NCBI GenBank assembly: GCA_963753055.1
Contig: CAVWAP010000004.1
Location: forward strand, 181,550 to 245,549
From: an uncultured Bacteroidales bacterium
Lineage (GTDB): Bacteria > Bacteroidota > Bacteroidia > Bacteroidales > B18-G4
DNA: 64,000 bases
Reading direction: 5' to 3'
Shown: one piece after another, positions 1 through 64,000 of the stretch
Layout of the letters: the number at the start of each line of letters is the position of its first letter
Position numbering within the stretch: position 1 is the first letter of the stretch
The notes under the pieces: model-generated
Told to the model about the DNA's origin: nothing
Databases searched by the model: none
The model's input: only the letters and a program-made list of their open reading frames with translations
Program-made: the position numbers and the translations under genes

Positions 1-115
1 ACCTCCTGGAACGATTTGTTCCCATTGGGATAGCTAATTTATGTAATGGTGGGATGGCATCCCAGGTAAATAAATACTAACTTTGCCTCCAAACACATTA
101 TAAATCAATCCTTTC

Positions 116-1159
116 ATGGCTGAAGAAAAAGAAAAACGAACGGAATTATCAGATTTGGGTGAATTTGGACTGATTGACCTGCTGACTAAGCATATAATAA
201 TAAAGCAACCCGGAACGGTTAAGGGGGTTGGGGATGATGCCGCCGTTATTGATATTAAGGATAAACTGACACTGGTCTCAACGGACCTTTTAATTGAAGG
301 GGTGCACTTCGATATGACCTATACTCCCCTGAGGCACCTTGGATATAAATCTGCTGTGGTGAACATCTCAGATATCATTGCCATGAATGGCGTTCCTACA
401 CAGATCACCGTTAGCATCTCGGTGTCAAACAGGTATTCCCTTGAAGCATTGGAGGAGCTGTACAGCGGTGTTATGCTTGCCTGTGAAAAGTATAATGTTG
501 ACCTGGTAGGTGGTGACACTACAACAAGTCTTCATGGCCTATTCATCTCTGTGACTGCAATAGGAGAAGTTGAAAGAGATAATGTTGTCTACCGTGATAC
601 AGCAAATAAAGGTGACCTGATCTGTGTTTCCGGTGACCTGGGTGCTGCCTATATGGGATTGATGATACTGGAAAGGGAAAAAGTGGCTTTTAAAGGTGAC
701 CCAAACATGCAACCGGACCTGCAGGGTAATGAATATGTTCTCGAAAGGCAACTTAAACCTGAAGCCCGCCAGGATATCCTGAAGATGCTGGATGGCATCA
801 AGGTCAAACCAACCGCTATGATAGATATCTCAGATGGCCTGGCCTCCGACATAATGCATATATGCAAAGGCTCAGATCTGGGCTGTAAGATTTATGAAGA
901 TAAGCTGCCTGTCAGCCAGGAGGTTAAGAGGGTGGCAATGGACTTTAACATCAGTGCCGCCACAGCGGCACTGAACGGTGGTGAGGATTATGAACTCTTA
1001 TTCACCATTGCCCAGGAAGATTTTGAAAAGGTAAAAGATGTAATGGGCATCTCTGTGATCGGTCATATGACTGACCCGGCAGAAGGGATGAATCTTGTAA
1101 CTGATACTGGTAGCCAGATGGAACTTAAAGCCCAGGGTTGGGATGGCCTCAAAAACTAG
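116..1159 (+). CDS. thiL: thiamine-monophosphate kinase
   Basis: 347-aa ORF with PurM/AIR-synthase-like layout. Motifs 'VGDDAAVIDI', 'DLLIEGVHF' and 'GGEDYELLFT' are typical of ThiL. Confidence 0.85.
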   Translation: MAEEKEKRTELSDLGEFGLIDLLTKHIIIKQPGTVKGVGDDAAVIDIKDKLTLVSTDLLIEGVHFDMTYTPLRHLGYKSAVVNISDIIAMNGVPTQITVSISVSNRYSLEALEELYSGVMLACEKYNVDLVGGDTTTSLHGLFISVTAIGEVERDNVVYRDTANKGDLICVSGDLGAAYMGLMILEREKVAFKGDPNMQPDLQGNEYVLERQLKPEARQDILKMLDGIKVKPTAMIDISDGLASDIMHICKGSDLGCKIYEDKLPVSQEVKRVAMDFNISAATAALNGGEDYELLFTIAQEDFEKVKDVMGISVIGHMTDPAEGMNLVTDTGSQMELKAQGWDGLKN

Positions 1160-2954
1160 CGATAATATAAGTGCATTAGTGAAAGTGCTTCCCGGCAAGC
1201 CTGGTGTATATCAGTTCTATGACAGGGAGGGCAGGGTAATTTATATTGGGAAGGCCAAGCACCTGAGAAAGCGCGTTGCATCCTACTTTAACAAGGACCA
1301 ATCGGCCAGTGGGAAACTCAAACTGCTGGTTAAAAAGATTGCAGATATCAAACACATCGTGGTTGAATCGGAAATGGATGCCTTCCTGCTTGAAAATAAC
1401 CTCATCAAGAAATACCAACCCAGGTACAATGTCATGCTGAAAGATGACAAGACCTTCCCATGGATTTGTATCAAGAATGAGCCATTCCCAAGAATCATTT
1501 CAACCCGGAACGTAATTCAGGATGGCTCCCAATACTTTGGCCCTTACGCTTCAGTCAGAATGATGAATACCCTGCTGGAGCTGATCAGACAACTGTATCC
1601 GCTCAGAAACTGCAAGCTCAGGCTGAGCGAAGAAAATATTAAGAAAAAGAAATTCAAGGTTTGCCTGGAGTACCACATTGGTAATTGCAAAGGTCCGTGC
1701 GAGGGGCTGCAAAGCAGTGAAGAATACGATCAATCCATCAAGAATATCAAAGAGATCATCAAAGGCAATATCCATAATGTCATTACTGAACTTAAAAGCC
1801 GTATGATGACTTATGCCGATGATCTAAGCTTTGAAAGGGCACATGTGATCAAGGAGAAGCTTGAACTCCTGCAGAACTACCGGAGCAAATCTACAGTTGT
1901 TAATCCTTCAATCAATAATGTTGATATCTTTTCAATCATAACAGATGATGAAGCTGGTTATGTTAATTATATGAAGGTGGTTCAAGGTGCTATAGTCCAG
2001 GCTCATACGGTTGAAATGAAAAAGAAGCTGGATGAACCTGACGACCAATTGCTTTCTTATGCTGTGACAGATCTGCGCCAGCGTTTCAACAGTGATTCCA
2101 ATGAAATCATCGTTCCGATTAAGCTGAATGTTGAATTTCCAGACATCAAGATCACCATCCCACACCGAGGCAATAAAAAGCATCTGCTTGAACTTTCGGA
2201 AAGAAATGCTAATTACTATAGGCTGGAAAAATTAAAGGCCCAGTCTATGGTCGACCCGGAGCGGCACACTAAACGGATCCTTGAGCAAATGCAAAAGGAC
2301 TTACGAATGAATGAAAAACCTGGCATTATTGAATGCTTTGACAATTCTAATATCCAGGGAACCCATCCCGTAGCGGCCATGGTGAGGTTTACAAATGTTA
2401 AACCGGATAAAAAAGAGTACAGGCATTTCAATATTCTTACAGTGGAAGGGCCCGACGATTATGCTTCCATGGAAGAGATCGTTTACAGGCGATATAAAAG
2501 ACTCCTCAGTGAAGGAAAACCACTTCCCCAACTTATCATAGTTGATGGAGGTAAGGGACAGCTCAGTGCTGCTTTAAAAAGCATTGACAAGCTTGGCTTA
2601 AGAGGGAAAATTACACTAATAGGCATTGCCAAGAAACTTGAAGAAATTTATTTCCCCAAAGACTCCATACCGCTGTACCTGGATAAAAAGTCAGAGACCT
2701 TAAAGGTTATCCAAAATCTTAGGGACGAGGCACATCGCTTTGGGATAACACATCACCGTAAGAAAAGAGATATAAAAACTATAAAATCTGTTCTTACCGA
2801 CATAAATGGTGTTGGATATGAAACTGCCCAAAAATTACTTTGGAAGTTTAAATCAGTAAAAAAAATCAAACAGGCACCACTGGAGGACCTCCAGCAAGTA
2901 ATTGGCAAAGCCAAGGGCTTGATTGTCCATGATTTCTTTAAAAAGCAATCATAA
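1143..2954 (+). CDS. uvrC: excinuclease ABC subunit C
   Basis: 603 aa. GIY-YIG N-terminus 'PGVYQFYDREGRVIYIGKAKHLRKRV', central UvrC region, and C-terminal helix-hairpin-helix 'INGVGYETAQKLL'. Overlaps thiL by 17 nt. Confidence 0.95.
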   Translation: MASKTSDNISALVKVLPGKPGVYQFYDREGRVIYIGKAKHLRKRVASYFNKDQSASGKLKLLVKKIADIKHIVVESEMDAFLLENNLIKKYQPRYNVMLKDDKTFPWICIKNEPFPRIISTRNVIQDGSQYFGPYASVRMMNTLLELIRQLYPLRNCKLRLSEENIKKKKFKVCLEYHIGNCKGPCEGLQSSEEYDQSIKNIKEIIKGNIHNVITELKSRMMTYADDLSFERAHVIKEKLELLQNYRSKSTVVNPSINNVDIFSIITDDEAGYVNYMKVVQGAIVQAHTVEMKKKLDEPDDQLLSYAVTDLRQRFNSDSNEIIVPIKLNVEFPDIKITIPHRGNKKHLLELSERNANYYRLEKLKAQSMVDPERHTKRILEQMQKDLRMNEKPGIIECFDNSNIQGTHPVAAMVRFTNVKPDKKEYRHFNILTVEGPDDYASMEEIVYRRYKRLLSEGKPLPQLIIVDGGKGQLSAALKSIDKLGLRGKITLIGIAKKLEEIYFPKDSIPLYLDKKSETLKVIQNLRDEAHRFGITHHRKKRDIKTIKSVLTDINGVGYETAQKLLWKFKSVKKIKQAPLEDLQQVIGKAKGLIVHDFFKKQS

Positions 2955-2982
2955 TGCCTGGTAGATTGCTTCACACCTGGGT

Positions 2983-3195
2983 TTATTCTCCCCTGAACTT
3001 AAATGAAAGATTGATCTTGGTCCTGTAGGCTACAACTTTGCCGTCTTCCAGCTTCAGGTCCATTTTAGTAACTTCTGCAATACGAAGGTCATCAAGTGAT
3101 TTGTTTGCCCTGTCGATTGCTGACCTGGCTGCGTCTTCCCATGATACTTCACTGGTTCCAATGATTTCAATTACTTTATAGATACTGTCATTCAT
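2983..3195 (-). CDS. dodecin family (flavin-binding) protein
   Basis: 70-aa ORF 'YKVIEIIGTSEVSWEDAARSAIDRANKSLDDLRIAEV...' matches the size and pattern of dodecin/DUF1458 proteins. Confidence 0.75.
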   Translation of the reverse strand: MNDSIYKVIEIIGTSEVSWEDAARSAIDRANKSLDDLRIAEVTKMDLKLEDGKVVAYRTKINLSFKFRGE

Positions 3196-3252
3196 AATTC
3201 CTCCTTTGCTAATGGTTTAATACATACTATCAAATTTAATAAAATATTTTTT

Positions 3253-3260
3253 TACTTTTG
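3253..3260 (+). promoter_or_regulatory. candidate Bacteroidota -7 promoter box (TAnnTTTG)
   Basis: 'TACTTTTG' lies 30 nt upstream of the ATG at 3291 in an AT-rich spacer. No clear -33 TTTG partner. Confidence 0.35.
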
Positions 3261-3290
3261 GTCAGACAATAACCCACCAAACCAAATATC

Positions 3291-6200
3291 ATGAAATTAA
3301 ACCTACGAAAAATTAAAAATTTGTTTACCGGTCTTCTCGTGCTGGCACTATTAATCTCAACTGTAACTGTTGATGCCCAAAAGAAGAAAAAGGACACCAA
3401 AAGTGAAAATGACACCATAAAATCAAGTATGGTGAGTGGATTGAAATGGAGGAGCATTGGTCCTGCATTAACTTCCGGCAGAATTGCTGATTTTGCTGTT
3501 AACCCTTGTAATCCGAGCGAATACTTTGTGGCTGTTGCTTCCGGTCATATTTGGAAGACAATAAATAAGGGTACTACCTTCTCTCCTGTATTTGATAAAT
3601 ACGGTGCTTACTCAATTGGTTGCCTGGCAATGGACCCAAATAATCACCATGTCATATGGGCTGGTACTGGTGAGAACAACCACCAGCGTGCTATTGGCTA
3701 TGGTGATGGTGTATATAAATCAATCGACGGGGGAAAATCATGGAAAAATATGGGATTGAAAGATTCCCGTCAGATTGGTAAGATACTGATTGATCCAAGA
3801 AATTCTGATGTAGTTTATGTTGCAGCCGAAGGTTCTATCTGGGGGCCTGGCGGTGATCGCGGACTTTATAAGACCACCGATGGTGGCAAGAACTGGGAGA
3901 AAGTCCTGGAGATAAGTGAGAATACAGGGATCAACGATATGGTCATGGACCCAAGGGACCCTGATTTGATCTATGCTTCTTCCGAGCAAAGAAGACGCCA
4001 TGTACATACCAAGATCGGCGGTGGACCGGAAACAGCTATCTATAAGACCACTGATGGTGGTGAGAATTGGGATAAGCTCAAATCAGGCCTTCCTTCAGGC
4101 GACGTAGGTGGCATTGGCCTGGCTATCTCACCTGTCAATCCTGATGTAGTATACGCTATTATTGAAGCATCCGGAAAATCCGGAGGTTTCTACAGGACTA
4201 CAAACAGGGGTGCCTCATGGAGCAAGATGAGCGATCATCATTCCAGCGGGCAGTATTATAATGAGATCTATTGCGACCCTAAGAATGTGGATAAAGTATA
4301 TTCCGTTGAAACGATCACCCATTTCACCCTCGATGCTGGTAAAACATGGTCTCGCCTGAGCAACAACGGTCGCCACGTTGATGATCATGCTTTGTGGATC
4401 GACCCTGCTGATACTGACCATTTCCTGATCGGTGGTGATGGTGGAGTCTATGAGTCGTACGATGGTGGCAAGAATTACAAATTCATGAGCAACCTGCCTG
4501 TCACACAGTTTTATCGTGTGAACGTTGATAATACCCTGCCATTTTACTGGGTCTACGGTGGCACACAGGACAATAACAGCCTTGGTGGGCCTTCACAAAG
4601 CACCAGTTCTGCAGGCGTCTCCAGCTATGACTGGATCGTTACCCTTGGGGGAGATGGATTTTTCCAGGCCATTGAGCCGGATAACCCTGATATCGTCTAC
4701 TCTGCATATCAGTATGGTAATATCTCCCGATATGATAAAAAGAGCGGGGAAAGGCTCAGTATCAAGCCGCAACCCCGTAAAGGTGAAGATACATACAAAT
4801 GGAACTGGAATACACCATTCAAGATCAGCCCCCATTCTGGCACACGCTTGTATATGGGCGCCAATAAATTGTTCCGGAGCGATGACCGTGGCAACAGCTG
4901 GAATGTGATCAGTGAAGACCTGACCCATCAAAAGGACAGGAACTCCTGGCCGGTCATGGGCCGCTATTGGGGCGTCGACGCTGTCGCAAAAGACGTGTCT
5001 ACCTCACTCTATGGAACCATGGTTTCGCTGGCTGAATCACCTGTGAAAGAAGATCTTATCTATGTTGGTATGGATGATGGCATGATTCAGGTCACTGAAG
5101 ATGCCGGCCAGAACTGGAGGAAGATTCCTTCAATTGCCGGCGTACCGGACTACACCTATGTAAGTGATATATACCCTTCCAGGTATGATGAAAATATCGT
5201 CTTCGCCTCATTTGATAACAGGAAGCGGGATGACTTCAAGCCATATATCATGAAGAGTACAGATAAAGGAAACACCTGGACATCCATCTCCGGAAACCTT
5301 CCTGAAAATGGTTCGGTGCATACTATAGAACAGGACCATGTGAACCCTGACCTGCTGTTTGTTGGAACTGAATTTGGTGCTTTCTTCAGCATCGACGGAG
5401 GTAAGATCTGGGCTCAGCTGAAGTCTGGAATCCCGACCATCTCTGTGAAGGATATGGTCATCCAGGAAAGGGAAAATGACCTAGTCCTTGCTACCTTTGG
5501 AAGGGGCTTCTATATCCTTGATGATTATACTCCACTGCGCACATTAAGCAAGGAAGTCCTTGATAAGAAGGCACATGTCTTCCCTATTAAAGATGCATTA
5601 ATGTATGTTCAAAGCAGAGGCTATTACGGTCAGGGTGCAACATATTTCACCTCCAAAAACCCTCCTTTCGGTGCAACGATCACTTACTATATCAAGGATG
5701 TTCCAAAAACCCTCAAACAGGAACGTCAGAAGGAGGAGAAAAAACTTGTAAAGGATAAGAAACCCATACCTATTCCTACCATGGATGAGTTACGTGCCGA
5801 AGAGGATGAAATTGCTCCTTACCTGATTTTTACTATTCTTGATGAAGACAAAAATGTTGTAAAGAAGATCACCAAGAAGCCTTCGAAAGGAATAAACAGG
5901 CTGATATGGAACCTGCGCTACGCAAGCACCCGGCCTGTCCGCATCCGTGATAATAAATATAATCCATTATCAAGTGGTGGTGATGGCATGTTTGCGATGC
6001 CAGGTAAGTATTATGTGACAATTTCTCAATACTATCGCGACAGCATTTCAGAGCTCGTCGGGCCCCAGGAAATCAATGCTATGGTCCTGCAAAACACAAC
6101 CCTGCCGGCAGAAAACCGTGCAGAACTGGTTGCCTTTCAGGATAAAGTAGCTGATCTTGCAAGAGCTGTTTATGGTGCAGAGAATGCCACAGATGATCTG

Positions 6201-6596
6201 ATGGAGAAGGTTCAGTATATCAAGCAGGCAGTACAACAATCACCAGACCTGCCAGATGCCTTACTGTTCAGGGCTTCACAGATAGAAGTTGAACTGGATG
6301 AAATATTATGGGCATTCAATGGACAAAGGGCCAAGGCAAGCCGTGAAGAAAACTGGCCGGCACCACCTAGCCTCAACCAGAGGATGGGATACCTGGCTTA
6401 TTCCCATTGGAGTTCAACTGCAGGCATAACCCAGTCTCAAAAGGATGCTTATGAGATCCTTGCAGAGGAATTTCCACCCATCCTTGATAAGCTGAGAAAG
6501 ATTAAAAATATTGATCTGAAAACACTTGAGGATGAGCTGGAAGCTGCCGGTGCACCATGGACACCCGGTAGGATACCTGAATGGGATAGAGAATAA
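3291..6596 (+). CDS. secreted sortilin/VPS10-type BNR-repeat (tandem beta-propeller) protein, glycosidase-like
   Basis: 1101 aa with signal peptide 'LLVLALLISTVTVDAQ'. Carries many BNR/Asp-box repeats ('YKSIDGGKSW', 'YKTTDGGKNW', 'YKTTDGGENW', 'TLDAGKTW', 'SIDGGKIW'). No T9SS CTD. Confidence 0.75.
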   Translation: MKLNLRKIKNLFTGLLVLALLISTVTVDAQKKKKDTKSENDTIKSSMVSGLKWRSIGPALTSGRIADFAVNPCNPSEYFVAVASGHIWKTINKGTTFSPVFDKYGAYSIGCLAMDPNNHHVIWAGTGENNHQRAIGYGDGVYKSIDGGKSWKNMGLKDSRQIGKILIDPRNSDVVYVAAEGSIWGPGGDRGLYKTTDGGKNWEKVLEISENTGINDMVMDPRDPDLIYASSEQRRRHVHTKIGGGPETAIYKTTDGGENWDKLKSGLPSGDVGGIGLAISPVNPDVVYAIIEASGKSGGFYRTTNRGASWSKMSDHHSSGQYYNEIYCDPKNVDKVYSVETITHFTLDAGKTWSRLSNNGRHVDDHALWIDPADTDHFLIGGDGGVYESYDGGKNYKFMSNLPVTQFYRVNVDNTLPFYWVYGGTQDNNSLGGPSQSTSSAGVSSYDWIVTLGGDGFFQAIEPDNPDIVYSAYQYGNISRYDKKSGERLSIKPQPRKGEDTYKWNWNTPFKISPHSGTRLYMGANKLFRSDDRGNSWNVISEDLTHQKDRNSWPVMGRYWGVDAVAKDVSTSLYGTMVSLAESPVKEDLIYVGMDDGMIQVTEDAGQNWRKIPSIAGVPDYTYVSDIYPSRYDENIVFASFDNRKRDDFKPYIMKSTDKGNTWTSISGNLPENGSVHTIEQDHVNPDLLFVGTEFGAFFSIDGGKIWAQLKSGIPTISVKDMVIQERENDLVLATFGRGFYILDDYTPLRTLSKEVLDKKAHVFPIKDALMYVQSRGYYGQGATYFTSKNPPFGATITYYIKDVPKTLKQERQKEEKKLVKDKKPIPIPTMDELRAEEDEIAPYLIFTILDEDKNVVKKITKKPSKGINRLIWNLRYASTRPVRIRDNKYNPLSSGGDGMFAMPGKYYVTISQYYRDSISELVGPQEINAMVLQNTTLPAENRAELVAFQDKVADLARAVYGAENATDDLMEKVQYIKQAVQQSPDLPDALLFRASQIEVELDEILWAFNGQRAKASREENWPAPPSLNQRMGYLAYSHWSSTAGITQSQKDAYEILAEEFPPILDKLRKIKNIDLKTLEDELEAAGAPWTPGRIPEWDRE

Positions 6597-6611
6597 ACTT
6601 AAAATCATGTT

Positions 6612-6698
6612 CCATGTTCAATGTTCAATGTGCCATGTTCCATGTTCCAGGTAAATTAAATGGTACACGGTGCACGGTACGTTGAACATTGAACACGG
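6612..6698. repeat. imperfect 37-nt-arm inverted repeat built from ATGTTC(C/A) units; probable bidirectional terminator
   Basis: Left arm 6612-6648 is 'ccatgttcaatgttcaatgtgccatgttccatgttcc'. Right arm 6662-6698 is 'ggtacacggtgcacggtacgttgaacattgaacacgg'. 29/37 positions are complementary and 6 of 8 mismatches are transitions. It sits between convergent genes, with a T-run after it on the plus strand. Confidence 0.45.
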
Positions 6699-6714
6699 TA
6701 TATCGAAACTGGTT

Positions 6715-7086
6715 TTATTTTTTTCTCTTAAACTCTGGAATGATAAACCTTTGCCCTGGATAAATTAATTCCGGGTCCTGGATTTTATCTCGGTTGGCTT
6801 CATAAATACGGAACCACCCAATGGCTGTTCCATACTCTTTGCGCGCAATGTCCCATAACCATTCGCCGGACTTAACAACGTAAATCTTCGGCTCTGGCTT
6901 CCGGGCTTCAGGTTTCTTGTAAATGACTTTTTCCCTGGTGGTATCTATGCTTGGCTTGGCTTTTTTTATCGGTGCCTGCTCCTTTTCTGCTAAAGGTTCA
7001 GGAGCCTTTTCTTTGCATGAAAATAACAATCCAACAACAAGAATTATGACAATTAAATTTATAAGTTTGGAAAAGTTAATTTTCAT
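6715..7086 (-). CDS. LysM domain lipoprotein
   Basis: 123 aa. Lipoprotein signal 'VVGLLFSCKEK', a Lys/Pro/Glu-rich linker, and C-terminal LysM 'YVVKSGEWLWDIARKEYG...IYPGQRFIIP'. Confidence 0.75.
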   Translation of the reverse strand: MKINFSKLINLIVIILVVGLLFSCKEKAPEPLAEKEQAPIKKAKPSIDTTREKVIYKKPEARKPEPKIYVVKSGEWLWDIARKEYGTAIGWFRIYEANRDKIQDPELIYPGQRFIIPEFKRKK

Positions 7087-7203
7087 GTTGGAGTAAGTGC
7101 TTTAAGTAGTATGTAAAAGTAGAAAAAATTTGGTAAGATTAAATACTTACATTTATTTTGTTATTGAGAGAATACCCATGTTTTCATCAAAAAGTTTGAA
7201 GCT

Positions 7204-7836
7204 ATGTTCAAAGAAACAATTTCATTACCCGACTTCAGCCGTGTCACACTGAAGGGATTAGGAAATGTGTACCTGTCCATCGGTGATCAGCAATCATTTA
7301 GCATTGAATCTAACCAGGACCTGTCCAATAAGATTAAAACAGAGGTCTTTAATGATGAACTCATCATTTCTTTTCATGATATTTTTCCTGTCTGGCTGGT
7401 TACCATGCCCAAACTGGATTTTCATATCACCATGAAAGTTTTTACCGGCTGCAGAGTAACAGGAGTAGGTAAAATCATGAGCAAGAAAACCCTGACATGT
7501 GATAATGCCGAGATCGTTAATACTGGCGTTGGAGGAGTTCATGTCCATTTGAAAGCAAATAAGGTGAAGTGTATGCTTTCCGGTGTCGGAGAAATTACCC
7601 TCACGGGTGAAACAGAAATACTGGAGCTGGAATTATCAGGAACAGGCAAAGTTGATGCCTATAACCTGCTTACAAAGGATGCGGTGGTATCTTCAAGAGG
7701 AATTGGTGAATGTATTGTGAATGCTGAAGACAATTTAAAGATACATTCAAGCGGGATAGGGAACATCAAATACAAAGGCAACCCGAAAGTAGAAAGCACA
7801 CAGGGCGGACTGGGTGGTATTAAAAACATTCAATGA
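7204..7836 (+). CDS. DUF2807 / 'head GIN'-type putative adhesin-head beta-solenoid protein
   Basis: 210 aa with repeated 'GxG.I.L.G' rungs ('LKGLGNVYL', 'VTGVGKI', 'LSGVGEITLTG', 'LSGTGKVDA', 'SSGIGNIKYKG'). No signal peptide from this start. An in-frame TGA at 7165-7167 blocks upstream extension. Confidence 0.55.
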   Translation: MFKETISLPDFSRVTLKGLGNVYLSIGDQQSFSIESNQDLSNKIKTEVFNDELIISFHDIFPVWLVTMPKLDFHITMKVFTGCRVTGVGKIMSKKTLTCDNAEIVNTGVGGVHVHLKANKVKCMLSGVGEITLTGETEILELELSGTGKVDAYNLLTKDAVVSSRGIGECIVNAEDNLKIHSSGIGNIKYKGNPKVESTQGGLGGIKNIQ

Positions 7837-7904
7837 GTCCCGAACAAAAGGAGAAGACGAAGGAAAAATTCCAGGAAAAATTCAACCCTCATCTCCAATA
7901 ATAT

Positions 7905-7912
7905 TACATTTG
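7905..7912 (+). promoter_or_regulatory. candidate -7 promoter box (TAnnTTTG) for the RND efflux operon
   Basis: 'TACATTTG' lies 30 nt upstream of the ATG at 7943. Confidence 0.35.
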
Positions 7913-7942
7913 CTCCACGTATTTAGTCAAATTTGACAGATC

Positions 7943-9061
7943 ATGAGAAAAACCTTAATTGTCGTCCTGATTATCGCCATTCTTGGAATAGGATTCCTGC
8001 TGATGTGGTACTTTTCAGGCCTGAAAGAAACACCTGCCCAGCAAGAGCTTGCTGAGATCACCAGGAAAGTGCAGGTTGCCGAGGTAAAATATTCCGGTGT
8101 CAATTCTTCGATTATGTCCACAGGAAGGCTTGGTTCAATGAGATATATTGATGTCATATCCGAAGTGCAGGGTGAAATACTTCCTGGTGGCATCTCTTTA
8201 AAAAAAGGCCAGCGCTTCAAGAAAGGGGACCTGCTGGTAAGGATCTATGACAAGGAAATGGATTTCAACCTGAAAGCAGCAAAAAGCAAGTTCCTGAACG
8301 GCATAGCTAACATTCTGCCGGATTTTAAATACGATTTTCCTGATGAATATCCCCTGGTTAAACAGTTCTTTGATGATATCCAGATAGACCAGCCATTGCC
8401 TGATTTGCCTAAAATTAACTCTGAGAAGGTCAGGATATTCCTGGCTTCCAGGAATATCCTGAATGATTATTTTACCATTAAAGGCATTGAGATAAAATTA
8501 TACAAGCACTGGATCTATGCACCGTTCGACGGTACTTTAACAGATGTGATGCTGGAGGTTGGTTCTATTGCCAATCCAGGTAGCCGCATTGCCCGGATCA
8601 TCAGTACAGAACGCCTGGAACTGGAAGTGCCTGTGGAGGTTAAAGATATTCCATGGATCAAGGTCAATCAAGAGGTACAGCTTTTTTCAGAAGATGAGAG
8701 CATGAAATGGAATGGGATTGTGAACAGGGTTGCCGACTTTGTCGATCCGAATACTCAATCTGTCAGTGTCTTTGTGAGGGTTATCCCAGCTTCAAATCAA
8801 CCTCTTTATGAAGGCCAGTATCTTAGGGCTTATTTTAATGGAAAAATGATTGAAAAAGCAATGGAGATTCCAAGGCGTGCCGTTTTTAATGCGAATGAAG
8901 TCTTTGTGGTTCAGGATGGATCACTCAAGAAATCTATCATCAATGTTATCAAAGTGAACCAGGAGACGCTTGTTTTTGACGGATTAAACGAAGGCACTAT
9001 ACTGGTTACAGAGCCGCTTGCCGGGGCCGCAGAAGGAACCAAAGTTGAGGTATCACTGTAA
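7943..9061 (+). CDS. efflux RND transporter periplasmic adaptor subunit (HlyD/MFP family)
   Basis: 372 aa with an N-terminal membrane anchor and barrel-sandwich/beta-barrel pattern ('APFDGTLTDV', 'VFVVQDGSLKK'). First gene of the adaptor-pump-TolC operon. Confidence 0.85.
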   Translation: MRKTLIVVLIIAILGIGFLLMWYFSGLKETPAQQELAEITRKVQVAEVKYSGVNSSIMSTGRLGSMRYIDVISEVQGEILPGGISLKKGQRFKKGDLLVRIYDKEMDFNLKAAKSKFLNGIANILPDFKYDFPDEYPLVKQFFDDIQIDQPLPDLPKINSEKVRIFLASRNILNDYFTIKGIEIKLYKHWIYAPFDGTLTDVMLEVGSIANPGSRIARIISTERLELEVPVEVKDIPWIKVNQEVQLFSEDESMKWNGIVNRVADFVDPNTQSVSVFVRVIPASNQPLYEGQYLRAYFNGKMIEKAMEIPRRAVFNANEVFVVQDGSLKKSIINVIKVNQETLVFDGLNEGTILVTEPLAGAAEGTKVEVSL

Positions 9062-9075
9062 AATCTTGACATCCC

Positions 9076-12000
9076 ATGATCAGAAGGTTAATAACCATAT
9101 TCGTTAACAATCAGTTCTATGCCAACATCATCATAGTCATTCTGTTGTTTGGTGGGGTGTTTGGACTGATGACTATGAAAAAGTCTTTCTTCCCCGATCG
9201 GACGGCAAGGGATATTGTCGTCAGTGTGGTATACCCGGGAGCATCTCCGAAAGAGATGGAAGAAGGGGTTACAATGCGGGTCGAAGAGGCTATCCGGGGA
9301 CTGATCGGAATCAAAGAGATTAATTCGACTTCTTCGGAAAACTTTGCCAATGTGCGGATCACCACCACTGGGGAATTTGATATTGATGAAACCTTACAGG
9401 AGGTGAAAAATGCTGTTGATGGCATCACTTCCTTCCCGGTTGACGCTGAGAAACCCATCGTCTTTAAACGGAGGCCCACCACCAATGCTGTTTTTATGGG
9501 TTTAACAGGTGATGTAGACCTGATCACTCTGAAGAAATATGCCGATGATATCGAAGATGACCTTTATAATTCAGGGAAGATGTCCCAGATTACAATCAAT
9601 GGTTTCCCCGACCTTGAAATATCTATTGAAGTCACTGAAGAAGACTTGCTGAGGCATAACCTGACTTTTGATGAGATTTCCCTGGCTGTGAGGATGAATA
9701 ACAGCGATATCTCCGCTGGTATGATCCGCTCAGATAAAGAAGAGATACTGATCAGATCAAGAGCACGGACTTATGATCCCGATGAAATAGGTGATATCAT
9801 CCTCAGAGCAAATACAGATGGTAGTAAGCTTCGCATCAGGGATGTAGCTGATGTGAAAATGAAATTTGCCGATGTGGCCTTTAAGTCATTCATGAATGGC
9901 AAAGAAGTAATTTTTATCCAGGTCTTTAAACTGGGTAATGAGGATCTGGATGAAATATCCGAATACCTTGTCGACTATGCAGATGAGTTTAACAGGAGCC
10001 ACGAAAAAATAACCCTGGAGATCACATACAACTTCAAAGATATGCTGAGTGCAAGGCTGGAATTGCTTTATAGAAATGGTGCAATTGGTCTTTCATTGGT
10101 GTTGCTCGCCCTCGGCTTGTTCCTCAGTTTGAGATTATCATTCTGGGTGGCCTGGGGAATCCCTGCATCCTTCCTTGGTATGTTCATTATAGCATCAATC
10201 AGTGGCATTACAATAAACATGTTTTCATTGTTTGGTATGCTGCTGGTCATCGGGATCCTGGTAGATGATGGAATTGTGATTGCTGAGAATATCTATACCC
10301 ATTTTGAAAATGGGAAAAGCCCAAAACTGGCCGCGGTAGATGGAACCATGGAGGTTTTACCCGCGGTAACGACATCCGTAACAACTACCATGATTGCCTT
10401 TACTCCATTAATGTTTATCAAAGAAGGGCATATGGAAATGATGACAGATGTGGCCTTCGTAGTCATTTTCAGCCTTGCCATATCATTGTTGGAAGCATTC
10501 TTCGTGTTGCCTGCTCACCTGGGCACCCCGTTAATTCTTAGAAAGAAGCAAAAAAATACAATAGGAAAACGGATCCGGGGGAAATTAGATCGTTTTGTTA
10601 ACTATCTACGTGTCAGGATATACGGTCGGTTCCTGCGATTTGCATTGAAATGGAAATACATAGCTATCATTACACCAATAGCCATGATCATGATAACTGT
10701 TGGCCTGTTTGGTGGTGGCTTGATCAAGTCTACATTTTTCCCTGCTATACAGTTTGACTTTTTTAATGTTAATGTAGCCTTTACTCCTGGAAGTGGGGAA
10801 AAGCAGACACTGGAGCATCTCACACGCTTTGAAAATGCAATTTGGGAGGTGAATGAAGAAATCATGGAAGAGTTTGATGACACCCTGAGCTATGTCGATT
10901 ACACTTTTGTGAATGTAGGAGGGGCTTTTAACGGGCAGGAAAATGGAGCTCATGCAGGTAACATATTCGTGCTCGTACGAAATCTCGAGGATGCACCAGT
11001 CTCAAGTTTTGAAATTGTGCAAAGGGTCTCTGATAAGATAGGGCCTGTCCCTGAGGCCGATAAGTTTACTGTTGGCGGAATTAACAGGTGGGGGGCTCCT
11101 GTTTCAATTAGCTTGCTTGGTAAAAACTTTACTGAGCTGCAGGAGGCAAAGTTATTCCTGATGCAGGAAATTTCAAAGATCCCATCCCTAAAAGATATTA
11201 CGGATAATAATGCCATTGGAAAAAGAGAAGTGCAATTACAGCTTAAACCGAAAGCATATTTTCTTGGATTAAACCACGCCGATATATCACGGCAGGTGCG
11301 ACAGGGATTTTTTGGCGGACAGGCCCAACGCTTGCAGATAGGTAAAGATGAAGTGCGTGTATGGGTAAGGTATCCCAAACGGGACAGGATCAGCCTGGGA
11401 CAAATGGAATCTATGAAGATCAAGACCAGGATGGGTGAGTATCCTCTGGCAGAGCTGGCTGATTATTCAATTAAAAGGGGACCTGTTAATATCCAACGAT
11501 TCAATGGTTCCCGTGAAGTACGGGTGGATGCAGACCTTGTTGACCAGTTTGAGTCGGTGCCACCAATCCTGGAACAGATCAGACAGGACATTCTGCCTGA
11601 ACTAAATGCTAAATACCCGGGTGTACATATTGAATTTCAGGGACAACAAAGATCCAGTGATGAAGCCTCTGCCGAACTGGTTAAGTACTTCAGTATAGGG
11701 TTCATCATCATTATCTTGATTATCATGATCCATTTTAAATCCTTTTCCCAGGGCACCATCATTCTTTTGATGATCCCTCTTGGCTGGCTCGGTGCCATGT
11801 GGGGACATGGTATTGAAGGAGTCCCTGTTTCCATGCTTAGTGCCTGGGGTATGGTGGCGCTTACTGGTGTGATCATTAATGATGCTGTGGTCTTCCTTTC
11901 AAAATATAATTCCCTTATAAAAGAGGGCAAGAAGGTGGAGGAAGCTGTTTTTGATGCCGGAATAGCAAGGTTCCGAGCTATTATGCTTACAACTATCACA

Positions 12001-12246
12001 ACCGTATTGGGCCTTTACCCAATCATCCTAGAGACAAGCTTCCAGGCACAATTCCTTATCCCGATGGCAATTGCCCTGGCATATGGTGTAATGATCGGAA
12101 CAGGATTTATCTTGGCTCTGTTCCCGGTAATAATTCTTGTATTAAGCGATATCAGGGTATATCTGAATTGGTTATGGACCGGGACCAAGAAGACCAGGGA
12201 AGAGCTTGAGCCGGTTATCATTCACCGCCAAAAAAAGATGGAGTAA
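9076..12246 (+). CDS. efflux RND transporter permease (AcrB/AcrD/AcrF family)
   Basis: 1056 aa with the 12-TM, two-large-loop architecture. Has the conserved 'GILVDDGIVIAENI' and 'GVIINDAVVFL' TM4/TM10 motifs. Confidence 0.95.
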   Translation: MIRRLITIFVNNQFYANIIIVILLFGGVFGLMTMKKSFFPDRTARDIVVSVVYPGASPKEMEEGVTMRVEEAIRGLIGIKEINSTSSENFANVRITTTGEFDIDETLQEVKNAVDGITSFPVDAEKPIVFKRRPTTNAVFMGLTGDVDLITLKKYADDIEDDLYNSGKMSQITINGFPDLEISIEVTEEDLLRHNLTFDEISLAVRMNNSDISAGMIRSDKEEILIRSRARTYDPDEIGDIILRANTDGSKLRIRDVADVKMKFADVAFKSFMNGKEVIFIQVFKLGNEDLDEISEYLVDYADEFNRSHEKITLEITYNFKDMLSARLELLYRNGAIGLSLVLLALGLFLSLRLSFWVAWGIPASFLGMFIIASISGITINMFSLFGMLLVIGILVDDGIVIAENIYTHFENGKSPKLAAVDGTMEVLPAVTTSVTTTMIAFTPLMFIKEGHMEMMTDVAFVVIFSLAISLLEAFFVLPAHLGTPLILRKKQKNTIGKRIRGKLDRFVNYLRVRIYGRFLRFALKWKYIAIITPIAMIMITVGLFGGGLIKSTFFPAIQFDFFNVNVAFTPGSGEKQTLEHLTRFENAIWEVNEEIMEEFDDTLSYVDYTFVNVGGAFNGQENGAHAGNIFVLVRNLEDAPVSSFEIVQRVSDKIGPVPEADKFTVGGINRWGAPVSISLLGKNFTELQEAKLFLMQEISKIPSLKDITDNNAIGKREVQLQLKPKAYFLGLNHADISRQVRQGFFGGQAQRLQIGKDEVRVWVRYPKRDRISLGQMESMKIKTRMGEYPLAELADYSIKRGPVNIQRFNGSREVRVDADLVDQFESVPPILEQIRQDILPELNAKYPGVHIEFQGQQRSSDEASAELVKYFSIGFIIIILIIMIHFKSFSQGTIILLMIPLGWLGAMWGHGIEGVPVSMLSAWGMVALTGVIINDAVVFLSKYNSLIKEGKKVEEAVFDAGIARFRAIMLTTITTVLGLYPIILETSFQAQFLIPMAIALAYGVMIGTGFILALFPVIILVLSDIRVYLNWLWTGTKKTREELEPVIIHRQKKME

Positions 12247-13586
12247 TGTTTGTATCACGATATAAAATGCGGTTTTGCCTACCAGTGATTATCTCTATGA
12301 TGCTGGCCATGCAGCTACACGGACAGGTATCAGAACAAGAAGATATCTCCCTGGCAGATGCTATCAGGATCGGCCTGGATAACAATTTCCAGATCAGGAT
12401 CATGGAAAACACAGTTGAGATTGTAAAGAACAACAATGCCTGGGGAACCGCAGGCCTGTTCCCAACCATCTCCCTCGGCATTAGCCTGCCTAACAGGTTT
12501 GACAATACTGTAAATCAGACTAATCCAGATGAAAGAAGCAAGTACTATACAAGTTCATTTACTCCCTATGTCAACCTTCAATGGAACCTGTTCAGCGGCT
12601 TCAGCGTGCACATAACTAAAGACAAGCTTGCAGCCCTGGAAGCCTATTCTGAAGGCAATGCCGTGATTGTTGTTGAAAATACCATTCAGGGTATCATACT
12701 GGCCTATTACAATACCCTGTTACAGCTGGAGACTCTTGAGACATTGGATGAATTGAAGCAATTGTCACGAGATAGATATAATTATGTCAATTTTCGCAAA
12801 GAACTAGGCGCTGCAGTTACTTATGATGTCCTGCAAGCCAAGAATGCTTACCTTGACGACAGCACAAATTATCTGCTCCAGCAACTCAATGTTGAGAATG
12901 CATTTTTGTATCTGCGCCTGTTGCTGGGAGAGGAATCAGTTGTGCAATACAGCCTGACGGATGATTTTTCTGTTGTAGAACAGGAGTTTATATACGATTC
13001 CCTGCTGGTGCAAATGAAATCTGATAATTCCAATTTGAGAAATCAATATATCAACCAGGAGATCTTGAAAAAGGATGTGCAACTGTCAAAGAGGGTTGCT
13101 TACCCATACCTAAACCTTAACGCAGGCTTTGATCATTCCAATGCAAGGATAGATTTTGTCGATGGCCCTACAACCTATCCCAATAATCTTGCTTATTATG
13201 TTAACTTCTCACTTGGATTTAACCTTTCTAATGGTGGAAATGTCAGGAGGGCTATTCAAAACTCTAAAATACAAGAAGAAATTGGCTTACTGGAAATCGC
13301 AGAGCTGGAGATCAACCTGTCGAATCAGCTCAAGAATGCTTTTGATCTGTACAACATTCGTAAACAGCTCTACGAGGTGTCGCTTGTTAATGTAGAAAGT
13401 GCCAGGCTGAACCTGGAAATTTCAACTGAGAAATTCCGGTCGGGGGCTATCAATTCATTCAACTTCAGAGATGTTCAAATTATCTATCTTCGAGCTGCAG
13501 TCTCCAGGCTACAGGCCATTTTTAATATGATCGATTCCCATTCTGAGCTCCTGCGCCTGACCGGAGGCATTATCCGTGAATCATAA
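12246..13586 (+). CDS. TolC-family outer-membrane efflux protein
   Basis: 446 aa with a signal peptide and the two-repeat OEP pattern. Its start overlaps the pump stop (TAATG). Confidence 0.85.
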   Translation: MFVSRYKMRFCLPVIISMMLAMQLHGQVSEQEDISLADAIRIGLDNNFQIRIMENTVEIVKNNNAWGTAGLFPTISLGISLPNRFDNTVNQTNPDERSKYYTSSFTPYVNLQWNLFSGFSVHITKDKLAALEAYSEGNAVIVVENTIQGIILAYYNTLLQLETLETLDELKQLSRDRYNYVNFRKELGAAVTYDVLQAKNAYLDDSTNYLLQQLNVENAFLYLRLLLGEESVVQYSLTDDFSVVEQEFIYDSLLVQMKSDNSNLRNQYINQEILKKDVQLSKRVAYPYLNLNAGFDHSNARIDFVDGPTTYPNNLAYYVNFSLGFNLSNGGNVRRAIQNSKIQEEIGLLEIAELEINLSNQLKNAFDLYNIRKQLYEVSLVNVESARLNLEISTEKFRSGAINSFNFRDVQIIYLRAAVSRLQAIFNMIDSHSELLRLTGGIIRES

Positions 13587-16116
13587 ATTCATTGCTATGA
13601 GAAAAATATTCCTCGTACTTCTGGCTTGCCTCACAGTGGTCATGATATTCTCTGACCATGGACCTGAACAAACAATATCTGATCATCCGGCAAAGAAACC
13701 TAACGATTGGTTCTTCAGGCAAAGAGCTTATCCATTCGGGCAAATAAACTATGAAGCTGTTAAGTCAGCCTTTTACCAGGCCAGTGATATGAAAGACGAA
13801 GCTGCCAGGGAACAAAGGTCCGAATGGGATTTTGGTGGCCCTGTCAACCTGGGTGGTAGGATCTCTGCTTTAGCCATGCATCCATCAGATGCTTCGACCA
13901 TTTTTATAGGAGCTGCCTCTGGTGGAATCTTTAAATCTGACGACACTGGCCTTTCCTGGAGACCTGTCTTTGATGATGCTATGAGCCTCTCAATGGGAGA
14001 CGTGGAGATAGCTTTTTCTGATCCGGACGTTTTATATGCAGGTACCGGTGAGCCAAATGCAGGAGGAGGCTCACTTGCCTATGATGGCTTTGGAATATAC
14101 AGGTCGGATGACGCCGGTGAAACATGGGAGCACATTGGGCTGGAAGAAAGCGGTAGTATCGGAAGGGTTGTTGTGCACCCTGAAAATCCCGGTACAGTGT
14201 ATGTCGCGGCAATGGGGCGATTGTTCTCAAACAACCCTGAAAGAGGGGTGTTCAGATCAATCGATGCAGGCCAAACATGGGAGAAGGTGCTTTACAAAAC
14301 AGACTCTACCGGGGCTATCGATCTTGTGATGCACCCGGATGACCCGGATATCCTTTATGCTGCTTTATGGGAAAGAGTGAGAAGGCCCAACAGAAGGAAC
14401 TATGGTGGTCCTACCTGCGGTATTTATAAAACTACCGATGGTGGTAATACCTGGACAGAACTCTCCAACGGGCTGCCTTCACCATCACCGGATGTTGGCA
14501 GGATAGGGCTTGATATTTCAAGGTCTGATCCCAATATACTTTATGCCATCTATGCTGATAATATCGGATATTTTGCAGGTGTTTATAAAACTACAGATGA
14601 CGGCAATAGCTGGATCAGGACCAATGATGATGACCTTTCGGGCATATACTCATCTTACGGCTGGTGGTTCGGCAGGATACATGTTGATCCAGTCGATCCT
14701 GATATAGCATACCCGATTGGCTTTGATCTATATAAAACAAGTAATGGAGGCAACAGCTATTCTTTTATATCCCAGTATGTACATGTCGACCAGCACGACC
14801 TCATAGCCCATCCCACAGACAACGAGTTCCTGGTTCTGGGAAATGACGGAGGCATGTATTTATCCGACAATGGGGGAAACTCATGGAACCACCTGGAAAA
14901 TTTGCCTGTGATGCAATTCTATACCTGCGAAGTGGATGAACAATTCCCTGAGAGATTGTATGGTGGTGCACAGGACATGGGCACGAACCGGACTCTCACA
15001 GGGGCATTGGACGACTGGGAACATATCTTTGGAGGTGATGGGTTTTATGTGCTCGTGGATCCTCAGGATAACGATTTCGTTTATGTTTCATACCAGTATG
15101 GCAATTTCTTCAGGTCGACCAATGGTGGCTATTCCTTCGACAATGGGATGTCTGGCATTAATGGCTCTGACCGGAAGAACTGGATGACACCAGTGGTTTT
15201 CGATCCTGCTGATCCTGCAATACTGTATTATGGATCGAATAAGATATATAAAAGTACCAACAGGGCTGTTAGCTGGCAGGTTATCAGTCCCGATCTTTCA
15301 AACGGACCAGGCACTGGCAACCTGACTTATGGGACAGTAACTACTATCGCTGCTTCCAGGGCCAATGCTGATTATGTTTATGCCGGTACTGATGATGGCA
15401 ATGCCTGGGTTACAAAAGATGGTGGTCAGCAATGGGATAATATATCAGCTGGCCTGCCTGAAAGATGGGTCACAAGGGTAGCAGCAGATCCATATGATGC
15501 GGAAAAGGCCTTCATCTGCCTGTCAGGATACCGTTACGACTCCTATCAGCCACATATTTTTATGACTCAGGATGCAGGAAATGAGTGGACTGATATCTCC
15601 GGGAACCTTCCTGAAGTACCTGTTAATGATATCATTGTCGACCCCAACCTGGATTCTACCCTGTATATAGCCACTGACTTTGGTGTGTATGTAACCTGGG
15701 ACTATGGCCAACTATGGCATTCCCTGGGCACCAGCCTGCCTAATGTTCCAATTATTGACCTGCGATTGCATAATCCGTCCCGCAAGCTGATTGCAGCCAC
15801 CTATGGAAGGTCGATGTATACCTTTGATTTGAATGAGATTGTGGGTGTTTCTGATAAGCAGGAGATGAGCATGGAATTGTTAGTGTTTCCGAATCCATGC
15901 TCAGGCGTTGCACGCCTTCGATATCGGATTCATGATATCAGATATCTGATATTTGAGTTATTTGATAATTCGGGAAGGAAAATTCGCAGATTGCTGGAAG
16001 GTGAACAAGCCCCGGGGGAGTACGAATTGGATATTGATCTTTCAGGATTGCCGGATGGAATTTATATTCTAAGAATAGATAAATCTCAAGCAGTAAAAAT
16101 ATTACTGGACAATTAG
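13576..16116 (+). CDS. sortilin/VPS10-type BNR-repeat protein with T9SS C-terminal sorting domain
   Basis: 846 aa and a paralog of the 3291-6596 protein. BNR boxes include 'FKSDDTGLSW', 'YRSDDAGETW', 'FRSIDAGQTW', 'YKTTDGGNTW', 'YKTTDDGNSW'. CTD is about 15877-16113 ('LLVFPNPCSG...DGIYILRIDKSQAVKILLDN'). A more likely start is the Met at 13597 ('MRKIFLVLLACL'). Confidence 0.8.
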   Translation: MNHKFIAMRKIFLVLLACLTVVMIFSDHGPEQTISDHPAKKPNDWFFRQRAYPFGQINYEAVKSAFYQASDMKDEAAREQRSEWDFGGPVNLGGRISALAMHPSDASTIFIGAASGGIFKSDDTGLSWRPVFDDAMSLSMGDVEIAFSDPDVLYAGTGEPNAGGGSLAYDGFGIYRSDDAGETWEHIGLEESGSIGRVVVHPENPGTVYVAAMGRLFSNNPERGVFRSIDAGQTWEKVLYKTDSTGAIDLVMHPDDPDILYAALWERVRRPNRRNYGGPTCGIYKTTDGGNTWTELSNGLPSPSPDVGRIGLDISRSDPNILYAIYADNIGYFAGVYKTTDDGNSWIRTNDDDLSGIYSSYGWWFGRIHVDPVDPDIAYPIGFDLYKTSNGGNSYSFISQYVHVDQHDLIAHPTDNEFLVLGNDGGMYLSDNGGNSWNHLENLPVMQFYTCEVDEQFPERLYGGAQDMGTNRTLTGALDDWEHIFGGDGFYVLVDPQDNDFVYVSYQYGNFFRSTNGGYSFDNGMSGINGSDRKNWMTPVVFDPADPAILYYGSNKIYKSTNRAVSWQVISPDLSNGPGTGNLTYGTVTTIAASRANADYVYAGTDDGNAWVTKDGGQQWDNISAGLPERWVTRVAADPYDAEKAFICLSGYRYDSYQPHIFMTQDAGNEWTDISGNLPEVPVNDIIVDPNLDSTLYIATDFGVYVTWDYGQLWHSLGTSLPNVPIIDLRLHNPSRKLIAATYGRSMYTFDLNEIVGVSDKQEMSMELLVFPNPCSGVARLRYRIHDIRYLIFELFDNSGRKIRRLLEGEQAPGEYELDIDLSGLPDGIYILRIDKSQAVKILLDN

Positions 16117-17793
16117 TTTCCTGATAGAATAATTATCTTCAGAATGGACCTTTATAAAATAAATTCCAGCAGGTAATTCACTAACATCTATCTCAATCTC
16201 ATGCACCCCTGCTGGCACTACGTCATGCACTAATTCACGAATCTTCTTTCCTGATATCGTATATAAATCAGATATTGTTAATCGGTAATCGTTATTCGTT
16301 AATCTCAGGCGCACAGCGCCTGAGCAGGGATTTGGAAAAATATTGATCTGATCCAGGATATGAATTTCCTGAACAGCGGTTAAAATATACGATGAAAATC
16401 CAACCGTGACGGTCATCGGACCTCCCGATTCATAGCGCAGTGCTGCCGGGTTCCTGGTGTCAGCATTAAAAGCATCGAATGGCCAGTGCTCCTGCGGGAT
16501 AAAACCAGGTCTTTCAGCATTGTAATATGAAGTGTCTTCAAGATATGATGGTTCTTCACCATCGGCTTTCCATGATATCAAAGTAGTTAATGATGGGAAA
16601 AGTATTTCATACACTTTATTGTTTTTGGCAAAATGACCTGTTCCGCCAATATTATTACTCTTCACATACCCATCCCCCCACGGTGCCCCATAACGTACTT
16701 TTGTAACAATATCCAAATTTTCCATGTAGTTATTGACAAATGTCTGATTATCATTACAATCATAATGATTTCCACCATTGGTTGATTCATAATATTCCTC
16801 AACTACAAGACCACCTCGACGTGCAATATTCCTGAAAAAAGTATTATAATCCCCGTTGTCGCCCCAGTAGGCATCAATCCATATCCAGTTAAAATAATTT
16901 CCTTCGAACAGGTTTTGATAAGCACCCATCTGCTGACCCGGATTGCTTGAATTACCATGAAGTTCTATGTCGCCGGTAACCCATTCACCCAGGCCGCCAC
17001 TGGTAGTAGTATGGGGATCAAAAGAAGCATTATAACCTATGACATTTCTATGGCAAAGACCTCCTGTAACTATGGAATGCCTGGCATCCCGGAAAATATT
17101 ATCCTCAATTAGACTGCTTTGTGTTTCATTTCCCAGTGCAATGCCATATCCATTACCTCCGCCTCCGTGATCGGTGCACTCATGGATATAACACCCACTA
17201 ATAAGCAAATGCTCACATTCGGTGAGGCTGACATGATTGCTGTTTGCCATTTGCGTTTCAATTCCCCTGATCCAGCAATTATCAGCTCCCGCCATTCTAA
17301 CAAAATACTTCTGAAGTGTAACTCCCGTTTGCCTTGTTAGCTTTATATCCTCCAATCCACTTTCAACAGTGTTATTGAAAAGAATGGCGTGATCATCATG
17401 ATGAAAATAAAGAATTGATACTTCTGGTCCAATGCCTTTTATCACAGTATTTGATGGGATAATTAACTCTTCCGTGATCTTGTACGTTCCTTCAGGAAAG
17501 TATACAATTGAGAAGCCCCCGGATACGGATTGCTGTTCAGCCTGTTCCATGGCCTGTAAGACAAATTCAGTATCATCATCAACACCGTTTCCGGATGCTC
17601 CCATATCCATCACGTTAAACAATGCAGAAACAGCAACAGGTTCATTCAGAAAAGTACATCCAGCTTCTTGCCAGGCTTCAGTAGACCCGTCTGGTAATCG
17701 TTCTGCAGGGATCTTGGTTCCAATCTGGCCAAAATTAATCAGAGAAGATAATATGAAACAAATTAAGCATGCTGAAGCTATGTATGACTTCAT
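16102..17793 (-). CDS. right-handed parallel beta-helix protein (pectate-lyase-superfamily / GH28-related N-domain) with T9SS CTD
   Basis: 563 aa with a signal peptide. 'MDMGASGNGVDDDTEFVLQAME...IVYFPEGTYKI' resembles the Pectate_lyase_3 domain. Has beta-helix rungs and the CTD 'INIFPNPCSGAVRLRL...AGIYFIKVHSE'. Its 3' end overlaps the convergent gene by 15 nt. Confidence 0.75.
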   Translation of the reverse strand: MKSYIASACLICFILSSLINFGQIGTKIPAERLPDGSTEAWQEAGCTFLNEPVAVSALFNVMDMGASGNGVDDDTEFVLQAMEQAEQQSVSGGFSIVYFPEGTYKITEELIIPSNTVIKGIGPEVSILYFHHDDHAILFNNTVESGLEDIKLTRQTGVTLQKYFVRMAGADNCWIRGIETQMANSNHVSLTECEHLLISGCYIHECTDHGGGGNGYGIALGNETQSSLIEDNIFRDARHSIVTGGLCHRNVIGYNASFDPHTTTSGGLGEWVTGDIELHGNSSNPGQQMGAYQNLFEGNYFNWIWIDAYWGDNGDYNTFFRNIARRGGLVVEEYYESTNGGNHYDCNDNQTFVNNYMENLDIVTKVRYGAPWGDGYVKSNNIGGTGHFAKNNKVYEILFPSLTTLISWKADGEEPSYLEDTSYYNAERPGFIPQEHWPFDAFNADTRNPAALRYESGGPMTVTVGFSSYILTAVQEIHILDQINIFPNPCSGAVRLRLTNNDYRLTISDLYTISGKKIRELVHDVVPAGVHEIEIDVSELPAGIYFIKVHSEDNYSIRKLIVQ

Positions 17794-17818
17794 TGGATTG
17801 AATTAAGATCTGGCTGAT

Positions 17819-18580
17819 TTACAGTTTATTTGTTATTAATACGAAATCTTTAACATGAAGTTGCTCGGCCCGCTTGCCTAACAGGTCCGATGGAACATTT
17901 TTCAAGTCTTTTCCCAAGGGCTTCAATGCGTTTCTTAATGTCTTTCTTCGTTGGTTAAAAGCCACCTTGACAACCTGGAAAAACAACTTTTCATCACAGT
18001 CCAGATTCCTGGTTTCGTTCCTGTTCAGCCTGATAACAGCTGATTTGACATTTGGTCGTGGGGAAAAAACTGTTTCGTTGACAGTAAATAAATATTCAAT
18101 CTGATAAAAAGCCTGCAGCAAGACACTCAAAATCCCATATTGCTTATTGCCAGGAGGTGAAGCGATCCGCTCGGCAACTTCCTTCTGGATCATAAAGATC
18201 ATATGATTTATCTGGTCTCTGTACTTCAGTGCCTTGAAAAAGATCTGGCTGGAAATATTATATGGAAGATTGCCAAGCAATGTAAATTCTTCAGCAAATA
18301 GCCCGGAAATATCATTATGGAGAAAATCATCGTGAATGATCTTTCCCTCCAGCTCTGGATACTTTGCTTGTAAATAATCTACCACTTCCTTGTCAGTGTC
18401 GATAAAGTAAGCATTGAATTGATTATCAGATAATAAATACTTGCTTAGTACGCCTTCTCCCGGACCTATTTCTATGAGGTTTGTAACATCTTCAGGGATG
18501 CATCCAATGATTTTTCGGGCAATATTTTCATCTCTCAGGAAATGCTGACCAAGGCTTTTTTTAGGTTTAACGCCAGGCAT
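17819..18580 (-). CDS. rsmA: 16S rRNA (adenine1518/adenine1519-N6)-dimethyltransferase
   Basis: 253 aa. 'KKSLGQHFL' N-terminus, SAM motif 'LIEIGPGEGVLS', and 'GNLPYNISS'. Confidence 0.9.
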   Translation of the reverse strand: MPGVKPKKSLGQHFLRDENIARKIIGCIPEDVTNLIEIGPGEGVLSKYLLSDNQFNAYFIDTDKEVVDYLQAKYPELEGKIIHDDFLHNDISGLFAEEFTLLGNLPYNISSQIFFKALKYRDQINHMIFMIQKEVAERIASPPGNKQYGILSVLLQAFYQIEYLFTVNETVFSPRPNVKSAVIRLNRNETRNLDCDEKLFFQVVKVAFNQRRKTLRNALKPLGKDLKNVPSDLLGKRAEQLHVKDFVLITNKL

Positions 18581-18591
18581 GAATATGAAGA

Positions 18592-20454
18592 TTAAATATT
18601 ATCGTTTCGCAGTTTTCTGAATCTTTTCCTGGCTTCAACAGCATAAAGGCTGCCCGGATAGTTCATCAGAATATACTGGTACAACTCCATGGCAAGCTCT
18701 GTATTCTCAAATTGTACTTCCTGGATTTCTGCGCGTAAAAACAGGGCATCATCGGCAAGTATTTCAAATGGGAAATATTCAACCAGTCTTTGCAGCAGAC
18801 TGTCGGCTGCCTCATAACGGCCAAGTTTTATCATGATCTCTGCCTTTTTGAAGAGAACATCATCGAACAATGGATGATATAACCCGATAAGGTAAATGGA
18901 ATCAAGCGTTTGAAGCGCAAGCTCATCTTTATTCTGGTAGGATAAAAGCTCAACCTTTGCATATAAATTAAGGCCGTTCATTGAACTGTCGGGATCCATA
19001 TTGTCACTGATCAACAATGATAAATCCATGGCATCATTGGCAATCAGCTTGGATGTGGCAGCTTTTAATACATCCAGCTGGGCTTTAGCCCATTCAAATT
19101 CCCCTATATAATAAGTTAGCTTAGCATTCTTATATTTTGCCTGATGCCCGATCGGATCATTTTTAAAAGCTTTATCTACCTGGGAATAAAGTAAAGTTGC
19201 TTCCCAGACCTCGCCGGAGAAAAGATAAATATCAGCCAGCTCGATTTTACATGAGGCAATAGTCCTGGCAGGCGCATCAGGGATATTGATAGCATAATCC
19301 AATATCTCGATAGCTTCGCTGAGTTTATCGAGATAAAATGCCTGCAAATGGGCCAGATCCCTCATCATGGGAATAGAATACCTGTTCTTGCCAAATGCAT
19401 CAATGGTCCTGACGTAGTCCTTTTCCAGGGAAATAAGATCTTCATCTTTGTATTCAAATTCATCGGTGATCTTGAGGTACCTGGTTTTTAACAGTCCTGT
19501 CAAACCTTCCAAATAGAAGGGATAGGCTTCACCTTTGTTTACGACATATGTATATGCCTCGATGGCCTCATCGTACTTCTTGTTTGCAACACACAGGTAA
19601 GCTAGCTCCAGCACACGCTCTCCTTCCTCATTAAACCTGCGGTCAAGAGATTTAGCCTGTGTCAGTGCATACTCAAAGTCTTTGAGCTGGATAGAGAGCC
19701 ATAACAGCATCTCAGAAGTTGCAATATCTTCAGGATTCTTTTGATTGTACTGGAGAAGTGATCTCCATAGATAATCTGTAACTACCCCTTCGGCATCATC
19801 ATTTATTGCGGCCTGCAGCTTATTTTGAACTTTCTGTAGTGATGCCGGGTTTTCAGTTAACTCGGCAATGTACTCATCGATCATTTCGGTGTAGTTGCCA
19901 CTGAGCTTGTGCATGTTGGCCAATTCAAAATGGAAGCCATACTCATTCTTGATGAGCTTGCGGCCCTTCATATAGGTTTCAATTGCGTAACCAATCTGTC
20001 CTTTTGCATAAAATGCATTTGCCAGGTCCTTGATCTGTGCAATATTTGGGGTCAGCTTCTTCAGGGCTTCATCAAATTGTTTGTTTGCACGTTCTGCATC
20101 ATCAGCCTGTATATAAACATAGCCCAGGTCGACGTGGTACCTAAGGATCTCAGGATACTTTCTTAATTGTTTTTTAACCAGCTTAACAGCCTTCTGATAT
20201 TCCCTTAGCTGGATCAGACAGAAATAATAATATGTGTAATAATATTGGGTTGGTTGTTGGTTATACAGCTTTTCATAGATCTCTGCTGCCTTGTCGTATT
20301 CCTTGTTTCTGTAATATTGGGCTGCCAGGCGCTCCTCGGTATTGACCTGCTGTGTTTTCCTTGTCTGCTGCTGCGTGGAATTATTAACCTGTGCTTCCAG
20401 AGAAAGGGAAGCAAGCATTAAAAATATGATTATATGTATACCCCGGGACCTCAT
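18592..20454 (-). CDS. secreted tetratricopeptide (TPR) repeat protein
   Basis: 620 aa with signal peptide 'IIFLMLASLSLEAQ' and repeated A/Y/L-spaced 34-residue helical pairs throughout. Confidence 0.7.
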   Translation of the reverse strand: MRSRGIHIIIFLMLASLSLEAQVNNSTQQQTRKTQQVNTEERLAAQYYRNKEYDKAAEIYEKLYNQQPTQYYYTYYYFCLIQLREYQKAVKLVKKQLRKYPEILRYHVDLGYVYIQADDAERANKQFDEALKKLTPNIAQIKDLANAFYAKGQIGYAIETYMKGRKLIKNEYGFHFELANMHKLSGNYTEMIDEYIAELTENPASLQKVQNKLQAAINDDAEGVVTDYLWRSLLQYNQKNPEDIATSEMLLWLSIQLKDFEYALTQAKSLDRRFNEEGERVLELAYLCVANKKYDEAIEAYTYVVNKGEAYPFYLEGLTGLLKTRYLKITDEFEYKDEDLISLEKDYVRTIDAFGKNRYSIPMMRDLAHLQAFYLDKLSEAIEILDYAINIPDAPARTIASCKIELADIYLFSGEVWEATLLYSQVDKAFKNDPIGHQAKYKNAKLTYYIGEFEWAKAQLDVLKAATSKLIANDAMDLSLLISDNMDPDSSMNGLNLYAKVELLSYQNKDELALQTLDSIYLIGLYHPLFDDVLFKKAEIMIKLGRYEAADSLLQRLVEYFPFEILADDALFLRAEIQEVQFENTELAMELYQYILMNYPGSLYAVEARKRFRKLRNDNI

Positions 20455-21188
20455 TATTCGATTGAGAACTCCATTGTCACAACTGCTTTAATCGATTTTT
20501 CAATGGTGTGGGTATCGAACCGGCCATAATCAGAAACTTCATATGAATGAGGTGCTGTGATCTGGAATACACCCTGACTTGCATATTTTAAGTTTCCGAC
20601 CTGGCTTCCGGTACTTTTGGCCAGGCTCTCTGCCCTTTCTTTTGCATTCTTTGCTGCAGCTGCAAGCATTTCTATTTTTAAGTCTTCTATTTTGGTGTAA
20701 AGATATTGTGGACTATATGAAGAAATATTGATCCCCTGTTTAATCAGGGATGATATGTCTTTAGCAATAGCAGTGATAAGGCCGAGATCAGAAGATTCGA
20801 TTGATATGCTTTGATTCAAAGAGTAATCCAGGATCTCATTTGTGCTGTAACCATTGTTGTTCAACTTGTAGTTTGTTCCAACTATTATTTCAGAGAAATC
20901 AAGGTCTTCAGTAGCAAAACCTTTGGAAACGAGGTATTGCTCCACAACTTTTCTATGCCCTGATAAATACTCATATGCTGTCTTGAGTGTTGTAGACCGA
21001 ACACCGAAATTTCCTGTCCAGGTAGCATAGTCGGAGGTGATGTTTTTAACTGCAAATCCCTTAACCCTGATCGTCTGGTTAATGCTATCAGAGTGTTTTT
21101 TTGCAGCCCGGTAATTAAAGCTAAATACTGCTGCGGCGATGATCAGGCCTATTGACAGATACAGGCCTGCTTTTGCATAATTATTCAT
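20454..21188 (-). CDS. SIMPL (DUF541) domain protein
   Basis: 244 aa with an N-terminal TM helix. 'KIEMLAAAAKNAKERAESLAK' and a C-terminal 'VVTMEFSIE'-type strand are typical of the SIMPL/26-kDa periplasmic protein family. Confidence 0.7.
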   Translation of the reverse strand: MNNYAKAGLYLSIGLIIAAAVFSFNYRAAKKHSDSINQTIRVKGFAVKNITSDYATWTGNFGVRSTTLKTAYEYLSGHRKVVEQYLVSKGFATEDLDFSEIIVGTNYKLNNNGYSTNEILDYSLNQSISIESSDLGLITAIAKDISSLIKQGINISSYSPQYLYTKIEDLKIEMLAAAAKNAKERAESLAKSTGSQVGNLKYASQGVFQITAPHSYEVSDYGRFDTHTIEKSIKAVVTMEFSIE

Positions 21189-21211
21189 GGCAGGACGTTT
21201 TTAATGAAACA

Positions 21212-22483
21212 CTAAGTTATCATTTCGAAACCAACATAAGGCTGCAGGACCTCGGGTATTTTGATTCCTTCAGGAGTTTGGTTGTTCTCAAGTAAGGCTG
21301 CTACTATCCTAGGTAACGCCAAAGCTGACCCATTTAGTGTGTGTGGCAGTTTGGTCTTTCCTTGTTCGTCTCTGAATCTCAGCATCATACGTGTGCTTTG
21401 GTAAGTCTCAAAATTAGAGACTGAGCTAACCTCCAACCACATGTTCTGGGCTGCTGAGTAAACTTCAAAATCATATGTCAGCGCAGCTGTGAAGCTCATA
21501 TCTCCTCCACATAACTTTACAATCCGGAAAGGTAGTCCAAGGTTTCTGCAAAGCTCAGCCACGTGATCTTTCATTTCTTCCAACGTATCATAACTCCTGT
21601 CAGGATGTTGTACCTGGACAATCTCTACTTTATCAAATTGATGAAGCCGGTTCAGTCCCCTGACATCTTTACCGTATGATCCTGCTTCCCTGCGGAAACA
21701 GCTTGAATATGCTGCATTCTTAACTGGTAGCTCATCTCCTTTCAGAATAACATCACGGTAAATATTTGTTATCGGGATCTCTGCTGTGGGTATGAGGTAA
21801 AGATTATCTTCCGTCACATAATACATCTGCCCGTCTTTATCTGGCAGGTTGCCGGTTCCAAAAGCTGAATCTTCATTTACCATGAGTGGGGGTTGATATT
21901 CTGTATACCCTTCTTTCATGGCCTCATCAAGAAAGTAATTGATCAACCCTCTTTGAAAGCGGGCACCCTTTCCCTTGTAAAATGGGAAGCCTGCTCCAGT
22001 CACTTTGCTTCCAAGCTCAAAGTCGATGATATCATATTTTTTTGCCAGCTCCCAGTGTGGCAAAGCCTCCTGTCCCAATTCAATATCAAAGGCTTCTTCC
22101 AGGATCAGCTCATTGTCATCCGCACTGTTACCTGCAGGCACAGATAAATGTGGCAGGTTTGGCAATATTACAAGCATCTCATCCAGATCTGATTTATACG
22201 TATTCAGCTTTTCGTTTATTTCCTGTCCTATTTTTTTGAGCTCGGTTGTGATTCCCTTTAGTTCGTTGGCTTCCTGTTGTTTGCCTGACTTGAAAAGCAT
22301 CCCGATTTCCTTTGCCATTGTATTTGATTTCGCAAGGGTTTCATCCAATAGTTTTTGTGATTCCCTGCGTAGATTATCGATGCTGAGAATCTGCTCTACT
22401 ATTGCCTGTGCATCAAAATTTTTAATTTTCAGACGCTCTACCACTTCCTGGTGGTGATCTCTGATGAATTGAATTTGTAGCAT
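21212..22483 (-). CDS. serS: serine--tRNA ligase
   Basis: 423 aa with an N-terminal coiled-coil arm and class II core motifs ('CFRREAGSYGKDVRGLNRLHQFDKVE', 'LNGSALALPR'). Confidence 0.95.
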   Translation of the reverse strand: MLQIQFIRDHHQEVVERLKIKNFDAQAIVEQILSIDNLRRESQKLLDETLAKSNTMAKEIGMLFKSGKQQEANELKGITTELKKIGQEINEKLNTYKSDLDEMLVILPNLPHLSVPAGNSADDNELILEEAFDIELGQEALPHWELAKKYDIIDFELGSKVTGAGFPFYKGKGARFQRGLINYFLDEAMKEGYTEYQPPLMVNEDSAFGTGNLPDKDGQMYYVTEDNLYLIPTAEIPITNIYRDVILKGDELPVKNAAYSSCFRREAGSYGKDVRGLNRLHQFDKVEIVQVQHPDRSYDTLEEMKDHVAELCRNLGLPFRIVKLCGGDMSFTAALTYDFEVYSAAQNMWLEVSSVSNFETYQSTRMMLRFRDEQGKTKLPHTLNGSALALPRIVAALLENNQTPEGIKIPEVLQPYVGFEMIT

Positions 22484-22517
22484 CCCGGTGTATTTTTTTG
22501 CAAAGGTAATTTAACTA

Positions 22518-22546
22518 TAAAAAAAATCCCGGTCAATGCCGGGATT
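22518..22546 (-). terminator. rho-independent terminator after rpmA
   Basis: Stem 'aatcccgg'/'ccgggatt' (22525-22532 / 22539-22546) with a 6-nt loop. It is followed on the minus strand by a U-run (A-run 22518-22526 on plus). Confidence 0.6.
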
Positions 22547-22575
22547 ATTCAAAATTAATATTTTTTATGTCAGGG

Positions 22576-22842
22576 TTATTTCTGTTCTTCTTCAGAAACA
22601 ATGTTCACAAATGATTTGCTGTCTTTGACTTTCCTGAATTCAACGACGCCATCTTTCAACGCAAACAAGGTATGGTCTTTACCCATGCCAACATTTAAGC
22701 CAGGGTGATGCTTAGTGCCTCTTTGACGAATGATGATATTGCCAGCCCTGGCAAACTGTCCGCCGTAGATCTTTACACCCAGTCGTTTACTTTCGGATTC
22801 CCGACCGTTTTGTGAACTTCCTGCACCTTTTTTATGAGCCAT
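22576..22842 (-). CDS. rpmA: 50S ribosomal protein L27
   Basis: 88 aa, '[24 protein letters not shown]...[11 protein letters not shown]'. Confidence 0.95.
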
Positions 22843-22877
22843 GGTTGTATATTTTTGAAATTAAACGATTCTATTCT

Positions 22878-23588
22878 TTATTTGGTTTCTCCCTTATCTT
22901 CCTTTTTGGGAGCTGCTTTCTTTGCAGCTGGCTTGGCAGCTGATTTGGCTGCAGGCTTGGCTGTAGTCTTTGCTGCAGGCTTGCTTGCCGCTTTAGGAGC
23001 TGCTTTTGGAGTTGCTTTCGGTTTAGCTGCAGCCTTAGTTGTTGCTTTAGCAGCAGGTTTCTTAGCAGCAGGTTTCTTGGCAGCAGGTTTCTTGGCAGCA
23101 GGTTTCTTAGCAGCAGGTTTCTTAGCAGCAGGTTTCTTGGTAGCAGGTTTCTTTGCAGCTGGCTTTGCAGCAGTTGCTGCCTTAGGAGCTGCTTTAGGAG
23201 CTGCTTTTGGCTTAGCGGCAGGCTTAACTTCAGCCTTTGGCTTTGAACCTGTTTCAATAATATTGACAATCTGAAGCCTGGTCAGGTATTGCCTGTGCCC
23301 GTTCAGCTTCTGATATCCTTTTCTTCTTTTCTTTTTAAAAACAAGGACCTTGTCACCTTTCGTGTGCTCAAGAATCTTGGCGGAAATGCCAGCACCATTT
23401 ATATGAGGTGCACCAACAGCAACTTTACCATTGTTGTCGATGAGTAAAACTTCGCCAAATTCAATGCTTGAACCTTCTTTTCCTTCAAGCCTGTGTACAA
23501 AGATTTCCTGGTTCTTTTCAACCTTGTACTGTTGTCCTGCTATTTCAACTATTGCGTACATGCTGTCTGTAATTATCAATGCTTCCAA
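22878..23588 (-). CDS. rplU: 50S ribosomal protein L21 with ~125-aa Lys/Ala/Pro-rich C-terminal tail
   Basis: Canonical L21 core 'MYAIVEIAGQQYKV...GHRQYLTRLQI' (the probable true start is the Met at 23561). The core is followed in frame by 'AAKPKAAPKAAPKA...AKKPAAKKPAAKKPAAKKP...'. Confidence 0.9.
   Translation of the reverse strand: MEALIITDSMYAIVEIAGQQYKVEKNQEIFVHRLEGKEGSSIEFGEVLLIDNNGKVAVGAPHINGAGISAKILEHTKGDKVLVFKKKRRKGYQKLNGHRQYLTRLQIVNIIETGSKPKAEVKPAAKPKAAPKAAPKAATAAKPAAKKPATKKPAAKKPAAKKPAAKKPAAKKPAAKKPAAKATTKAAAKPKATPKAAPKAASKPAAKTTAKPAAKSAAKPAAKKAAPKKEDKGETK
23050..23154. repeat. 15-bp tandem repeat x7 (gcagcaggtttctt[a/g]) encoding (KKPAA)n in the L21 tail
   Basis: Seven consecutive 15-nt units read directly at 23050, 23065, 23080, 23095, 23110, 23125 and 23140. 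Only wobble and last-copy variation. Confidence 0.9.
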
Positions 23589-23638
23589 AATTGGAGGTGC
23601 AAAGATAGCAAAAATATTTAAGCACCAAAGGAAAACGA

Positions 23639-24559
23639 CTAAATTTTTCTTTCAATTTTGCGATTAACCAGATAGACTCCAACAAGTACCAGGAGGATCC
23701 AGATGAGGTAAATCCATTCAAAGGGTTCTCCGTCGATGATACCCCATGTAAGAGCTATAATTGGTATTAGGTACGTTACAGAGGAAGCAAAGACAGGATT
23801 GGTCAGCTTGATCACCTTGTTAAAAGCAATCATGGCCAGCGCCGTTCCAAAAATCCCGAGTATTGCAATATACCCGAAACCTATCCAGGCATGCTCATGA
23901 GTAGTCATGGTCTGGTAAAAGTCAGTCGCCAGAAACATGAAAATGATAGAAGGAATTCCTGCGAAAAAGAAACTGAAAGCAGTAATGGAAATGACATCAA
24001 CATCCTTCAGGTAATGCTTAATAAGATTAACGGTAGTGGCATAACAAATCGTTGCAATGAACACATAAACAGCATATTGTATATTGAACTCGAAGCTATG
24101 GCCTCCACTGACGCTGATCAGGCCAATGGCTCCAAGCAAAGCAATAAAAATGCCGGAAATATTCAGCCAGCGGGTCCTGAACCTGAAAAAAGTAACCGCT
24201 ATAATGAGCGTGAAGAGTGGAGTCATGGAGTTGAGTATGCCCGCAAGGTTGCTGTCGATTCCTGTTTGTGCCTTGGCAAATAAAAATGCGGGCAATCCAC
24301 TGCCAATTATGCCAACAATAGCAAGGATAATCCATGATTTCCGGGGGACTTTTGCAAAACGTCTGAATGTGAAAGGTAACAAAACCAAAAAAGCCAGGGT
24401 GACTCTCAAGGCACCCAGTTCTTCAACGGAAAAAACCTCTAATCCCTTTTTGATCAAGATAAAGGATGTACCCCAGACAAAGACAAGGATAAGCAGGAGA
24501 ACCCAGGCAAAAGGTCTGCTTTGATATGTATTTTGCGTCATGCCACCCAAAGATAGCAA
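23639..24559 (-). CDS. DMT superfamily (EamA-like) transporter
   Basis: 306 aa, about 10 TM helices in two EamA-like halves. The start may be the Met at 24541. Confidence 0.85.
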   Translation of the reverse strand: MLSLGGMTQNTYQSRPFAWVLLLILVFVWGTSFILIKKGLEVFSVEELGALRVTLAFLVLLPFTFRRFAKVPRKSWIILAIVGIIGSGLPAFLFAKAQTGIDSNLAGILNSMTPLFTLIIAVTFFRFRTRWLNISGIFIALLGAIGLISVSGGHSFEFNIQYAVYVFIATICYATTVNLIKHYLKDVDVISITAFSFFFAGIPSIIFMFLATDFYQTMTTHEHAWIGFGYIAILGIFGTALAMIAFNKVIKLTNPVFASSVTYLIPIIALTWGIIDGEPFEWIYLIWILLVLVGVYLVNRKIERKI

Positions 24560-24619
24560 TTCACATGGCTGGTTCAGATTAATTATTTTGATTTAGCATG
24601 ACTTTGTATTACAATTTTA

Positions 24620-24627
24620 TATATTTG
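24620..24627 (+). promoter_or_regulatory. candidate -7 promoter box (TAnnTTTG)
   Basis: 'TATATTTG' lies 40 nt upstream of the ATG at 24667. Confidence 0.35.
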
Positions 24628-24666
24628 CATCCATTATTAAAGTATTAATTTAAAAAATTATAAGCT

Positions 24667-25008
24667 ATGAAAAGATCTTTCCTATTACTGGTATCTCTAT
24701 TATTCATAAGTTTTACTTACTCTCAGACAATAGCAGAGATATACCAAAACGATTTTGATTCCTATACACCTGGGGATTACCTTGGTGTCGTAGATCCTGA
24801 TAACTGGTTGCCCTGGGGAGGTAACCCGGGTGCAGCTGATGATGCTGTTGTTAGCGATGATCAGTCTCACTCAGCCCCCAATTCATTCGTTGTTGATGAA
24901 GTTGGAGGTGCGACAGATGTAATCTGGAAACTTGGCGACAAAATTACCGGGCAATACCAGGTTGGCTGGTGGATGTATGTCTCATCAGGTGTTCGAGGGA
25001 TATTATAA
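24667..25008 (+). pseudogene. fragment 1/3 of the frameshifted cargo gene (signal peptide plus start of lectin-like repeat 1)
   Basis: The 113-aa ORF ends 'WWMYVSSGVRGIL*'. Repeat 2 reads 'WYTYVPSGANAYYNFQKTE' at the same point, and the continuation 'GYYNFQKTE' is in the +1 frame. Confidence 0.75.
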
Positions 25009-26053
25009 CTTCCAGAAAACTGAGGCTCCAGGTACTGAATGGGCTTTTGAGATCTATTTCCGTACTGACGGAACAGTAGAGTTTCAGATTGACCAGACAA
25101 CTGTTGCGAGCACTACTTACACACCTGATACATGGTTCTACATAGACCATAATATCAACCTTGATGATGATGAAGCAGAAATTTTCCTGGATGGTACTTC
25201 ATTGCACACATGGCAATGGTCAAATGGAGGATTGCTCCAACTGGGAGGTGTAGACTTCTATGCAGCATCGAATGTTGCATATTATGTCGATGATGTCTTA
25301 TATGAACAGATCTTTGATCCCATTTACTGCGATGATTTTGAAGGATACTCAGTGGGTGATTATATCTCTGAACAAAACCCGGATTTCTGGTCAACCTGGA
25401 GCGGTAATCCCGGAGGAGCAGAAGATGGAATTATCAGTGATGCACAAGCTTATGCCGGTTCAAATTCCTTATTGATCGAGGATGACGGTGGGGCTACAGA
25501 TGTGGTTCTTAAACTGGGTGATAAAACCAGTGGTTCATTTGAAGTGAATTGGTATACGTATGTTCCGTCAGGCGCTAATGCATATTACAATTTCCAAAAA
25601 ACTGAAACACCTGGTAGCGAATGGGCATGTGATATCTTTTTCTATGATGATGGAACAGGAGAGTTTCAGATTGATCAGGTAACCCTCACAACTTTTAATT
25701 ATGCTCCTGATACATGGCTATTCCTGGATCATATAATAGATCTTGATAAAGATAGTGCGATGTTCTATATCGATGGAACACTAATTTATGAATGGCAATG
25801 GTCAAATGGAGGTCTGATGCAACTGGGTGGTGTTGATTTTTATAATATTGATGCTACTTACATCAACTATATTGATGACCTGTGTTTCCTGCAAACTGGC
25901 GGATCAACCGACCCTGCGATAGCGGTTACACCTGAGGAAATCGAAACCAACGTTGTTGAAGGTTTCACAGGTGAAGAATTGCTCAATATTGAAAATGTTG
26001 GAGCAGCTGAACTTGAATATGACCTGGCAATCGTCTATAACCTTGAATACTAA
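24932..26053 (+). pseudogene. fragment 2/3 (rest of repeat 1, repeat 2, Ig-like unit)
   Basis: 373-aa ORF. Homology to fragment 1's domain starts only at 'GYYNFQKTEAPGTEW'. Confidence 0.75.
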
Positions 26054-27083
26054 AGCTGAAGCTCTGCCACTGGTTAATAAATATTCCAATGTAACACCTG
26101 CACAGTACGATGTAGTTAAAACTACTGAAGGAGGCCAGGCACCTGAAACAGATACTGAGACTCTAACATATTGTGATGAAAATACAGGCAGCTCAATTGG
26201 ATTGACCACAGGGGGAACAGAATGGGAAGTTGCAGCCAAATGGCCTGCATCAGTCATGAACGAATTCGCAGGAATGGAATTGACATCTGTCCTGTTATTT
26301 ATCAATGACTTCAATCCAGCGGACGAGTTTACACTCAGGGTGTACGGAATGGACCTGAATTATTCCCCGGGTGCTCTTCTTCATGAGCAGGTTTTTACAC
26401 CTACTGTTGCAACCAGTTGGATGGAGGTTGTTCTTGATACCCCTGTTCCTTGTACTGGTGAAGACCTCTGGGTTGGATACCTGATCTATCAGTCTGACAT
26501 AACTCATCCTGCCGGTGCAGGTTGTGAACCAGCTAATTTCAACGGTGACTGGATCCGTACAGGTCCGAGTTGGGGACACCTTTCTGATAACGCCACACTT
26601 CCTTATAACTGGAACATAGTAGCTTACCTGAATGGTGAACCTATCACACAGTGGCTCTCAGCTGATCCAATGATGGGTGCTGTGGATCCAGCCGCCAGTG
26701 AAGATGTTACATTAACGTTTGATGCAACAACACTGGCAACCGGTACTTACCATGCAGATGTCGTTGTATTTAGCAATGATCCTGAAAGCAAATCTGTTAC
26801 GGTTCCGGTAACTATGAATGTTAATCCTGTTTCTGTTGAGGAACTGTTAGACGATGAAACATTTGTCGTTTATCCAAACCCAGCCCAGGATTATGTTACT
26901 ATCCAGGCTAATGGAACTATTAATCAGGTCAGGATTTATAATTATGTTGGTCAATTGATCGATCAGACTGTGGTTGACAATGAAAAAGCAACACTCAGCA
27001 CTGATGGCTATCAAGCTGGCATCTACTTTATCCATGTTGAAACAGCTGAAGGCTGGTCAACAAGGAAAGTTGTTATTGAATAG
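25953..27083 (+). pseudogene. fragment 3/3 (jelly-roll domain, Ig-like unit, T9SS CTD)
   Basis: 376-aa ORF. Meaningful sequence starts near 26050 ('TKAEALPLVNKYSNV...'). Confidence 0.75.
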
Positions 27084-27103
27084 TATTATCCTGAATATAA
27101 AAG

Positions 27104-27134
27104 AAAAGGCAGTCCTGACAGGCTGCCTTTTTTT
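27104..27134 (+). terminator. rho-independent terminator
   Basis: 'aaaaggcag' (27104-27112) pairs with 'ctgcctttt' (27123-27131) and is followed by a T-run. It lies 20 nt after the stop at 27083. Confidence 0.65.
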
Positions 27135-27237
27135 AATATGGTAATGCAACCCTGCTCTGAATTCAATTGTCTATCATTTGGGAAGAATAATCCTTGCAGT
27201 TTGAAGGGCTTAACCCAAAATTAATGGATCGTTCGTA

Positions 27238-28662
27238 GTGAGGCCGCTAAACTATAAAATATACATTGGGGGCGAATTCAGGGAGACGGAGAATTTCTTA
27301 AACGTCATAAATCCATTTGACCACAGTCTTGTGGCTCAAACTTACCTTGGATCCGTACATGACCTGGATGAAGCTATCAACAAGGCACAATTGAGATTGT
27401 CCGAGCTGAAGGCTCTTCCATCTCATAAGAAATCATCTATCCTGAATTATATTGCCGACCAGCTGTCAGAAAGAAAATTTCAATTTGTCGAGATTCTGTC
27501 GATGGAATCCGGCAAGCCATATAAATATTCAACGGGGGAAATAGATAGGGCCATACAAACCTTCAGGGTCGCTGCCGAAGAATCCAAACGACTACCCGGG
27601 GAATACCTCGATATCGATTGGACCCTTTCCGGAGAGGGAAAAGAAGGGATTGTAAAATATTTCCCCGTTGGTATTGTGGCCGGGATATCCCCCTTTAACT
27701 TCCCAATGAATCTGGCCGTACACAAAATTGCACCGGCTATCGCAGCAGGCTGTCCCATCATCCTCAAGCCTTCTTCATCTACACCGTTGTCTACCCTGGA
27801 ACTGGCCAAGGTGATAGACAATACAGAATTGCCCAAAGGCGCTGTCTCGATCATCCCGATGGACCGCAAAACAGGTAACTTATTAGTTACAGACCCCCGG
27901 ATTAAGCTGTTGACATTCACCGGCTCTCCTGAGGTCGGCTGGGAGATGAAGAAGGATGCAGGCAAGAAAAAAGTTGTGCTCGAGCTGGGTGGTAATGCAG
28001 GAGTAGTGGTTTCTGAATCAGCAGATATTGACCTGGCTGTCAGGAGGTGTATCATTGGTGCATTTGCGTACTCTGGCCAGGTCTGTATACATGCTCAGCG
28101 TATCCATGTGCATAGAAAAATCTTTGATGATTTTATCAGAAGATTCCTTGATGAGGCGAAAAAATTAAAATCAGGAAACCCAATTGATCCGGAAACTGAT
28201 ATTTCGGTTATGATTGATGAGGCTAACGCCATCAGGGTAGAAGAGTGGATCAGGGAAGCCATCGACTCAGGTGCTGAATTAATACATGGAGGAGAGAGAA
28301 AGGGATCCTATGTAGAACCAACAGTATTAACCCGGACAACTCCAGACATGAAAGTCTGTGCAATGGAAATATTTGGCCCGGTGGTTACCATTGAACAGTT
28401 CGATAATTTCCGGGATGCTGTCGATGCAGTTAACCTGGGAAGGTATGGGCTTCAGGCCGGTGTATTTACAAATCAACTGGATGAAATGAACCTGGCATTT
28501 TATCAATTGGATGTTGGAGGAGTGATCATTAACGATGTACCAACTTTCAGGGTGGATCATATGCCTTATGGCGGGGTCAAGGATTCCGGAATGGGAAGGG
28601 AAGGGGTGAAGTATGCCATTCATGATATGATGGAACCTAAAATACTGGTAAAGAATAAGTGA
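27238..28662 (+). CDS. NAD(P)-dependent aldehyde dehydrogenase family protein (GapN / succinate-semialdehyde-DH-like)
   Basis: 474 aa with a GTG start. ALDH motifs 'VLELGGNAG', catalytic-Cys region 'YSGQVCIHAQRIHV', and 'PYGGVKDSGMGREG'. Confidence 0.9.
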   Translation: MRPLNYKIYIGGEFRETENFLNVINPFDHSLVAQTYLGSVHDLDEAINKAQLRLSELKALPSHKKSSILNYIADQLSERKFQFVEILSMESGKPYKYSTGEIDRAIQTFRVAAEESKRLPGEYLDIDWTLSGEGKEGIVKYFPVGIVAGISPFNFPMNLAVHKIAPAIAAGCPIILKPSSSTPLSTLELAKVIDNTELPKGAVSIIPMDRKTGNLLVTDPRIKLLTFTGSPEVGWEMKKDAGKKKVVLELGGNAGVVVSESADIDLAVRRCIIGAFAYSGQVCIHAQRIHVHRKIFDDFIRRFLDEAKKLKSGNPIDPETDISVMIDEANAIRVEEWIREAIDSGAELIHGGERKGSYVEPTVLTRTTPDMKVCAMEIFGPVVTIEQFDNFRDAVDAVNLGRYGLQAGVFTNQLDEMNLAFYQLDVGGVIINDVPTFRVDHMPYGGVKDSGMGREGVKYAIHDMMEPKILVKNK

Positions 28663-31600
28663 ATTATAAACCTGTAATATTATTTGCCCTGGCGGCTCTC
28701 TGCTGCCTGTTCCTTGCTGGAATAGTACAGGCCCAGCAACCTGATGGTGACGGGAGAGCTATTGGTGATGATTGTACAGAACCCATACAGGTCAATCTAA
28801 CACAGGACCTGCCTTACCTTGAATACGGACAAACGACATGCGGCCGCGGTAATTCCTATGATACTACCTGCCTGGGATCATACGACGACGGGGAAGATAT
28901 AATTTACCAGCTTAATGTAAGTACTGAATTCGAGATCCAGATAACCATGACACCAAATGATGCATGGGCTGCCATGGGCTTATTCGATGATTGCCCCGAT
29001 GTTGGCAATTGCATGGAATCAGTGACATACGCCAATGTTGGGTATGTAATCCAGGCAATGACAATCAATACGATCCTTAGCCCGGGCACATATTATCTTA
29101 TGATGGACTCCTGGCCTGCTCCGGCATGCTTTGATTTTGACCTGGCAATAAACCAGGTTGTCCCGGTCGATGCATATCCATTCATTATCGATTTTGAAGA
29201 TGGTGAGATGCCGGTAGAATTTGTTATGCTGCCCGGAGGGGATGCAGGTATCAGGACTGATGCAGATGCAGCTCTGAACTCAGATTATGGTTTATTGTTC
29301 GAAGGGAATACACAGGCAAACTGGGGCCCTACTCCGGTTAATGTTAATGAAGCCTTCGATTCCACCAAAGTTTCACACTTTGGAACCATTAATATTGAAG
29401 TTGTCCCTACGGGTGAGCCAGGCACACTGAAAATGCAATTTGACCTTCAGCAGGGATATAGCTATACCCCCAACTACTGTTGGTTCAGGGTGATGGTTGA
29501 TAGCATAGTGATCGCTGATGAAAATGGATTTACATATTACCAACCCTTTACCCATAACGACCCATTCTCTTCCAGAACATGGGATCTTGGAGCATATCAA
29601 TCCGCTCCATTTACCATCACCCTTCAATCCTCATGTAAATACTACGAAAATTACTACGAGCAAGGCGATATTGTACATGTTGATGATTTTGAGATATGGT
29701 ATGAATTGCCACCCGGGAAAGTGGAGGGGTATGTGTTTAATGGAAACGGAATTCCCATACCTGATGCCAATGTAGGCCTTGAAGGCTCGGTAACTACATC
29801 CTCCGGAATTGATGGCTTTTATTTGTTAGAGCATGTCCCTTTCGGTATGCAGGAAATATATGCCTGGAAGCAGGGATATAACATGGTTTCTGCCTCGGTT
29901 AATGTGCCATCTGGTGGAGTGGCCAACCAGGATTTTATCCTGACCCAGCCAACAATGATCATATCACCTACCTTGCATTATTACACTTTGAATCCTTTTG
30001 AGCTCTATTCCACCCAGACAGGAATTCAAAACTCAGGTGATGGGCCTCTGGAATGGTCAGCAGTTATTAATTATCCTTCGGGAGATACCCTCGATTGGCT
30101 ATCTCTTGAATGGTACGAGGGCGTTGTACCACCTGATGGTGGCCTGGAAAACATCCCAACACATTTCAATGCTGCCAATACAACTTCAGGCGAAGTTTAT
30201 ACGGCTGATATTGTATTCACGAGCAACCCTGATGTTGGCACGCTTACAATACCCTGTGAAATGGTAGTACTTGGTGATCCATTGATCCCTCCTGCAGGAC
30301 TGCAGGTTAGTTTATTAAATGATGTGACAGGGGAGGTCAGGGTATCCTGGCAAGCCAGCAACAGGGATTTTCAGTACTTCATTGTAAAAAGGGATGGGGC
30401 CTTGCTTGCGTCAACTATTAATCAGTTTGTTATTGATTACTTGCCAGGCTATGGAGAGTACTGTTATACAGTGCAATCAAGTTATGATGAAGGATTTTCC
30501 ATACCGGCAGGGCCTGAATGTATACTCTGGCCTAATCCCCAGGTGTTTATTAATCCCAACCATGTCGAGGAATGGGTATGGATCGATCAACAGGCTGTTG
30601 TTAGCACAAACATTATCAACCTGGGCATTGGTACGCTGACTTATTCTTTTCCCGACTTTACCAAAGATGACAAGGTGCTTGAGTACTGCCCGGGAAGTGG
30701 CGGATGTGATGAATTTATACAAAATGTAAGTATTGGGAACATTAACAATACAACCGGCTGTAAAAATTACAGCAATTTCACCAACCTGTCTGCCACCGTT
30801 CAAAGAGGTGTTGCCTATCCTATTAGCATCAGTGTCGGCAATCCCGTGGCGGAGGATATCCTGGGTATTTGGGTCGACTGGGACCAGGATGAAGTGTGGG
30901 CGCAGGATGAAATGATACAGACAGCAGGAGACCCTTTTTCCGGATTCACCGCCGAAATTATACCACCTGATGGTAGTCCTGCCGGATACACAAGGATGAG
31001 AATCAGGTTGCAATGGGGTGGTGTACTGGATCCTTGTGGAACAACTGCTTATGGTGAAGTTGAGGACTACAGCCTTTACGTGCTGGGAGGCTTCATTACC
31101 GATGTTCAACCGTCTTCCGGAATTATTGCTGAGGGCAGTTCGCAGGTGATCATGATAACCTATGATGCATCTGCTTATCCTGAAGGTGATTTTTCCCGGC
31201 AGCTGTTATGCGAAACCAATGATCCATCAAGCCCTGTTTCAGTGATCTATAATACGATGCATGTGATAGTGCCTGCAGAATTAGTTGGAAATGTGAAGGA
31301 TGGTAACACCGGTGTTTATTTGCCTGGTGTGAGTGTGACAGCAGGCAACTGGCAGGCAGAAACAGATGAACATGGCCATTACAGCATGTATCTTGATGAA
31401 GGAATATATGATATCACCTTTCAGAAACTTGGCTATCAGACGGTTATAGTAGAAGATACTTTTGTTCAGCAGGGTGAGATTACTCCGCTGGATATACAAA
31501 TGTTTGAAGAACCTTATCCGGTCAGTTTTGTTCTGGCAACTGTTAATGAAGAAGATACAGAATGCCTTGTTGAATGGTCACTGCCTTATGTCCCGCTCGA

Positions 31601-34600
31601 ATTATATTATGATGATGGAGAAGCTGAAGAATTGGTAGTCTGGGCTGACCCACTCAATGAAAATGCGGTTAAGTTTACTCCACTGGGCTACCCCATGAAC
31701 CTTATTGGAGGACGCCTGAATGTTGGAGATGGCAGCTTCCCAGCCGGCAATTGGCTTAATTCTGAGTTTGCCCTGCTGATTTATGATGACGATGGTAATG
31801 ATGGCATGCCTGGAACACTAATGGATTCAATGACCGTTGAAGTACAAAACTTTGAATGGATCGAATTCAAGGGAGACACCATAACATTTTTGGATGGCGA
31901 TTTTTATATCTCAATGATGCAACTTAACCCTTCTCCAAATGCTCCTCCTCTTGGAGTGGACTTTACAAGCCCTGTTGCATACCGAAGCTATTCAAGGTTG
32001 CAGGGAGATGATTGGATCTTATCACCATACCAGGATTTCATGATCAGGGCATATGTGACAGGACCGGCAACTGATGATATGCCTGTTGAATTGGGTGTTA
32101 AGAAAGTTCCTGAAAAACTTCCTCCGGGTGCTGAAGGAAGATTGTACTTTACAAAAAATGGATTAGCACCAATTATATTTCCTGGCCTGGAAAGAGAGAC
32201 TGAATTTAATCTTCTGAATAACACTCATTCTTCAAACCGGGACCTTGTTTCTTACGACCTGATGAGGGTTTCTGATTTTAATCCTGACCTTGGACCACAA
32301 ACAGGAGTGTTCACGCTTATAGGCGATGATATAAATGCAATTTATTATAATGATACTGCTTTTGGAGCTTTGCCTATGGGCTGGTTTGCCTATGCTGTCC
32401 AGGCAAATTATACCAATGGAGATACTTCAGAATGGATATATTCCAACATCGTTGGACACCTTAAGGAGGTTAGAGTTGACTTCCAGGTCACCCTTACAAC
32501 AGGGGAGCTGCCGGATGAAGTTGAAATAACCATGGCCGGTGAAGACTATCCATATTCTGTGTATTCAGGAATCACGGATACCAACGGATTACTTTTTTTC
32601 AACGATGTTTGGAAAGGAACATATACCATTCATGCTTACAAAGTAGGATATGAACTATATGAGATCTCCAATGAAAATATTCAGTCAGATATGTCTTATT
32701 CCCTCACCCTTGGTGAAAAGCGATATCCTGCTCTTAATTTCTGGGTTGATCCCTTAACCTCAATGGCCTATTGGGATTATCCAATTGTTACAGCAATCAG
32801 GGAAGATTTTGACGGTTCGCAGTTCCTTCCATCAGGATGGCAAATAGTAAGTCAGGGTGTGGGTTGGTTTCTGACAACTGATGGCAGCAGCCCGAACTGG
32901 ACAGTGCCTGCATGGGATTCCCGGTACGCCTGTGCCAATGATGATAAAGCAGGATCTGCAAACAATGGATGTTGTGATTACCTTGTTACTCCGGCTGTAG
33001 ATCTGCGTGAATCAGAGGAGTTCAGCCTGATGTTTGACAGTTACTATGATGGTGCATACGGGGAAATCGCTAATGTGGAATTCAGTAATGATGGAGGAAA
33101 TACCTGGTATATCCTGATGGCCCTTACGCCAAACCCCGGGGGCTGGGAGCAAATTGAGATTGATCTTTCTTCATTATCAGGACCTAGTGGTGCCTATCCT
33201 GTCTGGTTTGCCTTTCATGCCGATGATGATGGTGAATGGGCTTCCGGCTGGGCAGTAGATAACATTGTAATCGCTAATGGCCTTGCTGGCCCCATCGATT
33301 TTTACATGTTCCTCGATGGAGCTTTTGTTAATAGTACGGAACAGACTTATTACCAGTATCCGTTTCTGACTTATGGAATCACATATGAGGCCAGCGTTGC
33401 TGCACACTATACTTCAGGATTATCTGAAAAGGTCTATTACCCCTTTACATCCACCTACCTCACACCTCCCAGGAACCTCAGAGGAGAAACCTTTGACGAT
33501 GCGGTGCAGCTCTGGTGGCAACCTCCTCTTGAACCGGATGGAGTTTTCGTTCTTCTGACAGAAAAGACCAGGACTGTCCATATCAATCCGCATGATGATT
33601 ATAGTCCGAAAGTCAGAACCATAAAGATCATGGATAACTCCATAGGGTCACGTGACCAATGGGATGTGCACTATTCCTATCCAACAATCTATACAGATGG
33701 GGAAACCGGAGCTGAAACAGATGGTGATTACCTGTATACAACACAATGGAACGCCGGTAATGGTACCTTCTTTAAGTACGATCTGGATGGAACTTACCTG
33801 GAAACCTTTGTTATTCCGGACTGCCGTGACCTGAGAGATCTTGCCTATGACCCCGATAATAGCATGATGTTTGGAAGCAACGCCTCCGACACGGTATGGA
33901 AAATGGATTTTATTGATCAGGTGCTTGTTGAAACATTCTTTGCTCCAACAGAAGTCAGAGCAATTGCATTTGACAGCGATGAGATTGGTTTCTGGGCTAA
34001 TAATTGGGATACAGATATCACATTATTTGATATGACAGGTTCATTGATCAGCAGTTTCCCGATCGGTACCTGGGGAAGCTATTACGGCTTTGCATACGAT
34101 AATTGGACTGATGGAGGTCCATACCTCTGGGGTTTTAGCCAGGACGGTAGCGGGGCAATCCTGGTTCAGATAGATCTGAATACGGGCACTGAAGTTACTG
34201 TGCTGGATGTGTTGCCCATCCTGGGTGGATCAGAAATAGCTGGTGGGTTATTTACAATGTGCAGCATGATATATAATAATGTTGTCACAATTGGTGGGGT
34301 GCTTCAGAACGAGATGCTGTTTGGTCTTGAATTGGGACCATGCCAGGGGCCACCTCTTCATTGGCATGTCCCTGAGAACCTGATTGGTTATAAGGTGTAC
34401 CGTGATCTTGATTGGGTAGGTTCAGTCCCATATTATGGAGAGGATACATCAACCTATTATGATACAGGCCTGGATCCATATACATATGAATATGATGTGT
34501 CAGCGCTATATACCTTGAGTACATATGGCTTCCCTGGTGAAGTGGGAGAATCGATGATGGAAGGACCATTCTATATCCAGGTCCAATATGGTTATCCTTT

Positions 34601-35594
34601 GCCATTTGAGGAAACATGGAGCTTAGGCAGCTTTGAATTAAACGAGTGGGATCATAGTGGTAATTGGATCATTAATAATCAATCAGGTAATCCACCTCCG
34701 TCGACTGAATTCTCATGGGAACCAATACTTACTAATTATAAATCATCATTGACAAGCCATCCGATCGATGGAGTAAACCTGCCTGCCCCATGGGTTGATG
34801 GTTGTATCTGGCTGGACTTTGACATCAAACTGATCGACCGGAATATGACCGGCCAGGAAAAACTGAGGGTGGAAATAGGAAATGACTTTGGCTGGTTTGA
34901 GGTGATGTCCTTTGATAATGCACAGGGGGGCTTTGATTGGCAACATAGCCATGTTGATATCAGTAGTATGGCGTTTGGAGAAATCTTCAGGGTCAGGTTT
35001 GTTGGTGAGGGAACAAACTCAATTGATATTCAATCATGGTTGATCGACAATATCCTGATCTATCGTGATTGTTCTCCTCCCAGGAACCTGAACCTGGAGA
35101 TCCAGAACTGCATCGATGTGTTATTGACCTGGGATGCTCCGTATGTTTGCGACAGCGCACGAAAGCTTGTGGAATATGATATATATGTCAATCTTGAATA
35201 TTATATGTCTACAACTGATACATTTTATATTTATACTGCAGGCCAGAATGGTACATATCGGTTCCAGCTATTTAGTGTATACGAAGACTGTGTTTCTGAT
35301 TCTTCAGTAAAAGGAACAATCGACGTGGTTTGCGTAGGAATAAATACCCCACAGGTAGATGATTGGGTGAATGTTTACCCCGTTCCAACATCGGAAACTC
35401 TTTATATTCAGGCAAAAGAAGAAATTAGGTATGTATCCCTTTTGAATAATATGGGTACAATAGTGTATTCTAATTATGGAAATGAGTCTAAAGAGCTGAA
35501 AGTCAATACAAAGACATTCATACCTGGATTTTATTTCCTAAAAATTGAAACTAAAACAAAAATATACAGTAAAAAGATTCTGGTCATTAGATAG
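28659..35594 (+). CDS. giant T9SS cargo protein, paralog 1 (2311 aa), multi-lectin/Ig surface protein of unknown function
   Basis: Uninterrupted ORF whose GTG start overlaps the ALDH stop (GTGA). Signal peptide 'ILFALAALCCLFLAGIVQAQ'. Modules in order: Cys-containing jelly-roll head; MAM/ConA-like head ('FIIDFEDGEMP...HVDDFEIWY'); three CarboxypepD_reg-like sandwiches ('VEGYVFNGNGIPIPDANVGLEG'); Ig/FN3-like units ('GEYCYTVQSSYDEGFSIPAGPEC'); a GEVED domain; choice-of-anchor-J/cleaved-adhesin-like domains ('EDFDGSQFLPSGWQ...WAVDNIVIAN'); one ~230-aa propeller-like module; CTD 35367-35591. Confidence 0.9.
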   Translation: MNYKPVILFALAALCCLFLAGIVQAQQPDGDGRAIGDDCTEPIQVNLTQDLPYLEYGQTTCGRGNSYDTTCLGSYDDGEDIIYQLNVSTEFEIQITMTPNDAWAAMGLFDDCPDVGNCMESVTYANVGYVIQAMTINTILSPGTYYLMMDSWPAPACFDFDLAINQVVPVDAYPFIIDFEDGEMPVEFVMLPGGDAGIRTDADAALNSDYGLLFEGNTQANWGPTPVNVNEAFDSTKVSHFGTINIEVVPTGEPGTLKMQFDLQQGYSYTPNYCWFRVMVDSIVIADENGFTYYQPFTHNDPFSSRTWDLGAYQSAPFTITLQSSCKYYENYYEQGDIVHVDDFEIWYELPPGKVEGYVFNGNGIPIPDANVGLEGSVTTSSGIDGFYLLEHVPFGMQEIYAWKQGYNMVSASVNVPSGGVANQDFILTQPTMIISPTLHYYTLNPFELYSTQTGIQNSGDGPLEWSAVINYPSGDTLDWLSLEWYEGVVPPDGGLENIPTHFNAANTTSGEVYTADIVFTSNPDVGTLTIPCEMVVLGDPLIPPAGLQVSLLNDVTGEVRVSWQASNRDFQYFIVKRDGALLASTINQFVIDYLPGYGEYCYTVQSSYDEGFSIPAGPECILWPNPQVFINPNHVEEWVWIDQQAVVSTNIINLGIGTLTYSFPDFTKDDKVLEYCPGSGGCDEFIQNVSIGNINNTTGCKNYSNFTNLSATVQRGVAYPISISVGNPVAEDILGIWVDWDQDEVWAQDEMIQTAGDPFSGFTAEIIPPDGSPAGYTRMRIRLQWGGVLDPCGTTAYGEVEDYSLYVLGGFITDVQPSSGIIAEGSSQVIMITYDASAYPEGDFSRQLLCETNDPSSPVSVIYNTMHVIVPAELVGNVKDGNTGVYLPGVSVTAGNWQAETDEHGHYSMYLDEGIYDITFQKLGYQTVIVEDTFVQQGEITPLDIQMFEEPYPVSFVLATVNEEDTECLVEWSLPYVPLELYYDDGEAEELVVWADPLNENAVKFTPLGYPMNLIGGRLNVGDGSFPAGNWLNSEFALLIYDDDGNDGMPGTLMDSMTVEVQNFEWIEFKGDTITFLDGDFYISMMQLNPSPNAPPLGVDFTSPVAYRSYSRLQGDDWILSPYQDFMIRAYVTGPATDDMPVELGVKKVPEKLPPGAEGRLYFTKNGLAPIIFPGLERETEFNLLNNTHSSNRDLVSYDLMRVSDFNPDLGPQTGVFTLIGDDINAIYYNDTAFGALPMGWFAYAVQANYTNGDTSEWIYSNIVGHLKEVRVDFQVTLTTGELPDEVEITMAGEDYPYSVYSGITDTNGLLFFNDVWKGTYTIHAYKVGYELYEISNENIQSDMSYSLTLGEKRYPALNFWVDPLTSMAYWDYPIVTAIREDFDGSQFLPSGWQIVSQGVGWFLTTDGSSPNWTVPAWDSRYACANDDKAGSANNGCCDYLVTPAVDLRESEEFSLMFDSYYDGAYGEIANVEFSNDGGNTWYILMALTPNPGGWEQIEIDLSSLSGPSGAYPVWFAFHADDDGEWASGWAVDNIVIANGLAGPIDFYMFLDGAFVNSTEQTYYQYPFLTYGITYEASVAAHYTSGLSEKVYYPFTSTYLTPPRNLRGETFDDAVQLWWQPPLEPDGVFVLLTEKTRTVHINPHDDYSPKVRTIKIMDNSIGSRDQWDVHYSYPTIYTDGETGAETDGDYLYTTQWNAGNGTFFKYDLDGTYLETFVIPDCRDLRDLAYDPDNSMMFGSNASDTVWKMDFIDQVLVETFFAPTEVRAIAFDSDEIGFWANNWDTDITLFDMTGSLISSFPIGTWGSYYGFAYDNWTDGGPYLWGFSQDGSGAILVQIDLNTGTEVTVLDVLPILGGSEIAGGLFTMCSMIYNNVVTIGGVLQNEMLFGLELGPCQGPPLHWHVPENLIGYKVYRDLDWVGSVPYYGEDTSTYYDTGLDPYTYEYDVSALYTLSTYGFPGEVGESMMEGPFYIQVQYGYPLPFEETWSLGSFELNEWDHSGNWIINNQSGNPPPSTEFSWEPILTNYKSSLTSHPIDGVNLPAPWVDGCIWLDFDIKLIDRNMTGQEKLRVEIGNDFGWFEVMSFDNAQGGFDWQHSHVDISSMAFGEIFRVRFVGEGTNSIDIQSWLIDNILIYRDCSPPRNLNLEIQNCIDVLLTWDAPYVCDSARKLVEYDIYVNLEYYMSTTDTFYIYTAGQNGTYRFQLFSVYEDCVSDSSVKGTIDVVCVGINTPQVDDWVNVYPVPTSETLYIQAKEEIRYVSLLNNMGTIVYSNYGNESKELKVNTKTFIPGFYFLKIETKTKIYSKKILVIR
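30681..31082 (+). other. GEVED domain in paralog 1 (slot 2)
   Basis: 'EYCPGSGGCDEFIQNVSIGNINNTTGC...TRMRIRLQWGGVLDPCGTTAYGEVEDYSLYV' ends with the literal GEVED signature. Confidence 0.75.
33651..34338 (+). other. ~230-aa uncharacterised propeller-like module (copy in paralog 1)
   Basis: 'RDQWDVHYSYPT..GETGAETDGDYLYTTQWNAGNGTFFKYDLDGTYL...LRDLAYDPDN..FGSNASDTVWKMDF...RAIAFDSDEIGFWANNWDTDITLFD...YGFAYDNWTDGGPYLWGFSQDGSG...IAGGLFT...GGVLQNEMLFGLEL'. Homologous copies are at 37635-38333, 41793-42486, 45871-46569, 50038-50730 and 58354-59046. Confidence 0.6.
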
Positions 35595-35724
35595 GAAACC
35601 TGGTATAAGTCTTTGAAAATGACTCAGATTCGATAAAAATTTGCATTAGTTGACGACAATCTGAATATTTTTTTTTTAATTTGCGAGGTAAAATAATAGG
35701 TATTTTCCCCTATTTGCTTTACTG

Positions 35725-35752
35725 ATGCAACGATTCAATGTATATTGTTGTC
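35725..35752 (+). promoter_or_regulatory. conserved intergenic box, copy upstream of paralog 2
   Basis: 'ATGCAACGATTCAATGTATATTGTTGTC' aligns with 44470-44499 'AGTGCAAGGGATTTGAATGCTTTTTTTGTC' and 52713-52741 'AATGCAACGATTTGAGTGCTTTTTTTGTC'. Function unknown. Confidence 0.3.
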
Positions 35753-35969
35753 TAAAGATTAATTAAACAGCTTATATATACAAATTATTATTAAAGTGTT
35801 TAAGACATTGGGCCACCGGGGAATTAATTTATTAAGTAACCCGGTATTTTCACTTTTTCAATAGCAATTGCTTTCACAAGAAATTGTTCATTGAGAAACT
35901 TTGCACTTTACCATATAATATATGTATTAAAAATTAGGCAAGATTTAGTATTAACCAAAATCAACAACC

Positions 35970-38900
35970 ATGAAACGATTTATTACTAAGCTTACGCTGT
36001 TGATGATTCCTTTCCTACTATCCTCAGCTATGCTCTTTGCACAAATGCAGTTGACTGGTCCTGGAGCTAAAGAATACTCCAATAACCAGGATGTAACTCG
36101 TATTTTGTATGAGCAAATGGACATTGGGGCCAGTGGCTGGGCTTCTCAGGATTTTGAAGCAGCTTACGACATCTACGACTGTCAGGGTGCAGACGACTTT
36201 ACTGTCCCTGCAGGAACTATCTGGCAAGTCGATGAGGTCACTGTTATTGGTTCAGGAGCCCCTGGACCATTTAATGTCGCCAACGTATATTTCTATCAGG
36301 ATGCAGGCGGATTGCCTGCTGCAGCACCTTACTTATCCTTTATGGGCTTAACAGCCGTGGATAATGCAGGTGCAATGACCATTGCTATTCCTGGTGGTGC
36401 TGTACTTACTGGCGGAGATTATTGGGTATCAGTACAGGACGCTGCTCCTTTTGGAGTCAACGGACAATGGTTCTGGACCAAGAATCTTACGCAGATTAAT
36501 AACATGGCCTATTGGCAAAACCCAGCAAATGGATTCGGTACAGGTGCTACAACCTGGACAGATGTCCTGACCGCTTTTGGTGAGGCAGCCGACTTCACGT
36601 TTTCACTTGTCGGTGAATCCTATGTAGAAATTGGTAACGGTACTGGCTATGGATCTTATCCAGCCTATTATAGTACCTGGTGCAATTATTGGGAAAATTG
36701 CCATACTCAAACATTATATCTGGCATCCGAATTGGGCGGACCAATGGATATCACAGAGTTGGGCTGGAAGTTCGAGAGACTTGCTACTCCCAACAACTGG
36801 CTATTGAATGTCCAGATTAACATTGTGGAAACCAGTGTTTCAGCTTTTACAGCAGGTTCTTATTTTGATATGACCGGGGCAACCCAGGTATATTCCAATG
36901 CAAACCTTATCCCTGCAACTGCCCTTGGCTGGAATAAAATTGACATTAATGATTTCGTCTATTCAGGGGTTAATAACCTCGTTATCGAAATCATTTGGGG
37001 TGACAACGGATATTATGAGTCTCCTTATTACAGGACCTATAAAACTAATGGTTCTGTCAATAGGACACTCCTTGGATATGCCGATTCAGAGACACCTCCA
37101 AACTATGATGCAGCAACTACCTGGTATGATGACCTCCGCGTATTTTTCAAACCATCTCTTGCTCCAGGCAACCTGGAAGGTTACGTGTTTAATGGAGATG
37201 GCCTTACAATTGCCGGAGCATCAGTAGGTATTGAAGGAGTAGGCGTGACTACTACCGGCCCTGCAGGTTTTTATGAGCTTCTTGATGTACCAACTGGTGA
37301 ATATGAAGCTTATGCCTGGAAAGACGGGTACAATGTCGTTACTGAAGATGTATTGATTATTTCAGGACAAACGACTATGCAAGACTTCATCCTGACTCAA
37401 CCGAACTGGTCTTTTAATCCATTAATACATGACTATACACTGAACCCGAATGAGTTCTTTTCAACTACACAGGGTATTCTGAATACTGGTGATGGTCCGG
37501 TTGATTGGTCAGCTGAAATTGTCTACCCACCTACAGATGTAATCATCGGTGATCCTGAGCCTCGTGCAACGATGCCGGATCCTCAAACAGATTACAGTCC
37601 TACAGTTACTACAGTACAGATAAATAATCCAATGAGGGATACCTGGGACCAGCAGTTTGGCTTCCTGACACAGGATAATAGTGGTGAAGCAGGTGCTGAA
37701 ACTGATGGTGCTTACTTCTATACTTCTAAATGGAATGCAGGCAGCGGTGTCTTCTTCAAGTATGAATTAGACGGTAACTTCCTGGGTTCATTTAATGTAT
37801 CCGGTGGAGCCATGGATCTCAGAGACATGGCTTACGTTGACTCAGAAGGCTTGTTCTACGGATCCAATGCCGGTACTACAGTATGGGCGATGGACTTCGA
37901 CGCTGGTGTAACTGATCATACTGTTCCTGCCGCAACAGCATGTAGAGCAATTGCATATAACGATGATGCCGATGGTTTCTACGGAAACAACTGGTCAACA
38001 GATATTACCCTTTTTGACCGTGAAACCGGAGCATTCATCAGCAGCTTCTCTACTGGTGGCTTAGCCAGTATGTACGGTATGGCCTATGACAACTGGTCAG
38101 ATGGTGGTCCATATGTATGGGCATTCGACCAGGGTGGCTCAGGTGGTGTATTCTACCAGTTTGATGCTACTACAGGTACACAGACAGGATTTACTTTTGA
38201 TGTTGTAGCAGCAACTGGCCAATCACAAATTGCCGGTGGTGCTTTTACACATCCAGGACTCGTTCCGGGATTTGTTACCATTGGTGGTATCCTGCAAAAC
38301 CTGTATTACTTTGGATTTGAGCTCGCTGAAGGCGGTGCTTCAATCGGCAGCTGGCTGACACTTGATTACTACAACGGAACTGTTCCTCCAAATGGAGGCA
38401 TTGATAATATCCCTACTCACTTCAACGCTGCCGGAACAGCAGCAGGTGAAGTTTATACTGCGGAGATCATATTTACCAGCGATCCTGATATTGGTACAGT
38501 GACTATTCCTTGTACCATGAGTATCCTTGGTAATGCACTTGTACCTCCGGAAAATCTTGAGGTTACACTTACTAATGATATTATCGGACTGGTTACCCTC
38601 ACATGGGATTGGTTTGGTGATGCATTCCAGTATTTCGTAGTTAAGAGAGATGGTATGATCATTGGCTCAACAACCCTGACCACTTTCACAGACTACTTGC
38701 CAGATTATGGCGAATACTGTTATACTGTTCAGGCACAATATGATGAAGGATTAACTTCACCAGCAGGCCCTGAATGTGTATTGTGGCCAAATCCAACGAT
38801 TTATATAGACCCAATGTTCCTTGAAGCATGGGTTTGGGTAGATCATACAACCCAGGTCTATACAACTATATATAATACGGGAATAGGAACATTAGCCTAT

Positions 38901-41900
38901 GAATTCCCGGATTACCTTAAAGATGCCTTTGATTGTGAGCATGAGATTGTAATGACTGACGACTTCGGTGATGGCTGGAATGGTGGATTCTTCGACCTCT
39001 ACCTGGATGGCGTTCTCACCATGTCAGGCGTAACGCTTGCCAGTGGTTCTGGCCCAGAGTCTGTATACTTTACAGCTACCGTAGGCCAGGAGATCACCAC
39101 TACCTGGACAGACGGAGGATGGCCTTACGAATGTGAATATCATGTATTCGACGGAGAAGGTACCGAGATTGGTTCAGATGGTGTCGGTGGGGCTTATCCT
39201 AACGGTATCCTGGCAGGAGAATGTTATGCTTTCTGTCCGGTACCAAGCTATATCGTAAATGTTGATCCAGCTTCAGGCGTTCTTGCTGAAGGTGGCAATC
39301 AACTCATCACAATTACTTATGATGCTACAGGCTTTGGTCCTGGAGATTATCCGGAAGACTTACAGGTTAATTCTAATGACCCGGATAACCCAGAAGTATA
39401 TATTGCCAATATGATGCACGTTTATACACCTGCTCAGTTTGCTGGTACTGTAACTGATGGCAGCACCGCACAACCTATTGTTGGTGTTACCGTTACAGCT
39501 GGACCATTCCAGGCAGTGACTGATGGCAGCGGTGAATACTCATTGTTTGTTGATGAAACAGCATATGATGTGTATTTCAACGTCCTTGGATACCAGGGAG
39601 TTATGGTTGCAGATACATTTGCTCAGGCAGGTGTCATTACACCAATTGATATTGTAATGTTTGAAGTACCATACCCTGTGCCATGGGTTACAGCTACAGT
39701 TAATGATGATGATACAGAATGTCTGGTTGAATGGGCATTGCCTGTTGGACCTTACGAGATCATCTATGACGACGGTAGCGCAGAAGAACTCGTTGTATGG
39801 GCTACTGGACTTAACCAGAACGCTGTTAAGTTTACTCCTTTAGGATATCCTGCTACTATTACTGGTGGTCGCCTGTTTATTGGTGACGGTAATTTCCCGG
39901 CAGCTAACTGGCTTGGATCAGACTTTGCCATGTTAGTATATGACGATGACGGCGCTAATGGCATGCCAGGCACCGTACTTGATTCAGTTCAGGTAGTCGT
40001 TAATAACTACGGGTGGTTAGAATTCTCATTAACTGGTATAGCTACCATTACTGATGGTGACTTCTACCTGTCAATGATGCAATTCTATCCTGCACCAAAT
40101 ACTGCTCCTTTAGGCGTTGACTTTGACACTCCAACATATTACAGGAGTTATTCTAAGATGGTTGGACTTGAGTGGATGAGCTCTGTATACCAGGATTTCA
40201 TGATCCGTGCATACGTTGATGGTCCAACTACAAGCGATGAAGAAGTAACTGAAGGTGCGACAATTCATCCACCGAAGCTTCCTGCTGATGCAGAAGGTAC
40301 TTACTTCTTCACACAGAACAGCTTAAGGCCATCAGGTATTCCAGGTGTTGAAAAAACTGGTATATACAAAAACCTTGCTGAAGCTAGCCGCGATGTAGTA
40401 TCTTACGATGTTGCCAGGATATCTGATTTTGATCCTGACATGGGACCAGAAACAGGTACAATGACAACAATCACAAATACTACTGAGCTTTCATATAATG
40501 ACATCGCTTGGGGCGGCCTGGCAGAAGGCTGGTATGCTTATGCTGTGAAAGCTTTTTATACCAATGGTGATGAATCAGAATGGGTATACTCAAATATAGT
40601 CGGACACCTATTGGATGTTGAAATAACATTCGAAGTGAGCTTGTCTACTGGCGCCGTTCCGGTTGATGTTGAAATTAGTATGGAAGGCGAGACTTATCCA
40701 AATGCAACTTATTTCGGTCTTACCGATACCAACGGAATACTAATATTCCCTGAGGTATGGAAAGGACAGTATGATATCAGTGCTTACAAGTTAGGTTTTG
40801 ACACGTACTATATTATGGATTACATGGCTATCGCAGATGATTATATCATCATTATCCTTGGAGAGAAGCGTTATCCGCCACGTAACCTTTGGGTAGATCC
40901 TTTGACTTCATGGGCATATTGGGAATGGCCAATTATAGATGCCTTATATGAAGACTTTGAAGGAACAGACTGGCCACCAACAGGCTGGCAGTCACTCAGT
41001 GCTGGCGAAGGCTGGTACCTGTCAACAGGCTATAGCGGAGCATGGGTAGTACCCACATGGGACTCACAATTTGCATTGTCTAATGACGATGGAGCCCCGT
41101 CAGGCAACAACGGAAGTGCTGACTATCTTGTCACACCAGGCTTAGACCTTCGTGAATCTGAAGACTTCAATATGATGTTCAATAGCTTCTATGACGGAGC
41201 CTACGGACAGTTAGCTACTGTTGAGTATTCATACGATGCTGGAGCTACCTGGGAAGTACTTTATGCAGTACCTCCAACACCAGGCGCCTTTGCAGATATT
41301 GAAATAGATCTTTCAGACTATTGCGGCGCAGGCTCAGCATATCCAATCTGGTTTGCTTTCCATAGCGATGACATTGGAGCATGGGCCTCAGGATGGGCCA
41401 TTGATAATGTTGAAATTGCCAATGGAGAAGCCAACCCGATCGATTTCTACGTCTTCCTGGATGGTGCCTTTGTATCTTCATCCGGTATCACCGAGTACCA
41501 GTATATGTGGCTGACTTACGGTGTTACTTATGAAGCCAGTGTAGCAGCACGCTATACTTCAGGCCTTTCAGAGAAGATTTACTATACCTTTGTATCTGAA
41601 TACCTTGTACCTCCACGTAACCTGGATGGCGAGACCTTCGACGATGCCGTGCACATTTGGTGGGAGCCACCACTGGAGCCGGAAGCCATGTTCGAACTGG
41701 TCAATGTTGTACCACGTACAGAGCGTCCAAACCAGTATTCAGACTACAGTCCAACTGTACGCACAGTTAAGGTAACTGGCAACAGCTCAACCCGTGATAT
41801 CTGGGATGTACAGTATAACTTCCCAACATTCTTCAACGGAGGAGAGGCCGGAACCGAATCAGACGGTGAATATATCTATACCACACAGTGGAACGCCGGT

Positions 41901-44369
41901 AACGGTACAATGTATCAGTATGCTACTGATGGTACCTATATTGGCTCCTTTGTAGTAAGTGGTGCAATGGATATAAGAGACCTTGCGTATAATGAGAACA
42001 CAGGCTATATGTACGGTTCCAACGCAGGCAACACTTGCTGGGAGATGGACTTCGCAGGAGGCACAACAATAAGTTCAATAGCAGCCCCAACAGCATGTAG
42101 GGCGATAGCTTATGACGACGGTGCCAACGGTTTCTGGGCAAACAACTGGGATACCCCGATTACGTTGTTTGACTATTCAGGAGCCACGTTGAATACCATC
42201 AACGTAGGTGCCTTTGGTAGCTTGTACGGATTGGCCTATGATCAATGGACAGACGGTGGACCATACCTGTGGGGCTTTAGCCAGGCAGGTGCAGGTGCCG
42301 AGCTGGTACAGTATGACATGAATACAGGAGCAGAGATTTTCAACCTGAACGTACTTCCACTTGTTGGAGGCACACAGATAGCAGGTGGACTTTATACTGC
42401 TTGTAACCTGGTCGTTCCGGGAACCGCCCTTATCGGTGGTAACCTGCAGAACGAGAAGGTCTTTGGACTGGAGTTAGCTGAATGTTCTGGCTTGCCAGGC
42501 CCCGGCGGCTTCGTAGTACCGGAGAACCTGTTAGGTTACAATGTATATCGTGATATGGAAAATATCGCTTACGTACCTTACGCTGGCGAAGACACAGCCA
42601 ACTATTATGACCTGGGTCTTGAGCCATTGACATACCAGTATGATGTAACAGCCCTTTACGACCTTGGTCGTTATGGCTTCCCGGGCGACACCGGCGAATC
42701 CATGTATGAAGGACCGTTCATTATCCAGGTACTTTATGGTTATCCATTACCATTCCAGGAGTACTGGGTGAGTGGAGGCTTTGATGTTAACCAGTGGACA
42801 CCAGGAGATAACTGGACAGTCAATGGCCAGATAGGTAATCCTGAGCCGGCAACTGAGTTCACCTGGGATCCAGTCCTGACAAACTATCGTTCAGCCCTGA
42901 GCAGCTTCCCATTGGATGGCGTAGGACTGATTGGAGATCCTTATATTGATGGTTGTATCTGGTTTGAATATGATGTTAAACTGGATGACCGTAATATGAC
43001 AGGAGCAGAATCACTGACCATTGAAGTAGGTAATGAAAACGGCTGGCATACGCTTGCCACTTACGACAATGCTGATGGTAGCTTCGATTGGACACATAGC
43101 ATCTTTGATATTACTGAGTGGTCGTTCGGACAGATCTTCCGTGTAAGATTTACTGCTGAAGGCGCCAGCTCTGCCGATATCCTGTCATGGTTTATCGACA
43201 ATATCGAAGTATACCTTGTATGTATGCCAGTAGAAGATCTGATGGTAGACGTACAGGCAGGCAGCGATGTTGAAGTACATCTAAGCTGGACATCACCATA
43301 CGCTTGTACAGCAGGCGGACCTGGTGGTGGCGAGTGGATCTTCTGGGATGATGGTACCAACACAGGCGGCATAGGACTCACAGGCGGTGGTGTATTTAGT
43401 GTAGCATCACACTGGGATCCGGATATGCTGACAGCTTATGACGGCATGGCCATCACCAAGATCAGGTTCATACCTTATGAAAATGCAGCGAATACTGTGA
43501 TCAACATGAAGGTTTGGGAAGGTACTAATGCTAGTACATTGCTGATTGATCAGGCTGTCACTTCATACATTGCAGGTGAATGGAACGAGATCGAACTGGC
43601 TTATCCTGTTTACATTGATGTAAGCAAGGAACTGTGGTTCGGTTATACCTGTGATTCACCTGATGGCGAGAACCCGGCAGGTTATGACGCTGGTCCTGCA
43701 ATAGCAGGTTATGGCGACATGATCACGTTGGATGGAGCCACCTGGGATCCGATCTCCAGCTTTGGTGCACAGTTTGACATTAACTGGAACCTGCAGGCAT
43801 GGGTAACCGTACCTACAGAGACTTCATCAGCACCAATGCCAATGGTTGACATCACGATTTATAACACACCAGACGCGGCTATTAATCAAGTTGCAGGCGA
43901 TAACGTAATTCCTGCACCTGTATATGAATCTCGCGAACTGCAAGGTTATAATATCTATAAGGACGGTGATTTCCTTGACTTCACAGCCGACACATTCTAT
44001 GTAGATTACATTCCTTACAGCAGCACGTTCCCAATGGATCTTTCGTACGACGTAACTGCTGTATATGAGGATTGTGAATCAGCACCGGAGAATGTACTGG
44101 TCGAAGTTACAGGCATTGAGGATATTCTTGCAGAGAATAACATTGCAGTCTATCCAAACCCTGCCCGTGACGTGTTGAATATCAAGTCAACTGATAATAT
44201 CACACATATCACGATGATGAACAACGTCGGACAGGTTGTCCTCAACAAGAAAGTTGCTGATGACAATGTTCTTGAGTTGAATGTAGAAAATTATGAACCA
44301 GGACTCTACATGATCAAGATCGAAACTGCTGACAACCTCGTTATCGAGAAAGTGTTGATAACCAGATAA
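35970..44369 (+). CDS. giant T9SS cargo protein, paralog 2 (2799 aa)
   Basis: Uninterrupted ORF with signal peptide 'LLMIPFLLSSAMLFAQ'. It has two head jelly-rolls unlike those of the other paralogs. After them comes the shared scaffold, carrying propeller-like modules at 37635-38333 and 41793-42486 and a 'DDFGDGWNGG' module at 38931-39236. It also has an extra C-terminal jelly-roll at 43323-43805 and a CTD at 44142-44366 ('IAVYPNPARDVLNIKS...PGLYMIKIETADNLVIEKVLITR'). Confidence 0.9.
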   Translation: MKRFITKLTLLMIPFLLSSAMLFAQMQLTGPGAKEYSNNQDVTRILYEQMDIGASGWASQDFEAAYDIYDCQGADDFTVPAGTIWQVDEVTVIGSGAPGPFNVANVYFYQDAGGLPAAAPYLSFMGLTAVDNAGAMTIAIPGGAVLTGGDYWVSVQDAAPFGVNGQWFWTKNLTQINNMAYWQNPANGFGTGATTWTDVLTAFGEAADFTFSLVGESYVEIGNGTGYGSYPAYYSTWCNYWENCHTQTLYLASELGGPMDITELGWKFERLATPNNWLLNVQINIVETSVSAFTAGSYFDMTGATQVYSNANLIPATALGWNKIDINDFVYSGVNNLVIEIIWGDNGYYESPYYRTYKTNGSVNRTLLGYADSETPPNYDAATTWYDDLRVFFKPSLAPGNLEGYVFNGDGLTIAGASVGIEGVGVTTTGPAGFYELLDVPTGEYEAYAWKDGYNVVTEDVLIISGQTTMQDFILTQPNWSFNPLIHDYTLNPNEFFSTTQGILNTGDGPVDWSAEIVYPPTDVIIGDPEPRATMPDPQTDYSPTVTTVQINNPMRDTWDQQFGFLTQDNSGEAGAETDGAYFYTSKWNAGSGVFFKYELDGNFLGSFNVSGGAMDLRDMAYVDSEGLFYGSNAGTTVWAMDFDAGVTDHTVPAATACRAIAYNDDADGFYGNNWSTDITLFDRETGAFISSFSTGGLASMYGMAYDNWSDGGPYVWAFDQGGSGGVFYQFDATTGTQTGFTFDVVAATGQSQIAGGAFTHPGLVPGFVTIGGILQNLYYFGFELAEGGASIGSWLTLDYYNGTVPPNGGIDNIPTHFNAAGTAAGEVYTAEIIFTSDPDIGTVTIPCTMSILGNALVPPENLEVTLTNDIIGLVTLTWDWFGDAFQYFVVKRDGMIIGSTTLTTFTDYLPDYGEYCYTVQAQYDEGLTSPAGPECVLWPNPTIYIDPMFLEAWVWVDHTTQVYTTIYNTGIGTLAYEFPDYLKDAFDCEHEIVMTDDFGDGWNGGFFDLYLDGVLTMSGVTLASGSGPESVYFTATVGQEITTTWTDGGWPYECEYHVFDGEGTEIGSDGVGGAYPNGILAGECYAFCPVPSYIVNVDPASGVLAEGGNQLITITYDATGFGPGDYPEDLQVNSNDPDNPEVYIANMMHVYTPAQFAGTVTDGSTAQPIVGVTVTAGPFQAVTDGSGEYSLFVDETAYDVYFNVLGYQGVMVADTFAQAGVITPIDIVMFEVPYPVPWVTATVNDDDTECLVEWALPVGPYEIIYDDGSAEELVVWATGLNQNAVKFTPLGYPATITGGRLFIGDGNFPAANWLGSDFAMLVYDDDGANGMPGTVLDSVQVVVNNYGWLEFSLTGIATITDGDFYLSMMQFYPAPNTAPLGVDFDTPTYYRSYSKMVGLEWMSSVYQDFMIRAYVDGPTTSDEEVTEGATIHPPKLPADAEGTYFFTQNSLRPSGIPGVEKTGIYKNLAEASRDVVSYDVARISDFDPDMGPETGTMTTITNTTELSYNDIAWGGLAEGWYAYAVKAFYTNGDESEWVYSNIVGHLLDVEITFEVSLSTGAVPVDVEISMEGETYPNATYFGLTDTNGILIFPEVWKGQYDISAYKLGFDTYYIMDYMAIADDYIIIILGEKRYPPRNLWVDPLTSWAYWEWPIIDALYEDFEGTDWPPTGWQSLSAGEGWYLSTGYSGAWVVPTWDSQFALSNDDGAPSGNNGSADYLVTPGLDLRESEDFNMMFNSFYDGAYGQLATVEYSYDAGATWEVLYAVPPTPGAFADIEIDLSDYCGAGSAYPIWFAFHSDDIGAWASGWAIDNVEIANGEANPIDFYVFLDGAFVSSSGITEYQYMWLTYGVTYEASVAARYTSGLSEKIYYTFVSEYLVPPRNLDGETFDDAVHIWWEPPLEPEAMFELVNVVPRTERPNQYSDYSPTVRTVKVTGNSSTRDIWDVQYNFPTFFNGGEAGTESDGEYIYTTQWNAGNGTMYQYATDGTYIGSFVVSGAMDIRDLAYNENTGYMYGSNAGNTCWEMDFAGGTTISSIAAPTACRAIAYDDGANGFWANNWDTPITLFDYSGATLNTINVGAFGSLYGLAYDQWTDGGPYLWGFSQAGAGAELVQYDMNTGAEIFNLNVLPLVGGTQIAGGLYTACNLVVPGTALIGGNLQNEKVFGLELAECSGLPGPGGFVVPENLLGYNVYRDMENIAYVPYAGEDTANYYDLGLEPLTYQYDVTALYDLGRYGFPGDTGESMYEGPFIIQVLYGYPLPFQEYWVSGGFDVNQWTPGDNWTVNGQIGNPEPATEFTWDPVLTNYRSALSSFPLDGVGLIGDPYIDGCIWFEYDVKLDDRNMTGAESLTIEVGNENGWHTLATYDNADGSFDWTHSIFDITEWSFGQIFRVRFTAEGASSADILSWFIDNIEVYLVCMPVEDLMVDVQAGSDVEVHLSWTSPYACTAGGPGGGEWIFWDDGTNTGGIGLTGGGVFSVASHWDPDMLTAYDGMAITKIRFIPYENAANTVINMKVWEGTNASTLLIDQAVTSYIAGEWNEIELAYPVYIDVSKELWFGYTCDSPDGENPAGYDAGPAIAGYGDMITLDGATWDPISSFGAQFDINWNLQAWVTVPTETSSAPMPMVDITIYNTPDAAINQVAGDNVIPAPVYESRELQGYNIYKDGDFLDFTADTFYVDYIPYSSTFPMDLSYDVTAVYEDCESAPENVLVEVTGIEDILAENNIAVYPNPARDVLNIKSTDNITHITMMNNVGQVVLNKKVADDNVLELNVENYEPGLYMIKIETADNLVIEKVLITR
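37635..38333 (+). other. propeller-like module, paralog 2 copy 1 (slot 1)
   Basis: 'RDTWDQQFGF...GEAGAETDGAYFYTSKWNAGSGVFFKYELDGNFL...LRDMAYVDSEGLFYGSNAGTTVWAMDF...RAIAYNDDADGFYGNNWSTDITLFD...YGMAYDNWSDGGPYVWAFDQGGSG...IAGGAFT...GGILQNLYYFGFEL'. Confidence 0.6.
38931..39236 (+). other. Cys-bounded ~100-aa 'DDFGDGWNGG' module (slot 2 of paralogs 2 and 3)
   Basis: 'DCEHEIVMTDDFGDGWNGGFFDLYLDG...WTDGGWPYECEYHVFDGEG...GECYAFC'. The paralog 3 copy is at 47167-47472. I cannot assign it to a named family from memory. Confidence 0.5.
41793..42486 (+). other. propeller-like module, paralog 2 copy 2
   Basis: 'RDIWDVQYNFPT..GEAGTESDGEYIYTTQWNAGNGTMYQYATDGTYI...IRDLAYNENTGYMYGSNAGNTCWEMDF...RAIAYDDGANGFWANNWDTPITLFD...YGLAYDQWTDGGPYLWGFSQAGAG...IAGGLYT...GGNLQNEKVFGLEL'. 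Confidence 0.6.
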
Positions 44370-44418
44370 TCCTGAATAGTGCAGTGCAACACTGCACCGT
44401 TCGAAGGAACACGATAAG

Positions 44419-44456
44419 AAAAGGCCCTGCAAATTTTTGCAGGGCCTTTTCTTTTA
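44419..44456 (+). terminator. rho-independent terminator after paralog 2
   Basis: Perfect palindrome 'aaaaggccctgcaaa tt tttgcagggcctttt' (44419-44450) followed by 'ctttt'. A second 8-bp hairpin, 'gtgcagtg caa cactgcac', lies at 44379-44397. Confidence 0.8.
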
Positions 44457-44469
44457 TAATTATTCCATT

Positions 44470-44499
44470 AGTGCAAGGGATTTGAATGCTTTTTTTGTC
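44470..44499 (+). promoter_or_regulatory. conserved intergenic box, copy upstream of paralog 3
   Basis: See 35725-35752. Lies 155 nt upstream of the ATG at 44654. Confidence 0.3.
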
Positions 44500-44576
44500 A
44501 TATAGAAGTATAGAATTACCACATTATTTTGTTATTAAAAAATTACATCAGAATTTTGATTTTTGAGTTGTTATGT

Positions 44577-44584
44577 TATCTTTG
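44577..44584 (+). promoter_or_regulatory. candidate -7 promoter box for paralog 3
   Basis: 'TATCTTTG' matches TAnnTTTG, with a possible -33 'TTTG' at 44555-44558 (18-nt spacer). The ATG is 70 nt downstream. Confidence 0.3.
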
Positions 44585-44653
44585 TAAGAAGCAATTTCGA
44601 GTTATTTTATCCAAAAGACTATAAATCAATTTATTAACCAAAACTTCCATCAA

Positions 44654-45631
44654 ATGAAAAGTGTTACTAGAATCTGTATGGCATTAATTGTGTTGATGTT
44701 ATCAACATCAATGGTGTTTGCACAGAGCAATAACCTTGGGAAAAATGCAATTTCTCAAGAAGAATTATCCTTAATGAAGGAGCATGAGGGTTTGACGGTA
44801 CATCCTAATTATGCGGGACCATCTGACCAGCTGGGACCTGCAATTACCAGCTTCCCTTTCACCACTGGTTTTGAAAGTGGCATACCTCCGGAATTAGATG
44901 CACAACCCGGAACTTATGCTGATGTAAGGCAGGATGATAATGCTGCCTACACTGACACTTACGGGATGCTTTTTGAAGGATACAGCTCAACAGGTTGGGG
45001 CGCAACGCCTACTACCTACTCGGCAGCATTTGATCCTTCAAAATCCACTCACTTTGGAACAGTTTATATTAATGTGGTTCCAGACGGCACTTCCGGAACT
45101 TTGAAAATGACCTACTGGATGAGGCAGGGCTATTCATTTAGCACCAATTACAACTGGTTCAGGGTACTTGTCGAAGGCAACCTCACCGGTGATGAAGGTG
45201 GTGGCCCGGGATATTACCAGGCTGTTAGCCCCGTTAGCTACATGGGTCAATGGGTTGAATACACTTTCGACCTGAGCGCCTATGATGGAGCGCCATTTCA
45301 AATTATACTGCAATCATCCTGTAAATATTATGAACTCTATTATCAACAGGGTGATGTTGTTCATATCGATGATTTCAAGATCTGGTACATGGTGCCTCCG
45401 GGCGATGTGGAAGGATATGTATTTAATGGTGATGGTCTTAGCATTGCCGGAGCAACCATTGGTGTTGAGGGTGGTGCCATGACAACTTCAAGTCCATCAG
45501 GCTATTATTTCTTGCCTACTGTTGATGGTGGCAACCAGCCAATGTATGCTATCAAAGGATGGATACAACACGATTACGGATATTGTATATGTCACACCAT
45601 CTGGGATTGGTACAAAAAGATTGGGTACTGA
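44654..45631 (+). pseudogene. paralog 3 fragment 1/6 (signal peptide, MAM-like head, start of CarboxypepD_reg)
   Basis: 325-aa ORF. Homology ends at 'PMYAIKG'. The expected continuation 'DGYNTITDIVYVTPSGIGT' is in another frame. Confidence 0.75.
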
Positions 45632-46005
45632 CTCAGCCTAACTGGACTTTTAATCCTTTAATACATGATTATACGCTGAACCCGAATGAGTTCTTTTCAA
45701 CTACACAGGGTATTCAGAATACTGGTGATGGTCCGGTGAATTGGACTTCAACCATAGTTTATCCTCCTACCGATGTAGCTATTGGAGCTCCGGAGCCAAG
45801 GAAAACAATGCCGGATCCACAAACGGATTACAGTCCTATGGTTACTACAGTTACTGTAACCAACCCCATGAGGGATACCTGGGACCAGCAGTTTGGCTTC
45901 GCAACACAGGATAATAGTGGTGAAGCAGGTGCTGAAACTGATGGTGCTTACTTCTATACTTCTAAATGGAATGCAGGCAGCGGGCCATCTTCAAGTATGA
46001 ATTAG
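45559..46005 (+). pseudogene. paralog 3 fragment 2/6 (Ig-like half, start of propeller-like module 1)
   Basis: 148-aa ORF. Homologous from 'VLTQPNWTFNPLIHDYTLNPNEFF' to 'YFYTSKWNAGSG', then an out-of-frame patch 'PSSSMN*'. Confidence 0.75.
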
Positions 46006-46047
46006 ACGGTAACTATCCTGGGTTCATTTAATGTATCCGGTGGTGCC

Positions 46048-47790
46048 ATGGATGTCAGAGACCTGGCCTATGTTGATTCAGAAGGCTTGTTCTACGGATC
46101 CAATGCCGGTACTACAGTATGGGCGATGGACTTCGACGCTGGTGTAACTGATCATACGGTTCCTGCCGCAACAGCGTGTAGGGCGATTGCTTATGATGTC
46201 GACGAGGATGGTTTCTACGGAAACAACTGGTCAACAGACATTACACTCTTCGACCGTGAAACCGGAGCATTCATCAACAGCTTCTCTACTGGTGGCTTAG
46301 CCAGTATGTACGGTATGGCCTATGACAACTGGTCAGATGGAGGCCCATATGTATGGGCATTTGACCAGGGTGGCTCAGGTGGTGTATTCTACCAGTTTGA
46401 AGTTGCTACAGGTACACAGACAGGCATTACTTTTGATGTTGTAGCAGCAACTGGCCAGGCACAAATTGCCGGTGGTGCTTTTACACATCCAGGACTCGTT
46501 CCGGGATTTGTTACCATTGGTGGTATCCTGCAAAACCTGTATTACTTTGGATTTGAGCTCGCTGAAGGCGGTGCTTCAATCGGCAGCTGGCTGTCATGTG
46601 ATTATTATGAAGGAACTGTTCCTCCATTAGGAGGTATTGATAATATTCCTACTCACTTCAATGCTGCCGGAACAGCAGCAGGTGAAGTTTATACAGCTGA
46701 ACTGATATTTACCAGTGATCCTGACATAGGTACAGTGACTATTCCTTGTACCATGAGTATCCTTGGTGACGCACTTGTACCTCCGGAAAATCTTGAGGTT
46801 ACCCTTGATAATGATCTTATCGGTCTGGTTACCCTGACATGGGATTGGTTTGGTGATGCATTCCAGTATTTTGTAGTTAAGAGAGATGGTATGATCATTG
46901 GCTCAACAACCATGACCACTTTCACAGACTACTTGCCAGATTATGGTGAGTACTGTTATACTGTGCAGGCCCAATATGATGAAGGATTAACTTCACCCGC
47001 AGGCCCTGAATGTATATTGTGGCCTAATCCTAACATTGTGATTAACCCTATGTTCCTTGAAGCATGGGTTTGGGTAGATCATACTACACAAGTATATACA
47101 ACAATCTCCAACACAGGAATTGGTACGCTTGCATACGAATTCCCGGATTATGTAACAGATGACTTTGATTGCGAGCATGAGATCGTGATGACTGACGACT
47201 TCGGTGATGGCTGGAATGGAGGTTTCTTTGACCTTTACCTGGACGGCTCTCTCATAATGTCAGGCGTAACACTCGCCAGTGGTTCAGGCCCTGAATCAGT
47301 TTACTTCATGGCTCTTGCAGGCCAGGAGATCACTACTACATGGACAGACGGTGGATGGGCTTATGAGTGCGAATATCATGTATTCGACGGATTAGGTAAC
47401 GAGATTGGTGCAGATGGTGTCGGTGGCGCCTATCCAAATGGTATCCTACCTGGTGAATGTTATGCATTCTGCCCGGTACCAAGCTATATTACTATCGTTG
47501 ATCCTCCTTCAGGAACACTTGGAGAAGGTGAATCACAGCTGATCACAATCACTTATGATGCAACAGGATTCTTCCCTGGAGACTTCCCGGAGAAACTGGC
47601 CATTGCATCTAATGACCCGGATACCCCAGCTGATTCAATTGATAACCTGATGCATGTCTATACACCTGGCAGCATTCGCAGGTACCGTTTTAGACGGAAA
47701 TACGGCCATGCCTATCACTGGTGTTACAGTAACTGCTGGTACGTTCCAGACTGTTACCGACGGAAGCGGCGAATATGTATTATATGTTGA
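46048..47790 (+). pseudogene. paralog 3 fragment 3/6 (propeller-like module 1, Ig/FN3 units, GDGWNG module)
   Basis: 580-aa ORF in the same frame as fragment 2. Homology is lost after 'NLMHVYTPG'. Confidence 0.75.
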
Positions 47791-49045
47791 TGAAGGCACA
47801 TATGATGTATACTTCACATCATTGGCTTATCAAAGCGTTATGGTTGCTGATACTTTTGCGCTTGCCGGTATTATGACACCAATTGATGTAGAAATGTTCG
47901 AACAGCCATATCCGGTGCCATGGGTTACAGCTACAGTAAATGCTGATGATACAGAATGCCTTGTTGAATGGGCACTTCCTGTCGGACCATACGAGATCAT
48001 CTATGAAGATGGTAGCGCAGAAGAACTGTTTGTATGGGCTACAGGCCTTAATGAGAATGCAGTTAAGTTTACTCCATTAGGTTATCCTGCCACAATTATC
48101 GGTGGTCGCCTGTTTGTTGGTGACGGTACATTCCCGGCAGCTAACTGGCTTGGATCAGACTTTGCCATGCTGGTATATGACGATGATGGTCAGGATGGCA
48201 TGCCAGGTACCGTACTTGACTCAGTTCAGGTAGTCGTCAATAACTACGGCTGGTTAGAATTCTGGACAAATGGTACAGCTACCATTACAGATGGTGACTT
48301 CTACCTGTCCATGTTGCAGTTCTATCCTGCACCTAACACTGCACCACTTGGTGTTGATCTGGAAACTCCGACAGCCAACAGGAGTTATTCTAAGATGGCT
48401 GGAATTGAATGGGCGCTATCCGTGTACCAGGATTTCATGATCCGTGCATACGTTGCTGGTCCTTCAACCAGTGATATAGCTGATGGAACAACAATGTTGT
48501 GTCCACCTAAGGCTCCTGTCGGTGCGGATGGAACAGTCTTCTTTACGCAGAATGGTAGCAGGCAATCATCACTACCTGGTTACGAAAAAGCTGGTGAGTA
48601 TAAGAGTGTTGAACATGCTGCTTCAGCCAACCGTGATGTGGTTTCTTATGACGTTGCCAGGGTATCTGATTTTGATCCTAACATGGGACCGGAATTCGGT
48701 ACAATGACGACAATTACAAATACTACTGAAGTTTCATATAATGACATCGCCTGGGGCGGTCTGCCGCAAGGATATTATGCATATGCGGTGAAAGCTATAT
48801 ACCAGAATGGTGATGAATCTGACTGGGTATATTCCAATATCGTTGGACACCTTGAATTCGTAACTGTCGACTTTGAAATTACCCTGTCAACAGGTGCACT
48901 GCCAGAAGGGGTGGAAGTTGTAATGGTAGGTGAAGAATGGCCCTATAGCGTGTATGCTGATGTAACCGATACCACCGGCCTTCTGACATTTGAGGAGGTA
49001 TGGAAGGGTATCTATAATATCACTGCTTTCAAAGCAGGCATATGA
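47654..49045 (+). pseudogene. paralog 3 fragment 4/6 (CarboxypepD_reg units, jelly-roll, FN3-like)
   Basis: 463-aa ORF. Homologous from 'FAGTVLDGNTAMPITGVTVTAG' to 'WKGIYNITAFKAG'. Confidence 0.75.
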
Positions 49046-49367
49046 CATATATGAGATTCCAAATGAGAACATACAGACCGACAGGAGCTTTGTCATTATC
49101 CTGGGCGAGAAGCGTTATCCGCCACGCAACCTGTGGGTAGATCCGCTGACCTCCTGGGCATACTGGGAATGGCCTATCGTTGAAGCCCTGGCGGAAGATT
49201 TTGAAGGTACGCAATGGCCTCCTCCATACTGGCAATCACTTACTGATGGCGAAGGCTGGTTCCTGACAACAGCAGGCAGCAGCGCAAGCTGGACGATACC
49301 TACATGGGATTCACAATATGTAGTATCTAATGATGATGCGAATTCAGGCAACAACGGATGCTGCTGA
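48990..49367 (+). pseudogene. paralog 3 fragment 5/6 (start of choice-of-anchor-J-like domain)
   Basis: 125-aa ORF. Homologous from 'YDIYEIPNENIQTDRSFVIILGEKRYP' to 'SNDDANSGNNG'. Confidence 0.7.
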
Positions 49368-52300
49368 CTATCTTGTCACACCAGCCTTAGACCTTCGTGA
49401 GTCAGAAGATTTCTTCCTGAATTTCGATAGCTTCTATGACGGAGCCTATGGACAGTTAGCTACTGTTGAGTATTCATACGATGCAGGAGCTACCTGGGAA
49501 GTACTTTATGCAGTACCTCCAACACCAGGCGCATGGGCGGAGATTGAAATAGATCTTTCAGACTATTGCGGTGCAGGCTCAGCACACCCAATCTGGTTTG
49601 CTTTCCATAGCGATGACAGCGGAGCATGGGCCTCAGGCTGGGCTATTGATAATGTTGAAATCCTTAATGGCGAAGGCAACCCGATCGATTTCTACGTCTT
49701 CTTAGATGGCGCCTTTGTATCTTCATCCGGTATCACCGAGTACCAGTACATGTGGCTGACTTACGGTGTTACCTATGAAGCGAGTGTATCAGCACGCTAT
49801 ACTTCAGGCCTTTCAGAGAAGATCTACTATACCTTTGTATCTGAATACCTTGTACCTCCACGTAACCTGGATGGCGAGACCTTCGACGATGCCGTGCACC
49901 TATGGTGGGAGCCACCACTGGAGCCGGAAGCCATGTTCGAACTGGTCAGCGTTGTACCACGTACAGAGCGTCCAAACCAGTATTCAGACTACAGTCCAAC
50001 AATACGCACAGTTAAGGTAACTGGCAACAGCTCCACCCGCGATATCTGGGATGTACAATATAACTTCCCAACCTTCTTCAACGGAGGAGAGGCCGGAACC
50101 GAATCAGACGGAGAATATATCTATACCACACAGTGGAACGCCGGTAACGGTACAATGTATCAGTATGCTACTGATGGTACCTATATTGGTTCCTTTGTAG
50201 TAAGTGGTGCGATGGATGTAAGAGACCTTGCGTATAATGAGAACACAGGCTATATGTACGGTTCCAACGCTGGCAACACTTGCTGGGAGATGGACTTCGC
50301 AGGAGGCACAACAGTAAGTTCAATAGCAGCCCCAACAGCATGTAGGGCGATAGCTTATGACGACGGTGCCAACGGTTTCTGGGCCAACAACTGGGATACC
50401 CCGATTACGTTGTTTGACTATTCAGGAGCCACGTTGAATACCATCAACGTAGGTGCCTTTGGTAGCTTGTACGGATTGGCCTATGACGAATGGACAGACG
50501 GTGGACCATACCTGTGGGCATTTAGCCAGGCAGGTGCAGGTGCCGAGCTGGTACAGTATGACATAGCTACAGGACAGGAGATCTTCAACCTGAACGTACT
50601 TCCACTTGTTGGAGGCACACAGATAGCAGGTGGACTTTATACTGCTTGTAACCTGATCCTTCCGGGAACCGCCCTTGTCGGTGGTAACCTGCAGAACGAG
50701 AAGGTCTTTGGATTGGAGTTAGCTGAGTGTTCTGGCTTGCCAGGCCCCGGCGGCTTCGTAGTACCGGAGAACCTGTTAGGTTATAATGTATACCGTGATA
50801 TGGAGAATATCGCTTACGTACCTTACATGGAAGAAGACACATCCAACTACTATGACCTGGGACTTGACCCACTGACCTACCAGTATGATGTAACAGCCCT
50901 TTACGACCTTGGTCGTTATGGCTTCCCGGGCGACACCGGCGAATCCATGTATGAAGGACCGTTCATTATCCAGGTACTTTATGGTTATCCATTACCATTC
51001 CAGGAGTACTGGGTGAGTGGAGGCTTTGATGTTAACCAGTGGTCACCAGAAGACAACTGGACTGTCAACGGCCAGATAGGTAATCCTGAGCCGGCAACTG
51101 AGTTCACCTGGGATCCAGTGCTGACAGACTATCGTTCAGCCCTTAGCAGCTTCCCATTGGATGGCATCGGCCTGGTAGGCGATCCATACATTGATGGATG
51201 TATCTGGTTTGAATATGATGTTAAACTGGATGACCGTAATATGACAGGAGCAGAATCACTGACCATTGAAGTAGGTAACCAAAATGGCTGGCATACGCTT
51301 GCCACCTACGAAAGTGATGGTAGCTTTGACTGGACCCATGAGATGTTTGATATCACAGAATGGTCCTTCGGCCAGATATTCCGCTTGCGGTTTACAGCAG
51401 AAGGTGCCAGCTCAGCTGATATCCAGTCATGGTTCCTCGACAATATCGAAGTATACCTGGTATGTATGCCAGTTATGATCTTTGTTAGATGTTCAGGCTG
51501 GAGCGATGTTGAAGTACATCTAAGCTGGACATCACCATACGCTTGTACAGCAGGCGGACCTGGTGGTGGCGAGTGGATCTTCTGGGATGATGGTACCAAC
51601 ACAGGCGGCATAGGACTCACCGGCGGTGGTGTATTTAGTGTAGCATCACACTGGGATCCGGATATGCTGACAGCTTATGACGGCATGGCCATCACCAAGA
51701 TCAGGTTCATACCTTATGAAAATGCAGCGAATACTGTGATCAATATGAAGGTATGGGAAGGCATCAATGCCGGTACCCTTCTGATAGACCAGGCAGTTAT
51801 CTCATACATTGCAGGTGAATGGAACGAGATCGAGCTGGCTTATCCTGTTTACATTGATGTAACTAAGGAGCTGTGGTTCGGTTATACTTGTGATTCACCC
51901 GATGGCGAGAACCCGGCAGGTTATGACGCTGGTCCTGCAATAGCAGGTTATGGCGACATGATCACGTTGGATGGAGCCACCTGGGATCCGATCTCCAGCT
52001 TTGGTGCACAGTTTGACATTAACTGGAACCTGCAGGCATGGGTAACCGTACCTACAGAGACTTCAGCAGCACCAATGCCAATGGTAGATGTAACTGAATA
52101 CAGCACACCGGAAGCAACGTTTAACCAGGATGCAGGACAAGCAATTGTATCAGCACCTGTTTACAGCAGCCGTGAGCTACAAGGTTACAACATCTATAAG
52201 GACGGTGATTTCCTTGATTTCACAGCCGATACATTCTATGTAGATTACATTCCTTACAACAGCGCATTCCCGATGGACATCATGTACGATGTGACTGCTG

Positions 52301-52608
52301 TATATGAGGATTGTGAATCTGCACCGGAAGGTGTCATGGTTGAAGTTACAGGCATCGAGGATATTCTTGCAGAAAATAACATTGCAGTCTATCCAAACCC
52401 TGCCCGTGACGTGCTGAATATCAAGTCAACTGATAATATCACACATATCACGATGATGAACAACGTCGGACAGGTTGTCCTCAACAAGAAAGTTGCTGAT
52501 GACAATGTTCTTGAGTTGAATGTAGAAAATTATGAACCAGGACTCTACATGATCAAGATCGAAACTGCTGACAACCTCGTTATCGAGAAAGTGTTGATAA
52601 CAAGATAA
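49330..52608 (+). pseudogene. paralog 3 fragment 6/6 (adhesin-like domains, propeller-like module 2, C-terminal jelly-roll, CTD)
   Basis: 1092-aa ORF, homologous from 'ADYLVTPALDLRESEDFF' onward. Contains the scrambled patch 'PVMIFVRCSGWSDVEV' where the paralogs read 'PVTDLLSDVQAGSDVEV' and 'PVEDLMVDVQAGSDVEV'. Confidence 0.8.
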
Positions 52609-52656
52609 TCCTGAATAGTGCAGTGCAACACTGTACCGTTCGAGGAACACGATAAG

Positions 52657-52692
52657 AAAAGGCCCTGCAAATTTTTGCAGGGCCTTTTCTTA
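52657..52692 (+). terminator. rho-independent terminator after paralog 3 (same sequence as after paralog 2)
   Basis: 'aaaaggccctgcaaa tt tttgcagggcctttt' at 52657-52688, followed by T-rich sequence. Confidence 0.8.
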
Positions 52693-52712
52693 ATTTTTTA
52701 TTTTATTATTTC

Positions 52713-52741
52713 AATGCAACGATTTGAGTGCTTTTTTTGTC
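52713..52741 (+). promoter_or_regulatory. conserved intergenic box, copy upstream of paralog 4
   Basis: See 35725-35752. Lies 221 nt upstream of the ATG at 52962. Confidence 0.3.
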
Positions 52742-52961
52742 TTACAAGGAACAGAAATGTTAGTTTACTTAAAGTAGCGAGCTTAAGTTTGCTAATGATT
52801 TCAAAGATATGTTTCTAAAATGACTTCAGTTGTTAAATAATTGATAAATTTCGATTTTTCAATTGGTGGTAATCATTTTATTATTATTTTCGCTGCTTCA
52901 TTAACTTTTTAGTAAACATTCTAAAACATAATCAATTATTAATAACCAAAACTTTTCCAAG

Positions 52962-53834
52962 ATGAAAATTATTACAAAAATGATTATGACATCTTTGGTG
53001 GTTTTATTGTCGGTTTCAATCATGTCTGCACAAGGCGTCAGGAAACCAGATTTTTCAGACCTTGAGCTGAAAATGATGGAACAGCACGCAGGCAAGGTGG
53101 TGCAACCCAGGCATGTTAACCCTCCAACAGATGTTTTGGCAGTTCCAGTCTCTAGCTTCCCTTACAGCACTGACTTTGAGAGTGGCATGCCCGCAGAATT
53201 TGATCCTCAGCCAGGTAGTGATGCTGATGTGAGAATCTCCGGCACTGCTGCTTCAAATGGTGCCAATGGATTGCTATTTGAAGGGAATACTTCCACAAAT
53301 TGGGGCTCAACGCCTTCAACTTATGCGTTAGCCTTTGATCCTTCAAAATCTACGCATTTCGGATCCTGCAATATTGATGTGATTCCGAGTGGTAGCGCAG
53401 GAGTATTAAGCATGATGTTTGATTTTGGCATGGGGTATTCCTATGCTGTGAATTACTCATGGTTCAGGGTGCTCGTTGATGGTGTCGTCATCTATGAAGA
53501 AGGCGGTGGCTATTATTTCCAGCCCGCAAGTCACTGGAATGGCTCTCAATGGCAGGAGCTTGAGTTTGACCTGAGCGCTTTTGAAGGTGCGCCATTTACC
53601 ATTACACTGCAATCATCCATGAAATATTATGAAAATTATTACCAGGAAGGTGATATTGCACTTATTGATGATTTTATGATCTGGTACAAGCAAGATCCTG
53701 GTGATGTTGAAGGATATGTATTTAATGGTGATGGTCTTACTATCGCTGGTGCAACAGTGGGCCTTGAAGGCTTTGCTATTACAACAACTAGATCCCAGCG
53801 GCTATTATTCCCTGCTGCAACTTCCTGGCGGTAA
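52962..53834 (+). pseudogene. paralog 4 fragment 1/2 (signal peptide, MAM-like head, start of CarboxypepD_reg)
   Basis: 290-aa ORF. Homology to paralogs 1 and 3 ('FPYSTDFESGMPAEFD...LIDDFMIWY', 'VEGYVFNGDGLTIAGATVGLEG') ends at 'AITTT'. Confidence 0.8.
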
Positions 53835-54081
53835 CCAGGAGATGTTTGCTACTAAGCAAGGATACAACGTGACTTACGACATGGTTAATATCCCTCCAGC
53901 TGGTCAGACAACACACGATTTCATACTGACTCAACCAACCATGATCCTTAATCCTCTATCACATAACTATACACTGAACCCACAGGAGTACTTTACTACT
54001 TCAACAGGTATACAGAATACCGGGGATGGTGAACTTACATGGTCTGCTGAGATTGTGTATCCCACCACAGATGAGCTACTG

Positions 54082-54492
54082 GCTTATTGTACTGCCAGTG
54101 GTGGTTGTGATGAGTATATTTCACGTGTACAGATTGGAGACATAGACAATAGCTCCGCATGTACAAATTATGGAGATTACACTGATCAATCAACAGATGT
54201 GCTTCTTGGCGAAAGCTACCCTATTACAATCACGAACGGTAATCCGATCTGGACAGCTGACGAGTGTGGTATCTGGGTTGACTGGAACCAGAATGAAGAC
54301 TTTTATGATGATGCGCCAATTTCTGTCAGTGGCAGCCCGGGCGTAGGACCTTATACAGCTACTATTACTGTTCCTCCAGACGCCCTTCCGGGGCCAACCA
54401 GGATGAGGGTGCGTATCGATTACGCCAATACCCCGGATCCTTGCGGTGCAACAACCTTTGGTGAAGCAGAAGACTACACCTTGTTCGTTGTT
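54082..54492 (+). other. GEVED domain in paralog 4 (slot 1)
   Basis: 'AYCTASGGCDEYISRVQIGDIDNSSACTNY...TRMRVRIDYANTPDPCGATTFGEAEDYTLFVV' has the same Cys pattern as 30681-31082 and a GEAED variant of the signature. Confidence 0.7.
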
Positions 54493-55119
54493 GGCGGTGC
54501 AGGAAACTGGCTCTCACTCGACTTCTACAGTGGTACAGTCCCTCCAAACGGCGGTATCTTGAATATTCCAACAAACTTCGATGCCTCCTTTGGTGAAGTT
54601 GGCAATACATATCATGCTGACATCGTTTTCACCAGTGATCCTGATGTCGGTGTAGTGACTATACCTTGCACAATGTCAATCATCGGCTCTCCACTTACAC
54701 CACCTGAAAACCTGGTGGTTAATCTGGAAAATGACCTTATCGGGCAGGTAAGCCTGACATGGGACTGGTTCGGTGATGCATTCCAGTATTTTGTGATCAA
54801 GAGAGATGGTGCAGTCGTTGGTTCAACAACAACCAATAATTTCACTGACTTCTTACCGGATTATGGAGAGTATTGCTATACTGTTCAGGCCCAGTATGAT
54901 GAAGGCCTCACAGTTCCTGCCGGACCTGAATGTGTTCTCTGGCCAAATCCGGAGATATACATCAATCCGACAGACCTGACCGGCTATGTATGGGTTGGCG
55001 AAACAGTGGATGTATATACCACAATTACCAATAACGGAATAGGTACACTGTCGTATTCATTCCCGGAATTTGTAACACTTGACCTGTTAAATGACCCAAC
55101 TGTTGTCAAGAACCAGACA

Positions 55120-55786
55120 GGTGCTCCATGGGAGTCTGTTGAACTTGAAAAGGGTGAAGTTGATCCGAACAATGGTAACGGTTACCCGGTTGATTTAGGT
55201 GCCGGTGGCCCTGATGATTTTGGTTATGTCTGGATCGATAGTGACGAAGCAGGCGGACCGGCATTCAGCTGGATCGATATCTCTGCAACAGGTACGGTAG
55301 TTACTGGTTTAAGTGATGATAACCATGTCGGACCATTCAATATTGGGTTTACTTTCCCATTCTATGGTGAAGATAAAACACAGTTCTATGTACAGTCAAA
55401 TGGATTGATTGGATTCCAGGATAGCTATATTACACTGACCAATTATGCCATTCCAACGGGTAATACTTATGCTGATTTTATTGCATGGTGCTGGGATGAT
55501 ATGGACCCTGGTAATGTAAATACAACAGTATGGTATGAAACGGTTGGAAATACTCTCGTTATCCAATTCGATACCTACTATGAGTATCCGGACGGAACCG
55601 AATATATTAATGCCCAGATGCAATTGTTCAGCAATGGTAAGATCCTGATCCTGTATGATTATATTGTACCGGGATTTGATTTAGGTGGTAATACCGTTGG
55701 CATACAATCATCTGATAATACACTTGGCTTACAGGTAGCTTATAATACTGCTTATCTCCATGATGACCTGGCATTATTATTTAGCC
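55120..55786 (+). other. NIDO-like beta-sandwich module unique to paralog 4 (slot 2)
   Basis: 'GGPDDFGYVWIDSDEAGGPAFSWIDIS..GTVVTGLSDDNHVGPFNIGFTFPFYGEDKTQFYVQSNGLIGF...' follows the FPFYG...V.SNG...F pattern of NIDO-type domains. This is a motif-level call only. Confidence 0.4.
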
Positions 55787-58353
55787 TACCAGCTGATTTC
55801 ATCGTTGATGTTCAACCACCAGCTGGAACTGTTGCTGAAGGTGAATCAGCTGATATCACAATCACTTATGATTCAGAAGGATACGATCCTGGCACCTATG
55901 AGCAGGAGCTGTATGTGGAATCCAATGATCCTAACAGTCCTGCAGATACAATAGACAATACAATGATCGTCTATACTCCCGGACAGTATGCCGGAACAGT
56001 ACTTGATGGAAATACTGCAATGGGTTTGATTGGTGTAACTGTTACAGCTGGCACGTACCAAACTGTAACTGATGCCAATGGAGAATATTCATTGTTTGTT
56101 GATGAAGGTACTTATGATGTATACTTCTCATTACTGGGATACCAGGATGTAATGGTTGCAGATACATTTGCTCTGGCAGGTATCGTCACACCAATTGACA
56201 TTATGATGTACGAAGAAGCATATCCGGTGCCATGGGTTACAGCTACAGTAAATGCTGATGATACAGAATGCCTTGTTGAATGGGCACTTCCTATCGGACC
56301 TTACGAAATCATCTATGATGACGGTAGCGCAGAAGAACTGGTTGTGTGGGCTTCTGGCCTGAACCAGAACGCTGTTAAGTTTACTCCATTAGGTTATCCT
56401 GCCACAATTATCGGTGGTCGCCTGTTTGTTGGTGACGGCAGTTTCCCAAATGCTAACTGGCTTGGATCAGACTTTGCCATGCTGGTAATTGACGATGATG
56501 GCGCAAATGGATTGCCAGGAACGGTACTTGACTCAGTACAGGTATTTGTTAATAACTTCGGCTGGTTAGAATTCTCATTGACAGGAACGGCCACCTTTAC
56601 TGAAGGTGATTTCTACCTGTCTATGATGCAGTTCTATCCTGCACCTAACACTGCACCACTTGGTGTTGACCTGGAAACTCCAACAGCTAACAGGAGTTAT
56701 TCCAAGTTTGCCGGTGCTACATGGTCACTTTCTGTATACCAGGATTTCATGATCCGTGCATACGTAGATGGACCAACCACCAGCGATAATGCAACAGTAA
56801 GCAGCAATACAATGTATCCACCTAAGCTTCCTGCTGATGCAGAAGGTAATATCTTCTTCTCACAGAATAACGTGAAGCCATCTGGAATACCAGGTGTAGA
56901 AGGCGCAGGTGAATTCAAAGCTGTTGAACATTTTGCTCCGGCAAATCGTGATGTAGTTTCATACAACCTTGCCAGGATATCTGATTTTGATCCTAACATG
57001 GGACCGGAATTCGGTACAATGACAACAATTACAAATACTACAGAACTTTCATATAACGATGTTGCCTTTGGCGGTCTGCCACAGGGATATTACGCATATG
57101 CTGTTCAGGCAGTCTATCAAAATGGTGACCTGTCTGACTGGGTATATTCTAATATCGTTGGACACCTTGAGTTCGTAACTGTCGACTTTGAAATTACCTT
57201 GTCTACTGGTGCACTGCCGGAAGGCGTTGAAGTTACAATGACAGGAGAAGAATGGCCAAACGCTATATATTATGGTGTTACTGACACTACCGGCCTTCTG
57301 ACATTCGAGGATGTATGGAAAGGAATTTATGTAATTACTGCCTACAAACCGGCATTTGATTTATATGAGATTCCAAATGAAAACATCCAGACCGACAGGA
57401 CCTTTGTCATTATCCTTGGAGAAAAGCGTTATCCTGCACGTAACCTGTGGGTTGATCCTTTGACTTCATGGGCATACTGGGAATGGCCAATAGTATCAGC
57501 TTTGTTTGAAGACTTTGAAGCTACTACATGGCCACCAACAGGATGGCAGTCACTCACTGCCGGCCAAGGCTGGTTCCTGACAACCGCTGGCAGCAGCGGA
57601 AGCTGGACGGTACCTACATGGGATTCACAATATGCAATATCTAACGACGATGGTGCCCCATCAGGCAACAACGGAAGTGCTGACTATCTCGTAACACCAG
57701 CGTTAGACCTTCGTGAATCAGAAGACTTCTTCCTGAATTTCGATAGCTTCTATGACGGAGCCTACGGACAGTTAGCTACTGTTGAGTATTCATACGATGC
57801 AGGAGCTACCTGGGAAGTACTTTATGCAGTACCTCCAACACCAGGCGCATGGGCAGACATTGAAATAGACCTTTCAGACTATTGCGGTGCAGGCTCAGCA
57901 TATCCAATCTGGTTTGCTTTCCATAGCGATGACATTGGAGCATGGGCCTCAGGATGGGCAATTGATAATGTATCAGTGGCCAATGGCGATGCCAACCCGA
58001 TCGATTTCTACGTCTTCTTAGATGGCGCCTTTGTATCTTCATCCGGTATCACCGAGTACCAGTATATGTGGCTGACTTACGGTGTTACTTATGAAGCGAG
58101 TGTATCAGCCCGTTATACTTCAGGCCTTTCAGAGAAGATCTACTATACCTTTGTATCTGAATACCTTGTACCTCCACGTAACCTGGACGGCGAGACCTTC
58201 GACGATGCAGTGCACCTATGGTGGGAGCCACCACTGGAGCCGGAAGCCATGTTCGAACTGGTCAGCGTTGTACCACGTACAGAGCGTCCAAACCAGTATT
58301 CAGACTACAGTCCAACTGTACGTACAGTTAAGGTAACTGGCAACAGCTCAACC

Positions 58354-59046
58354 CGCGATATCTGGGATGTACAATATAACTTCCCAACCTTCTTCAACGG
58401 AGGAGAGGCCGGAACCGAATCAGACGGTGAATATATCTATACCACACAGTGGAACGCCGGTAACGGTACAATGTATCAGTATGCTACTGATGGTACCTAT
58501 ATTGGCTCCTTTGTAGTAAGTGGTGCAATGGATATAAGAGACCTTGCGTATAATGAGAACACAGGCTATATGTACGGTTCCAACGCAGGCAACACTTGCT
58601 GGGAGATGGACTTCGCAGGAGGCACAACAATAAGTTCAATAGCAGCCCCAACAGCATGTAGGGCGATAGCTTATGACGACGGTGCCAACGGTTTCTGGGC
58701 AAACAACTGGGATACCCCGATTACGTTGTTTGACTATTCAGGAGCCACGTTGAATACCATCAACGTAGGTGCCTTTGGTAGCTTGTACGGATTGGCCTAT
58801 GATCCATGGACAGACGGTGGACCATACCTGTGGGGCTTTAGCCAGGCAGGTGCAGGTGCCGAGCTGGTACAGTATGACATGAATACAGGAGCAGAGATTT
58901 TCAACCTGAACGTACTTCCACTTATTGGAGGCACACAGATAGCAGGTGGACTTTATACTGCTTGTAACCTGGTCGTTCCGGGAACCGCCCTTATCGGTGG
59001 TAACCTGCAGAACGAGAAGGTCTTTGGACTGGAGTTAGCTGAGTGT
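58354..59046 (+). other. propeller-like module, paralog 4
   Basis: Colinear with 41793-42486 at offset 16561. About 0.4 kb (about 58391-58804) reads as identical to paralog 2. Confidence 0.6.
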
Positions 59047-60980
59047 TCTGGCTTGCCAGGCCCCGGCGGCTTCGTAGTACCGGAGAACCTGTTAGGTTAT
59101 AATGTATACCGTGACATGGAGAATATCGCTTACGTACCTTACGCTGGCGAAGACACAGCCAACTACTATGACCTTGGACTTGATCCACTGACCTACCAGT
59201 ATGATGTAACAGCCCTTTACGACCTTGGTCGTTATGGCTTCCCGGGCGACACCGGCGAATCCATGTATGAAGGACCGTTCATTATCCAGGTACTTTATGG
59301 TTATCCATTACCATTCCAGGAGTACTGGGTGAGTGGAGGCTTTGATGTTAACCAGTGGTCACCAGAAGGCAACTGGACTGTCAACGGCCAGACAGGTAAT
59401 CCTGAGCCGGCAACTGAGTTCACCTGGGATCCGGTATTGACTGACTATCGTTCAGCCCTGAGCAGCTTCCCATTGGATGGCATCGGCCTGGTAGGCGATC
59501 CATACATTGATGGTTGTATCTGGTTTGAATATGATGTTAAACTGGATGACCGCAACATGACAGGACTCGAAAGCCTGACCATTGAAGTAGGAAACCAGAA
59601 TGGATGGCATTCACTAGCTACTTACGACAATGCAGACGGTAGTTTTGACTGGACCCATGAGATGTTTGATATCACAGAATGGTCCTTCGGCCAGATATTC
59701 CGCTTGCGGTTTACAGCAGAAGGCGCCAGCTCAGCTGATATCCAGTCATGGTTCCTCGACAATATCGAAGTATACCTGCTCTGTATGCCAGTTACTGATC
59801 TTCTTTCAGATGTTCAAGCTGGATCTGATGTAGAAGTACATCTAAGCTGGACATCACCATACGCTTGTACAGCAGGCGGACCTGGTGGTGGCGAGTGGAT
59901 CTTCTGGGATGATGGTACCAACACAGGCGGCATAGGACTCACAGGCGGTGGTGTATTTAGTGTAGCATCACACTGGGATCCGGATATGCTGACAGCATAT
60001 GACGGCATGGCCATCACCAAGATCAGGTTCATACCTTATGAAAATGCAGCGAATACTGTGATCAATATCAAGGTATGGGAAGGCATCAATGCCGGTACCC
60101 TCATGATAGATCAGGCAGTCACTTCCTACATTGTAAGTGAATGGAACGAGATCGAGCTGGCTTATCCTGTTTATATTGATGTAACTAAGGAACTGTGGTT
60201 CGGTTATACTTGTGATTCACCCGATGGCGAGAACCCGGCAGGTTATGACGCTGGTCCTGCAATAGCAGGTTATGGCGACATGATCACGTTGGATGGAGCC
60301 ACCTGGGATCCGATCTCCAGCTTTGGTGCACAGTTTGACATTAACTGGAACCTGCAGGCATGGGTAACCGTACCTACAGAGACTTCAGCAGCACCAATTC
60401 CAATGGTAGATGTAACTGAATACAGCACACCGGAAGCAACGTTTAACCAGGATGCAGGACAAGCAATTGTATCAGCACCTGTTTACAGCAGCCGTGAGCT
60501 ACAAGGTTACAACATCTATAAGGACGGTGACTTCCTTGATTTCACAGCCGATACATTCTATGTAGATTACATTCCTTACAACAGCGCATTCCCGATGGAC
60601 ATCATGTACGATGTGACTGCTGTATTTGAGGATTGTGAATCTGCACCGGAAGGTGTCATGGTTGAAGTTACAGGCATCGAGGATATTCTTGCAGAAAATA
60701 ACATTGCAGTCTATCCAAACCCTGCCCGTGACGTGCTGAATATCAAGTCAACTGATAATATCACACATATCACGATGATGAATAATGTCGGACAGGTTGT
60801 CCTCAACAAGAAAGTTGCTGATGACAATGTTCTTGAGTTGAATGTAGAAAATTATGAACCAGGACTCTACATGATCAAGATTGAAACTGCTGACAATCTC
60901 GTTATCGAGAAAGTGTTGATAACAAGATAATACTGAAGAATAAGTATTATTTCTTCTAGAATCTAGTAACACGATGATTC

Positions 60981-61013
60981 AACGGTCCCGCATTTTGCGG
61001 GACCGTTTTTTAT
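60981..61013 (+). terminator. rho-independent terminator after paralog 4 (different sequence from the other two)
   Basis: 'aacggtcccgc atttt gcgggaccgtt' followed by 'ttttatttc'. Confidence 0.8.
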
Positions 61014-61025
61014 TTCAGAAAAACG

Positions 61026-61033
61026 TATTTTTG
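61026..61033 (+). promoter_or_regulatory. candidate -7 promoter box for the ABC-F gene
   Basis: 'TATTTTTG' matches TAnnTTTG. The ATG at 61059 is 25 nt downstream. Confidence 0.4.
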
Positions 61034-61058
61034 CCAGTCCATAACAATTCTTCCGGCC

Positions 61059-63017
61059 ATGATCTCAGTTAAAAATATATCTGTCCATTTCTCTGGTGAA
61101 TACCTTTTCCGGAATGTTTCCTTTCTGATAAGGCACAGGGACAGAATTGGGCTGGTGGGTAGAAACGGGTCTGGCAAAACAACCCTGCTGAATATCATCG
61201 CAGGTCTCTTTACACCTGAGACAGGCGAGGCAATAATTCCAGGTGAGACCAGGATTGGTTACCTTCCACAGGAAAAAGAAATTAACTCCAGCAAGAGCAT
61301 CTATGATGAAGTGATAACTGCGTTCTCAGAAATCATGGCCCTTCAGCAACGTATTGAGGATCTGAATATTGAGATTGGCCAACGAGAAGATTATCAATCA
61401 GCTGCCTATCAGAAGATGATTGAAGAGATAGCTGAGCTGAATGAACAATACCAGATCATGGGAGGGGAGCAGGTTCAGGCAAATGCAGAGAAAGTACTTA
61501 CCGGGCTTGGTTTTGAACGCAGTGATTTTAATAACCCAATGACTACCTTCAGCCAGGGATGGCAAATGCGTGTTGAGCTTGCAAAGATATTGCTTGCCAC
61601 ACCGGAGGTCCTGCTGCTTGATGAGCCCACCAACCACCTGGACATTGAATCAATACAATGGCTTGAGGAGTTTTTAATCAATTATAATGGAGCCGTCATT
61701 CTTGTATCACACGACAGGGCGTTTCTTGATAATGTAACCAAAAGGACCATCGAGATCTCTGATCAGAAGATATATGATTATAAAGCAAGCTATTCTGAAT
61801 ACATATTGATCAGGGAGGAAAGACTTGTAAATCAGATTGCTACATTTAACAACCAGCAGAAGCAGATCAAGCAGATTGAAAGATTCGTAGAGCGGTTCAG
61901 GTATAAAAATACAAAGGCCAGGCAGGTACAATCCAGGATAAAGATGCTGGATAAAATGCCTAATATCGATATTGAAGGCATAGATGAAACAACTTTTTCT
62001 TTCAGGTTCCCACCTGCCCCCAGAGGTGGTAAAGTTACAGTTGAGGCAAAGAACCTTGTTAAAAAGTATGATGAGAAACTGGTTCTGGATCAGATTAATA
62101 CTTCTATTATTAGTAAGGACAAAATAGCTTTTGTTGGAAAGAATGGAGAAGGAAAGTCAACCTTATCAAAGATCTTCGCCAGGAAGCTTGCATTTGAAGG
62201 GAATGTCAAATATGGGCACCAGATCAGCATCGGTTATTATGCCCAGGATCAAACTGAAATGCTTGATGGAACAAAGACAGTTTTTGAAACGATTGATGAT
62301 ATTGCGGTCGGGGATATGCGGCCCAAGGTTAGGAACATACTCGGCACTTTCCTGTTTAGTGGCGATTCAATAGATAAAAAAGTCAGGGTGCTTTCTGGTG
62401 GAGAGAAGTCCAGGCTGTCACTTGCAAAGCTACTTCTCACACCGGTTAATTTGTTGATCCTGGATGAGCCAACTAACCATCTTGATATGCGTTCAAAGGA
62501 TATGCTGAAGAATGCCCTGCTGCAATATGATGGCACCTTGATCCTGGTTTCACATGACAGGGATTTCCTGCAGGGACTGACAAATAAAGTTTTTGAGTTT
62601 AAGAATAAGCAAATCAAGGAATACCTGGGTGATATTTATGATTTTCTTGAATCCAGAAGAATGCAAAGCCTCAAAGAGCTGGAAAAGAAGAAAATAATTG
62701 CCTCAAACCAGAATTCAAAGTCTTCCCGGCAAAAGGAACTATGGGTAAGGAACAAGTCTCTGGATAAAGATATCCGAAAGGCTGGCAACCAGATTACTAA
62801 ACTTGAAAGCCAGATAGAAGCAGATGAGCAGGAAATATCTTCCTATGATGCTCTTTTAATTGATCCCGTAAAGAACCAGGAAATTATTGAGAAAGACAAT
62901 GTATATAAAAAGTATGAGGATGTTAAGAAGAGACATGAAAAGCACATGATTACCTGGGAAAGTCTTCATTCTGAGCTGGAACAGCTTCAGGAGCAAAAAT
63001 ACCAGTTAAATCGTTAA
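61059..63017 (+). CDS. ABC-F family ATPase (two ABC domains plus C-terminal coiled coil)
   Basis: 652 aa. Walker A 'GRNGSGKTT' and 'GKNGEGKST'; signatures 'FSQGWQMRVELAKIL' and 'LSGGEKSRLSLAKLL'. No TM domain. Lys/Glu-rich helical tail. Confidence 0.9.
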   Translation: MISVKNISVHFSGEYLFRNVSFLIRHRDRIGLVGRNGSGKTTLLNIIAGLFTPETGEAIIPGETRIGYLPQEKEINSSKSIYDEVITAFSEIMALQQRIEDLNIEIGQREDYQSAAYQKMIEEIAELNEQYQIMGGEQVQANAEKVLTGLGFERSDFNNPMTTFSQGWQMRVELAKILLATPEVLLLDEPTNHLDIESIQWLEEFLINYNGAVILVSHDRAFLDNVTKRTIEISDQKIYDYKASYSEYILIREERLVNQIATFNNQQKQIKQIERFVERFRYKNTKARQVQSRIKMLDKMPNIDIEGIDETTFSFRFPPAPRGGKVTVEAKNLVKKYDEKLVLDQINTSIISKDKIAFVGKNGEGKSTLSKIFARKLAFEGNVKYGHQISIGYYAQDQTEMLDGTKTVFETIDDIAVGDMRPKVRNILGTFLFSGDSIDKKVRVLSGGEKSRLSLAKLLLTPVNLLILDEPTNHLDMRSKDMLKNALLQYDGTLILVSHDRDFLQGLTNKVFEFKNKQIKEYLGDIYDFLESRRMQSLKELEKKKIIASNQNSKSSRQKELWVRNKSLDKDIRKAGNQITKLESQIEADEQEISSYDALLIDPVKNQEIIEKDNVYKKYEDVKKRHEKHMITWESLHSELEQLQEQKYQLNR

Positions 63018-63027
63018 ATTAATACTC

Positions 63028-63999
63028 CTACCTCTCCCTCTTCATTATTTTGCCAGTGAATTCCCGTAGTACCTGTTTATCCTGTTCCGGGACATTAATC
63101 TTTTCAAGAGCTGCAATGGCCAGCTTATAGTATTGATCAATCCTGTCTTCGGTATGTATATCTATCCTTAATTCTCTGAATATGTCAATTACCCTGTCTA
63201 TTTTTTTATCATTATCAGATACAGATAAGTATAGATCCTTTAAAGTTTCTTTCTTCTCATTATCAGCAAGTTCCAGGGCTTTAAGGTACAGGTAAGTCTT
63301 TTTGTTTGAAGCAATATCACCACCGGTCCGTTTACCAAAAACCTGCTCATCTCCAAAAGTATCCAGCAGGTCATCTTTTAATTGAAAAGCAAGGCCAAGA
63401 TTAATTCCAAATTCCCAGATCAAATCAAAATCTTCCTGTCTGGCACCTGCTATTATAGCGCCCAGTTGGGTAGAACAACCAAGTAGCACTGCTGTCTTCA
63501 ACCTGATCATTTCCAGGTACTCAGATATGCTAACCTCTGCCTGATTCTCAAAATTCATATCCATCTGCTGGCCTTCGCAAACCTCGATTGCAGTCTGGTT
63601 GAAGATCTCAAGGATCAGGGAGATATCGGCATGATTTCTTTTGGCAATGTATTTATTGGCCAATGCGAACATTGTATCGCCAGACAAAATGGCAATGTTT
63701 TCATTCCATTTCTGATACACCGTTTCTTTACCACGTCGTATAGCAGCTTTATCCATGATATCATCATGGATAAGGGTAAAATTGTGGAATAACTCAACAG
63801 CAATGGCCGGATTAATGGCATCTTCAACCGATCCGCCGAGAAGATCACAGGTCATCAATAACAACAGCGGACGTAATCTTTTGCCATTTTGATTTATCGC
63901 ATAATCAATTGGCTGGTACAACTCTTCAGGAGAACCGGTAAAAGATTCCTGCTTTAATGCATTCTCAAATTGTTGGTGTAATTCAGCAGCACTCTTCAT
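63028..63999 (-). CDS. polyprenyl diphosphate synthase family protein
   Basis: 323 aa. First Asp-rich motif 'LIHDDIMD' and second 'QLKDDLLD'. Start codon at 63997-63999. Confidence 0.9.
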   Translation of the reverse strand: MKSAAELHQQFENALKQESFTGSPEELYQPIDYAINQNGKRLRPLLLLMTCDLLGGSVEDAINPAIAVELFHNFTLIHDDIMDKAAIRRGKETVYQKWNENIAILSGDTMFALANKYIAKRNHADISLILEIFNQTAIEVCEGQQMDMNFENQAEVSISEYLEMIRLKTAVLLGCSTQLGAIIAGARQEDFDLIWEFGINLGLAFQLKDDLLDTFGDEQVFGKRTGGDIASNKKTYLYLKALELADNEKKETLKDLYLSVSDNDKKIDRVIDIFRELRIDIHTEDRIDQYYKLAIAALEKINVPEQDKQVLREFTGKIMKRER

Positions 64000-64000
64000 G

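What the first reader, a model, noticed from the sequence alone, without database searches (positions are those of the whole stretch)
28659..60930. Head-to-tail array of four giant paralogous T9SS cargo genes fills half the window and has no recognisable enzymatic core
Four same-strand genes lie at 28659-35594, 35970-44369, 44654-52608 and 52962-60930 (2311, 2799, ~2650 and ~2650 codons). They share one colinear scaffold:
- signal peptide
- lectin/jelly-roll head
- CarboxypepD_reg-like sandwiches
- Ig/FN3-like spacers
- choice-of-anchor-J/cleaved-adhesin-like domains
- a ~230-aa propeller-like module
- a type-A T9SS CTD

In more than 10,000 codons I recognised no peptidase, glycosidase, lipase or nuclease signature. 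No T9SS machinery, SusC/D pair, regulator, transposase or integrase lies between or beside the genes. A dense, recently homogenised array of multi-kb surface-protein genes with swapped modules looks like a dedicated variable adhesin or surface-coat locus rather than ordinary cargo. I know of no described system with this organisation.
Basis: partly seen in the sequence, partly recalled or inferred. Interest (0 to 1): 0.85.

Follow-up and report, generated by a model that had tools for sequence, protein, structure and literature searches.

The report
Array of giant secreted surface-protein genes
Four neighbouring genes of an uncultured Bacteroidales bacterium encode huge, enzyme-free, adhesin-like proteins exported by the type IX secretion system; the same locus recurs with 1 to 5 copies in dozens of related genomes, so it is real and uncharacterised but belongs to a familiar kind of surface protein.

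Summary
The array is real. Four same-strand paralogs lie at the stated coordinates, each with a signal peptide and a type-A T9SS C-terminal domain (CTD). All share a colinear scaffold of about 22 all-beta domains.

HMM, PDB-profile and AlphaFold/Foldseek tests found no catalytic domain. The roughly 230-aa module is a five-bladed beta-propeller.

- g3 is interrupted by at least 5 frameshifts and g4 by one. dN/dS stays at 0.05-0.33, so these are very recent inactivations or uncorrected assembly indels.
- Only the 3' part of g2-g4 is homogenised (92-99% nt identity). g1 is old, at about 54% aa identity to g2.
- g1-type and g2-type genes hold the same array positions in related MAGs.

New findings:
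- The locus is syntenic (aldH, array, ABC-F, polyprenyl synthase) in many uncultured Bacteroidales/Lentimicrobiaceae MAGs, with 1 to at least 5 copies.
- A motif TGCAAC-N18-GTCT precedes every transcription unit, including aldH-g1. In 1.3 Mb of related loci it occurs only upstream of these genes.
- In more distant relatives an ECF sigma / FecR / STN-OMP / beta-helix-cargo cassette precedes the array.

Best reading: a co-regulated, copy-number-variable family of non-enzymatic T9SS surface adhesin or lectin fibrils. The function is inferred, not shown. I rate it moderately interesting: an uncharacterised variant of a known kind.

The parts
27145..27172 (+). Promoter-like motif TGCAAC-N18-GTCT, 93 nt upstream of aldH. 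It follows the terminator hairpin of the preceding gene.
   Evidence: The same motif lies upstream of aldH in L005, L015, L030 and L008, and directly upstream of copy 1 in L003, which lacks aldH.
27238..28662 (+). Aldehyde dehydrogenase gene. Its stop codon overlaps the g1 GTG start (GTGA), so it is probably co-transcribed with g1.
   Evidence: Pfam Aldedh 473 bits. NCBIfam best match is lactaldehyde dehydrogenase-like, below cut-off. The overlap is visible in the sequence.
28659..35594 (+). g1: intact, 2311 aa. Order: signal peptide, galactose-binding-like and jelly-roll head, CPD-reg, Ig/FN3, GEVED, CPD-reg, coreA jelly roll, FN3, CPD-reg, choice-of-anchor J, FN3, five-bladed propeller, FN3, CAJ-like, FN3, type-A CTD. 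It has no LecC domain.
35726..35753 (+). Promoter-like motif TGCAACGATTCAATGTATATTGTTGTCT, 244 nt upstream of g2.
35970..44369 (+). g2: intact, 2799 aa. Two jelly-roll head domains (H1, H2), an extra propeller at 37557-38330, a 'DDFGDGWNGG' domain in slot V, a second propeller at 41685-42485, LecC jelly roll, and CTD at 44118-44366.
44416..44453 (+). Terminator-like perfect hairpin (18-nt arms) after g2.
44472..44500 (+). Degenerate copy of the motif (TGCAAG, spacer +1, GTCA), 182 nt upstream of g3.
44654..52608 (+). g3: same scaffold as g2 but with a g4-like head. It is interrupted by a complex indel at 45584-45620, which lies at the junction between the g4-like head and the g2-like body. There is a -1 at 45984 and +1 insertions at 46015, 47673, 49040 and 49361. 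A compensated -2/-1 pair lies at 51483/51502.
52653..52692 (+). Terminator-like perfect hairpin after g3.
52715..52742 (+). Promoter-like motif TGCAACGATTTGAGTGCTTTTTTTGTCT, 247 nt upstream of g4.
52962..60930 (+). g4: about 2650 codons, with one frameshift near 53792 inside the first CPD-reg domain. GEVED lies at about 54270-54485. The 3' 5 kb is 86-90% identical to g2/g3.
60981..61007 (+). Terminator-like hairpin after g4.
61059..63999 (.). Conserved downstream flank: ABC-F ATPase (+) and polyprenyl synthase (-). These mark the syntenic position of the array in related genomes.

Best explanation
The locus encodes a family of giant (2300-2800 aa), acidic, all-beta, non-enzymatic cell-surface proteins.

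Proposed route (inferred from other Bacteroidota): each protein is exported by Sec through a signal peptide with an A|Q site. It then crosses the outer membrane through the type IX secretion system by means of its type-A C-terminal domain. The domain is cleaved off and the protein is anchored to the cell surface.

Proposed structure and role (inferred): each protein is a long string of about 22 beta-sandwich, jelly-roll and five-bladed-propeller modules. The conserved C-proximal part forms a stalk. The module content of the N-terminal head and of a few internal slots differs between copies. The most likely role is binding of glycans, particles or other cells, that is, an adhesin or lectin fibril repertoire.

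Origin (shown by comparison): the array arose by tandem duplication at a fixed chromosomal site between aldH and an ABC-F gene. g1-type and g2-type genes are old, positionally conserved paralogs. g2, g3 and g4 have exchanged sequence by recombination or gene conversion, which homogenised their 3' parts.

Regulation (inferred): all units share an upstream TGCAAC-N18-GTCT element whose layout resembles an ECF-sigma promoter, so the copies are probably co-regulated. g1 appears to be transcribed with aldH.

g3, and perhaps g4, is either freshly inactivated or carries uncorrected assembly indels.
For: Shown:
- Paralogy and colinear domain map.
- CTD above the curated cut-offs in all four genes.
- Signal peptides with Q at +1.
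- No catalytic family in Pfam or NCBIfam scans of whole proteins and 300-aa chunks. M36 and TapA matches cover only the CTD.
- PDB sequence and profile searches hit only transthyretin-like, reelin, CTD and propeller chains.
- AF2 model of p2 1906-2715: a 20-strand, five-bladed propeller at pLDDT >90 plus sandwiches. Foldseek top hits are WD40/NHL propellers.
- AF2 model of the head, p2 27-530: pLDDT 80.9, all-beta. Foldseek top hits are Gram-positive adhesins and pilins (UafA, SdrD, SpaC) plus the carboxypeptidase D transthyretin-like domain.
- Synteny and copy number from 1 to at least 5 in related MAGs.
- 59 unique complete homologs share the scaffold.
- Positional orthology of g1 and g2 types.
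- Mosaic identity, with dS ranging from 0.03 to >2 between domains of the same gene pair.
- dN/dS 0.05-0.33.
- Motif: 4 of 5 loose matches in the window sit upstream of the four units, against 1.1 matches expected. A PWM scan of 1.31 Mb on both strands gave 31 hits, all on the gene strand and just upstream of these genes or of aldH.

Inferred:
- Surface anchoring, by analogy with Porphyromonas and Tannerella T9SS cargo.
- Binding function, from folds only.
- ECF-type nature of the motif, from its AAC...GTC layout only.
Against: - No binding, localisation or expression data exist.
- Foldseek matches for the head have low TM-scores (0.13-0.25). They show only a generic chain of beta-sandwiches.
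- Slot V, coreA and the middle part of the protein were not modelled. Their non-catalytic status rests on HMM and hhalign results only.
- Loci that carry the high-scoring motif mostly lack an adjacent ECF cassette. Cassette-bearing loci mostly lack the motif and show other upstream elements, including a canonical TAnnTTTG box. The link between motif and ECF sigma is therefore unproven.
- Two of four copies are interrupted here, against 1 of 93 copies elsewhere. Part of the array may be non-functional, or the sequence may be imperfect.
Confidence: 0.6

Rival explanations
1. Surface-coat or S-layer-like proteins. The giant proteins are abundant structural components that cover the cell, as TfsA and TfsB (two tandem T9SS cargo genes) do in Tannerella forsythia. 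They would not be ligand-specific adhesins.
For: - Tandem T9SS cargo made only of beta-sandwich modules.
- Strong terminators and separate promoter-like elements for each gene.
- A local match of the CPD-reg domain to an anammox S-layer glycoprotein model.
- One Foldseek hit to Sulfolobus SlaA (rank 32).
Against: - The S-layer model match is 37 bits against a 1400-bit cut-off, and covers one domain only.
- Copy number varies from 1 to at least 5, and head modules differ between copies. This fits a binding repertoire better than a lattice.
- Lectin-type jelly rolls and propellers dominate.
Confidence: 0.15
2. Variation system with silent donor copies. One or two copies are expressed. Interrupted copies such as g3 act as sequence reservoirs that recombine into the expressed genes to change surface specificity or antigenicity.
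For: - Mosaic blocks with 99% identity lie next to blocks of 50-70% identity.
- g3 is a chimera of a g4-like head and a g2-like body, with an indel at the junction.
- g3 has a degenerate upstream motif and many frameshifts, yet dN/dS stays at about 0.2.
Against: - No recombinase, invertible promoter or long inverted repeats lie at the locus.
- Interrupted copies are rare in other genomes: 1 of 93.
- Positional orthology of the g1 and g2 types argues for stable, differentiated genes.
- No sign of diversifying selection.
Confidence: 0.08
3. Hidden enzymes. One of the Pfam-dark modules (head, slot V, coreA/LecC or the propeller) is a divergent glycosidase, lyase, peptidase or cyclase, and the rest of the protein is a carrier.
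For: - Five-bladed propellers include glycoside hydrolases and plant-type glutaminyl cyclase. The profile gave marginal hits to glutamine cyclotransferase 2faw, E 0.036 and 0.9.
- Weak Foldseek similarity of the head to peptidylglycine monooxygenase, probability 0.7-0.8, TM 0.22.
Against: - No catalytic family reached significance in any search.
- The best propeller matches are non-catalytic WD40/NHL proteins.
- The same modules occur as repeated accessory units in unrelated giant proteins.
Confidence: 0.05
4. Assembly artefact. The array, or part of it, is a mis-assembled duplication of one or two genes.
For: - Frameshifts are concentrated in g3, g4 and one neighbouring repeat-containing cargo gene. 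Housekeeping genes are intact. This pattern can arise from poor polishing of repeats.
Against: - Copies differ by 1-50% in sequence and in module content.
- Each copy has its own intergenic region and terminator.
- Independent assemblies, including complete chromosomes, hold 3 to at least 5 tandem copies at the same site.
Confidence: 0.02

Closest known systems
Tannerella forsythia S-layer proteins TfsA/TfsB (from my own knowledge, not tested here)
   Same: - Large, non-enzymatic T9SS type-A cargo built of Ig-like and beta-sandwich domains.
- Encoded by adjacent same-strand genes and displayed on the cell surface.
   Different: - About half the size, and a fixed pair rather than a variable array of 1-5.
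- No propeller, choice-of-anchor J or GEVED modules.
- No sequence relationship was tested or seen here.
Porphyromonas gingivalis HagA / gingipain haemagglutinin-adhesin (Cleaved_Adhesin, PF07675) regions
   Same: - T9SS cargo with repeated MAM-like or jelly-roll adhesin modules.
- Some distant giant homologs of the window proteins do carry PF07675 (P0028, P0034, P0036).
   Different: - The window proteins gave no PF07675 hit.
- The family profile did not hit the solved gingipain adhesin domains.
- There is no protease partner.
Flavobacterium johnsoniae SprB/RemA gliding adhesins (from my own knowledge)
   Same: - Giant repetitive T9SS-secreted surface adhesins with several paralogs per genome.
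- RemA carries a lectin domain.
   Different: - SprB uses a type-B CTD and needs adjacent sprF/porP-like genes.
- Here the CTD is type A (TIGR04183) and no PorP/SprF-like gene is adjacent.
- The domain content is different.
Gram-positive MSCRAMM and pilus adhesins (UafA, SdrD, SpaC)
   Same: They are the best Foldseek matches of the head model, as chains of beta-sandwich modules ending in a binding region.
   Different: - TM-scores are only 0.13-0.25 and sequence identity about 10%.
- Secretion and anchoring differ: sortase/LPXTG in those proteins, T9SS here.
Bacteroidota ECF sigma / FecR anti-sigma / STN-domain cell-surface signalling (ECF240-type; PMC7826278)
   Same: - In at least 9 related loci a TIGR02985 sigma factor, a FecR protein and an STN-domain outer-membrane protein precede the array on the same strand.
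- The TGCAAC-N18-GTCT element has an ECF-like layout.
   Different: - The STN domain is fused to a small OMP beta-barrel, not to a SusC-like TonB-dependent transporter.
- No SusC/D pair is present.
- The cassette is absent from this window.
- Motif and cassette do not co-occur in the loci fetched.

Membership tests
T9SS type-A cargo | C-terminal type-A sorting domain (TIGR04183 / PF18962) above the curated cut-off | tested here: met
   NCBIfam 35.6-37.8 bits against a cut-off of 23 for g1, g2, g3 (last ORF) and g4. Pfam 38.5-51.5 bits against 27 (g1, g2).
T9SS type-A cargo | N-terminal Sec signal peptide, commonly with Gln at +1 | tested here: met
   Read directly from the translations: VQA|QQ, LFA|QM, VFA|QS, MSA|QG. 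No signal-peptide predictor was available.
T9SS type-A cargo | T9SS machinery in the genome; secretion and CTD cleavage shown | not testable with these tools
   Only 64 kb of the genome is available, and no por/gld/spr genes lie in it. Several other CTD-bearing genes in the window imply a T9SS.
Choice-of-anchor J domain proteins (NF038128) | Domain score above the curated cut-off | tested here: inconclusive
   g1 scores 45 bits against a cut-off of 30. g2-g4 are not listed at E<=0.01, although their CAJ1/CAJ2 modules are homologous to that of g1.
Cleaved_Adhesin (PF07675) / HagA-type adhesins | PF07675 domain | tested here: not met
   No hit at E<=0.05 in whole proteins or 300-aa chunks. The family profile gave no hit to gingipain adhesin structures.
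SprB/RemA-type gliding adhesins | Type-B CTD and an adjacent PorP/SprF-like outer-membrane partner | tested here: not met
   The CTD is type A. Neighbours are aldH and ABC-F, and no PorP/SprF family was detected.
Enzymatic T9SS cargo (peptidase, glycosidase, lipase, nuclease) | A recognisable catalytic domain | tested here: not met
   - Pfam, NCBIfam, PDB sequence and profile searches and two AF2/Foldseek runs found none.
- T9SSA_dep_M36 matches cover only model positions 781-868, which is the CTD.
- About 40% of the protein (slot V, coreA, the middle) was not modelled in 3D.
S-layer glycoproteins (Kustd1514 family, NF052345) | Full-length match above cut-off | tested here: not met
   25-37 bits against a cut-off of 1400. 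The match covers one ~85-aa CPD-reg-like domain.
ECF-sigma (FecI/FecR-type) regulon | Cognate ECF sigma and anti-sigma genes at the locus | tested here: not met
   Absent from the window. Complete in 9 related loci (L014, L035, L040, L044, L052, L053, L058, L059, L062) and partial at the locus edge in 4 more.
ECF-sigma (FecI/FecR-type) regulon | ECF-type promoter used for transcription of the genes | not testable with these tools
   A conserved TGCAAC-N18-GTCT element sits upstream of all units. No transcript data exist, and the sigma assignment is inferred from the pattern only.

The most novel reading that the evidence does not exclude
The array is the effector part of a clade-wide, dedicated surface-fibril system of uncultured Bacteroidales/Lentimicrobiaceae. 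In this reading it is a regulon with its own promoter type, ancestrally coupled to an ECF sigma/FecR/STN-OMP envelope sensor. Positionally fixed, functionally differentiated giant lectin-like paralogs expand, contract and exchange modules by recombination. Interrupted copies such as g3 would serve as donors. The result would be a bacterial counterpart of eukaryotic adhesin gene families, setting how these organisms attach in flocs, granules and sediments.
Probability: 0.2. Interest if true: 0.6.

Novelty: new variant of a known kind. Interest (0 to 1): 0.42.

Why it matters
- Lentimicrobiaceae-like Bacteroidales are abundant in anaerobic digesters, sludge and sediments, but almost none are cultured. 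How they attach to particles or partners is unknown.
- This locus takes up half of the 64-kb window. It is conserved in position across many species, and it now has a testable regulatory handle: the TGCAAC-N18-GTCT element, and the ECF/FecR/STN cassette in relatives.
- It is a concrete candidate for the main surface-adhesion apparatus of the clade. It is also a clean natural example of module shuffling and gene conversion in giant T9SS cargo.
- It does not overturn any concept, because giant non-enzymatic T9SS adhesins and tandem paralogs are familiar.

Tried and rejected
- Exact-sequence look-ups of window proteins in the assembly collection found nothing. One of the two used wrong coordinates. 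The source genome could not be identified; the closest relative is MAG CSMAG_2824 at about 76%.
- phmmer of g2 against PDB sequences gave no hit.
- A first self-BLAST for internal repeats returned nothing because contained HSPs are culled. It was redone with chunks.
- Rfam gave no RNA family anywhere in the window.
- Inverted-repeat search of the intergenic regions found only terminator hairpins and weak AT-rich pairs, so there is no invertible-promoter signature.
- Frameshift contexts show no homopolymers or shared slippery motif, so classical phase variation and programmed frameshifting were rejected.
- I tested whether the frameshifts sit at mosaic breakpoints. Only the 45584-45620 indel clearly does.
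- I tested for diversifying selection. None is seen at domain level.
- I tested the link between the motif and the ECF cassette. They do not co-occur in the loci fetched.
- A metagenome-wide scan for the motif was considered and dropped. With 15 specified bases, chance matches would swamp the result.
- Seven literature searches found no description of the family.
Full report
**Observation**

ORF listing and a stop-codon map show two intact giant ORFs on the + strand: g1 at 28659-35594 (2311 aa) and g2 at 35970-44369 (2799 aa).

Two further gene-sized regions are not single ORFs.
- g3 (44654-52608) is read in at least five frame segments.
- g4 (52962-60930) is read in two, 290 aa plus 2409 aa.

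tblastn and blastn show that all four are paralogs.
- g2, g3 and g4 share 86-90% nt identity over their 3' 5-7 kb.
- g1 is about 54% aa identical to g2 over about 1700 residues.

Aligning g3 to g2 places the disruptions as follows.
- A complex indel at 45584-45620.
- A -1 at 45984.
- +1 insertions at 46015, 47673, 49040 and 49361.
- A compensated -2/-1 pair near 51490.

The g4 shift is near 53792. None of these sites lies in a homopolymer or shares a motif.

**Anatomy**

All four N-termini are signal peptides with an A|Q cleavage context.

Pfam and NCBIfam give these matches.
- CarboxypepD_reg, two to three per protein.
- GEVED in g1 and g4.
- A weak galactose-binding-like match in the g1 head.
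- Choice-of-anchor J above cut-off in g1.
- Reelin subrepeat B, just above the Pfam cut-off in g1 and weak in g2.
- HYDIN-type Ig.
- A type-A T9SS sorting domain above the curated cut-offs in every gene.
- Matches to the M36 peptidase and TapA models that cover only the sorting domain.

I cut a 21-sequence family alignment (A1) into 22 modules.
- hhalign showed coreA~LecC, CAJ1~CAJ2 and M~M2, and that the three CPD-reg and several FN3 modules are related.
- HMMs of these modules map a colinear scaffold onto all four genes. They place each g3/g4 frameshift inside a domain.

The module swaps are real.
- Slot V holds GEVED in g1 and a 'DDFGDGWNGG' domain in g2/g3.
- g2 and g3 have an extra N-terminal propeller.
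- g1 lacks LecC.
- g4 carries GEVED earlier in the protein.
- The heads are of three types.

**Is there an enzyme?**

- phmmer of g2 against PDB sequences found nothing.
- Profiles of the family and of two sub-alignments hit only transthyretin-like domains of carboxypeptidases, reelin, T9SS CTDs, FN3 and WD40/YncE-type propellers. Glutamine cyclotransferase appeared only at E 0.036-0.9.
- AlphaFold2 of p2 1906-2715 gave mean pLDDT 74.8. The ~230-aa module scored above 90 and forms 20 strands, that is, five blades.
- Foldseek against the PDB returned WD40 and NHL propellers.
- AlphaFold2 of the head, p2 27-530, gave pLDDT 80.9 and is all-beta.
- Foldseek for the head returned Gram-positive adhesins and pilins (UafA, SdrD, SpaC) at low TM-scores, plus the carboxypeptidase D transthyretin-like domain at rmsd 1.4-2.7 Å.

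No catalytic fold appeared. The segment p2 790-1900 was not modelled, so for that part the negative result rests on HMMs only.

**Relatives and synteny**

- A word-indexed search found about 25 full-length homologs (37-54% identity). All come from uncultured Bacteroidales, and their only names are 'carboxypeptidase regulatory-like domain-containing' or 'hypothetical'.
- An exhaustive HMMER search with the conserved core found 280 clusters at E<=1e-30 among 1.84 billion representatives.
- Contig look-ups and a scan of GTDB species genomes found 393 encoding stretches. All 62 best loci are MAGs: nearly all labelled Bacteroidales, Lentimicrobiaceae, Bacteroidia or Bacteroidota, and a few carry labels of other phyla, probably through mis-binning.
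- Probe counting shows a conserved position: aldH, then 1 to at least 5 tandem copies, then ABC-F, then polyprenyl synthase. Examples are one copy in L035/L040/L052, three in L062, at least four in OY781105, and five in JAGOPY010000004.
- Among 59 unique complete homologs, the scaffold C-C-coreA-C-CAJ1-M2-CAJ2-(LecC)-CTD predominates.
- In the closest relative, L003, copy 1 is the ortholog of g1 (74-76% per domain) and copy 2 is the ortholog of g2. Position-2 genes in L005, L015 and L030 also carry the g2-type head.

The g1/g2 duplication is therefore old and the order of copies is maintained. This excludes an assembly duplication. It also tempers the idea of a rapidly varying array.

**Evolution inside the window**

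- Sliding-window identity among g2-g4 is mosaic. The heads are about 50-70% identical. g2 and g3 are 85-96% identical across the N-terminal propeller and Ig/FN3 block, where g4 differs. The middle is 60-88% identical, and the last ~3 kb is 92-99% identical.
- Per-domain dS for the same gene pair ranges from 0.03 to more than 2. dN/dS is 0.05-0.33 for every pair, including those with g3.
- This is the signature of recombination or gene conversion under purifying selection, not of diversifying selection.
- g3 switches from g4-like to g2-like exactly at its complex indel.
- g3 shows no relaxation of constraint, so its frameshifts are very recent or are errors.
- A neighbouring T9SS cargo gene (24667-27083) also carries two frameshifts relative to an intact 812-aa ortholog. 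Housekeeping genes in the window are intact.
- Only 1 of 93 copies in other MAG loci is interrupted.
- Concentration of indels in repeat-rich genes fits either incomplete polishing of a long-read assembly or genuine decay. Only the reads can decide.

**Regulation**

- Strong terminator hairpins follow g2, g3 and g4.
- Aligning the intergenic regions exposed a shared element.
- The pattern TGCAAS-N18/19-GTCW has five matches in the window against 1.1 expected. Four lie upstream of the four transcription units: 27145 (93 nt before aldH, whose stop overlaps the g1 start), 35726, 44472 (a degenerate copy, before g3) and 52715.
- A position weight matrix scanned over 1.31 Mb of related loci, both strands, gave 31 hits at 18 bits or more. 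All are on the gene strand and all lie just upstream of a giant gene, or of aldH in the window's clade. Fourteen of them were not in the training set.
- The AAC...GTC layout resembles ECF-sigma promoters. That assignment is an inference.
- Separately, in 9 more distant loci the array is preceded by four genes on the same strand. Four further loci show part of the same cassette at their edge. The four genes are:
  - a TIGR02985 ECF sigma factor (158 bits against a cut-off of 126);
  - a FecR anti-sigma factor;
  - an STN-domain/OMP beta-barrel protein;
  - a beta-helix T9SS cargo gene.
- This cassette is absent from the window.
- High-scoring motif sites and the cassette do not co-occur in the loci fetched. 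Cassette-bearing loci show other upstream elements, including a canonical TAnnTTTG box. I therefore do not claim that this sigma factor reads this motif.

**Interpretation**

The best-supported reading is a co-regulated, copy-number-variable family of non-enzymatic giant T9SS surface proteins. They are most likely adhesin or lectin fibrils, with variable heads on a conserved stalk.

- Secretion and anchoring are inferred from the CTD and from knowledge of other Bacteroidota.
- Binding is inferred from folds.

The rival readings are:
- an S-layer-like coat;
- a recombination-based variation system with silent copies;
- a hidden enzyme;
- an assembly artefact.

Each is weighed in its own section of this report.

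**Comparison with known systems**

The proteins are bona fide T9SS type-A cargo by sequence criteria.
- They fail the tests for Cleaved_Adhesin/HagA, for SprB-type adhesins (type-B CTD, PorP/SprF partner), for S-layer models and for enzymatic cargo.
- Functionally they most resemble TfsA/TfsB or RemA-like surface proteins.
- Full-text searches found no paper describing the family or its arrays.
- The ECF review PMC7826278 gives the context for FecR-linked Bacteroidota sigma factors.

**Verdict**

This is a real, conserved and uncharacterised locus, and a new variant of a familiar kind of system. It needs correction on gene integrity, on the extent and age of homogenisation, and on regulators in related genomes. 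Interest is moderate.

Noticed in passing
window 24667-27083 (+): A T9SS cargo gene with a Por_Secre_tail domain and an internal duplicated domain. It is read in three frames, with shifts near 24995 and 26043. Its ortholog in L003 (6331-8769) is an intact 812-aa ORF. Like g3 and g4, it is a repeat-containing cargo gene that carries indels.
   Followed up: partly
L035:1898-8097 and equivalents in L014, L040, L044, L052, L053, L058, L059, L062: A cassette of ECF sigma (TIGR02985), FecR anti-sigma, an STN domain fused to a small OMP beta-barrel (not a TonB-dependent transporter), and a beta-helix/NosD-like T9SS cargo gene. It lies directly upstream of the giant gene(s) on the same strand.
   Followed up: partly
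window 35945-35969, 44630-44653, 52935-52961; L035, L040, L052 just upstream of the giant-gene ATG: A leader sequence of the type TTATTAACCAAAAC lies 12-20 nt upstream of the start codon. It is conserved between paralogs and in homologs only ~35% identical in protein. Its function is unknown.
   Followed up: partly
L035, L040, L052, L059, L062 (about 230 nt upstream of the giant genes); L014, L042: Other clade-specific upstream elements: 'AGAAAGGAGGA', and 'CCGAGTAGGGGTnAAnGCCnTTTTnnTTGTCnT'. The second ends in the same TTGTC as the window motif.
   Followed up: no
window 27238-28662: The aldehyde dehydrogenase gene appears to be transcribed with g1. Its stop overlaps the g1 GTG, and the shared motif lies upstream of aldH, not between the two genes. 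The arrangement is conserved in L005, L015, L030 and L008. L003 lacks aldH. The link between an aldehyde dehydrogenase and a surface protein is unexplained.
   Followed up: partly
window 3291-6596, 13576-16116, 16102-17793(-): Further secreted-protein genes. Two are BNR/sortilin-Vps10-like proteins, the second with a T9SS CTD. The third is a pectate-lyase-like beta-helix protein with a T9SS CTD. The window is unusually rich in T9SS cargo.
   Followed up: no
window 7943-13586: An RND efflux operon (HlyD-type adaptor, AcrB-type pump, outer-membrane factor). It is ordinary.
   Followed up: no
L062:16889-19717: A truncated 942-aa family member (Reelin-like domain plus CTD) sits between two full-length copies. 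The last copy in JAGOPY010000004 is also shortened, at 1781 aa. Arrays in other genomes therefore also hold reduced copies.
   Followed up: no

What the first reader, a model, noticed from the sequence alone, without database searches (positions are those of the whole stretch)
37531..38348. Domain-swap slot 1: one loop of a conserved Ig-like unit is empty, holds a ~270-aa propeller-like module, or holds a GEVED domain
The flanks are conserved in all four paralogs. Upstream is '..TGIQN(T/S)GDGP(V/L).W(S/T)A.I.YP'. Downstream is 'WL(S/T)(L/C)(D/E)(Y/W/F)Y.G(T/V)VPP.GG(I/L).NIPT(H/N)F'.

Between these flanks:
- Paralog 1 has only about 6 residues ('SGDTLD', about 30078-30095).
- Paralogs 2 and 3 carry the ~270-aa module (37531-38348; 45767-46584).
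- Paralog 4 carries a ~147-aa GEVED domain (54064-54505).

Clean replacement of whole folded units at one position of a host domain implies cassette exchange by recombination rather than gradual divergence.
Basis: partly seen in the sequence, partly recalled or inferred. Interest (0 to 1): 0.7.

Follow-up and report, generated by a model that had tools for sequence, protein, structure and literature searches.

The report
Swappable head domains in an Ig-fold loop
Four giant secreted surface proteins of an uncultured sediment Bacteroidales bacterium share one small Ig-like stalk domain. One hairpin loop of that domain is either empty or carries a whole extra folded domain, and related genomes put at least ten unrelated domains at the same spot.

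Summary
All four tandem paralogs (P1-P4) contain the same ~110-aa unit.

- **Host unit.** An AlphaFold2 model of the uninterrupted P1 unit (pLDDT 91.5) matches single ASH/PapD-like Ig domains over nearly its full length (TM 0.72-0.80). The slot is therefore the c-c' hairpin inside one domain, not a linear domain boundary.
- **Inserts in the window.** P1 has 6 aa. P2 and P3 have 274 aa: a disordered linker, a beta-propeller and a Gly-rich tail. P4 has 148 aa with a GEVED domain (PF20009, E=3e-21). P3 is a frameshifted pseudogene.
- **Survey.** 26 slots in 19 loci from other assemblies and 87 slots in a 1.84-billion-protein library hold at least ten unrelated insert families or a short loop at this hairpin.
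- **Mobility.** Three insert families also sit in a second, equivalent slot. P4's GEVED is 82% identical to one whose host is only 49% identical.
- **Recombination.** P2, P3 and P4 are nucleotide mosaics (62-100% identity per 200 nt).

Domain replacement rather than gradual divergence is supported. Exchange is evolutionary, and no junction repeats or recombinase were found.

The closest known design is the "split domain" that projects ligand-binding domains in RTX adhesins. This is a T9SS/Bacteroidales variant with a different host fold.

The parts
28659..35594 (+). Paralog 1 (P1). Intact 2311-aa gene with a signal peptide and a T9SS C-terminal sorting domain.
   Evidence: ORF list. Por_Secre_tail PF18962 at 38.5 bits, CarboxypepD_reg, GEVED at aa 735-806.
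29931..30077 (+). P1 host unit, left half (strands a, a', b, c of the ASH/PapD-like Ig domain). The first ~8 residues, DFILTQPT, are the inter-domain linker.
   Evidence: tblastn anchors. AF2 strands 10-12, 16-20, 25-34, 40-47.
30078..30095 (+). P1 slot 1 in the empty state: the 6-aa c-c' hairpin SGDTLD.
   Evidence: The loop spans residues 48-56 of the model, and its pLDDT block of 84 is the lowest internal value.
30096..30275 (+). P1 host unit, right half (strands c' to g).
   Evidence: AF2 strands 57-59, 63-66, 71-80, 89-99, 104-113. Foldseek alignments of 111-125 columns span both halves.
35970..44369 (+). Paralog 2 (P2). Intact 2799-aa gene.
37383..37529 (+). P2 host left half.
   Evidence: AF2 strands are identical to those of P1.
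37530..38351 (+). P2 slot 1 insert, 274 aa. It consists of a disordered linker (about 37530-37634), a beta-propeller 'propA' (about 37635-38327) and a Gly-rich tail EGGASIGS (38328-38351).
   Evidence: AF2 pLDDT is below 50 for residues 52-85 and above 90 in the propeller. Foldseek gives WD40-type propellers at E~4e-9. A profile of the window's five intact propA copies (alignment A2) against PDB sequences hits 2ymu at E=4e-11. No Pfam hit.
38352..38531 (+). P2 host right half.
   Evidence: AF2 strands equal P1 strands plus 268 residues.
44654..52608 (+). Paralog 3 (P3). Pseudogene broken into at least 6 ORFs by frameshifts.
   Evidence: The 5-A run that causes the frameshift at 45614 is also present in loose ends of two independent runs.
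45619..45765 (+). P3 host left half.
45766..46587 (+). P3 slot 1 insert. This is a propA copy 91-100% identical to P2 in nucleotides, interrupted by a frameshift pair (45983, 46015) and a stop codon.
46588..46767 (+). P3 host right half.
52962..60930 (+). Paralog 4 (P4). One frameshift near 53790, otherwise intact.
53917..54063 (+). P4 host left half.
54064..54507 (+). P4 slot 1 insert, 148 aa. It is a GEVED domain (Pfam match at about 54268-54483) followed by a GGAGN tail.
   Evidence: PF20009 at E=3e-21.
54508..54687 (+). P4 host right half.

Best explanation
**What it is.** Slot 1 is the c-c' beta-hairpin of a small ASH/PapD-like (HYDIN-type) Ig domain. [quoted passage not shown]

**How it works.** The hairpin acts as a socket.
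- The chain leaves the Ig domain after strand c.
- It runs through a 10-35-aa flexible linker.
- It folds into a complete globular head domain whose N and C termini lie side by side.
- It returns through a Gly-rich tail to strand c' and finishes the Ig fold.

The stalk domain thereby holds the head out sideways from the fibre axis.

**Which heads occupy it.**
- In the window: none (P1), a WD40-like beta-propeller (P2, P3), or GEVED (P4).
- In relatives: two further propeller-like families, three jelly-roll-like families, a Cys-clamped GDGWNG domain and two ThuA/flavodoxin-like domains.

**How it arose.** The heads were gained, lost and replaced repeatedly as whole cassettes. The routes were recombination among tandem paralogs (gene conversion of blocks containing host plus head) and occasional illegitimate insertion into equivalent loops of other stalk domains. 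Selection kept only junctions that fall in the hairpin.

**Status of each step.**
- Shown: the fold, the nested topology, the set of alternative inserts, the incongruence between insert and host, and the paralog mosaicism.
- Inferred: that the heads are ligand-binding (adhesive) modules, and the molecular route of exchange.
For: **Nested topology**
- P1 unit model: pLDDT 91.5, pTM 0.81, one domain.
- Foldseek matches for that model include 2e6j (HYDIN PapD-like), 3qbt (OCRL1 ASH) and 6fvi (CEP192 ASH). TMq is 0.69-0.75 for these and up to 0.80 among the listed hits, over 111-126 of 118 residues.
- The P2 model keeps the same nine host strands, with the right half shifted by 268 residues. A high-confidence propeller lies between the halves.

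**Alternative inserts at the same loop**
- 26 slots were read in 19 loci from other MAGs and metagenomes.
- 87 left-right anchor pairs were found among 50%-identity cluster representatives.
- The gaps fall into a short-loop class of up to 22 aa (16 pairs) and nine insert families.
- A ThuA-like insert in locus L011 makes a tenth family.

**Cassette mobility**
- GEVED, GDGW and ThuA-like domains occur in slot 1 in some genes and slot 2 in others.
- P4's GEVED is 82% identical to L007's GEVED, while their hosts are 49% identical.
- P4's GEVED is 73% identical, and L007's 77%, to a slot-2 GEVED.
- There are 34 Fitch changes on the tree of 84 hosts, against a minimum of 8.
- propA also exists free-standing (signal peptide, module, T9SS tail) and nested in more distant Ig hosts.

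**Recombination**
- P2, P3 and P4 are 62-100% identical per 200 nt.
- A P2/P3 tract at 37440-38790 has mostly 70-100% third-position identity. Its flanks have 33-63%.

**Secreted surface protein**
- All paralogs carry Por_Secre_tail and stalk-type domains.
- Contigs from a sediment metatranscriptome run cover the P2 slot region.

**Design precedent**
- RTX-adhesin split domains project ligand-binding domains in the same way (PMC12077191, PMC10865825).
Against: - No ligand or binding activity is known for any of these heads.
- GEVED was defined as a stalk-type partner domain in CshA rather than a binding head (PMC10952558).
- ThuA/flavodoxin-like inserts could be enzymes.
The inference rests on homology to the contiguous P1 unit and on identical strand patterns.
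- The host tree rests on about 109 aa and is noisy, so 34 changes is an upper bound.
- Higher insert identity than host identity could partly reflect stronger constraint on the insert.
- No junction repeats, recombinase or population variants lacking the insert were seen.
Confidence: 0.72

Rival explanations
1. Active, programmed cassette switching. The tandem array, including the pseudogene P3, serves as a donor pool. Frequent gene conversion changes which head an expressed paralog displays, as in antigenic-variation systems such as pilE/pilS or vlsE.
For: - There is strong mosaicism among P2, P3 and P4, including stretches of over 400 nt at 99.5-100% identity next to 62-66% stretches.
- P3 is a frameshifted copy that still carries a complete head.
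- A P2/P3 high-identity tract spans slot 1.
Against: - Every paralog has its own signal peptide and T9SS tail, so these are not silent partial cassettes.
- The P1 (empty/GEVED) and P2 (propeller/GDGW) states and their order are conserved in a different MAG whose hosts are only 72-77% identical (L001).
- Four sediment runs show no contig that joins across the insert or carries another head at this locus.
- There is no recombinase or invertase nearby.
Confidence: 0.1
2. The inserts are catalytic modules rather than binding heads. On this view the proteins are surface-anchored multi-enzyme scaffolds, and the sockets arrange enzymes (propeller hydrolases or lyases, ThuA/GATase-like domains).
For: - ThuA/flavodoxin-like inserts occur.
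- Beta-propellers are common enzyme folds.
- Neighbouring T9SS cargo genes include BNR/sortilin-like and pectate-lyase-like proteins.
Against: - No insert matches any catalytic Pfam family.
- GEVED and the jelly-roll or GDGW-type domains are typical of adhesin or CBM-like modules.
- The closest architectural precedent projects binding domains (PMC12077191).
Confidence: 0.15
3. An ordinary linear domain boundary. On this view the two anchors are separate small domains or linkers, and different domains simply sit between them.
For: Pfam does not recognise the slot-1 host as one domain. The best hit is BACON_2 at E~0.1.
Against: - The contiguous P1 unit folds as one compact domain (pTM 0.81).
- It aligns end to end with single ASH/PapD-like domains.
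- Splicing out the slot-2 insert restores a PF22544 Ig match above threshold across the junction.
Confidence: 0.02
4. Assembly artefact. On this view, chimeric assembly of repeated paralogs created the apparent swaps.
For: - The paralogs share near-identical kilobase stretches that could mislead assemblers.
- P3 and P4 carry frameshifts.
Against: - The same host-plus-insert junctions recur in independent assemblies from other studies. Examples are L001_b and L002_a for the propeller and L007_a for GEVED.
- They recur in 87 database proteins.
- Independent runs contain contigs covering both P2 junctions.
Confidence: 0.02

Closest known systems
'Split domains' of RTX (T1SS) fibrillar adhesins that project ligand-binding domains. 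Examples are Aeromonas hydrophila AhLap, Vibrio cholerae FrhA and Marinomonas MpIBP (PMC12077191, PMC10865825, bioRxiv 10.1101/2025.09.30.679566).
   Same: - An Ig-like stalk or extender domain is interrupted by a complete globular domain.
- The termini of that domain are adjacent, so the head buds sideways from the fibre.
- Several such sockets occur per protein.
- Different head types (CBM, vWFA, PBD) occupy the sockets.
   Different: - The proteins here end in a T9SS C-terminal sorting domain. They lack the RTX beta-roll and T1SS signal.
- The phylum is Bacteroidota, not Proteobacteria.
- The host fold is ASH/PapD-like, not BIg.
- The split is mid-domain at the c-c' hairpin (four strands, then five). 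In RTX adhesins it falls after the first strand or before the last two.
- The head families are different and mostly unannotated.
- One orthologous socket is shown here to hold at least ten alternative heads, with heads moving between sockets.
GEVED domain (PF20009) of CshA-type fibrillar adhesins (PMC10952558).
   Same: The P4 slot-1 insert and the P1 slot-2 insert match PF20009 far above threshold. Both carry the motif (GEAEDY and GEVEDY).
   Different: In CshA-like adhesins GEVED follows the NR2 binding domain linearly and is classed as a stalk domain. Here it is nested inside an Ig hairpin and is interchangeable with unrelated domains.
ASH / PapD-like / MSP Ig domains (PF22544 HYDIN_VesB_CFA65-like_Ig; PDB 2e6j, 3qbt, 6fvi).
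   Same: The host unit has this fold (TM 0.72-0.80). The slot-2 host passes the Pfam threshold once its insert is removed.
   Different: The matched PDB ASH/PapD-like domains align contiguously with the uninterrupted P1 unit. I did not check whether large c-c' hairpin insertions occur in other ASH domains. The slot-1 host is too divergent for the Pfam model.
Nested domains in Gram-positive pilus tip adhesins (for example RrgA) and CBM insertions in 'evolved' phage Dit proteins.
   Same: Adhesive or carbohydrate-binding domains are inserted in loops of Ig-like or galectin-like scaffold domains.
   Different: The scaffolds and secretion routes differ. To my knowledge no series of many alternative heads at one orthologous loop has been described for them.

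Membership tests
ASH/PapD-like Ig domain (HYDIN_VesB_CFA65-like_Ig, PF22544) | Single 7-9-stranded s-type Ig beta-sandwich of about 100-120 aa | tested here: met
   AF2 model of the P1 unit has pLDDT 91.5 and pTM 0.81. Foldseek against PDB gives 2e6j TMq 0.75 / TMt 0.79, 3qbt 0.74 and 6fvi 0.69, all at probability 1.0.
ASH/PapD-like Ig domain (HYDIN_VesB_CFA65-like_Ig, PF22544) | Pfam HMM score above the gathering threshold | tested here: not met
   The slot-1 host, contiguous or spliced, gets only BACON_2 at E=0.06-0.16 and Ig_CFAP65_4th at E=0.13. The slot-2 host with its insert spliced out does pass, at 30.3 bits against a cutoff of 25.5.
GEVED domain (PF20009) | Pfam HMM above the gathering threshold, and the GEVED motif near the C-terminus | tested here: met
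   The P4 insert scores 76.4 bits against a cutoff of 24.4, E=3e-21, with the motif GEAEDY.
WD40-type beta-propeller | Toroidal beta-propeller fold built of 4-stranded blades | tested here: met
   AF2 gives about 22 strands at pLDDT above 90. Foldseek gives WDR5, Gbeta and TLE1 at E~4e-9 and probability 1.0, with TM only 0.35-0.45 for the two-domain query.
WD40-type beta-propeller | Sequence membership in the WD40 repeat family (Pfam WD40) | tested here: not met
   No Pfam hit at E<=10. There is only a partial profile match to the PDB WD40 protein 2ymu, E=4e-11 over about 100 aa.
RTX adhesin split-domain / ligand-binding-domain system | An Ig-like stalk domain interrupted by a complete projecting domain | tested here: met
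RTX adhesin split-domain / ligand-binding-domain system | C-terminal RTX beta-roll plus T1SS signal, N-terminal retention module and BIg extenders | tested here: not met
   Pfam finds Por_Secre_tail (T9SS) at the C-terminus. It finds no HemolysinCabind or BIg domains.
RTX adhesin split-domain / ligand-binding-domain system | The projected domains bind ligands | not testable with these tools
   This needs binding assays.
T9SS cargo protein | C-terminal sorting domain (PF18962) and an N-terminal signal peptide | tested here: met
   PF18962 scores 38.5-48.7 bits against a cutoff of 27 in P1, P2 and P4. Hydrophobic N-terminal leaders ending in AQ were seen by eye only.

The most novel reading that the evidence does not exclude
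The c-c' hairpin of this ASH-type Ig domain, together with equivalent loops of neighbouring Ig and FN3-like stalk domains, is a general plug-and-play socket system of Bacteroidota T9SS surface proteins.

On this reading, a shared pool of at least ten self-contained head cassettes moves between sockets, paralogs and genomes by a dedicated or strongly favoured transfer route. Each cassette carries its own linker and Gly-rich tail, and some have a Cys pair at the base. Rare random recombination followed by selection would not be the main route.

This would be a natural combinatorial display platform.
Probability: 0.2. Interest if true: 0.8.

Novelty: new variant of a known kind. Interest (0 to 1): 0.58.

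Why it matters
- **Reach of the design.** It would extend the recently described "split domain projects a ligand-binding head" design from proteobacterial RTX adhesins to T9SS proteins of Bacteroidota. The host fold and split point are different, which suggests convergent use of Ig hairpins as display sockets.
- **A practical rule.** The rule is to look for Ig halves separated by 100-300 aa. It picks out many unannotated candidate binding domains in giant environmental surface proteins that Pfam leaves blank.
- **Protein engineering.** One natural loop tolerating at least ten unrelated folds of 100-290 aa is a useful template for domain-insertion engineering.
- **Evolution.** It gives a clean case for studying how whole domains are exchanged inside another domain.

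Tried and rejected
- **Pfam on the slot-1 host alone or spliced.** Only sub-threshold BACON_2 and CFAP65 Ig hits appeared, so the fold had to come from structure prediction.
- **Pfam on the other insert types (propB, JR, GDGW, ThuA-like).** Nothing was significant.
- **Foldseek with the two-domain P2 model.** It returns only propellers and cannot show the split host. I modelled the contiguous P1 unit instead.
- **Model coordinates.** They are not exposed, so I could not measure contacts between the host halves.
- **Direct repeats or microhomology at the insert borders.** The longest shared word is 6-7 nt, which equals the shuffled expectation. A site-specific or repeat-mediated mechanism was rejected for lack of evidence.
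- **Recombinase, DGR or mobile-element genes in the window.** None were found.
- **Population variants.** No contig in four runs skips the insert. The apparent joints are cross-mapping P3-like contigs.
- **P3 frameshifts inside the insert.** Confirmation in other runs failed because no contig covers the site.
- **FN3 assignment of the domains hosting the C-terminal propeller and the JR2 domain.** Pfam did not confirm it. It rests on the sequence pattern only.
- **PDB sequence search with GEVED.** No relative was found.
Full report
**Setting**

The window is a chromosomal stretch of an uncultured Bacteroidales bacterium. It carries housekeeping genes (an AIR synthase-related (AIRS) protein, uvrC, serS, rplU, ksgA, an RND efflux pump) and several T9SS cargo genes.

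Four giant paralogous genes lie head to tail on the + strand from 28.6 kb to 60.9 kb:

| Paralog | Coordinates | State |
|---|---|---|
| P1 | 28659-35594 | intact, 2311 aa |
| P2 | 35970-44369 | intact, 2799 aa |
| P3 | 44654-52608 | broken into at least 6 ORFs |
| P4 | 52962-60930 | one frameshift near 53790 |

All begin with a hydrophobic leader. All end in a Por_Secre_tail T9SS sorting domain, and all contain CarboxypepD_reg and Ig-type stalk domains.

The closest genomic relatives are Bacteroidales MAGs. The sequence occurs in sediment metagenomes. Contigs from a sediment metatranscriptome run also hold it.

**Checking the observation**

Translation shows the quoted anchors in all four genes.

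tblastn with the 49-aa left anchor and the 60-aa right anchor finds each once per paralog, at E=1e-16 to 1e-37. The gaps between them are as follows:
- 6 aa in P1 (30078-30095)
- 274 aa in P2 (37530-38351)
- 274 aa in P3 (45766-46587)
- 148 aa in P4 (54064-54507)

Pairwise blastn puts the homology breakpoints at the same places.

The P4 insert is a GEVED domain (PF20009, E=3e-21).

The 270-aa module has no Pfam match. It is nevertheless a beta-propeller:
- A 44-sequence alignment gave an AF2 model with mean pLDDT 86.8. Blocks within the module score above 90, and only the 34-residue entry linker is disordered.
- Foldseek returns WD40-type propellers at E~4e-9.
- A profile of the window's five intact propA copies weakly matches the WD40 protein 2ymu.

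One correction is needed. The P3 copy carries a -1/+1 frameshift pair and an internal stop, and P3 as a whole is a pseudogene.

**Is the slot inside a domain?**

I took the P1 unit, where the anchors are contiguous, and modelled it with a 19-row alignment.
- The model has pLDDT 91.5 and pTM 0.81, and forms one compact nine-strand sandwich.
- Foldseek against the PDB aligns 111-126 of its 118 residues to single ASH/PapD-like Ig domains. These include the HYDIN PapD-like domain 2e6j, OCRL1 ASH 3qbt and CEP192 ASH 6fvi. TMq reaches 0.80 among the listed hits, at probability 1.0.

The slot is therefore the hairpin between strand c (residues 40-47) and strand c' (residues 57-59).

In the P2 model the same strands appear, with the right half shifted by exactly 268 residues. 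The inference rests on 61-69% identity to the contiguous P1 unit.

A linear domain boundary is excluded.

**Survey of the same anchors elsewhere**

A profile of the insert-trimmed region (alignment A1) found only nine proteins in the word-indexed database. Three of them already showed a fourth kind of insert.

Scans of species-representative genomes and of metagenomes gave 19 loci. I read 26 slots in them, grouping the inserts by similarity of sequence and length:

| State | Approx. length | Count |
|---|---|---|
| Empty | 6-15 aa | 3 |
| Same propeller (propA) | 267-274 aa | 5 |
| GEVED | 148-149 aa | 2 |
| Cys-bracketed 'JR' domain | 193-206 aa | 9 |
| GDGWNG domain | 111 aa | 2 |
| Second propeller (propB), weak sub-threshold NHL hit | 276-285 aa | 3, plus two slots cut by contig ends |
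| Third repeat family (propC) | 279-283 aa | 2 |
| ThuA-like domain | 252 aa | 1 |

These counts include the window's four slots.

The exhaustive HMMER search of 1.84 billion cluster representatives gave 189 proteins at E<=1e-30. Many alignments break at profile position ~124, which is the slot.

Local searches with half-domain HMMs found 87 left-right pairs:
- 16 with gaps of up to 22 aa
- 22 JR
- 22 propC
- 11 propA
- 2 propB
- 5 GDGW
- 5 GEVED
- 2 JR2
- 1 JR3
- 1 flavodoxin-like

Every insert ends in a Gly-rich tail directly before the Trp of WL(S/T)(L/M)D. The JR and GDGW inserts have one Cys near each end, which may form a clamp.

**Evidence for cassette replacement**

- *Unrelated inserts.* The insert families are mutually unrelated by BLASTP at E<=1e-5 over at least 50 aligned residues. 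The exception is propA and propB, which fall in one linked cluster. Divergence in place is therefore excluded.
- *Incongruence with the host tree.* L002_a (propeller) groups with P1 and L001_a (empty). P4 (GEVED) groups with the propeller-bearing P2 and L001_b. On 84 confident hosts, 34 Fitch changes are needed, against a minimum of 8 and about 53 when states are shuffled. The tree is short and noisy, so 34 is an upper bound.
- *Insert identity against host identity.* P4's GEVED is 82% identical to L007_a's GEVED, although their host units are 49% identical.
- *A second slot shares the same pool.* An equivalent slot two domains downstream (slot 2) sits in an Ig domain that passes PF22544 once its insert is spliced out. 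GEVED, GDGW and ThuA-like cassettes occur in slot 1 in some genes and slot 2 in others. Slot-1 and slot-2 copies of GEVED are 73-77% identical and those of the ThuA-like domain are 63% identical. GDGW copies are only 33-41% identical between slots. The two host domains share no alignable sequence.
- *Independence of propA.* propA also exists as a free-standing secreted protein. It is also nested at the same hairpin of more distant Ig domains.
- *Mosaic paralogs.* P2, P3 and P4 are 62-100% identical per 200 nt. P2 matches P4 at 99.5-100% across 41910-42309, while P3 matches P4 at 99% and P2 at about 85% across 43710-44109. A P2/P3 tract at about 37440-38790, spanning host, propeller and the next domain, has mostly 70-100% third-position identity. 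Its flanks have 33-63%.

- The recent conversion tract carries the host together with the insert, not the insert alone.
- Movement between slot 1 and slot 2 cannot use anchor homology.
- There are no junction repeats beyond chance and no recombinase or DGR nearby.
- The P1 and P2 states and their order are conserved in MAG L001.
- No contig from four sediment runs skips the insert.

The clean borders are best explained by selection for junctions that preserve both folds. There is no sign of a site-specific system. I rate the interpretation partly supported.

**Comparison with known systems**

The design matches the "split domains" of RTX adhesins. There, Ig-like extenders are interrupted by carbohydrate-, peptide- or vWFA-type ligand-binding domains that bud sideways. 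The split is now used as a criterion to find such domains (PMC12077191, PMC10865825, bioRxiv 10.1101/2025.09.30.679566).

The present proteins are not members of that family:
- They have a T9SS tail instead of an RTX beta-roll and T1SS signal.
- The host is ASH/PapD-like rather than BIg.
- The split is at the central c-c' hairpin rather than after the first strand or before the last two.

No paper in the held library links split domains to T9SS proteins.

GEVED was defined from the CshA adhesin as a linear stalk-type partner (PMC10952558). Here it is nested.

Monzon et al. noted that adhesive domains in Bacteroidetes fibrillar adhesins often sit mid-protein (PMC8286594). That is compatible with this design.

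**Verdict**

This is a real, well-delimited nested-domain socket, a new variant of a known architectural kind. It has unusually rich comparative evidence that whole heads are exchanged at one orthologous loop. The function of the heads (binding) and the route of exchange remain inferred.

Noticed in passing
window 30660-31091 (P1), 38916-39248 (P2), 47152-47484 (P3), 55072-55797 (P4): A second socket ('slot 2') lies two domains downstream in another ASH/HYDIN-like Ig domain. It holds GEVED in P1, a 111-aa GDGWNG domain in P2 and P3, and a 242-aa unannotated domain in P4. In other loci it is empty, or holds GEVED or a ThuA-like domain. Splicing out the P1 insert restores a PF22544 match across the junction.
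   Followed up: yes
window 33597-34337 (P1), 41742-42479 (P2), 49987-50724 (P3), 58303-59040 (P4): Every paralog has a second copy of the same propeller family, about 53% identical to the slot-1 copy. It appears to be nested between 'PPRNL..WW.PP' and 'PENL.GY.VYRD', which are the two parts of an FN3-like unit. Even the entry linker (..PR....DYSP) resembles the slot-1 linker. Pfam did not confirm the FN3 assignment.
   Followed up: partly
window 35151-35165 (P1) versus 43308-43937 (P2), 51547-52176 (P3), 59869-60498 (P4): A fourth socket lies in the last FN3-like unit before the T9SS tail. There are 5 aa (DSARK) in P1 and a 210-aa jelly-roll-like 'JR2' domain in P2-P4. The same JR2 family occupies slot 1 in two database proteins (P0074, P0140).
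   Followed up: partly
window 24667-27083: The upstream smaller T9SS gene is split by an apparent frameshift near 26050. It shows the same design: a left Ig half (..NIENVGAAELEYDLAIVY), a JR2-like domain, a right Ig half (WLSADPMMGAVDP..VTVPVTMNV) and then Por_Secre_tail.
   Followed up: partly
window 44654-52608 and about 53790: P3 is a pseudogene with at least five indels relative to P2 in the compared stretch alone, mostly outside long homopolymers. P4 has a single frameshift in its CarboxypepD_reg domain. The 5-A run that causes the P3 frameshift at 45614 recurs in loose ends of contigs from two independent runs, including a metatranscriptome run.
   Followed up: partly
window 39300-44369 versus the P3 and P4 equivalents: P2, P3 and P4 form a patchwork of 62-100% nucleotide identity per 200 nt, and the closest pair changes along the gene. 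This is typical of repeated gene conversion between tandem paralogs. The N-terminal ~400 aa of P2 is unrelated to that of P3 and P4.
   Followed up: partly
L004 (three tandem paralogs), L006, L003, L001: Tandem arrays of 2-3 such giant paralogs, 7-9 kb apart, recur in other Bacteroidales MAGs. Each array has a different combination of slot-1 and slot-2 heads.
   Followed up: partly
window 3291-6596, 13576-16116, 16102-17793 (-): Further secreted or T9SS cargo genes lie nearby. Two are Sortilin/BNR-repeat proteins and one is a pectate-lyase-like protein with Por_Secre_tail.
   Followed up: no
L005 (CAYJQB010000011.1): A contig carrying a typical member of this Bacteroidales family is deposited in a bin labelled Candidatus Woesearchaeota. 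It is probably a binning contaminant.
   Followed up: no

What the first reader, a model, noticed from the sequence alone, without database searches (positions are those of the whole stretch)
38919..39250. Domain-swap slot 2: three unrelated modules (GEVED, 'GDGWNGG', NIDO-like) occupy the same scaffold position
The upstream anchor 'N.GIGTL.Y.FP(D/E)(F/Y)' and the downstream anchor '(I/F).(D/N/I)V(Q/D)P.(S/A)G..(A/G)EG.(S/N).(Q/A).I.ITYD(A/S)' are shared by all paralogs.

Between them:
- Paralog 1 has a GEVED domain (about 30661-31090).
- Paralogs 2 and 3 have a ~100-aa Cys-bounded 'DDFGDGWNGG' module (38931-39236; 47167-47472).
- Paralog 4 has a ~220-aa NIDO-like module (55120-55786).

GEVED appears in slot 2 of paralog 1 but in slot 1 of paralog 4, so the same cassette type has moved between slots.
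Basis: partly seen in the sequence, partly recalled or inferred. Interest (0 to 1): 0.7.

Follow-up and report, generated by a model that had tools for sequence, protein, structure and literature searches.

The report
Swappable domains nested in Ig loop
Four neighbouring giant secreted surface-protein genes of an uncultured sediment Bacteroidales bacterium share one scaffold, and a single loop of one immunoglobulin-like domain in it holds a different, unrelated globular module in different copies, one of them a widespread ~100-residue domain that no curated database describes.

Summary
The two anchors occur once in each of four tandem paralogs, with 145, 112, 112 and 243 residues between them. 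These are a GEVED module, a 'GDGWNGG' module (twice) and a NIDO-like module.

The anchors are not the ends of two separate domains. They are the two halves of one HYDIN/PapD-like Ig domain:
- Deleting the insert in silico gives a continuous Pfam match above threshold.
- Natural relatives exist with an empty 8-17-residue loop.
- The AlphaFold2 model superposes on solved PapD-like domains.
So slot 2 is a loop that hosts nested domains.

The three inserts show no profile-level homology (hhalign probability below 0.5%). Each also occurs on its own in other proteins.

In 40 related loci, nearly all from Bacteroidales genomes assembled from metagenomes (MAGs), the loop holds GDGWNGG (17), GEVED (10), NIDO-like (7), a fourth unassigned module (2) or nothing (4).

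The slot-1 GEVED of paralog 4 nests inside the clade of slot-2 GEVEDs, so that module type did move between slots.

The GDGWNGG module has at least 1,298 cluster representatives, no Pfam or NCBIfam model, and no close solved structure.

Function is inferred, not shown: alternative ligand-binding heads on a common adhesin-like stalk secreted by the type IX secretion system (T9SS). This is a new variant of known phenomena, namely nested domain insertion and adhesin domain shuffling.

The parts
28659..35594 (+). Paralog 1: intact 2311-aa gene ending in a T9SS C-terminal sorting domain (35373-35585)
   Evidence: ORF list. Por_Secre_tail 38.5 bits, above the cut-off of 27.
30522..30659 (+). p1 slot 2: N-terminal half of the host Ig-like domain, ending in the upstream anchor NLGIGTLTYSFPDF
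   Evidence: Spliced to the C-terminal half it matches PF22544 at 28.3 bits, above the cut-off of 25.5.
30660..31094 (+). p1 slot-2 insert: 145-aa GEVED-containing module (Pfam GEVED core 30861-31076)
   Evidence: PF20009, E 4.5e-18, 66.3 bits.
31095..31274 (+). p1 slot 2: C-terminal half of the host Ig-like domain (downstream anchor)
   Evidence: PF22544 profile positions 50-92.
35970..44369 (+). Paralog 2: intact 2799-aa gene; T9SS C-terminal sorting domain at 44148-44360
38778..38915 (+). p2 slot 2: N-terminal half of the host Ig-like domain (model strands 8-11, 14-20, 24-33, 39-42)
38916..39251 (+). p2 slot-2 insert (the finding): 112-aa GDGWNGG module, a seven-strand all-beta domain bounded by conserved Cys 7 and Cys 107
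   Evidence: No Pfam, NCBIfam or PDB sequence match. 1,298 relatives. Model pLDDT 91.5. Terminal Cys conserved in 93-94% of copies. DNA and RNA contigs span both junctions.
39252..39431 (+). p2 slot 2: C-terminal half of the host Ig-like domain (model strands 159-216)
44654..52608 (+). Paralog 3: same architecture as p2 but split into four ORFs by single-base shifts
   Evidence: Short-read contigs lack the extra bases at five of these sites.
47152..47487 (+). p3 slot-2 insert: GDGWNGG module, 88% amino-acid identity to the p2 copy; host Ig halves at 47014-47151 and 47488-47667
   Evidence: RNA contigs lie on 47320-47546.
52962..60930 (+). Paralog 4: two overlapping ORFs (52962-53834 and 53701-60930) with one frameshift near 53790; T9SS C-terminal sorting domain at 60709-60921
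54064..54507 (+). p4 slot-1 insert: GEVED module (Pfam core 54268-54483) nested in a second, upstream Ig-like domain
   Evidence: PF20009, 70.3 bits. Flanks. Tree.
54934..55071 (+). p4 slot 2: N-terminal half of the host Ig-like domain
   Evidence: the spliced domain scores 34.7 bits against PF22544.
55072..55800 (+). p4 slot-2 insert: 243-aa NIDO-like module
   Evidence: NIDO 20.4 bits, below the cut-off of 25. 71 homologs, 27 of them with a precomputed PF06119 hit. Relatives score 25-38 bits.
55801..55980 (+). p4 slot 2: C-terminal half of the host Ig-like domain
   Evidence: Weak choice_anch_D hit over query residues 249-334.

Best explanation
Slot 2 is the loop between the fourth and fifth beta-strands of a HYDIN/PapD-like Ig domain. 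That domain lies in the stalk of a family of giant (about 2,300-2,900 aa) surface or secreted proteins exported by the type IX secretion system (T9SS) in uncultured Bacteroidales.

Self-contained globular modules are nested in this loop, so the host Ig domain is split in sequence but whole in structure. The GDGWNGG module has a conserved Cys at its first and last position. This suggests a disulfide that ties its ends together at the base of the loop (inferred, not shown).

In this genome the four tandem paralogs carry GEVED, GDGWNGG (twice) and a NIDO-like module. Across the family the same loop also holds a fourth, unassigned 250-aa module, or nothing.

The occupants are unrelated, independently folding domain families that also occur alone or in other architectures. 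Module types have been copied between positions: GEVED between slot 2 and slot 1, and GDGWNGG among three positions. Tandem paralogs recombine, so their 3' two-thirds are kept 95-100% identical in blocks while the 5' third, which holds the slots, stays different.

Inferred function: the inserts are alternative ligand-binding heads on a common stalk, giving the cell a repertoire of adhesion or substrate-capture specificities. No binding activity has been shown.
For: Host domain is a single Ig:
- Removing the insert in silico turns the flanks into one continuous PF22544 match above the gathering score (28.3, 31.2 and 34.7 bits against 25.5; profile positions 13-95 cross the junction).
- With the insert present, only profile positions 50-95 match.
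- Natural relatives L032, L039, L040 and L041 have an 8-17-aa loop there and match the same profile contiguously.
- The AlphaFold2 model of the p2 region (pLDDT 89.2) has four strands, then a seven-strand module, then five strands.
- Foldseek aligns the whole model to solved PapD-like domains: HYDIN 2e6j (target-normalised TM-score 0.72), CEP192 6fvi (0.59) and OCRL 3qbt (0.63). The alignments span 216-222 columns against targets of 112-142 residues. That needs both halves packed together.

Inserts are unrelated and autonomous:
- hhalign probabilities are 0.1-0.4% for all three pairs.
- The GDGWNGG module occurs after a signal peptide, followed by an IPTL-CTERM motif, in P0005 and P0008. It occurs in 1 to at least 6 tandem copies per protein elsewhere.
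- The NIDO-like module stands alone in the small T9SS proteins P0019 and P0022.
- Terminal Cys 7 and Cys 107 are conserved in 94% and 93% of 232 module copies.

The slot is family-wide: 40 readable loci from about 30 genomes assembled from metagenomes (MAGs) hold GDGWNGG 17, GEVED 10, NIDO-like 7, empty 4 and a fourth type 2.

Movement and recombination:
- The p4 slot-1 GEVED is 79% identical to the P0230 slot-2 GEVED and 48% to the p1 slot-2 GEVED, and it nests in the slot-2 clade.
- Insert types are interleaved on the scaffold tree.
- The blastn match between p2 and p4 (86% over 5.1 kb) begins exactly at the downstream anchor. p3 is a mosaic, p2-like at the 5' end and p4-like at the 3' end.

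Real and expressed: DNA and metatranscriptome contigs span both junctions.

Extracellular context: Por_Secre_tail is present in all paralogs. Partners of the module are fn3, Por_Secre_tail, MAM, lectins and CHU_C. GEVED was defined in fibrillar adhesins (PMC10952558).
Against: - No binding or adhesion function has been tested for any of the modules. Neither the GDGWNGG module nor NIDO has a known activity.
- Foldseek finds only weak resemblance of the module to carbohydrate-binding modules (CBMs), lectins and C2 folds (best E 0.069, TM-score at most 0.46).
A shared fold among the three inserts is therefore excluded only at profile level.
- The trees are neighbour-joining on short alignments, without bootstrap. 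Gene conversion of the scaffolds within a genome could by itself produce the interleaving of insert types, with no insert ever being exchanged.
- Slot-2 GDGWNGG copies are monophyletic. This points to one old insertion and not to repeated capture.
- The disulfide and the closeness of the module's ends are inferred from conservation. They were not measured on model coordinates.
Confidence: 0.8

Rival explanations
1. Linear beads-on-a-string shuffling. On this reading the upstream anchor is the end of one complete domain and the downstream anchor is the start of another. The variable module is then an ordinary interchangeable domain between two neighbours, not an insertion inside a domain.
For: In the intact proteins Pfam sees only a partial Ig hit after the insert (18.5-20.7 bits, below the cut-off) and nothing before it. 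The architecture therefore looks linear at first sight. In some relatives a GDGWNGG module does sit in a linear position, before the first CarboxypepD_reg domain.
Against: - The spliced flanks give a continuous, above-threshold PF22544 match across the junction.
- Natural relatives have an empty loop at this position.
- The AlphaFold2 model with Foldseek gives a target-normalised TM-score of 0.72 to a 112-residue PapD-like domain. Neither half (about 46 and about 60 residues) could reach that alone.
Confidence: 0.05
2. Divergence and not replacement. On this reading the three inserts are highly diverged versions of one ancestral inserted domain with a common fold.
For: All three are extracellular and probably beta-rich. 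GEVED and GDGWNGG are both about 100-135 aa with Cys near both ends. Only one of the three was modelled.
Against: - hhalign probabilities are 0.1-0.4%.
- The lengths are 112, 145 and 243 aa.
- GEVED and NIDO are separate Pfam families.
- Each module occurs independently of this scaffold in other architectures and other phyla.
- A fourth module and an empty state also exist.
Confidence: 0.05
3. No exchange at all. On this reading each insert type entered the loop once, long ago, and paralog lineages carrying each type have been inherited vertically. The apparent swaps on the scaffold tree come only from gene conversion homogenising the scaffolds within each genome.
For: - Slot-2 GDGWNGG copies form one clade, and its internal order roughly follows the scaffold tree.
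- Paralogs within one genome cluster together whatever insert they carry (window p2, p3 and p4; CAWGKX loci L007, L002 and L019).
- Long blocks of 95-100% identity show that gene conversion is active.
Against: - This reading still requires at least four independent insertions into the same loop.
- It still requires relocation of GEVED between slots.
- NIDO-type and GDGWNGG-type scaffolds each appear in about four separate places on the scaffold tree.
- In outcome it differs from the best explanation only in which segment was copied, so it is a variant of it and not a true alternative.
Confidence: 0.3
4. A programmed variation system. On this reading the slot is the target of a dedicated mechanism, such as a site-specific recombinase, a shufflon, a diversity-generating retroelement or phase variation, that exchanges cassettes on short time scales.
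For: The genes are tandem paralogs of surface proteins with sharp changes of identity at the slot. p3 and p4 carry frameshifts, one of them at an A5 run.
Against: - No recombinase or reverse transcriptase is found among the neighbours scanned, 13.5-27 kb.
- There are no flanking direct or inverted repeats at the insert boundaries.
- Nucleotide identity at the anchors is only 50-65% between different insert types.
- Contigs from several runs show a single arrangement with no alternative joints.
- The p3 frameshifts look like consensus errors.
Confidence: 0.03

Closest known systems
Nested (inserted) domains in multidomain proteins, for example the integrin alpha I-domain inserted in a beta-propeller loop or the PA domain inserted in subtilases (general knowledge, not tested here)
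   Same: A host domain is discontinuous in sequence but intact in fold, with a complete guest domain whose two ends meet in a surface loop.
   Different: Here the same loop of one host Ig domain holds at least four unrelated guests, or none, among close paralogs and orthologs. A second Ig domain (slot 1) behaves the same way.
Domain shuffling in bacterial fibrillar adhesins: CshA-type NR2/GEVED proteins (Barringer et al. 2023, PMC10952558)
   Same: GEVED is one of the modules. The proteins are extracellular, repetitive and stalk-like with variable putative binding domains. Mosaic architectures are generated by shuffling.
   Different: Those adhesins are linear arrays anchored by LPXTG and similar signals, and GEVED lies between a binding head and the stalk. 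Here GEVED is nested inside an Ig loop of a Bacteroidales T9SS protein.
HYDIN/CFA65/VesB-like Ig domain (PF22544), NCBIfam 'choice-of-anchor D', and the PapD-like/ASH domains
   Same: The host domain matches this family by sequence once it is spliced, and by predicted fold.
   Different: Curated models describe an uninterrupted domain of about 100 aa. In this family it is usually interrupted by 100-250 aa, so the intact proteins fall below the family threshold.
NIDO (nidogen-like) domain, PF06119
   Same: Relatives of the p4 insert pass the Pfam threshold (25-38 bits).
   Different: Only the first third of the NIDO profile aligns (positions 2-67 of 186). The p4 copy itself scores below the cut-off. 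The members are bacterial, are often nested in the same Ig loop in several phyla, and their function is unknown.
Small beta-sandwich carbohydrate-binding modules and lectins (CBM35, CBM25, the C-terminal domain of EclA)
   Same: The GDGWNGG model is a seven-strand beta domain of about 100 aa with conserved Trp, Asp, Asn and Glu. These are its nearest solved folds.
   Different: The matches are not significant (E at least 0.069, TM-score at most 0.46). No sugar-binding or metal-binding site has been demonstrated.

Membership tests
HYDIN/CFA65/VesB-like Ig domain (PF22544), the host of slot 2 | A continuous match to the family profile at or above the gathering score (25.5 bits) | tested here: met
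   The insert-deleted p1, p2 and p4 sequences score 28.3, 31.2 and 34.7 bits over profile positions 13-95. The intact proteins reach only 18.5-20.7 bits, over the C-terminal half.
HYDIN/CFA65/VesB-like Ig domain (PF22544), the host of slot 2 | PapD-like beta-sandwich fold | tested here: met
   AlphaFold2 model, pLDDT 89.2. Foldseek target-normalised TM-scores: 0.72 to 2e6j, 0.63 to 3qbt and 0.59 to 6fvi, all with probability 1.00.
Nested domain insertion | The host domain is intact without the guest, and relatives with an empty loop exist | tested here: met
   L032, L039, L040 and L041 have 8-17 aa between the anchors. They match PF22544 contiguously at 21.4-22.5 bits, which is just below the cut-off.
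Nested domain insertion | The guest is an autonomous domain that is found outside the host | tested here: met
   GDGWNGG stands alone in P0005 and P0008 and occurs in tandem arrays elsewhere. The NIDO-like module stands alone in P0019 and P0022. GEVED is an established Pfam domain.
GEVED (PF20009) | Profile match above 24.4 bits, and the GEVED motif | tested here: met
   The p1 insert scores 66.3 bits and contains YGEVEDY. The p4 slot-1 copy scores 70.3 bits and contains GEAEDY.
NIDO (PF06119) | Profile match at or above 25 bits over the domain | tested here: inconclusive
   The p4 insert scores 20.4 bits over profile positions 2-58 of 186. Nine of ten relatives scanned reach the cut-off (25-38 bits), but only over about positions 1-67. 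27 of 71 homologs carry a precomputed PF06119 hit.
Any curated family for the GDGWNGG module (Pfam-A 2025 copy, NCBIfam 20.0) | A profile match covering the module | tested here: not met
   No hit at E up to 10 for the module alone. No NCBIfam hit. No family covers the module in 10 and then 68 relatives scanned. No paper in the library contains the string GDGWNG.
Carbohydrate-binding module or lectin fold (for the GDGWNGG module) | Significant structural similarity to a solved CBM or lectin | tested here: not met
   Best PDB hit has E 0.069 and none is below 0.001. EclA, CBM35 and CBM25 give TM-scores of at most 0.46. Only uncharacterised metagenomic 'viral' proteins match well (E 1.4e-6, TM-score 0.66-0.75).
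T9SS cargo protein | C-terminal Por_Secre_tail sorting domain | tested here: met
   38.5, 46.5 and 48.7 bits against a cut-off of 27 in p1, p2 and p4. The p3 C-terminus ends in the same sequence as those of p2 and p4.
T9SS cargo protein | N-terminal Sec signal peptide and actual export | not tested
   Hydrophobic N-termini can be seen by eye in the translations. No predictor was run and there is no experiment.
Programmed cassette-switching systems (shufflon, invertase, diversity-generating retroelement) | A nearby recombinase or reverse transcriptase, and repeats at the cassette borders | tested here: not met
   Neighbours at 13.5-27 kb are housekeeping genes or other T9SS cargo. No border repeats were found. 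No alternative joints appear in the contigs.

The most novel reading that the evidence does not exclude
Two readings remain open.

1. The GDGWNGG module may be a new, widespread family of extracellular ligand-binding domains, for example a carbohydrate-binding or metal-dependent binding domain, clamped by a terminal disulfide that suits it to loop insertion.

2. The C-C' loops of PapD-like Ig domains in these giant T9SS proteins may act as general docking sites. Bacteroidales would then reassort binding heads among tandem paralogs by gene conversion. That would be a natural 'loop-display' scaffold used to diversify adhesion or substrate capture in sediments.
Probability: 0.25. Interest if true: 0.65.

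Novelty: new variant of a known kind. Interest (0 to 1): 0.5.

Why it matters
- It shows a concrete, well-populated natural example in which one loop of an Ig-like domain tolerates at least four unrelated guest domains, or none, among close relatives. That is useful for understanding how giant bacterial surface proteins diversify. It is also a possible natural template for engineering domain insertions.
- It explains why curated Ig-domain models miss these proteins: the domain is split.
- It flags an uncatalogued domain of about 100 residues, with at least 1,298 cluster representatives at 50% identity, that deserves a family definition and a binding assay.
- The genes are transcribed in sediment metatranscriptomes, so the proteins are likely to matter for how these uncultured Bacteroidales interact with particles or polymers.

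Tried and rejected
- Sequence searches of the PDB with the GDGWNGG, NIDO-like and GEVED inserts gave only chance-level hits.
- Pfam and NCBIfam gave nothing for the GDGWNGG module or for the fourth 250-aa module.
- Foldseek on the two-domain model returned only matches to the Ig host. The module had to be modelled alone, and it then had no significant PDB neighbour.
- Literature searches for 'GDGWNG', and for domain insertion in Ig-like domains of T9SS proteins, found nothing. The search for 'NIDO domain' with bacteria returned mainly animal and other unrelated papers.
- The cluster look-up of ten module-bearing proteins gave no organism names or informative protein names.
- A search for direct or inverted repeats at the insert borders found only short chance-level matches.
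- BLASTP between the slot-1 and slot-2 host domains was marginal (E 0.098). The statement that slot 1 is the equivalent loop rests on the motif pattern alone.
- The read check of the p4 frameshift had no coverage at the site.
- I considered and rejected misassembly, a linear architecture, divergence of one fold and a programmed switching system (see the rival explanations).
Full report
WHAT IS THERE

The window carries four tandem + strand paralogs of a giant protein:
- p1, 28659-35594, 2311 aa.
- p2, 35970-44369, 2799 aa.
- p3, 44654-52608, split into four ORFs.
- p4, 52962-60930, with one frameshift.

All of them end in a C-terminal sorting domain for the type IX secretion system (T9SS), scoring 38.5-48.7 bits against Por_Secre_tail where the cut-off is 27. 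They also contain CarboxypepD_reg domains and other beta-rich domains. The neighbouring genes are housekeeping genes (SerRS, L21, KsgA) and other T9SS cargo. No recombinase or reverse transcriptase is present among them.

CHECKING THE OBSERVATION

A six-frame regex scan finds the upstream anchor exactly four times and the downstream anchor exactly four times, one pair in each paralog.

Between the anchors lie 145 aa (p1, 30660-31094), 112 aa (p2, 38916-39251), 112 aa (p3, 47152-47487) and 243 aa (p4, 55072-55800).

- The p1 insert is a GEVED module (PF20009, 66.3 bits).
- p4 carries a GEVED module in an upstream position, slot 1 (70.3 bits).
- The p2 and p3 inserts have no Pfam, NCBIfam or PDB sequence match.
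- The p4 insert reaches only 20.4 bits against NIDO, below the cut-off of 25. However, 27 of its 71 homologs carry a NIDO hit. Of the ten relatives I rescanned, nine reach the cut-off at 25-38 bits, always over only the first third of the NIDO profile. 'NIDO-like' is therefore the right description.

Short-read DNA contigs and sediment metatranscriptome contigs span both junctions of the p2 insert without any break. The arrangement is real and it is transcribed.

WHAT THE SLOT IS

In the intact proteins Pfam sees only the second half (profile positions 50-95) of a HYDIN/CFA65/VesB-like Ig domain, immediately after the insert.

When I removed the insert in silico, the flanks of p1, p2 and p4 became one continuous match to that family, above the gathering score: 28.3, 31.2 and 34.7 bits against 25.5, with profile positions 13-95 running across the junction.

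Natural controls exist. In four related loci (L032, L039, L040, L041) only 8-17 residues separate the anchors, and the uninterrupted domain matches the same profile contiguously, just below the cut-off.

An AlphaFold2 model of the 218-aa p2 region (pLDDT 89.2) has four strands, then a seven-strand module, then five strands. Foldseek aligns the whole model to solved PapD-like domains, with the insert gapped out. The target-normalised TM-scores are 0.72 for HYDIN 2e6j, 0.63 for OCRL 3qbt and 0.59 for CEP192 6fvi. Neither half alone (about 46 and about 60 residues) could give 0.72 on a 112-residue target, so the two halves pack into one sandwich.

Slot 2 is therefore the loop between the fourth and fifth strands of an Ig-like domain, and the modules are nested domains.

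ARE THE MODULES UNRELATED?

Profile-profile comparison of alignments of the three families (232 GDGWNGG copies, 62 NIDO-like copies, 5 GEVED copies) gives probabilities of 0.1-0.4% for every pair.

Each module is autonomous:
- The GDGWNGG module stands alone between a signal peptide and an IPTL-CTERM motif in P0005 and P0008. Elsewhere it forms arrays of one to at least six copies per protein, counting full-length copies.
- The NIDO-like module follows the signal peptide directly in small T9SS proteins such as P0019 and P0022.

THE GDGWNGG MODULE

An exhaustive HMMER search found 1,298 cluster representatives at E up to 0.001, and 450 at E up to 1e-10.

Its conserved positions, numbered within the module, are C7, D15, G18-D19-G20-W21-N22-G23, T40, G44, G67, E72, Y75 and C107. 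The first and last Cys are present in 94% and 93% of the 232 copies. That pattern suggests a disulfide clamp tying the two ends together, which would suit the module to insertion in a loop. This is an inference.

Modelled alone, the module has pLDDT 91.5 and pTM 0.84. It has no significant neighbour in the PDB: the best hit has E 0.069, and the weak matches are to CBM35, CBM25, the EclA lectin, CARDB and C2 sandwiches with TM-scores of at most 0.46. Only uncharacterised metagenomic proteins in the BFVD library of predicted viral protein structures share the fold.

Among 68 module-bearing proteins the partner domains are Por_Secre_tail (21 proteins), fn3 (17), CHU_C, IPTL-CTERM, MAM, lectins and dockerin. 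No Pfam family covers the module itself. No paper in the library contains the motif.

THE SLOT ACROSS THE FAMILY

A scan of representative genomes with the conserved upstream scaffold returned 44 loci. Nearly all come from uncultured Bacteroidales genomes assembled from metagenomes (MAGs), and the genes are often in tandem.

In the 40 loci where slot 2 can be read, the content is:
- GDGWNGG in 17 loci, with two more partial.
- GEVED in 10.
- NIDO-like in 7.
- An empty loop in 4.
- A fourth 250-aa module with no Pfam match in 2. This module is also present in P0231 and P0235.

The NIDO-like module is also nested in the equivalent loop of HYDIN-like or 'choice-of-anchor D' Ig domains in proteins of other phyla. 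The GDGWNGG module occupies slot 1 in some relatives (P0003, L005, L006, L012, L020) and a third, linear position in others.

MOVEMENT AND RECOMBINATION

The p4 slot-1 GEVED is 79% and 73% identical to the slot-2 GEVEDs of P0230 and P0237, but only 48% identical to the slot-2 GEVED of p1. By comparison, the p4 and P0230 scaffolds are 68% identical. In a neighbour-joining tree the two slot-1 GEVEDs (p4 and L039) group together inside the slot-2 clade. So GEVED was relocated between slots within this family and was not captured twice from outside.

Slot-2 GDGWNGG copies form one clade, separate from the upstream copies. That insertion is old.

On the scaffold tree the insert types are interleaved in the crown group, and paralogs of one genome cluster together whatever insert they carry. 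Either exchange of inserts or conversion of scaffolds could produce this pattern.

At the DNA level:
- The blastn match between p2 and p4 (86% over 5.1 kb) begins exactly at the downstream anchor.
- p2, p3 and p4 are 95-100% identical in blocks over about 3 kb at the 3' end.
- p3 is p2-like upstream and through the insert, and p4-like in several 3' blocks.
- The Ig half immediately after the slot is the most divergent scaffold segment downstream of the slot (58-72%).

There are no repeats at the insert borders. Ordinary homologous recombination among tandem copies is therefore the likely mechanism.

FUNCTION

Function is inferred. The proteins have T9SS sorting domains, no recognised catalytic domain, and a long chain of beta-sandwich domains. 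GEVED was defined in fibrillar adhesins (PMC10952558). The other modules occur only in secreted or surface architectures.

The most likely role is to display alternative binding heads on a common stalk, giving a repertoire of adhesion or substrate-capture specificities. No activity is known for the GDGWNGG or NIDO-like modules.

VERDICT

- The slot is a loop of a split Ig domain.
- The 'swaps' are mostly ancient alternative occupancies maintained in recombining tandem paralogs.

This is a new variant of known phenomena, nested domain insertion and adhesin domain shuffling. It also yields a domain family that is uncatalogued in the libraries tested here.

Noticed in passing
window 44654-52608 (p3); sites near 45551, 45603, 46015, 47673, 49040, 49361: p3 is split into four ORFs by single-base shifts relative to p2. 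Short-read contigs from three runs lack the extra base at five of these sites. The shifts are therefore probably consensus errors in a repeated region, or are specific to this strain, and do not mark a dead gene.
   Followed up: partly
window 53780-53800 (p4): p4 has one frameshift inside its first CarboxypepD_reg-like domain, which splits it into 52962-53834 and 53701-60930. No public contig covers the site, so it is undecided whether the shift is real.
   Followed up: partly
window 30078-30095 (p1), 37530-38351 (p2), 54064-54507 (p4): A second slot (slot 1) lies in an upstream Ig-like domain. It is empty in p1 (6 aa), holds a 274-aa insert in p2 and p3, and holds GEVED in p4. Part of the p2 insert is a diverged copy (about 65% nucleotide identity) of a domain in the constant 3' part (p2 41959-42297; p4 58520-58858).
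   Followed up: partly
window about 41200-44369, 49440-52608, 57750-60930: The 3' 3 kb of p2, p3 and p4 are 95-100% identical in blocks, interrupted by patches of 77-90%. This is the pattern of concerted evolution by gene conversion among tandem paralogs.
   Followed up: yes
L007 and L012 (slot 2); P0231, P0235: A fourth slot-2 occupant: a module of about 250 aa (motif VLLVAADDG...VVVTWSNYNY...GRVINLMFA) with no Pfam match.
   Followed up: partly
L004, L006, L011, L019, L028 (about aa 200-330 of each protein): A GDGWNGG module sits at a third, apparently linear position, just before the first CarboxypepD_reg domain. These copies form their own clade, separate from the slot-1 and slot-2 copies.
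   Followed up: partly
P0013, P0028, P0038, P0046 (homologs from other phyla): The NIDO-like module is nested in the same loop of HYDIN-like or 'choice-of-anchor D' Ig domains in otherwise unrelated proteins. They are attributed to Planctomycetaceae, Zixibacteria, Marinimicrobia and Acidobacteria MAGs. The Ig+NIDO composite is therefore widespread.
   Followed up: partly
window 13576-16116 (+), 16102-17793 (-), 25953-27083 (+): Three further T9SS cargo genes lie next to the paralog array: a Sortilin/BNR-repeat protein, a pectate-lyase-like protein and a protein of unknown function.
   Followed up: no
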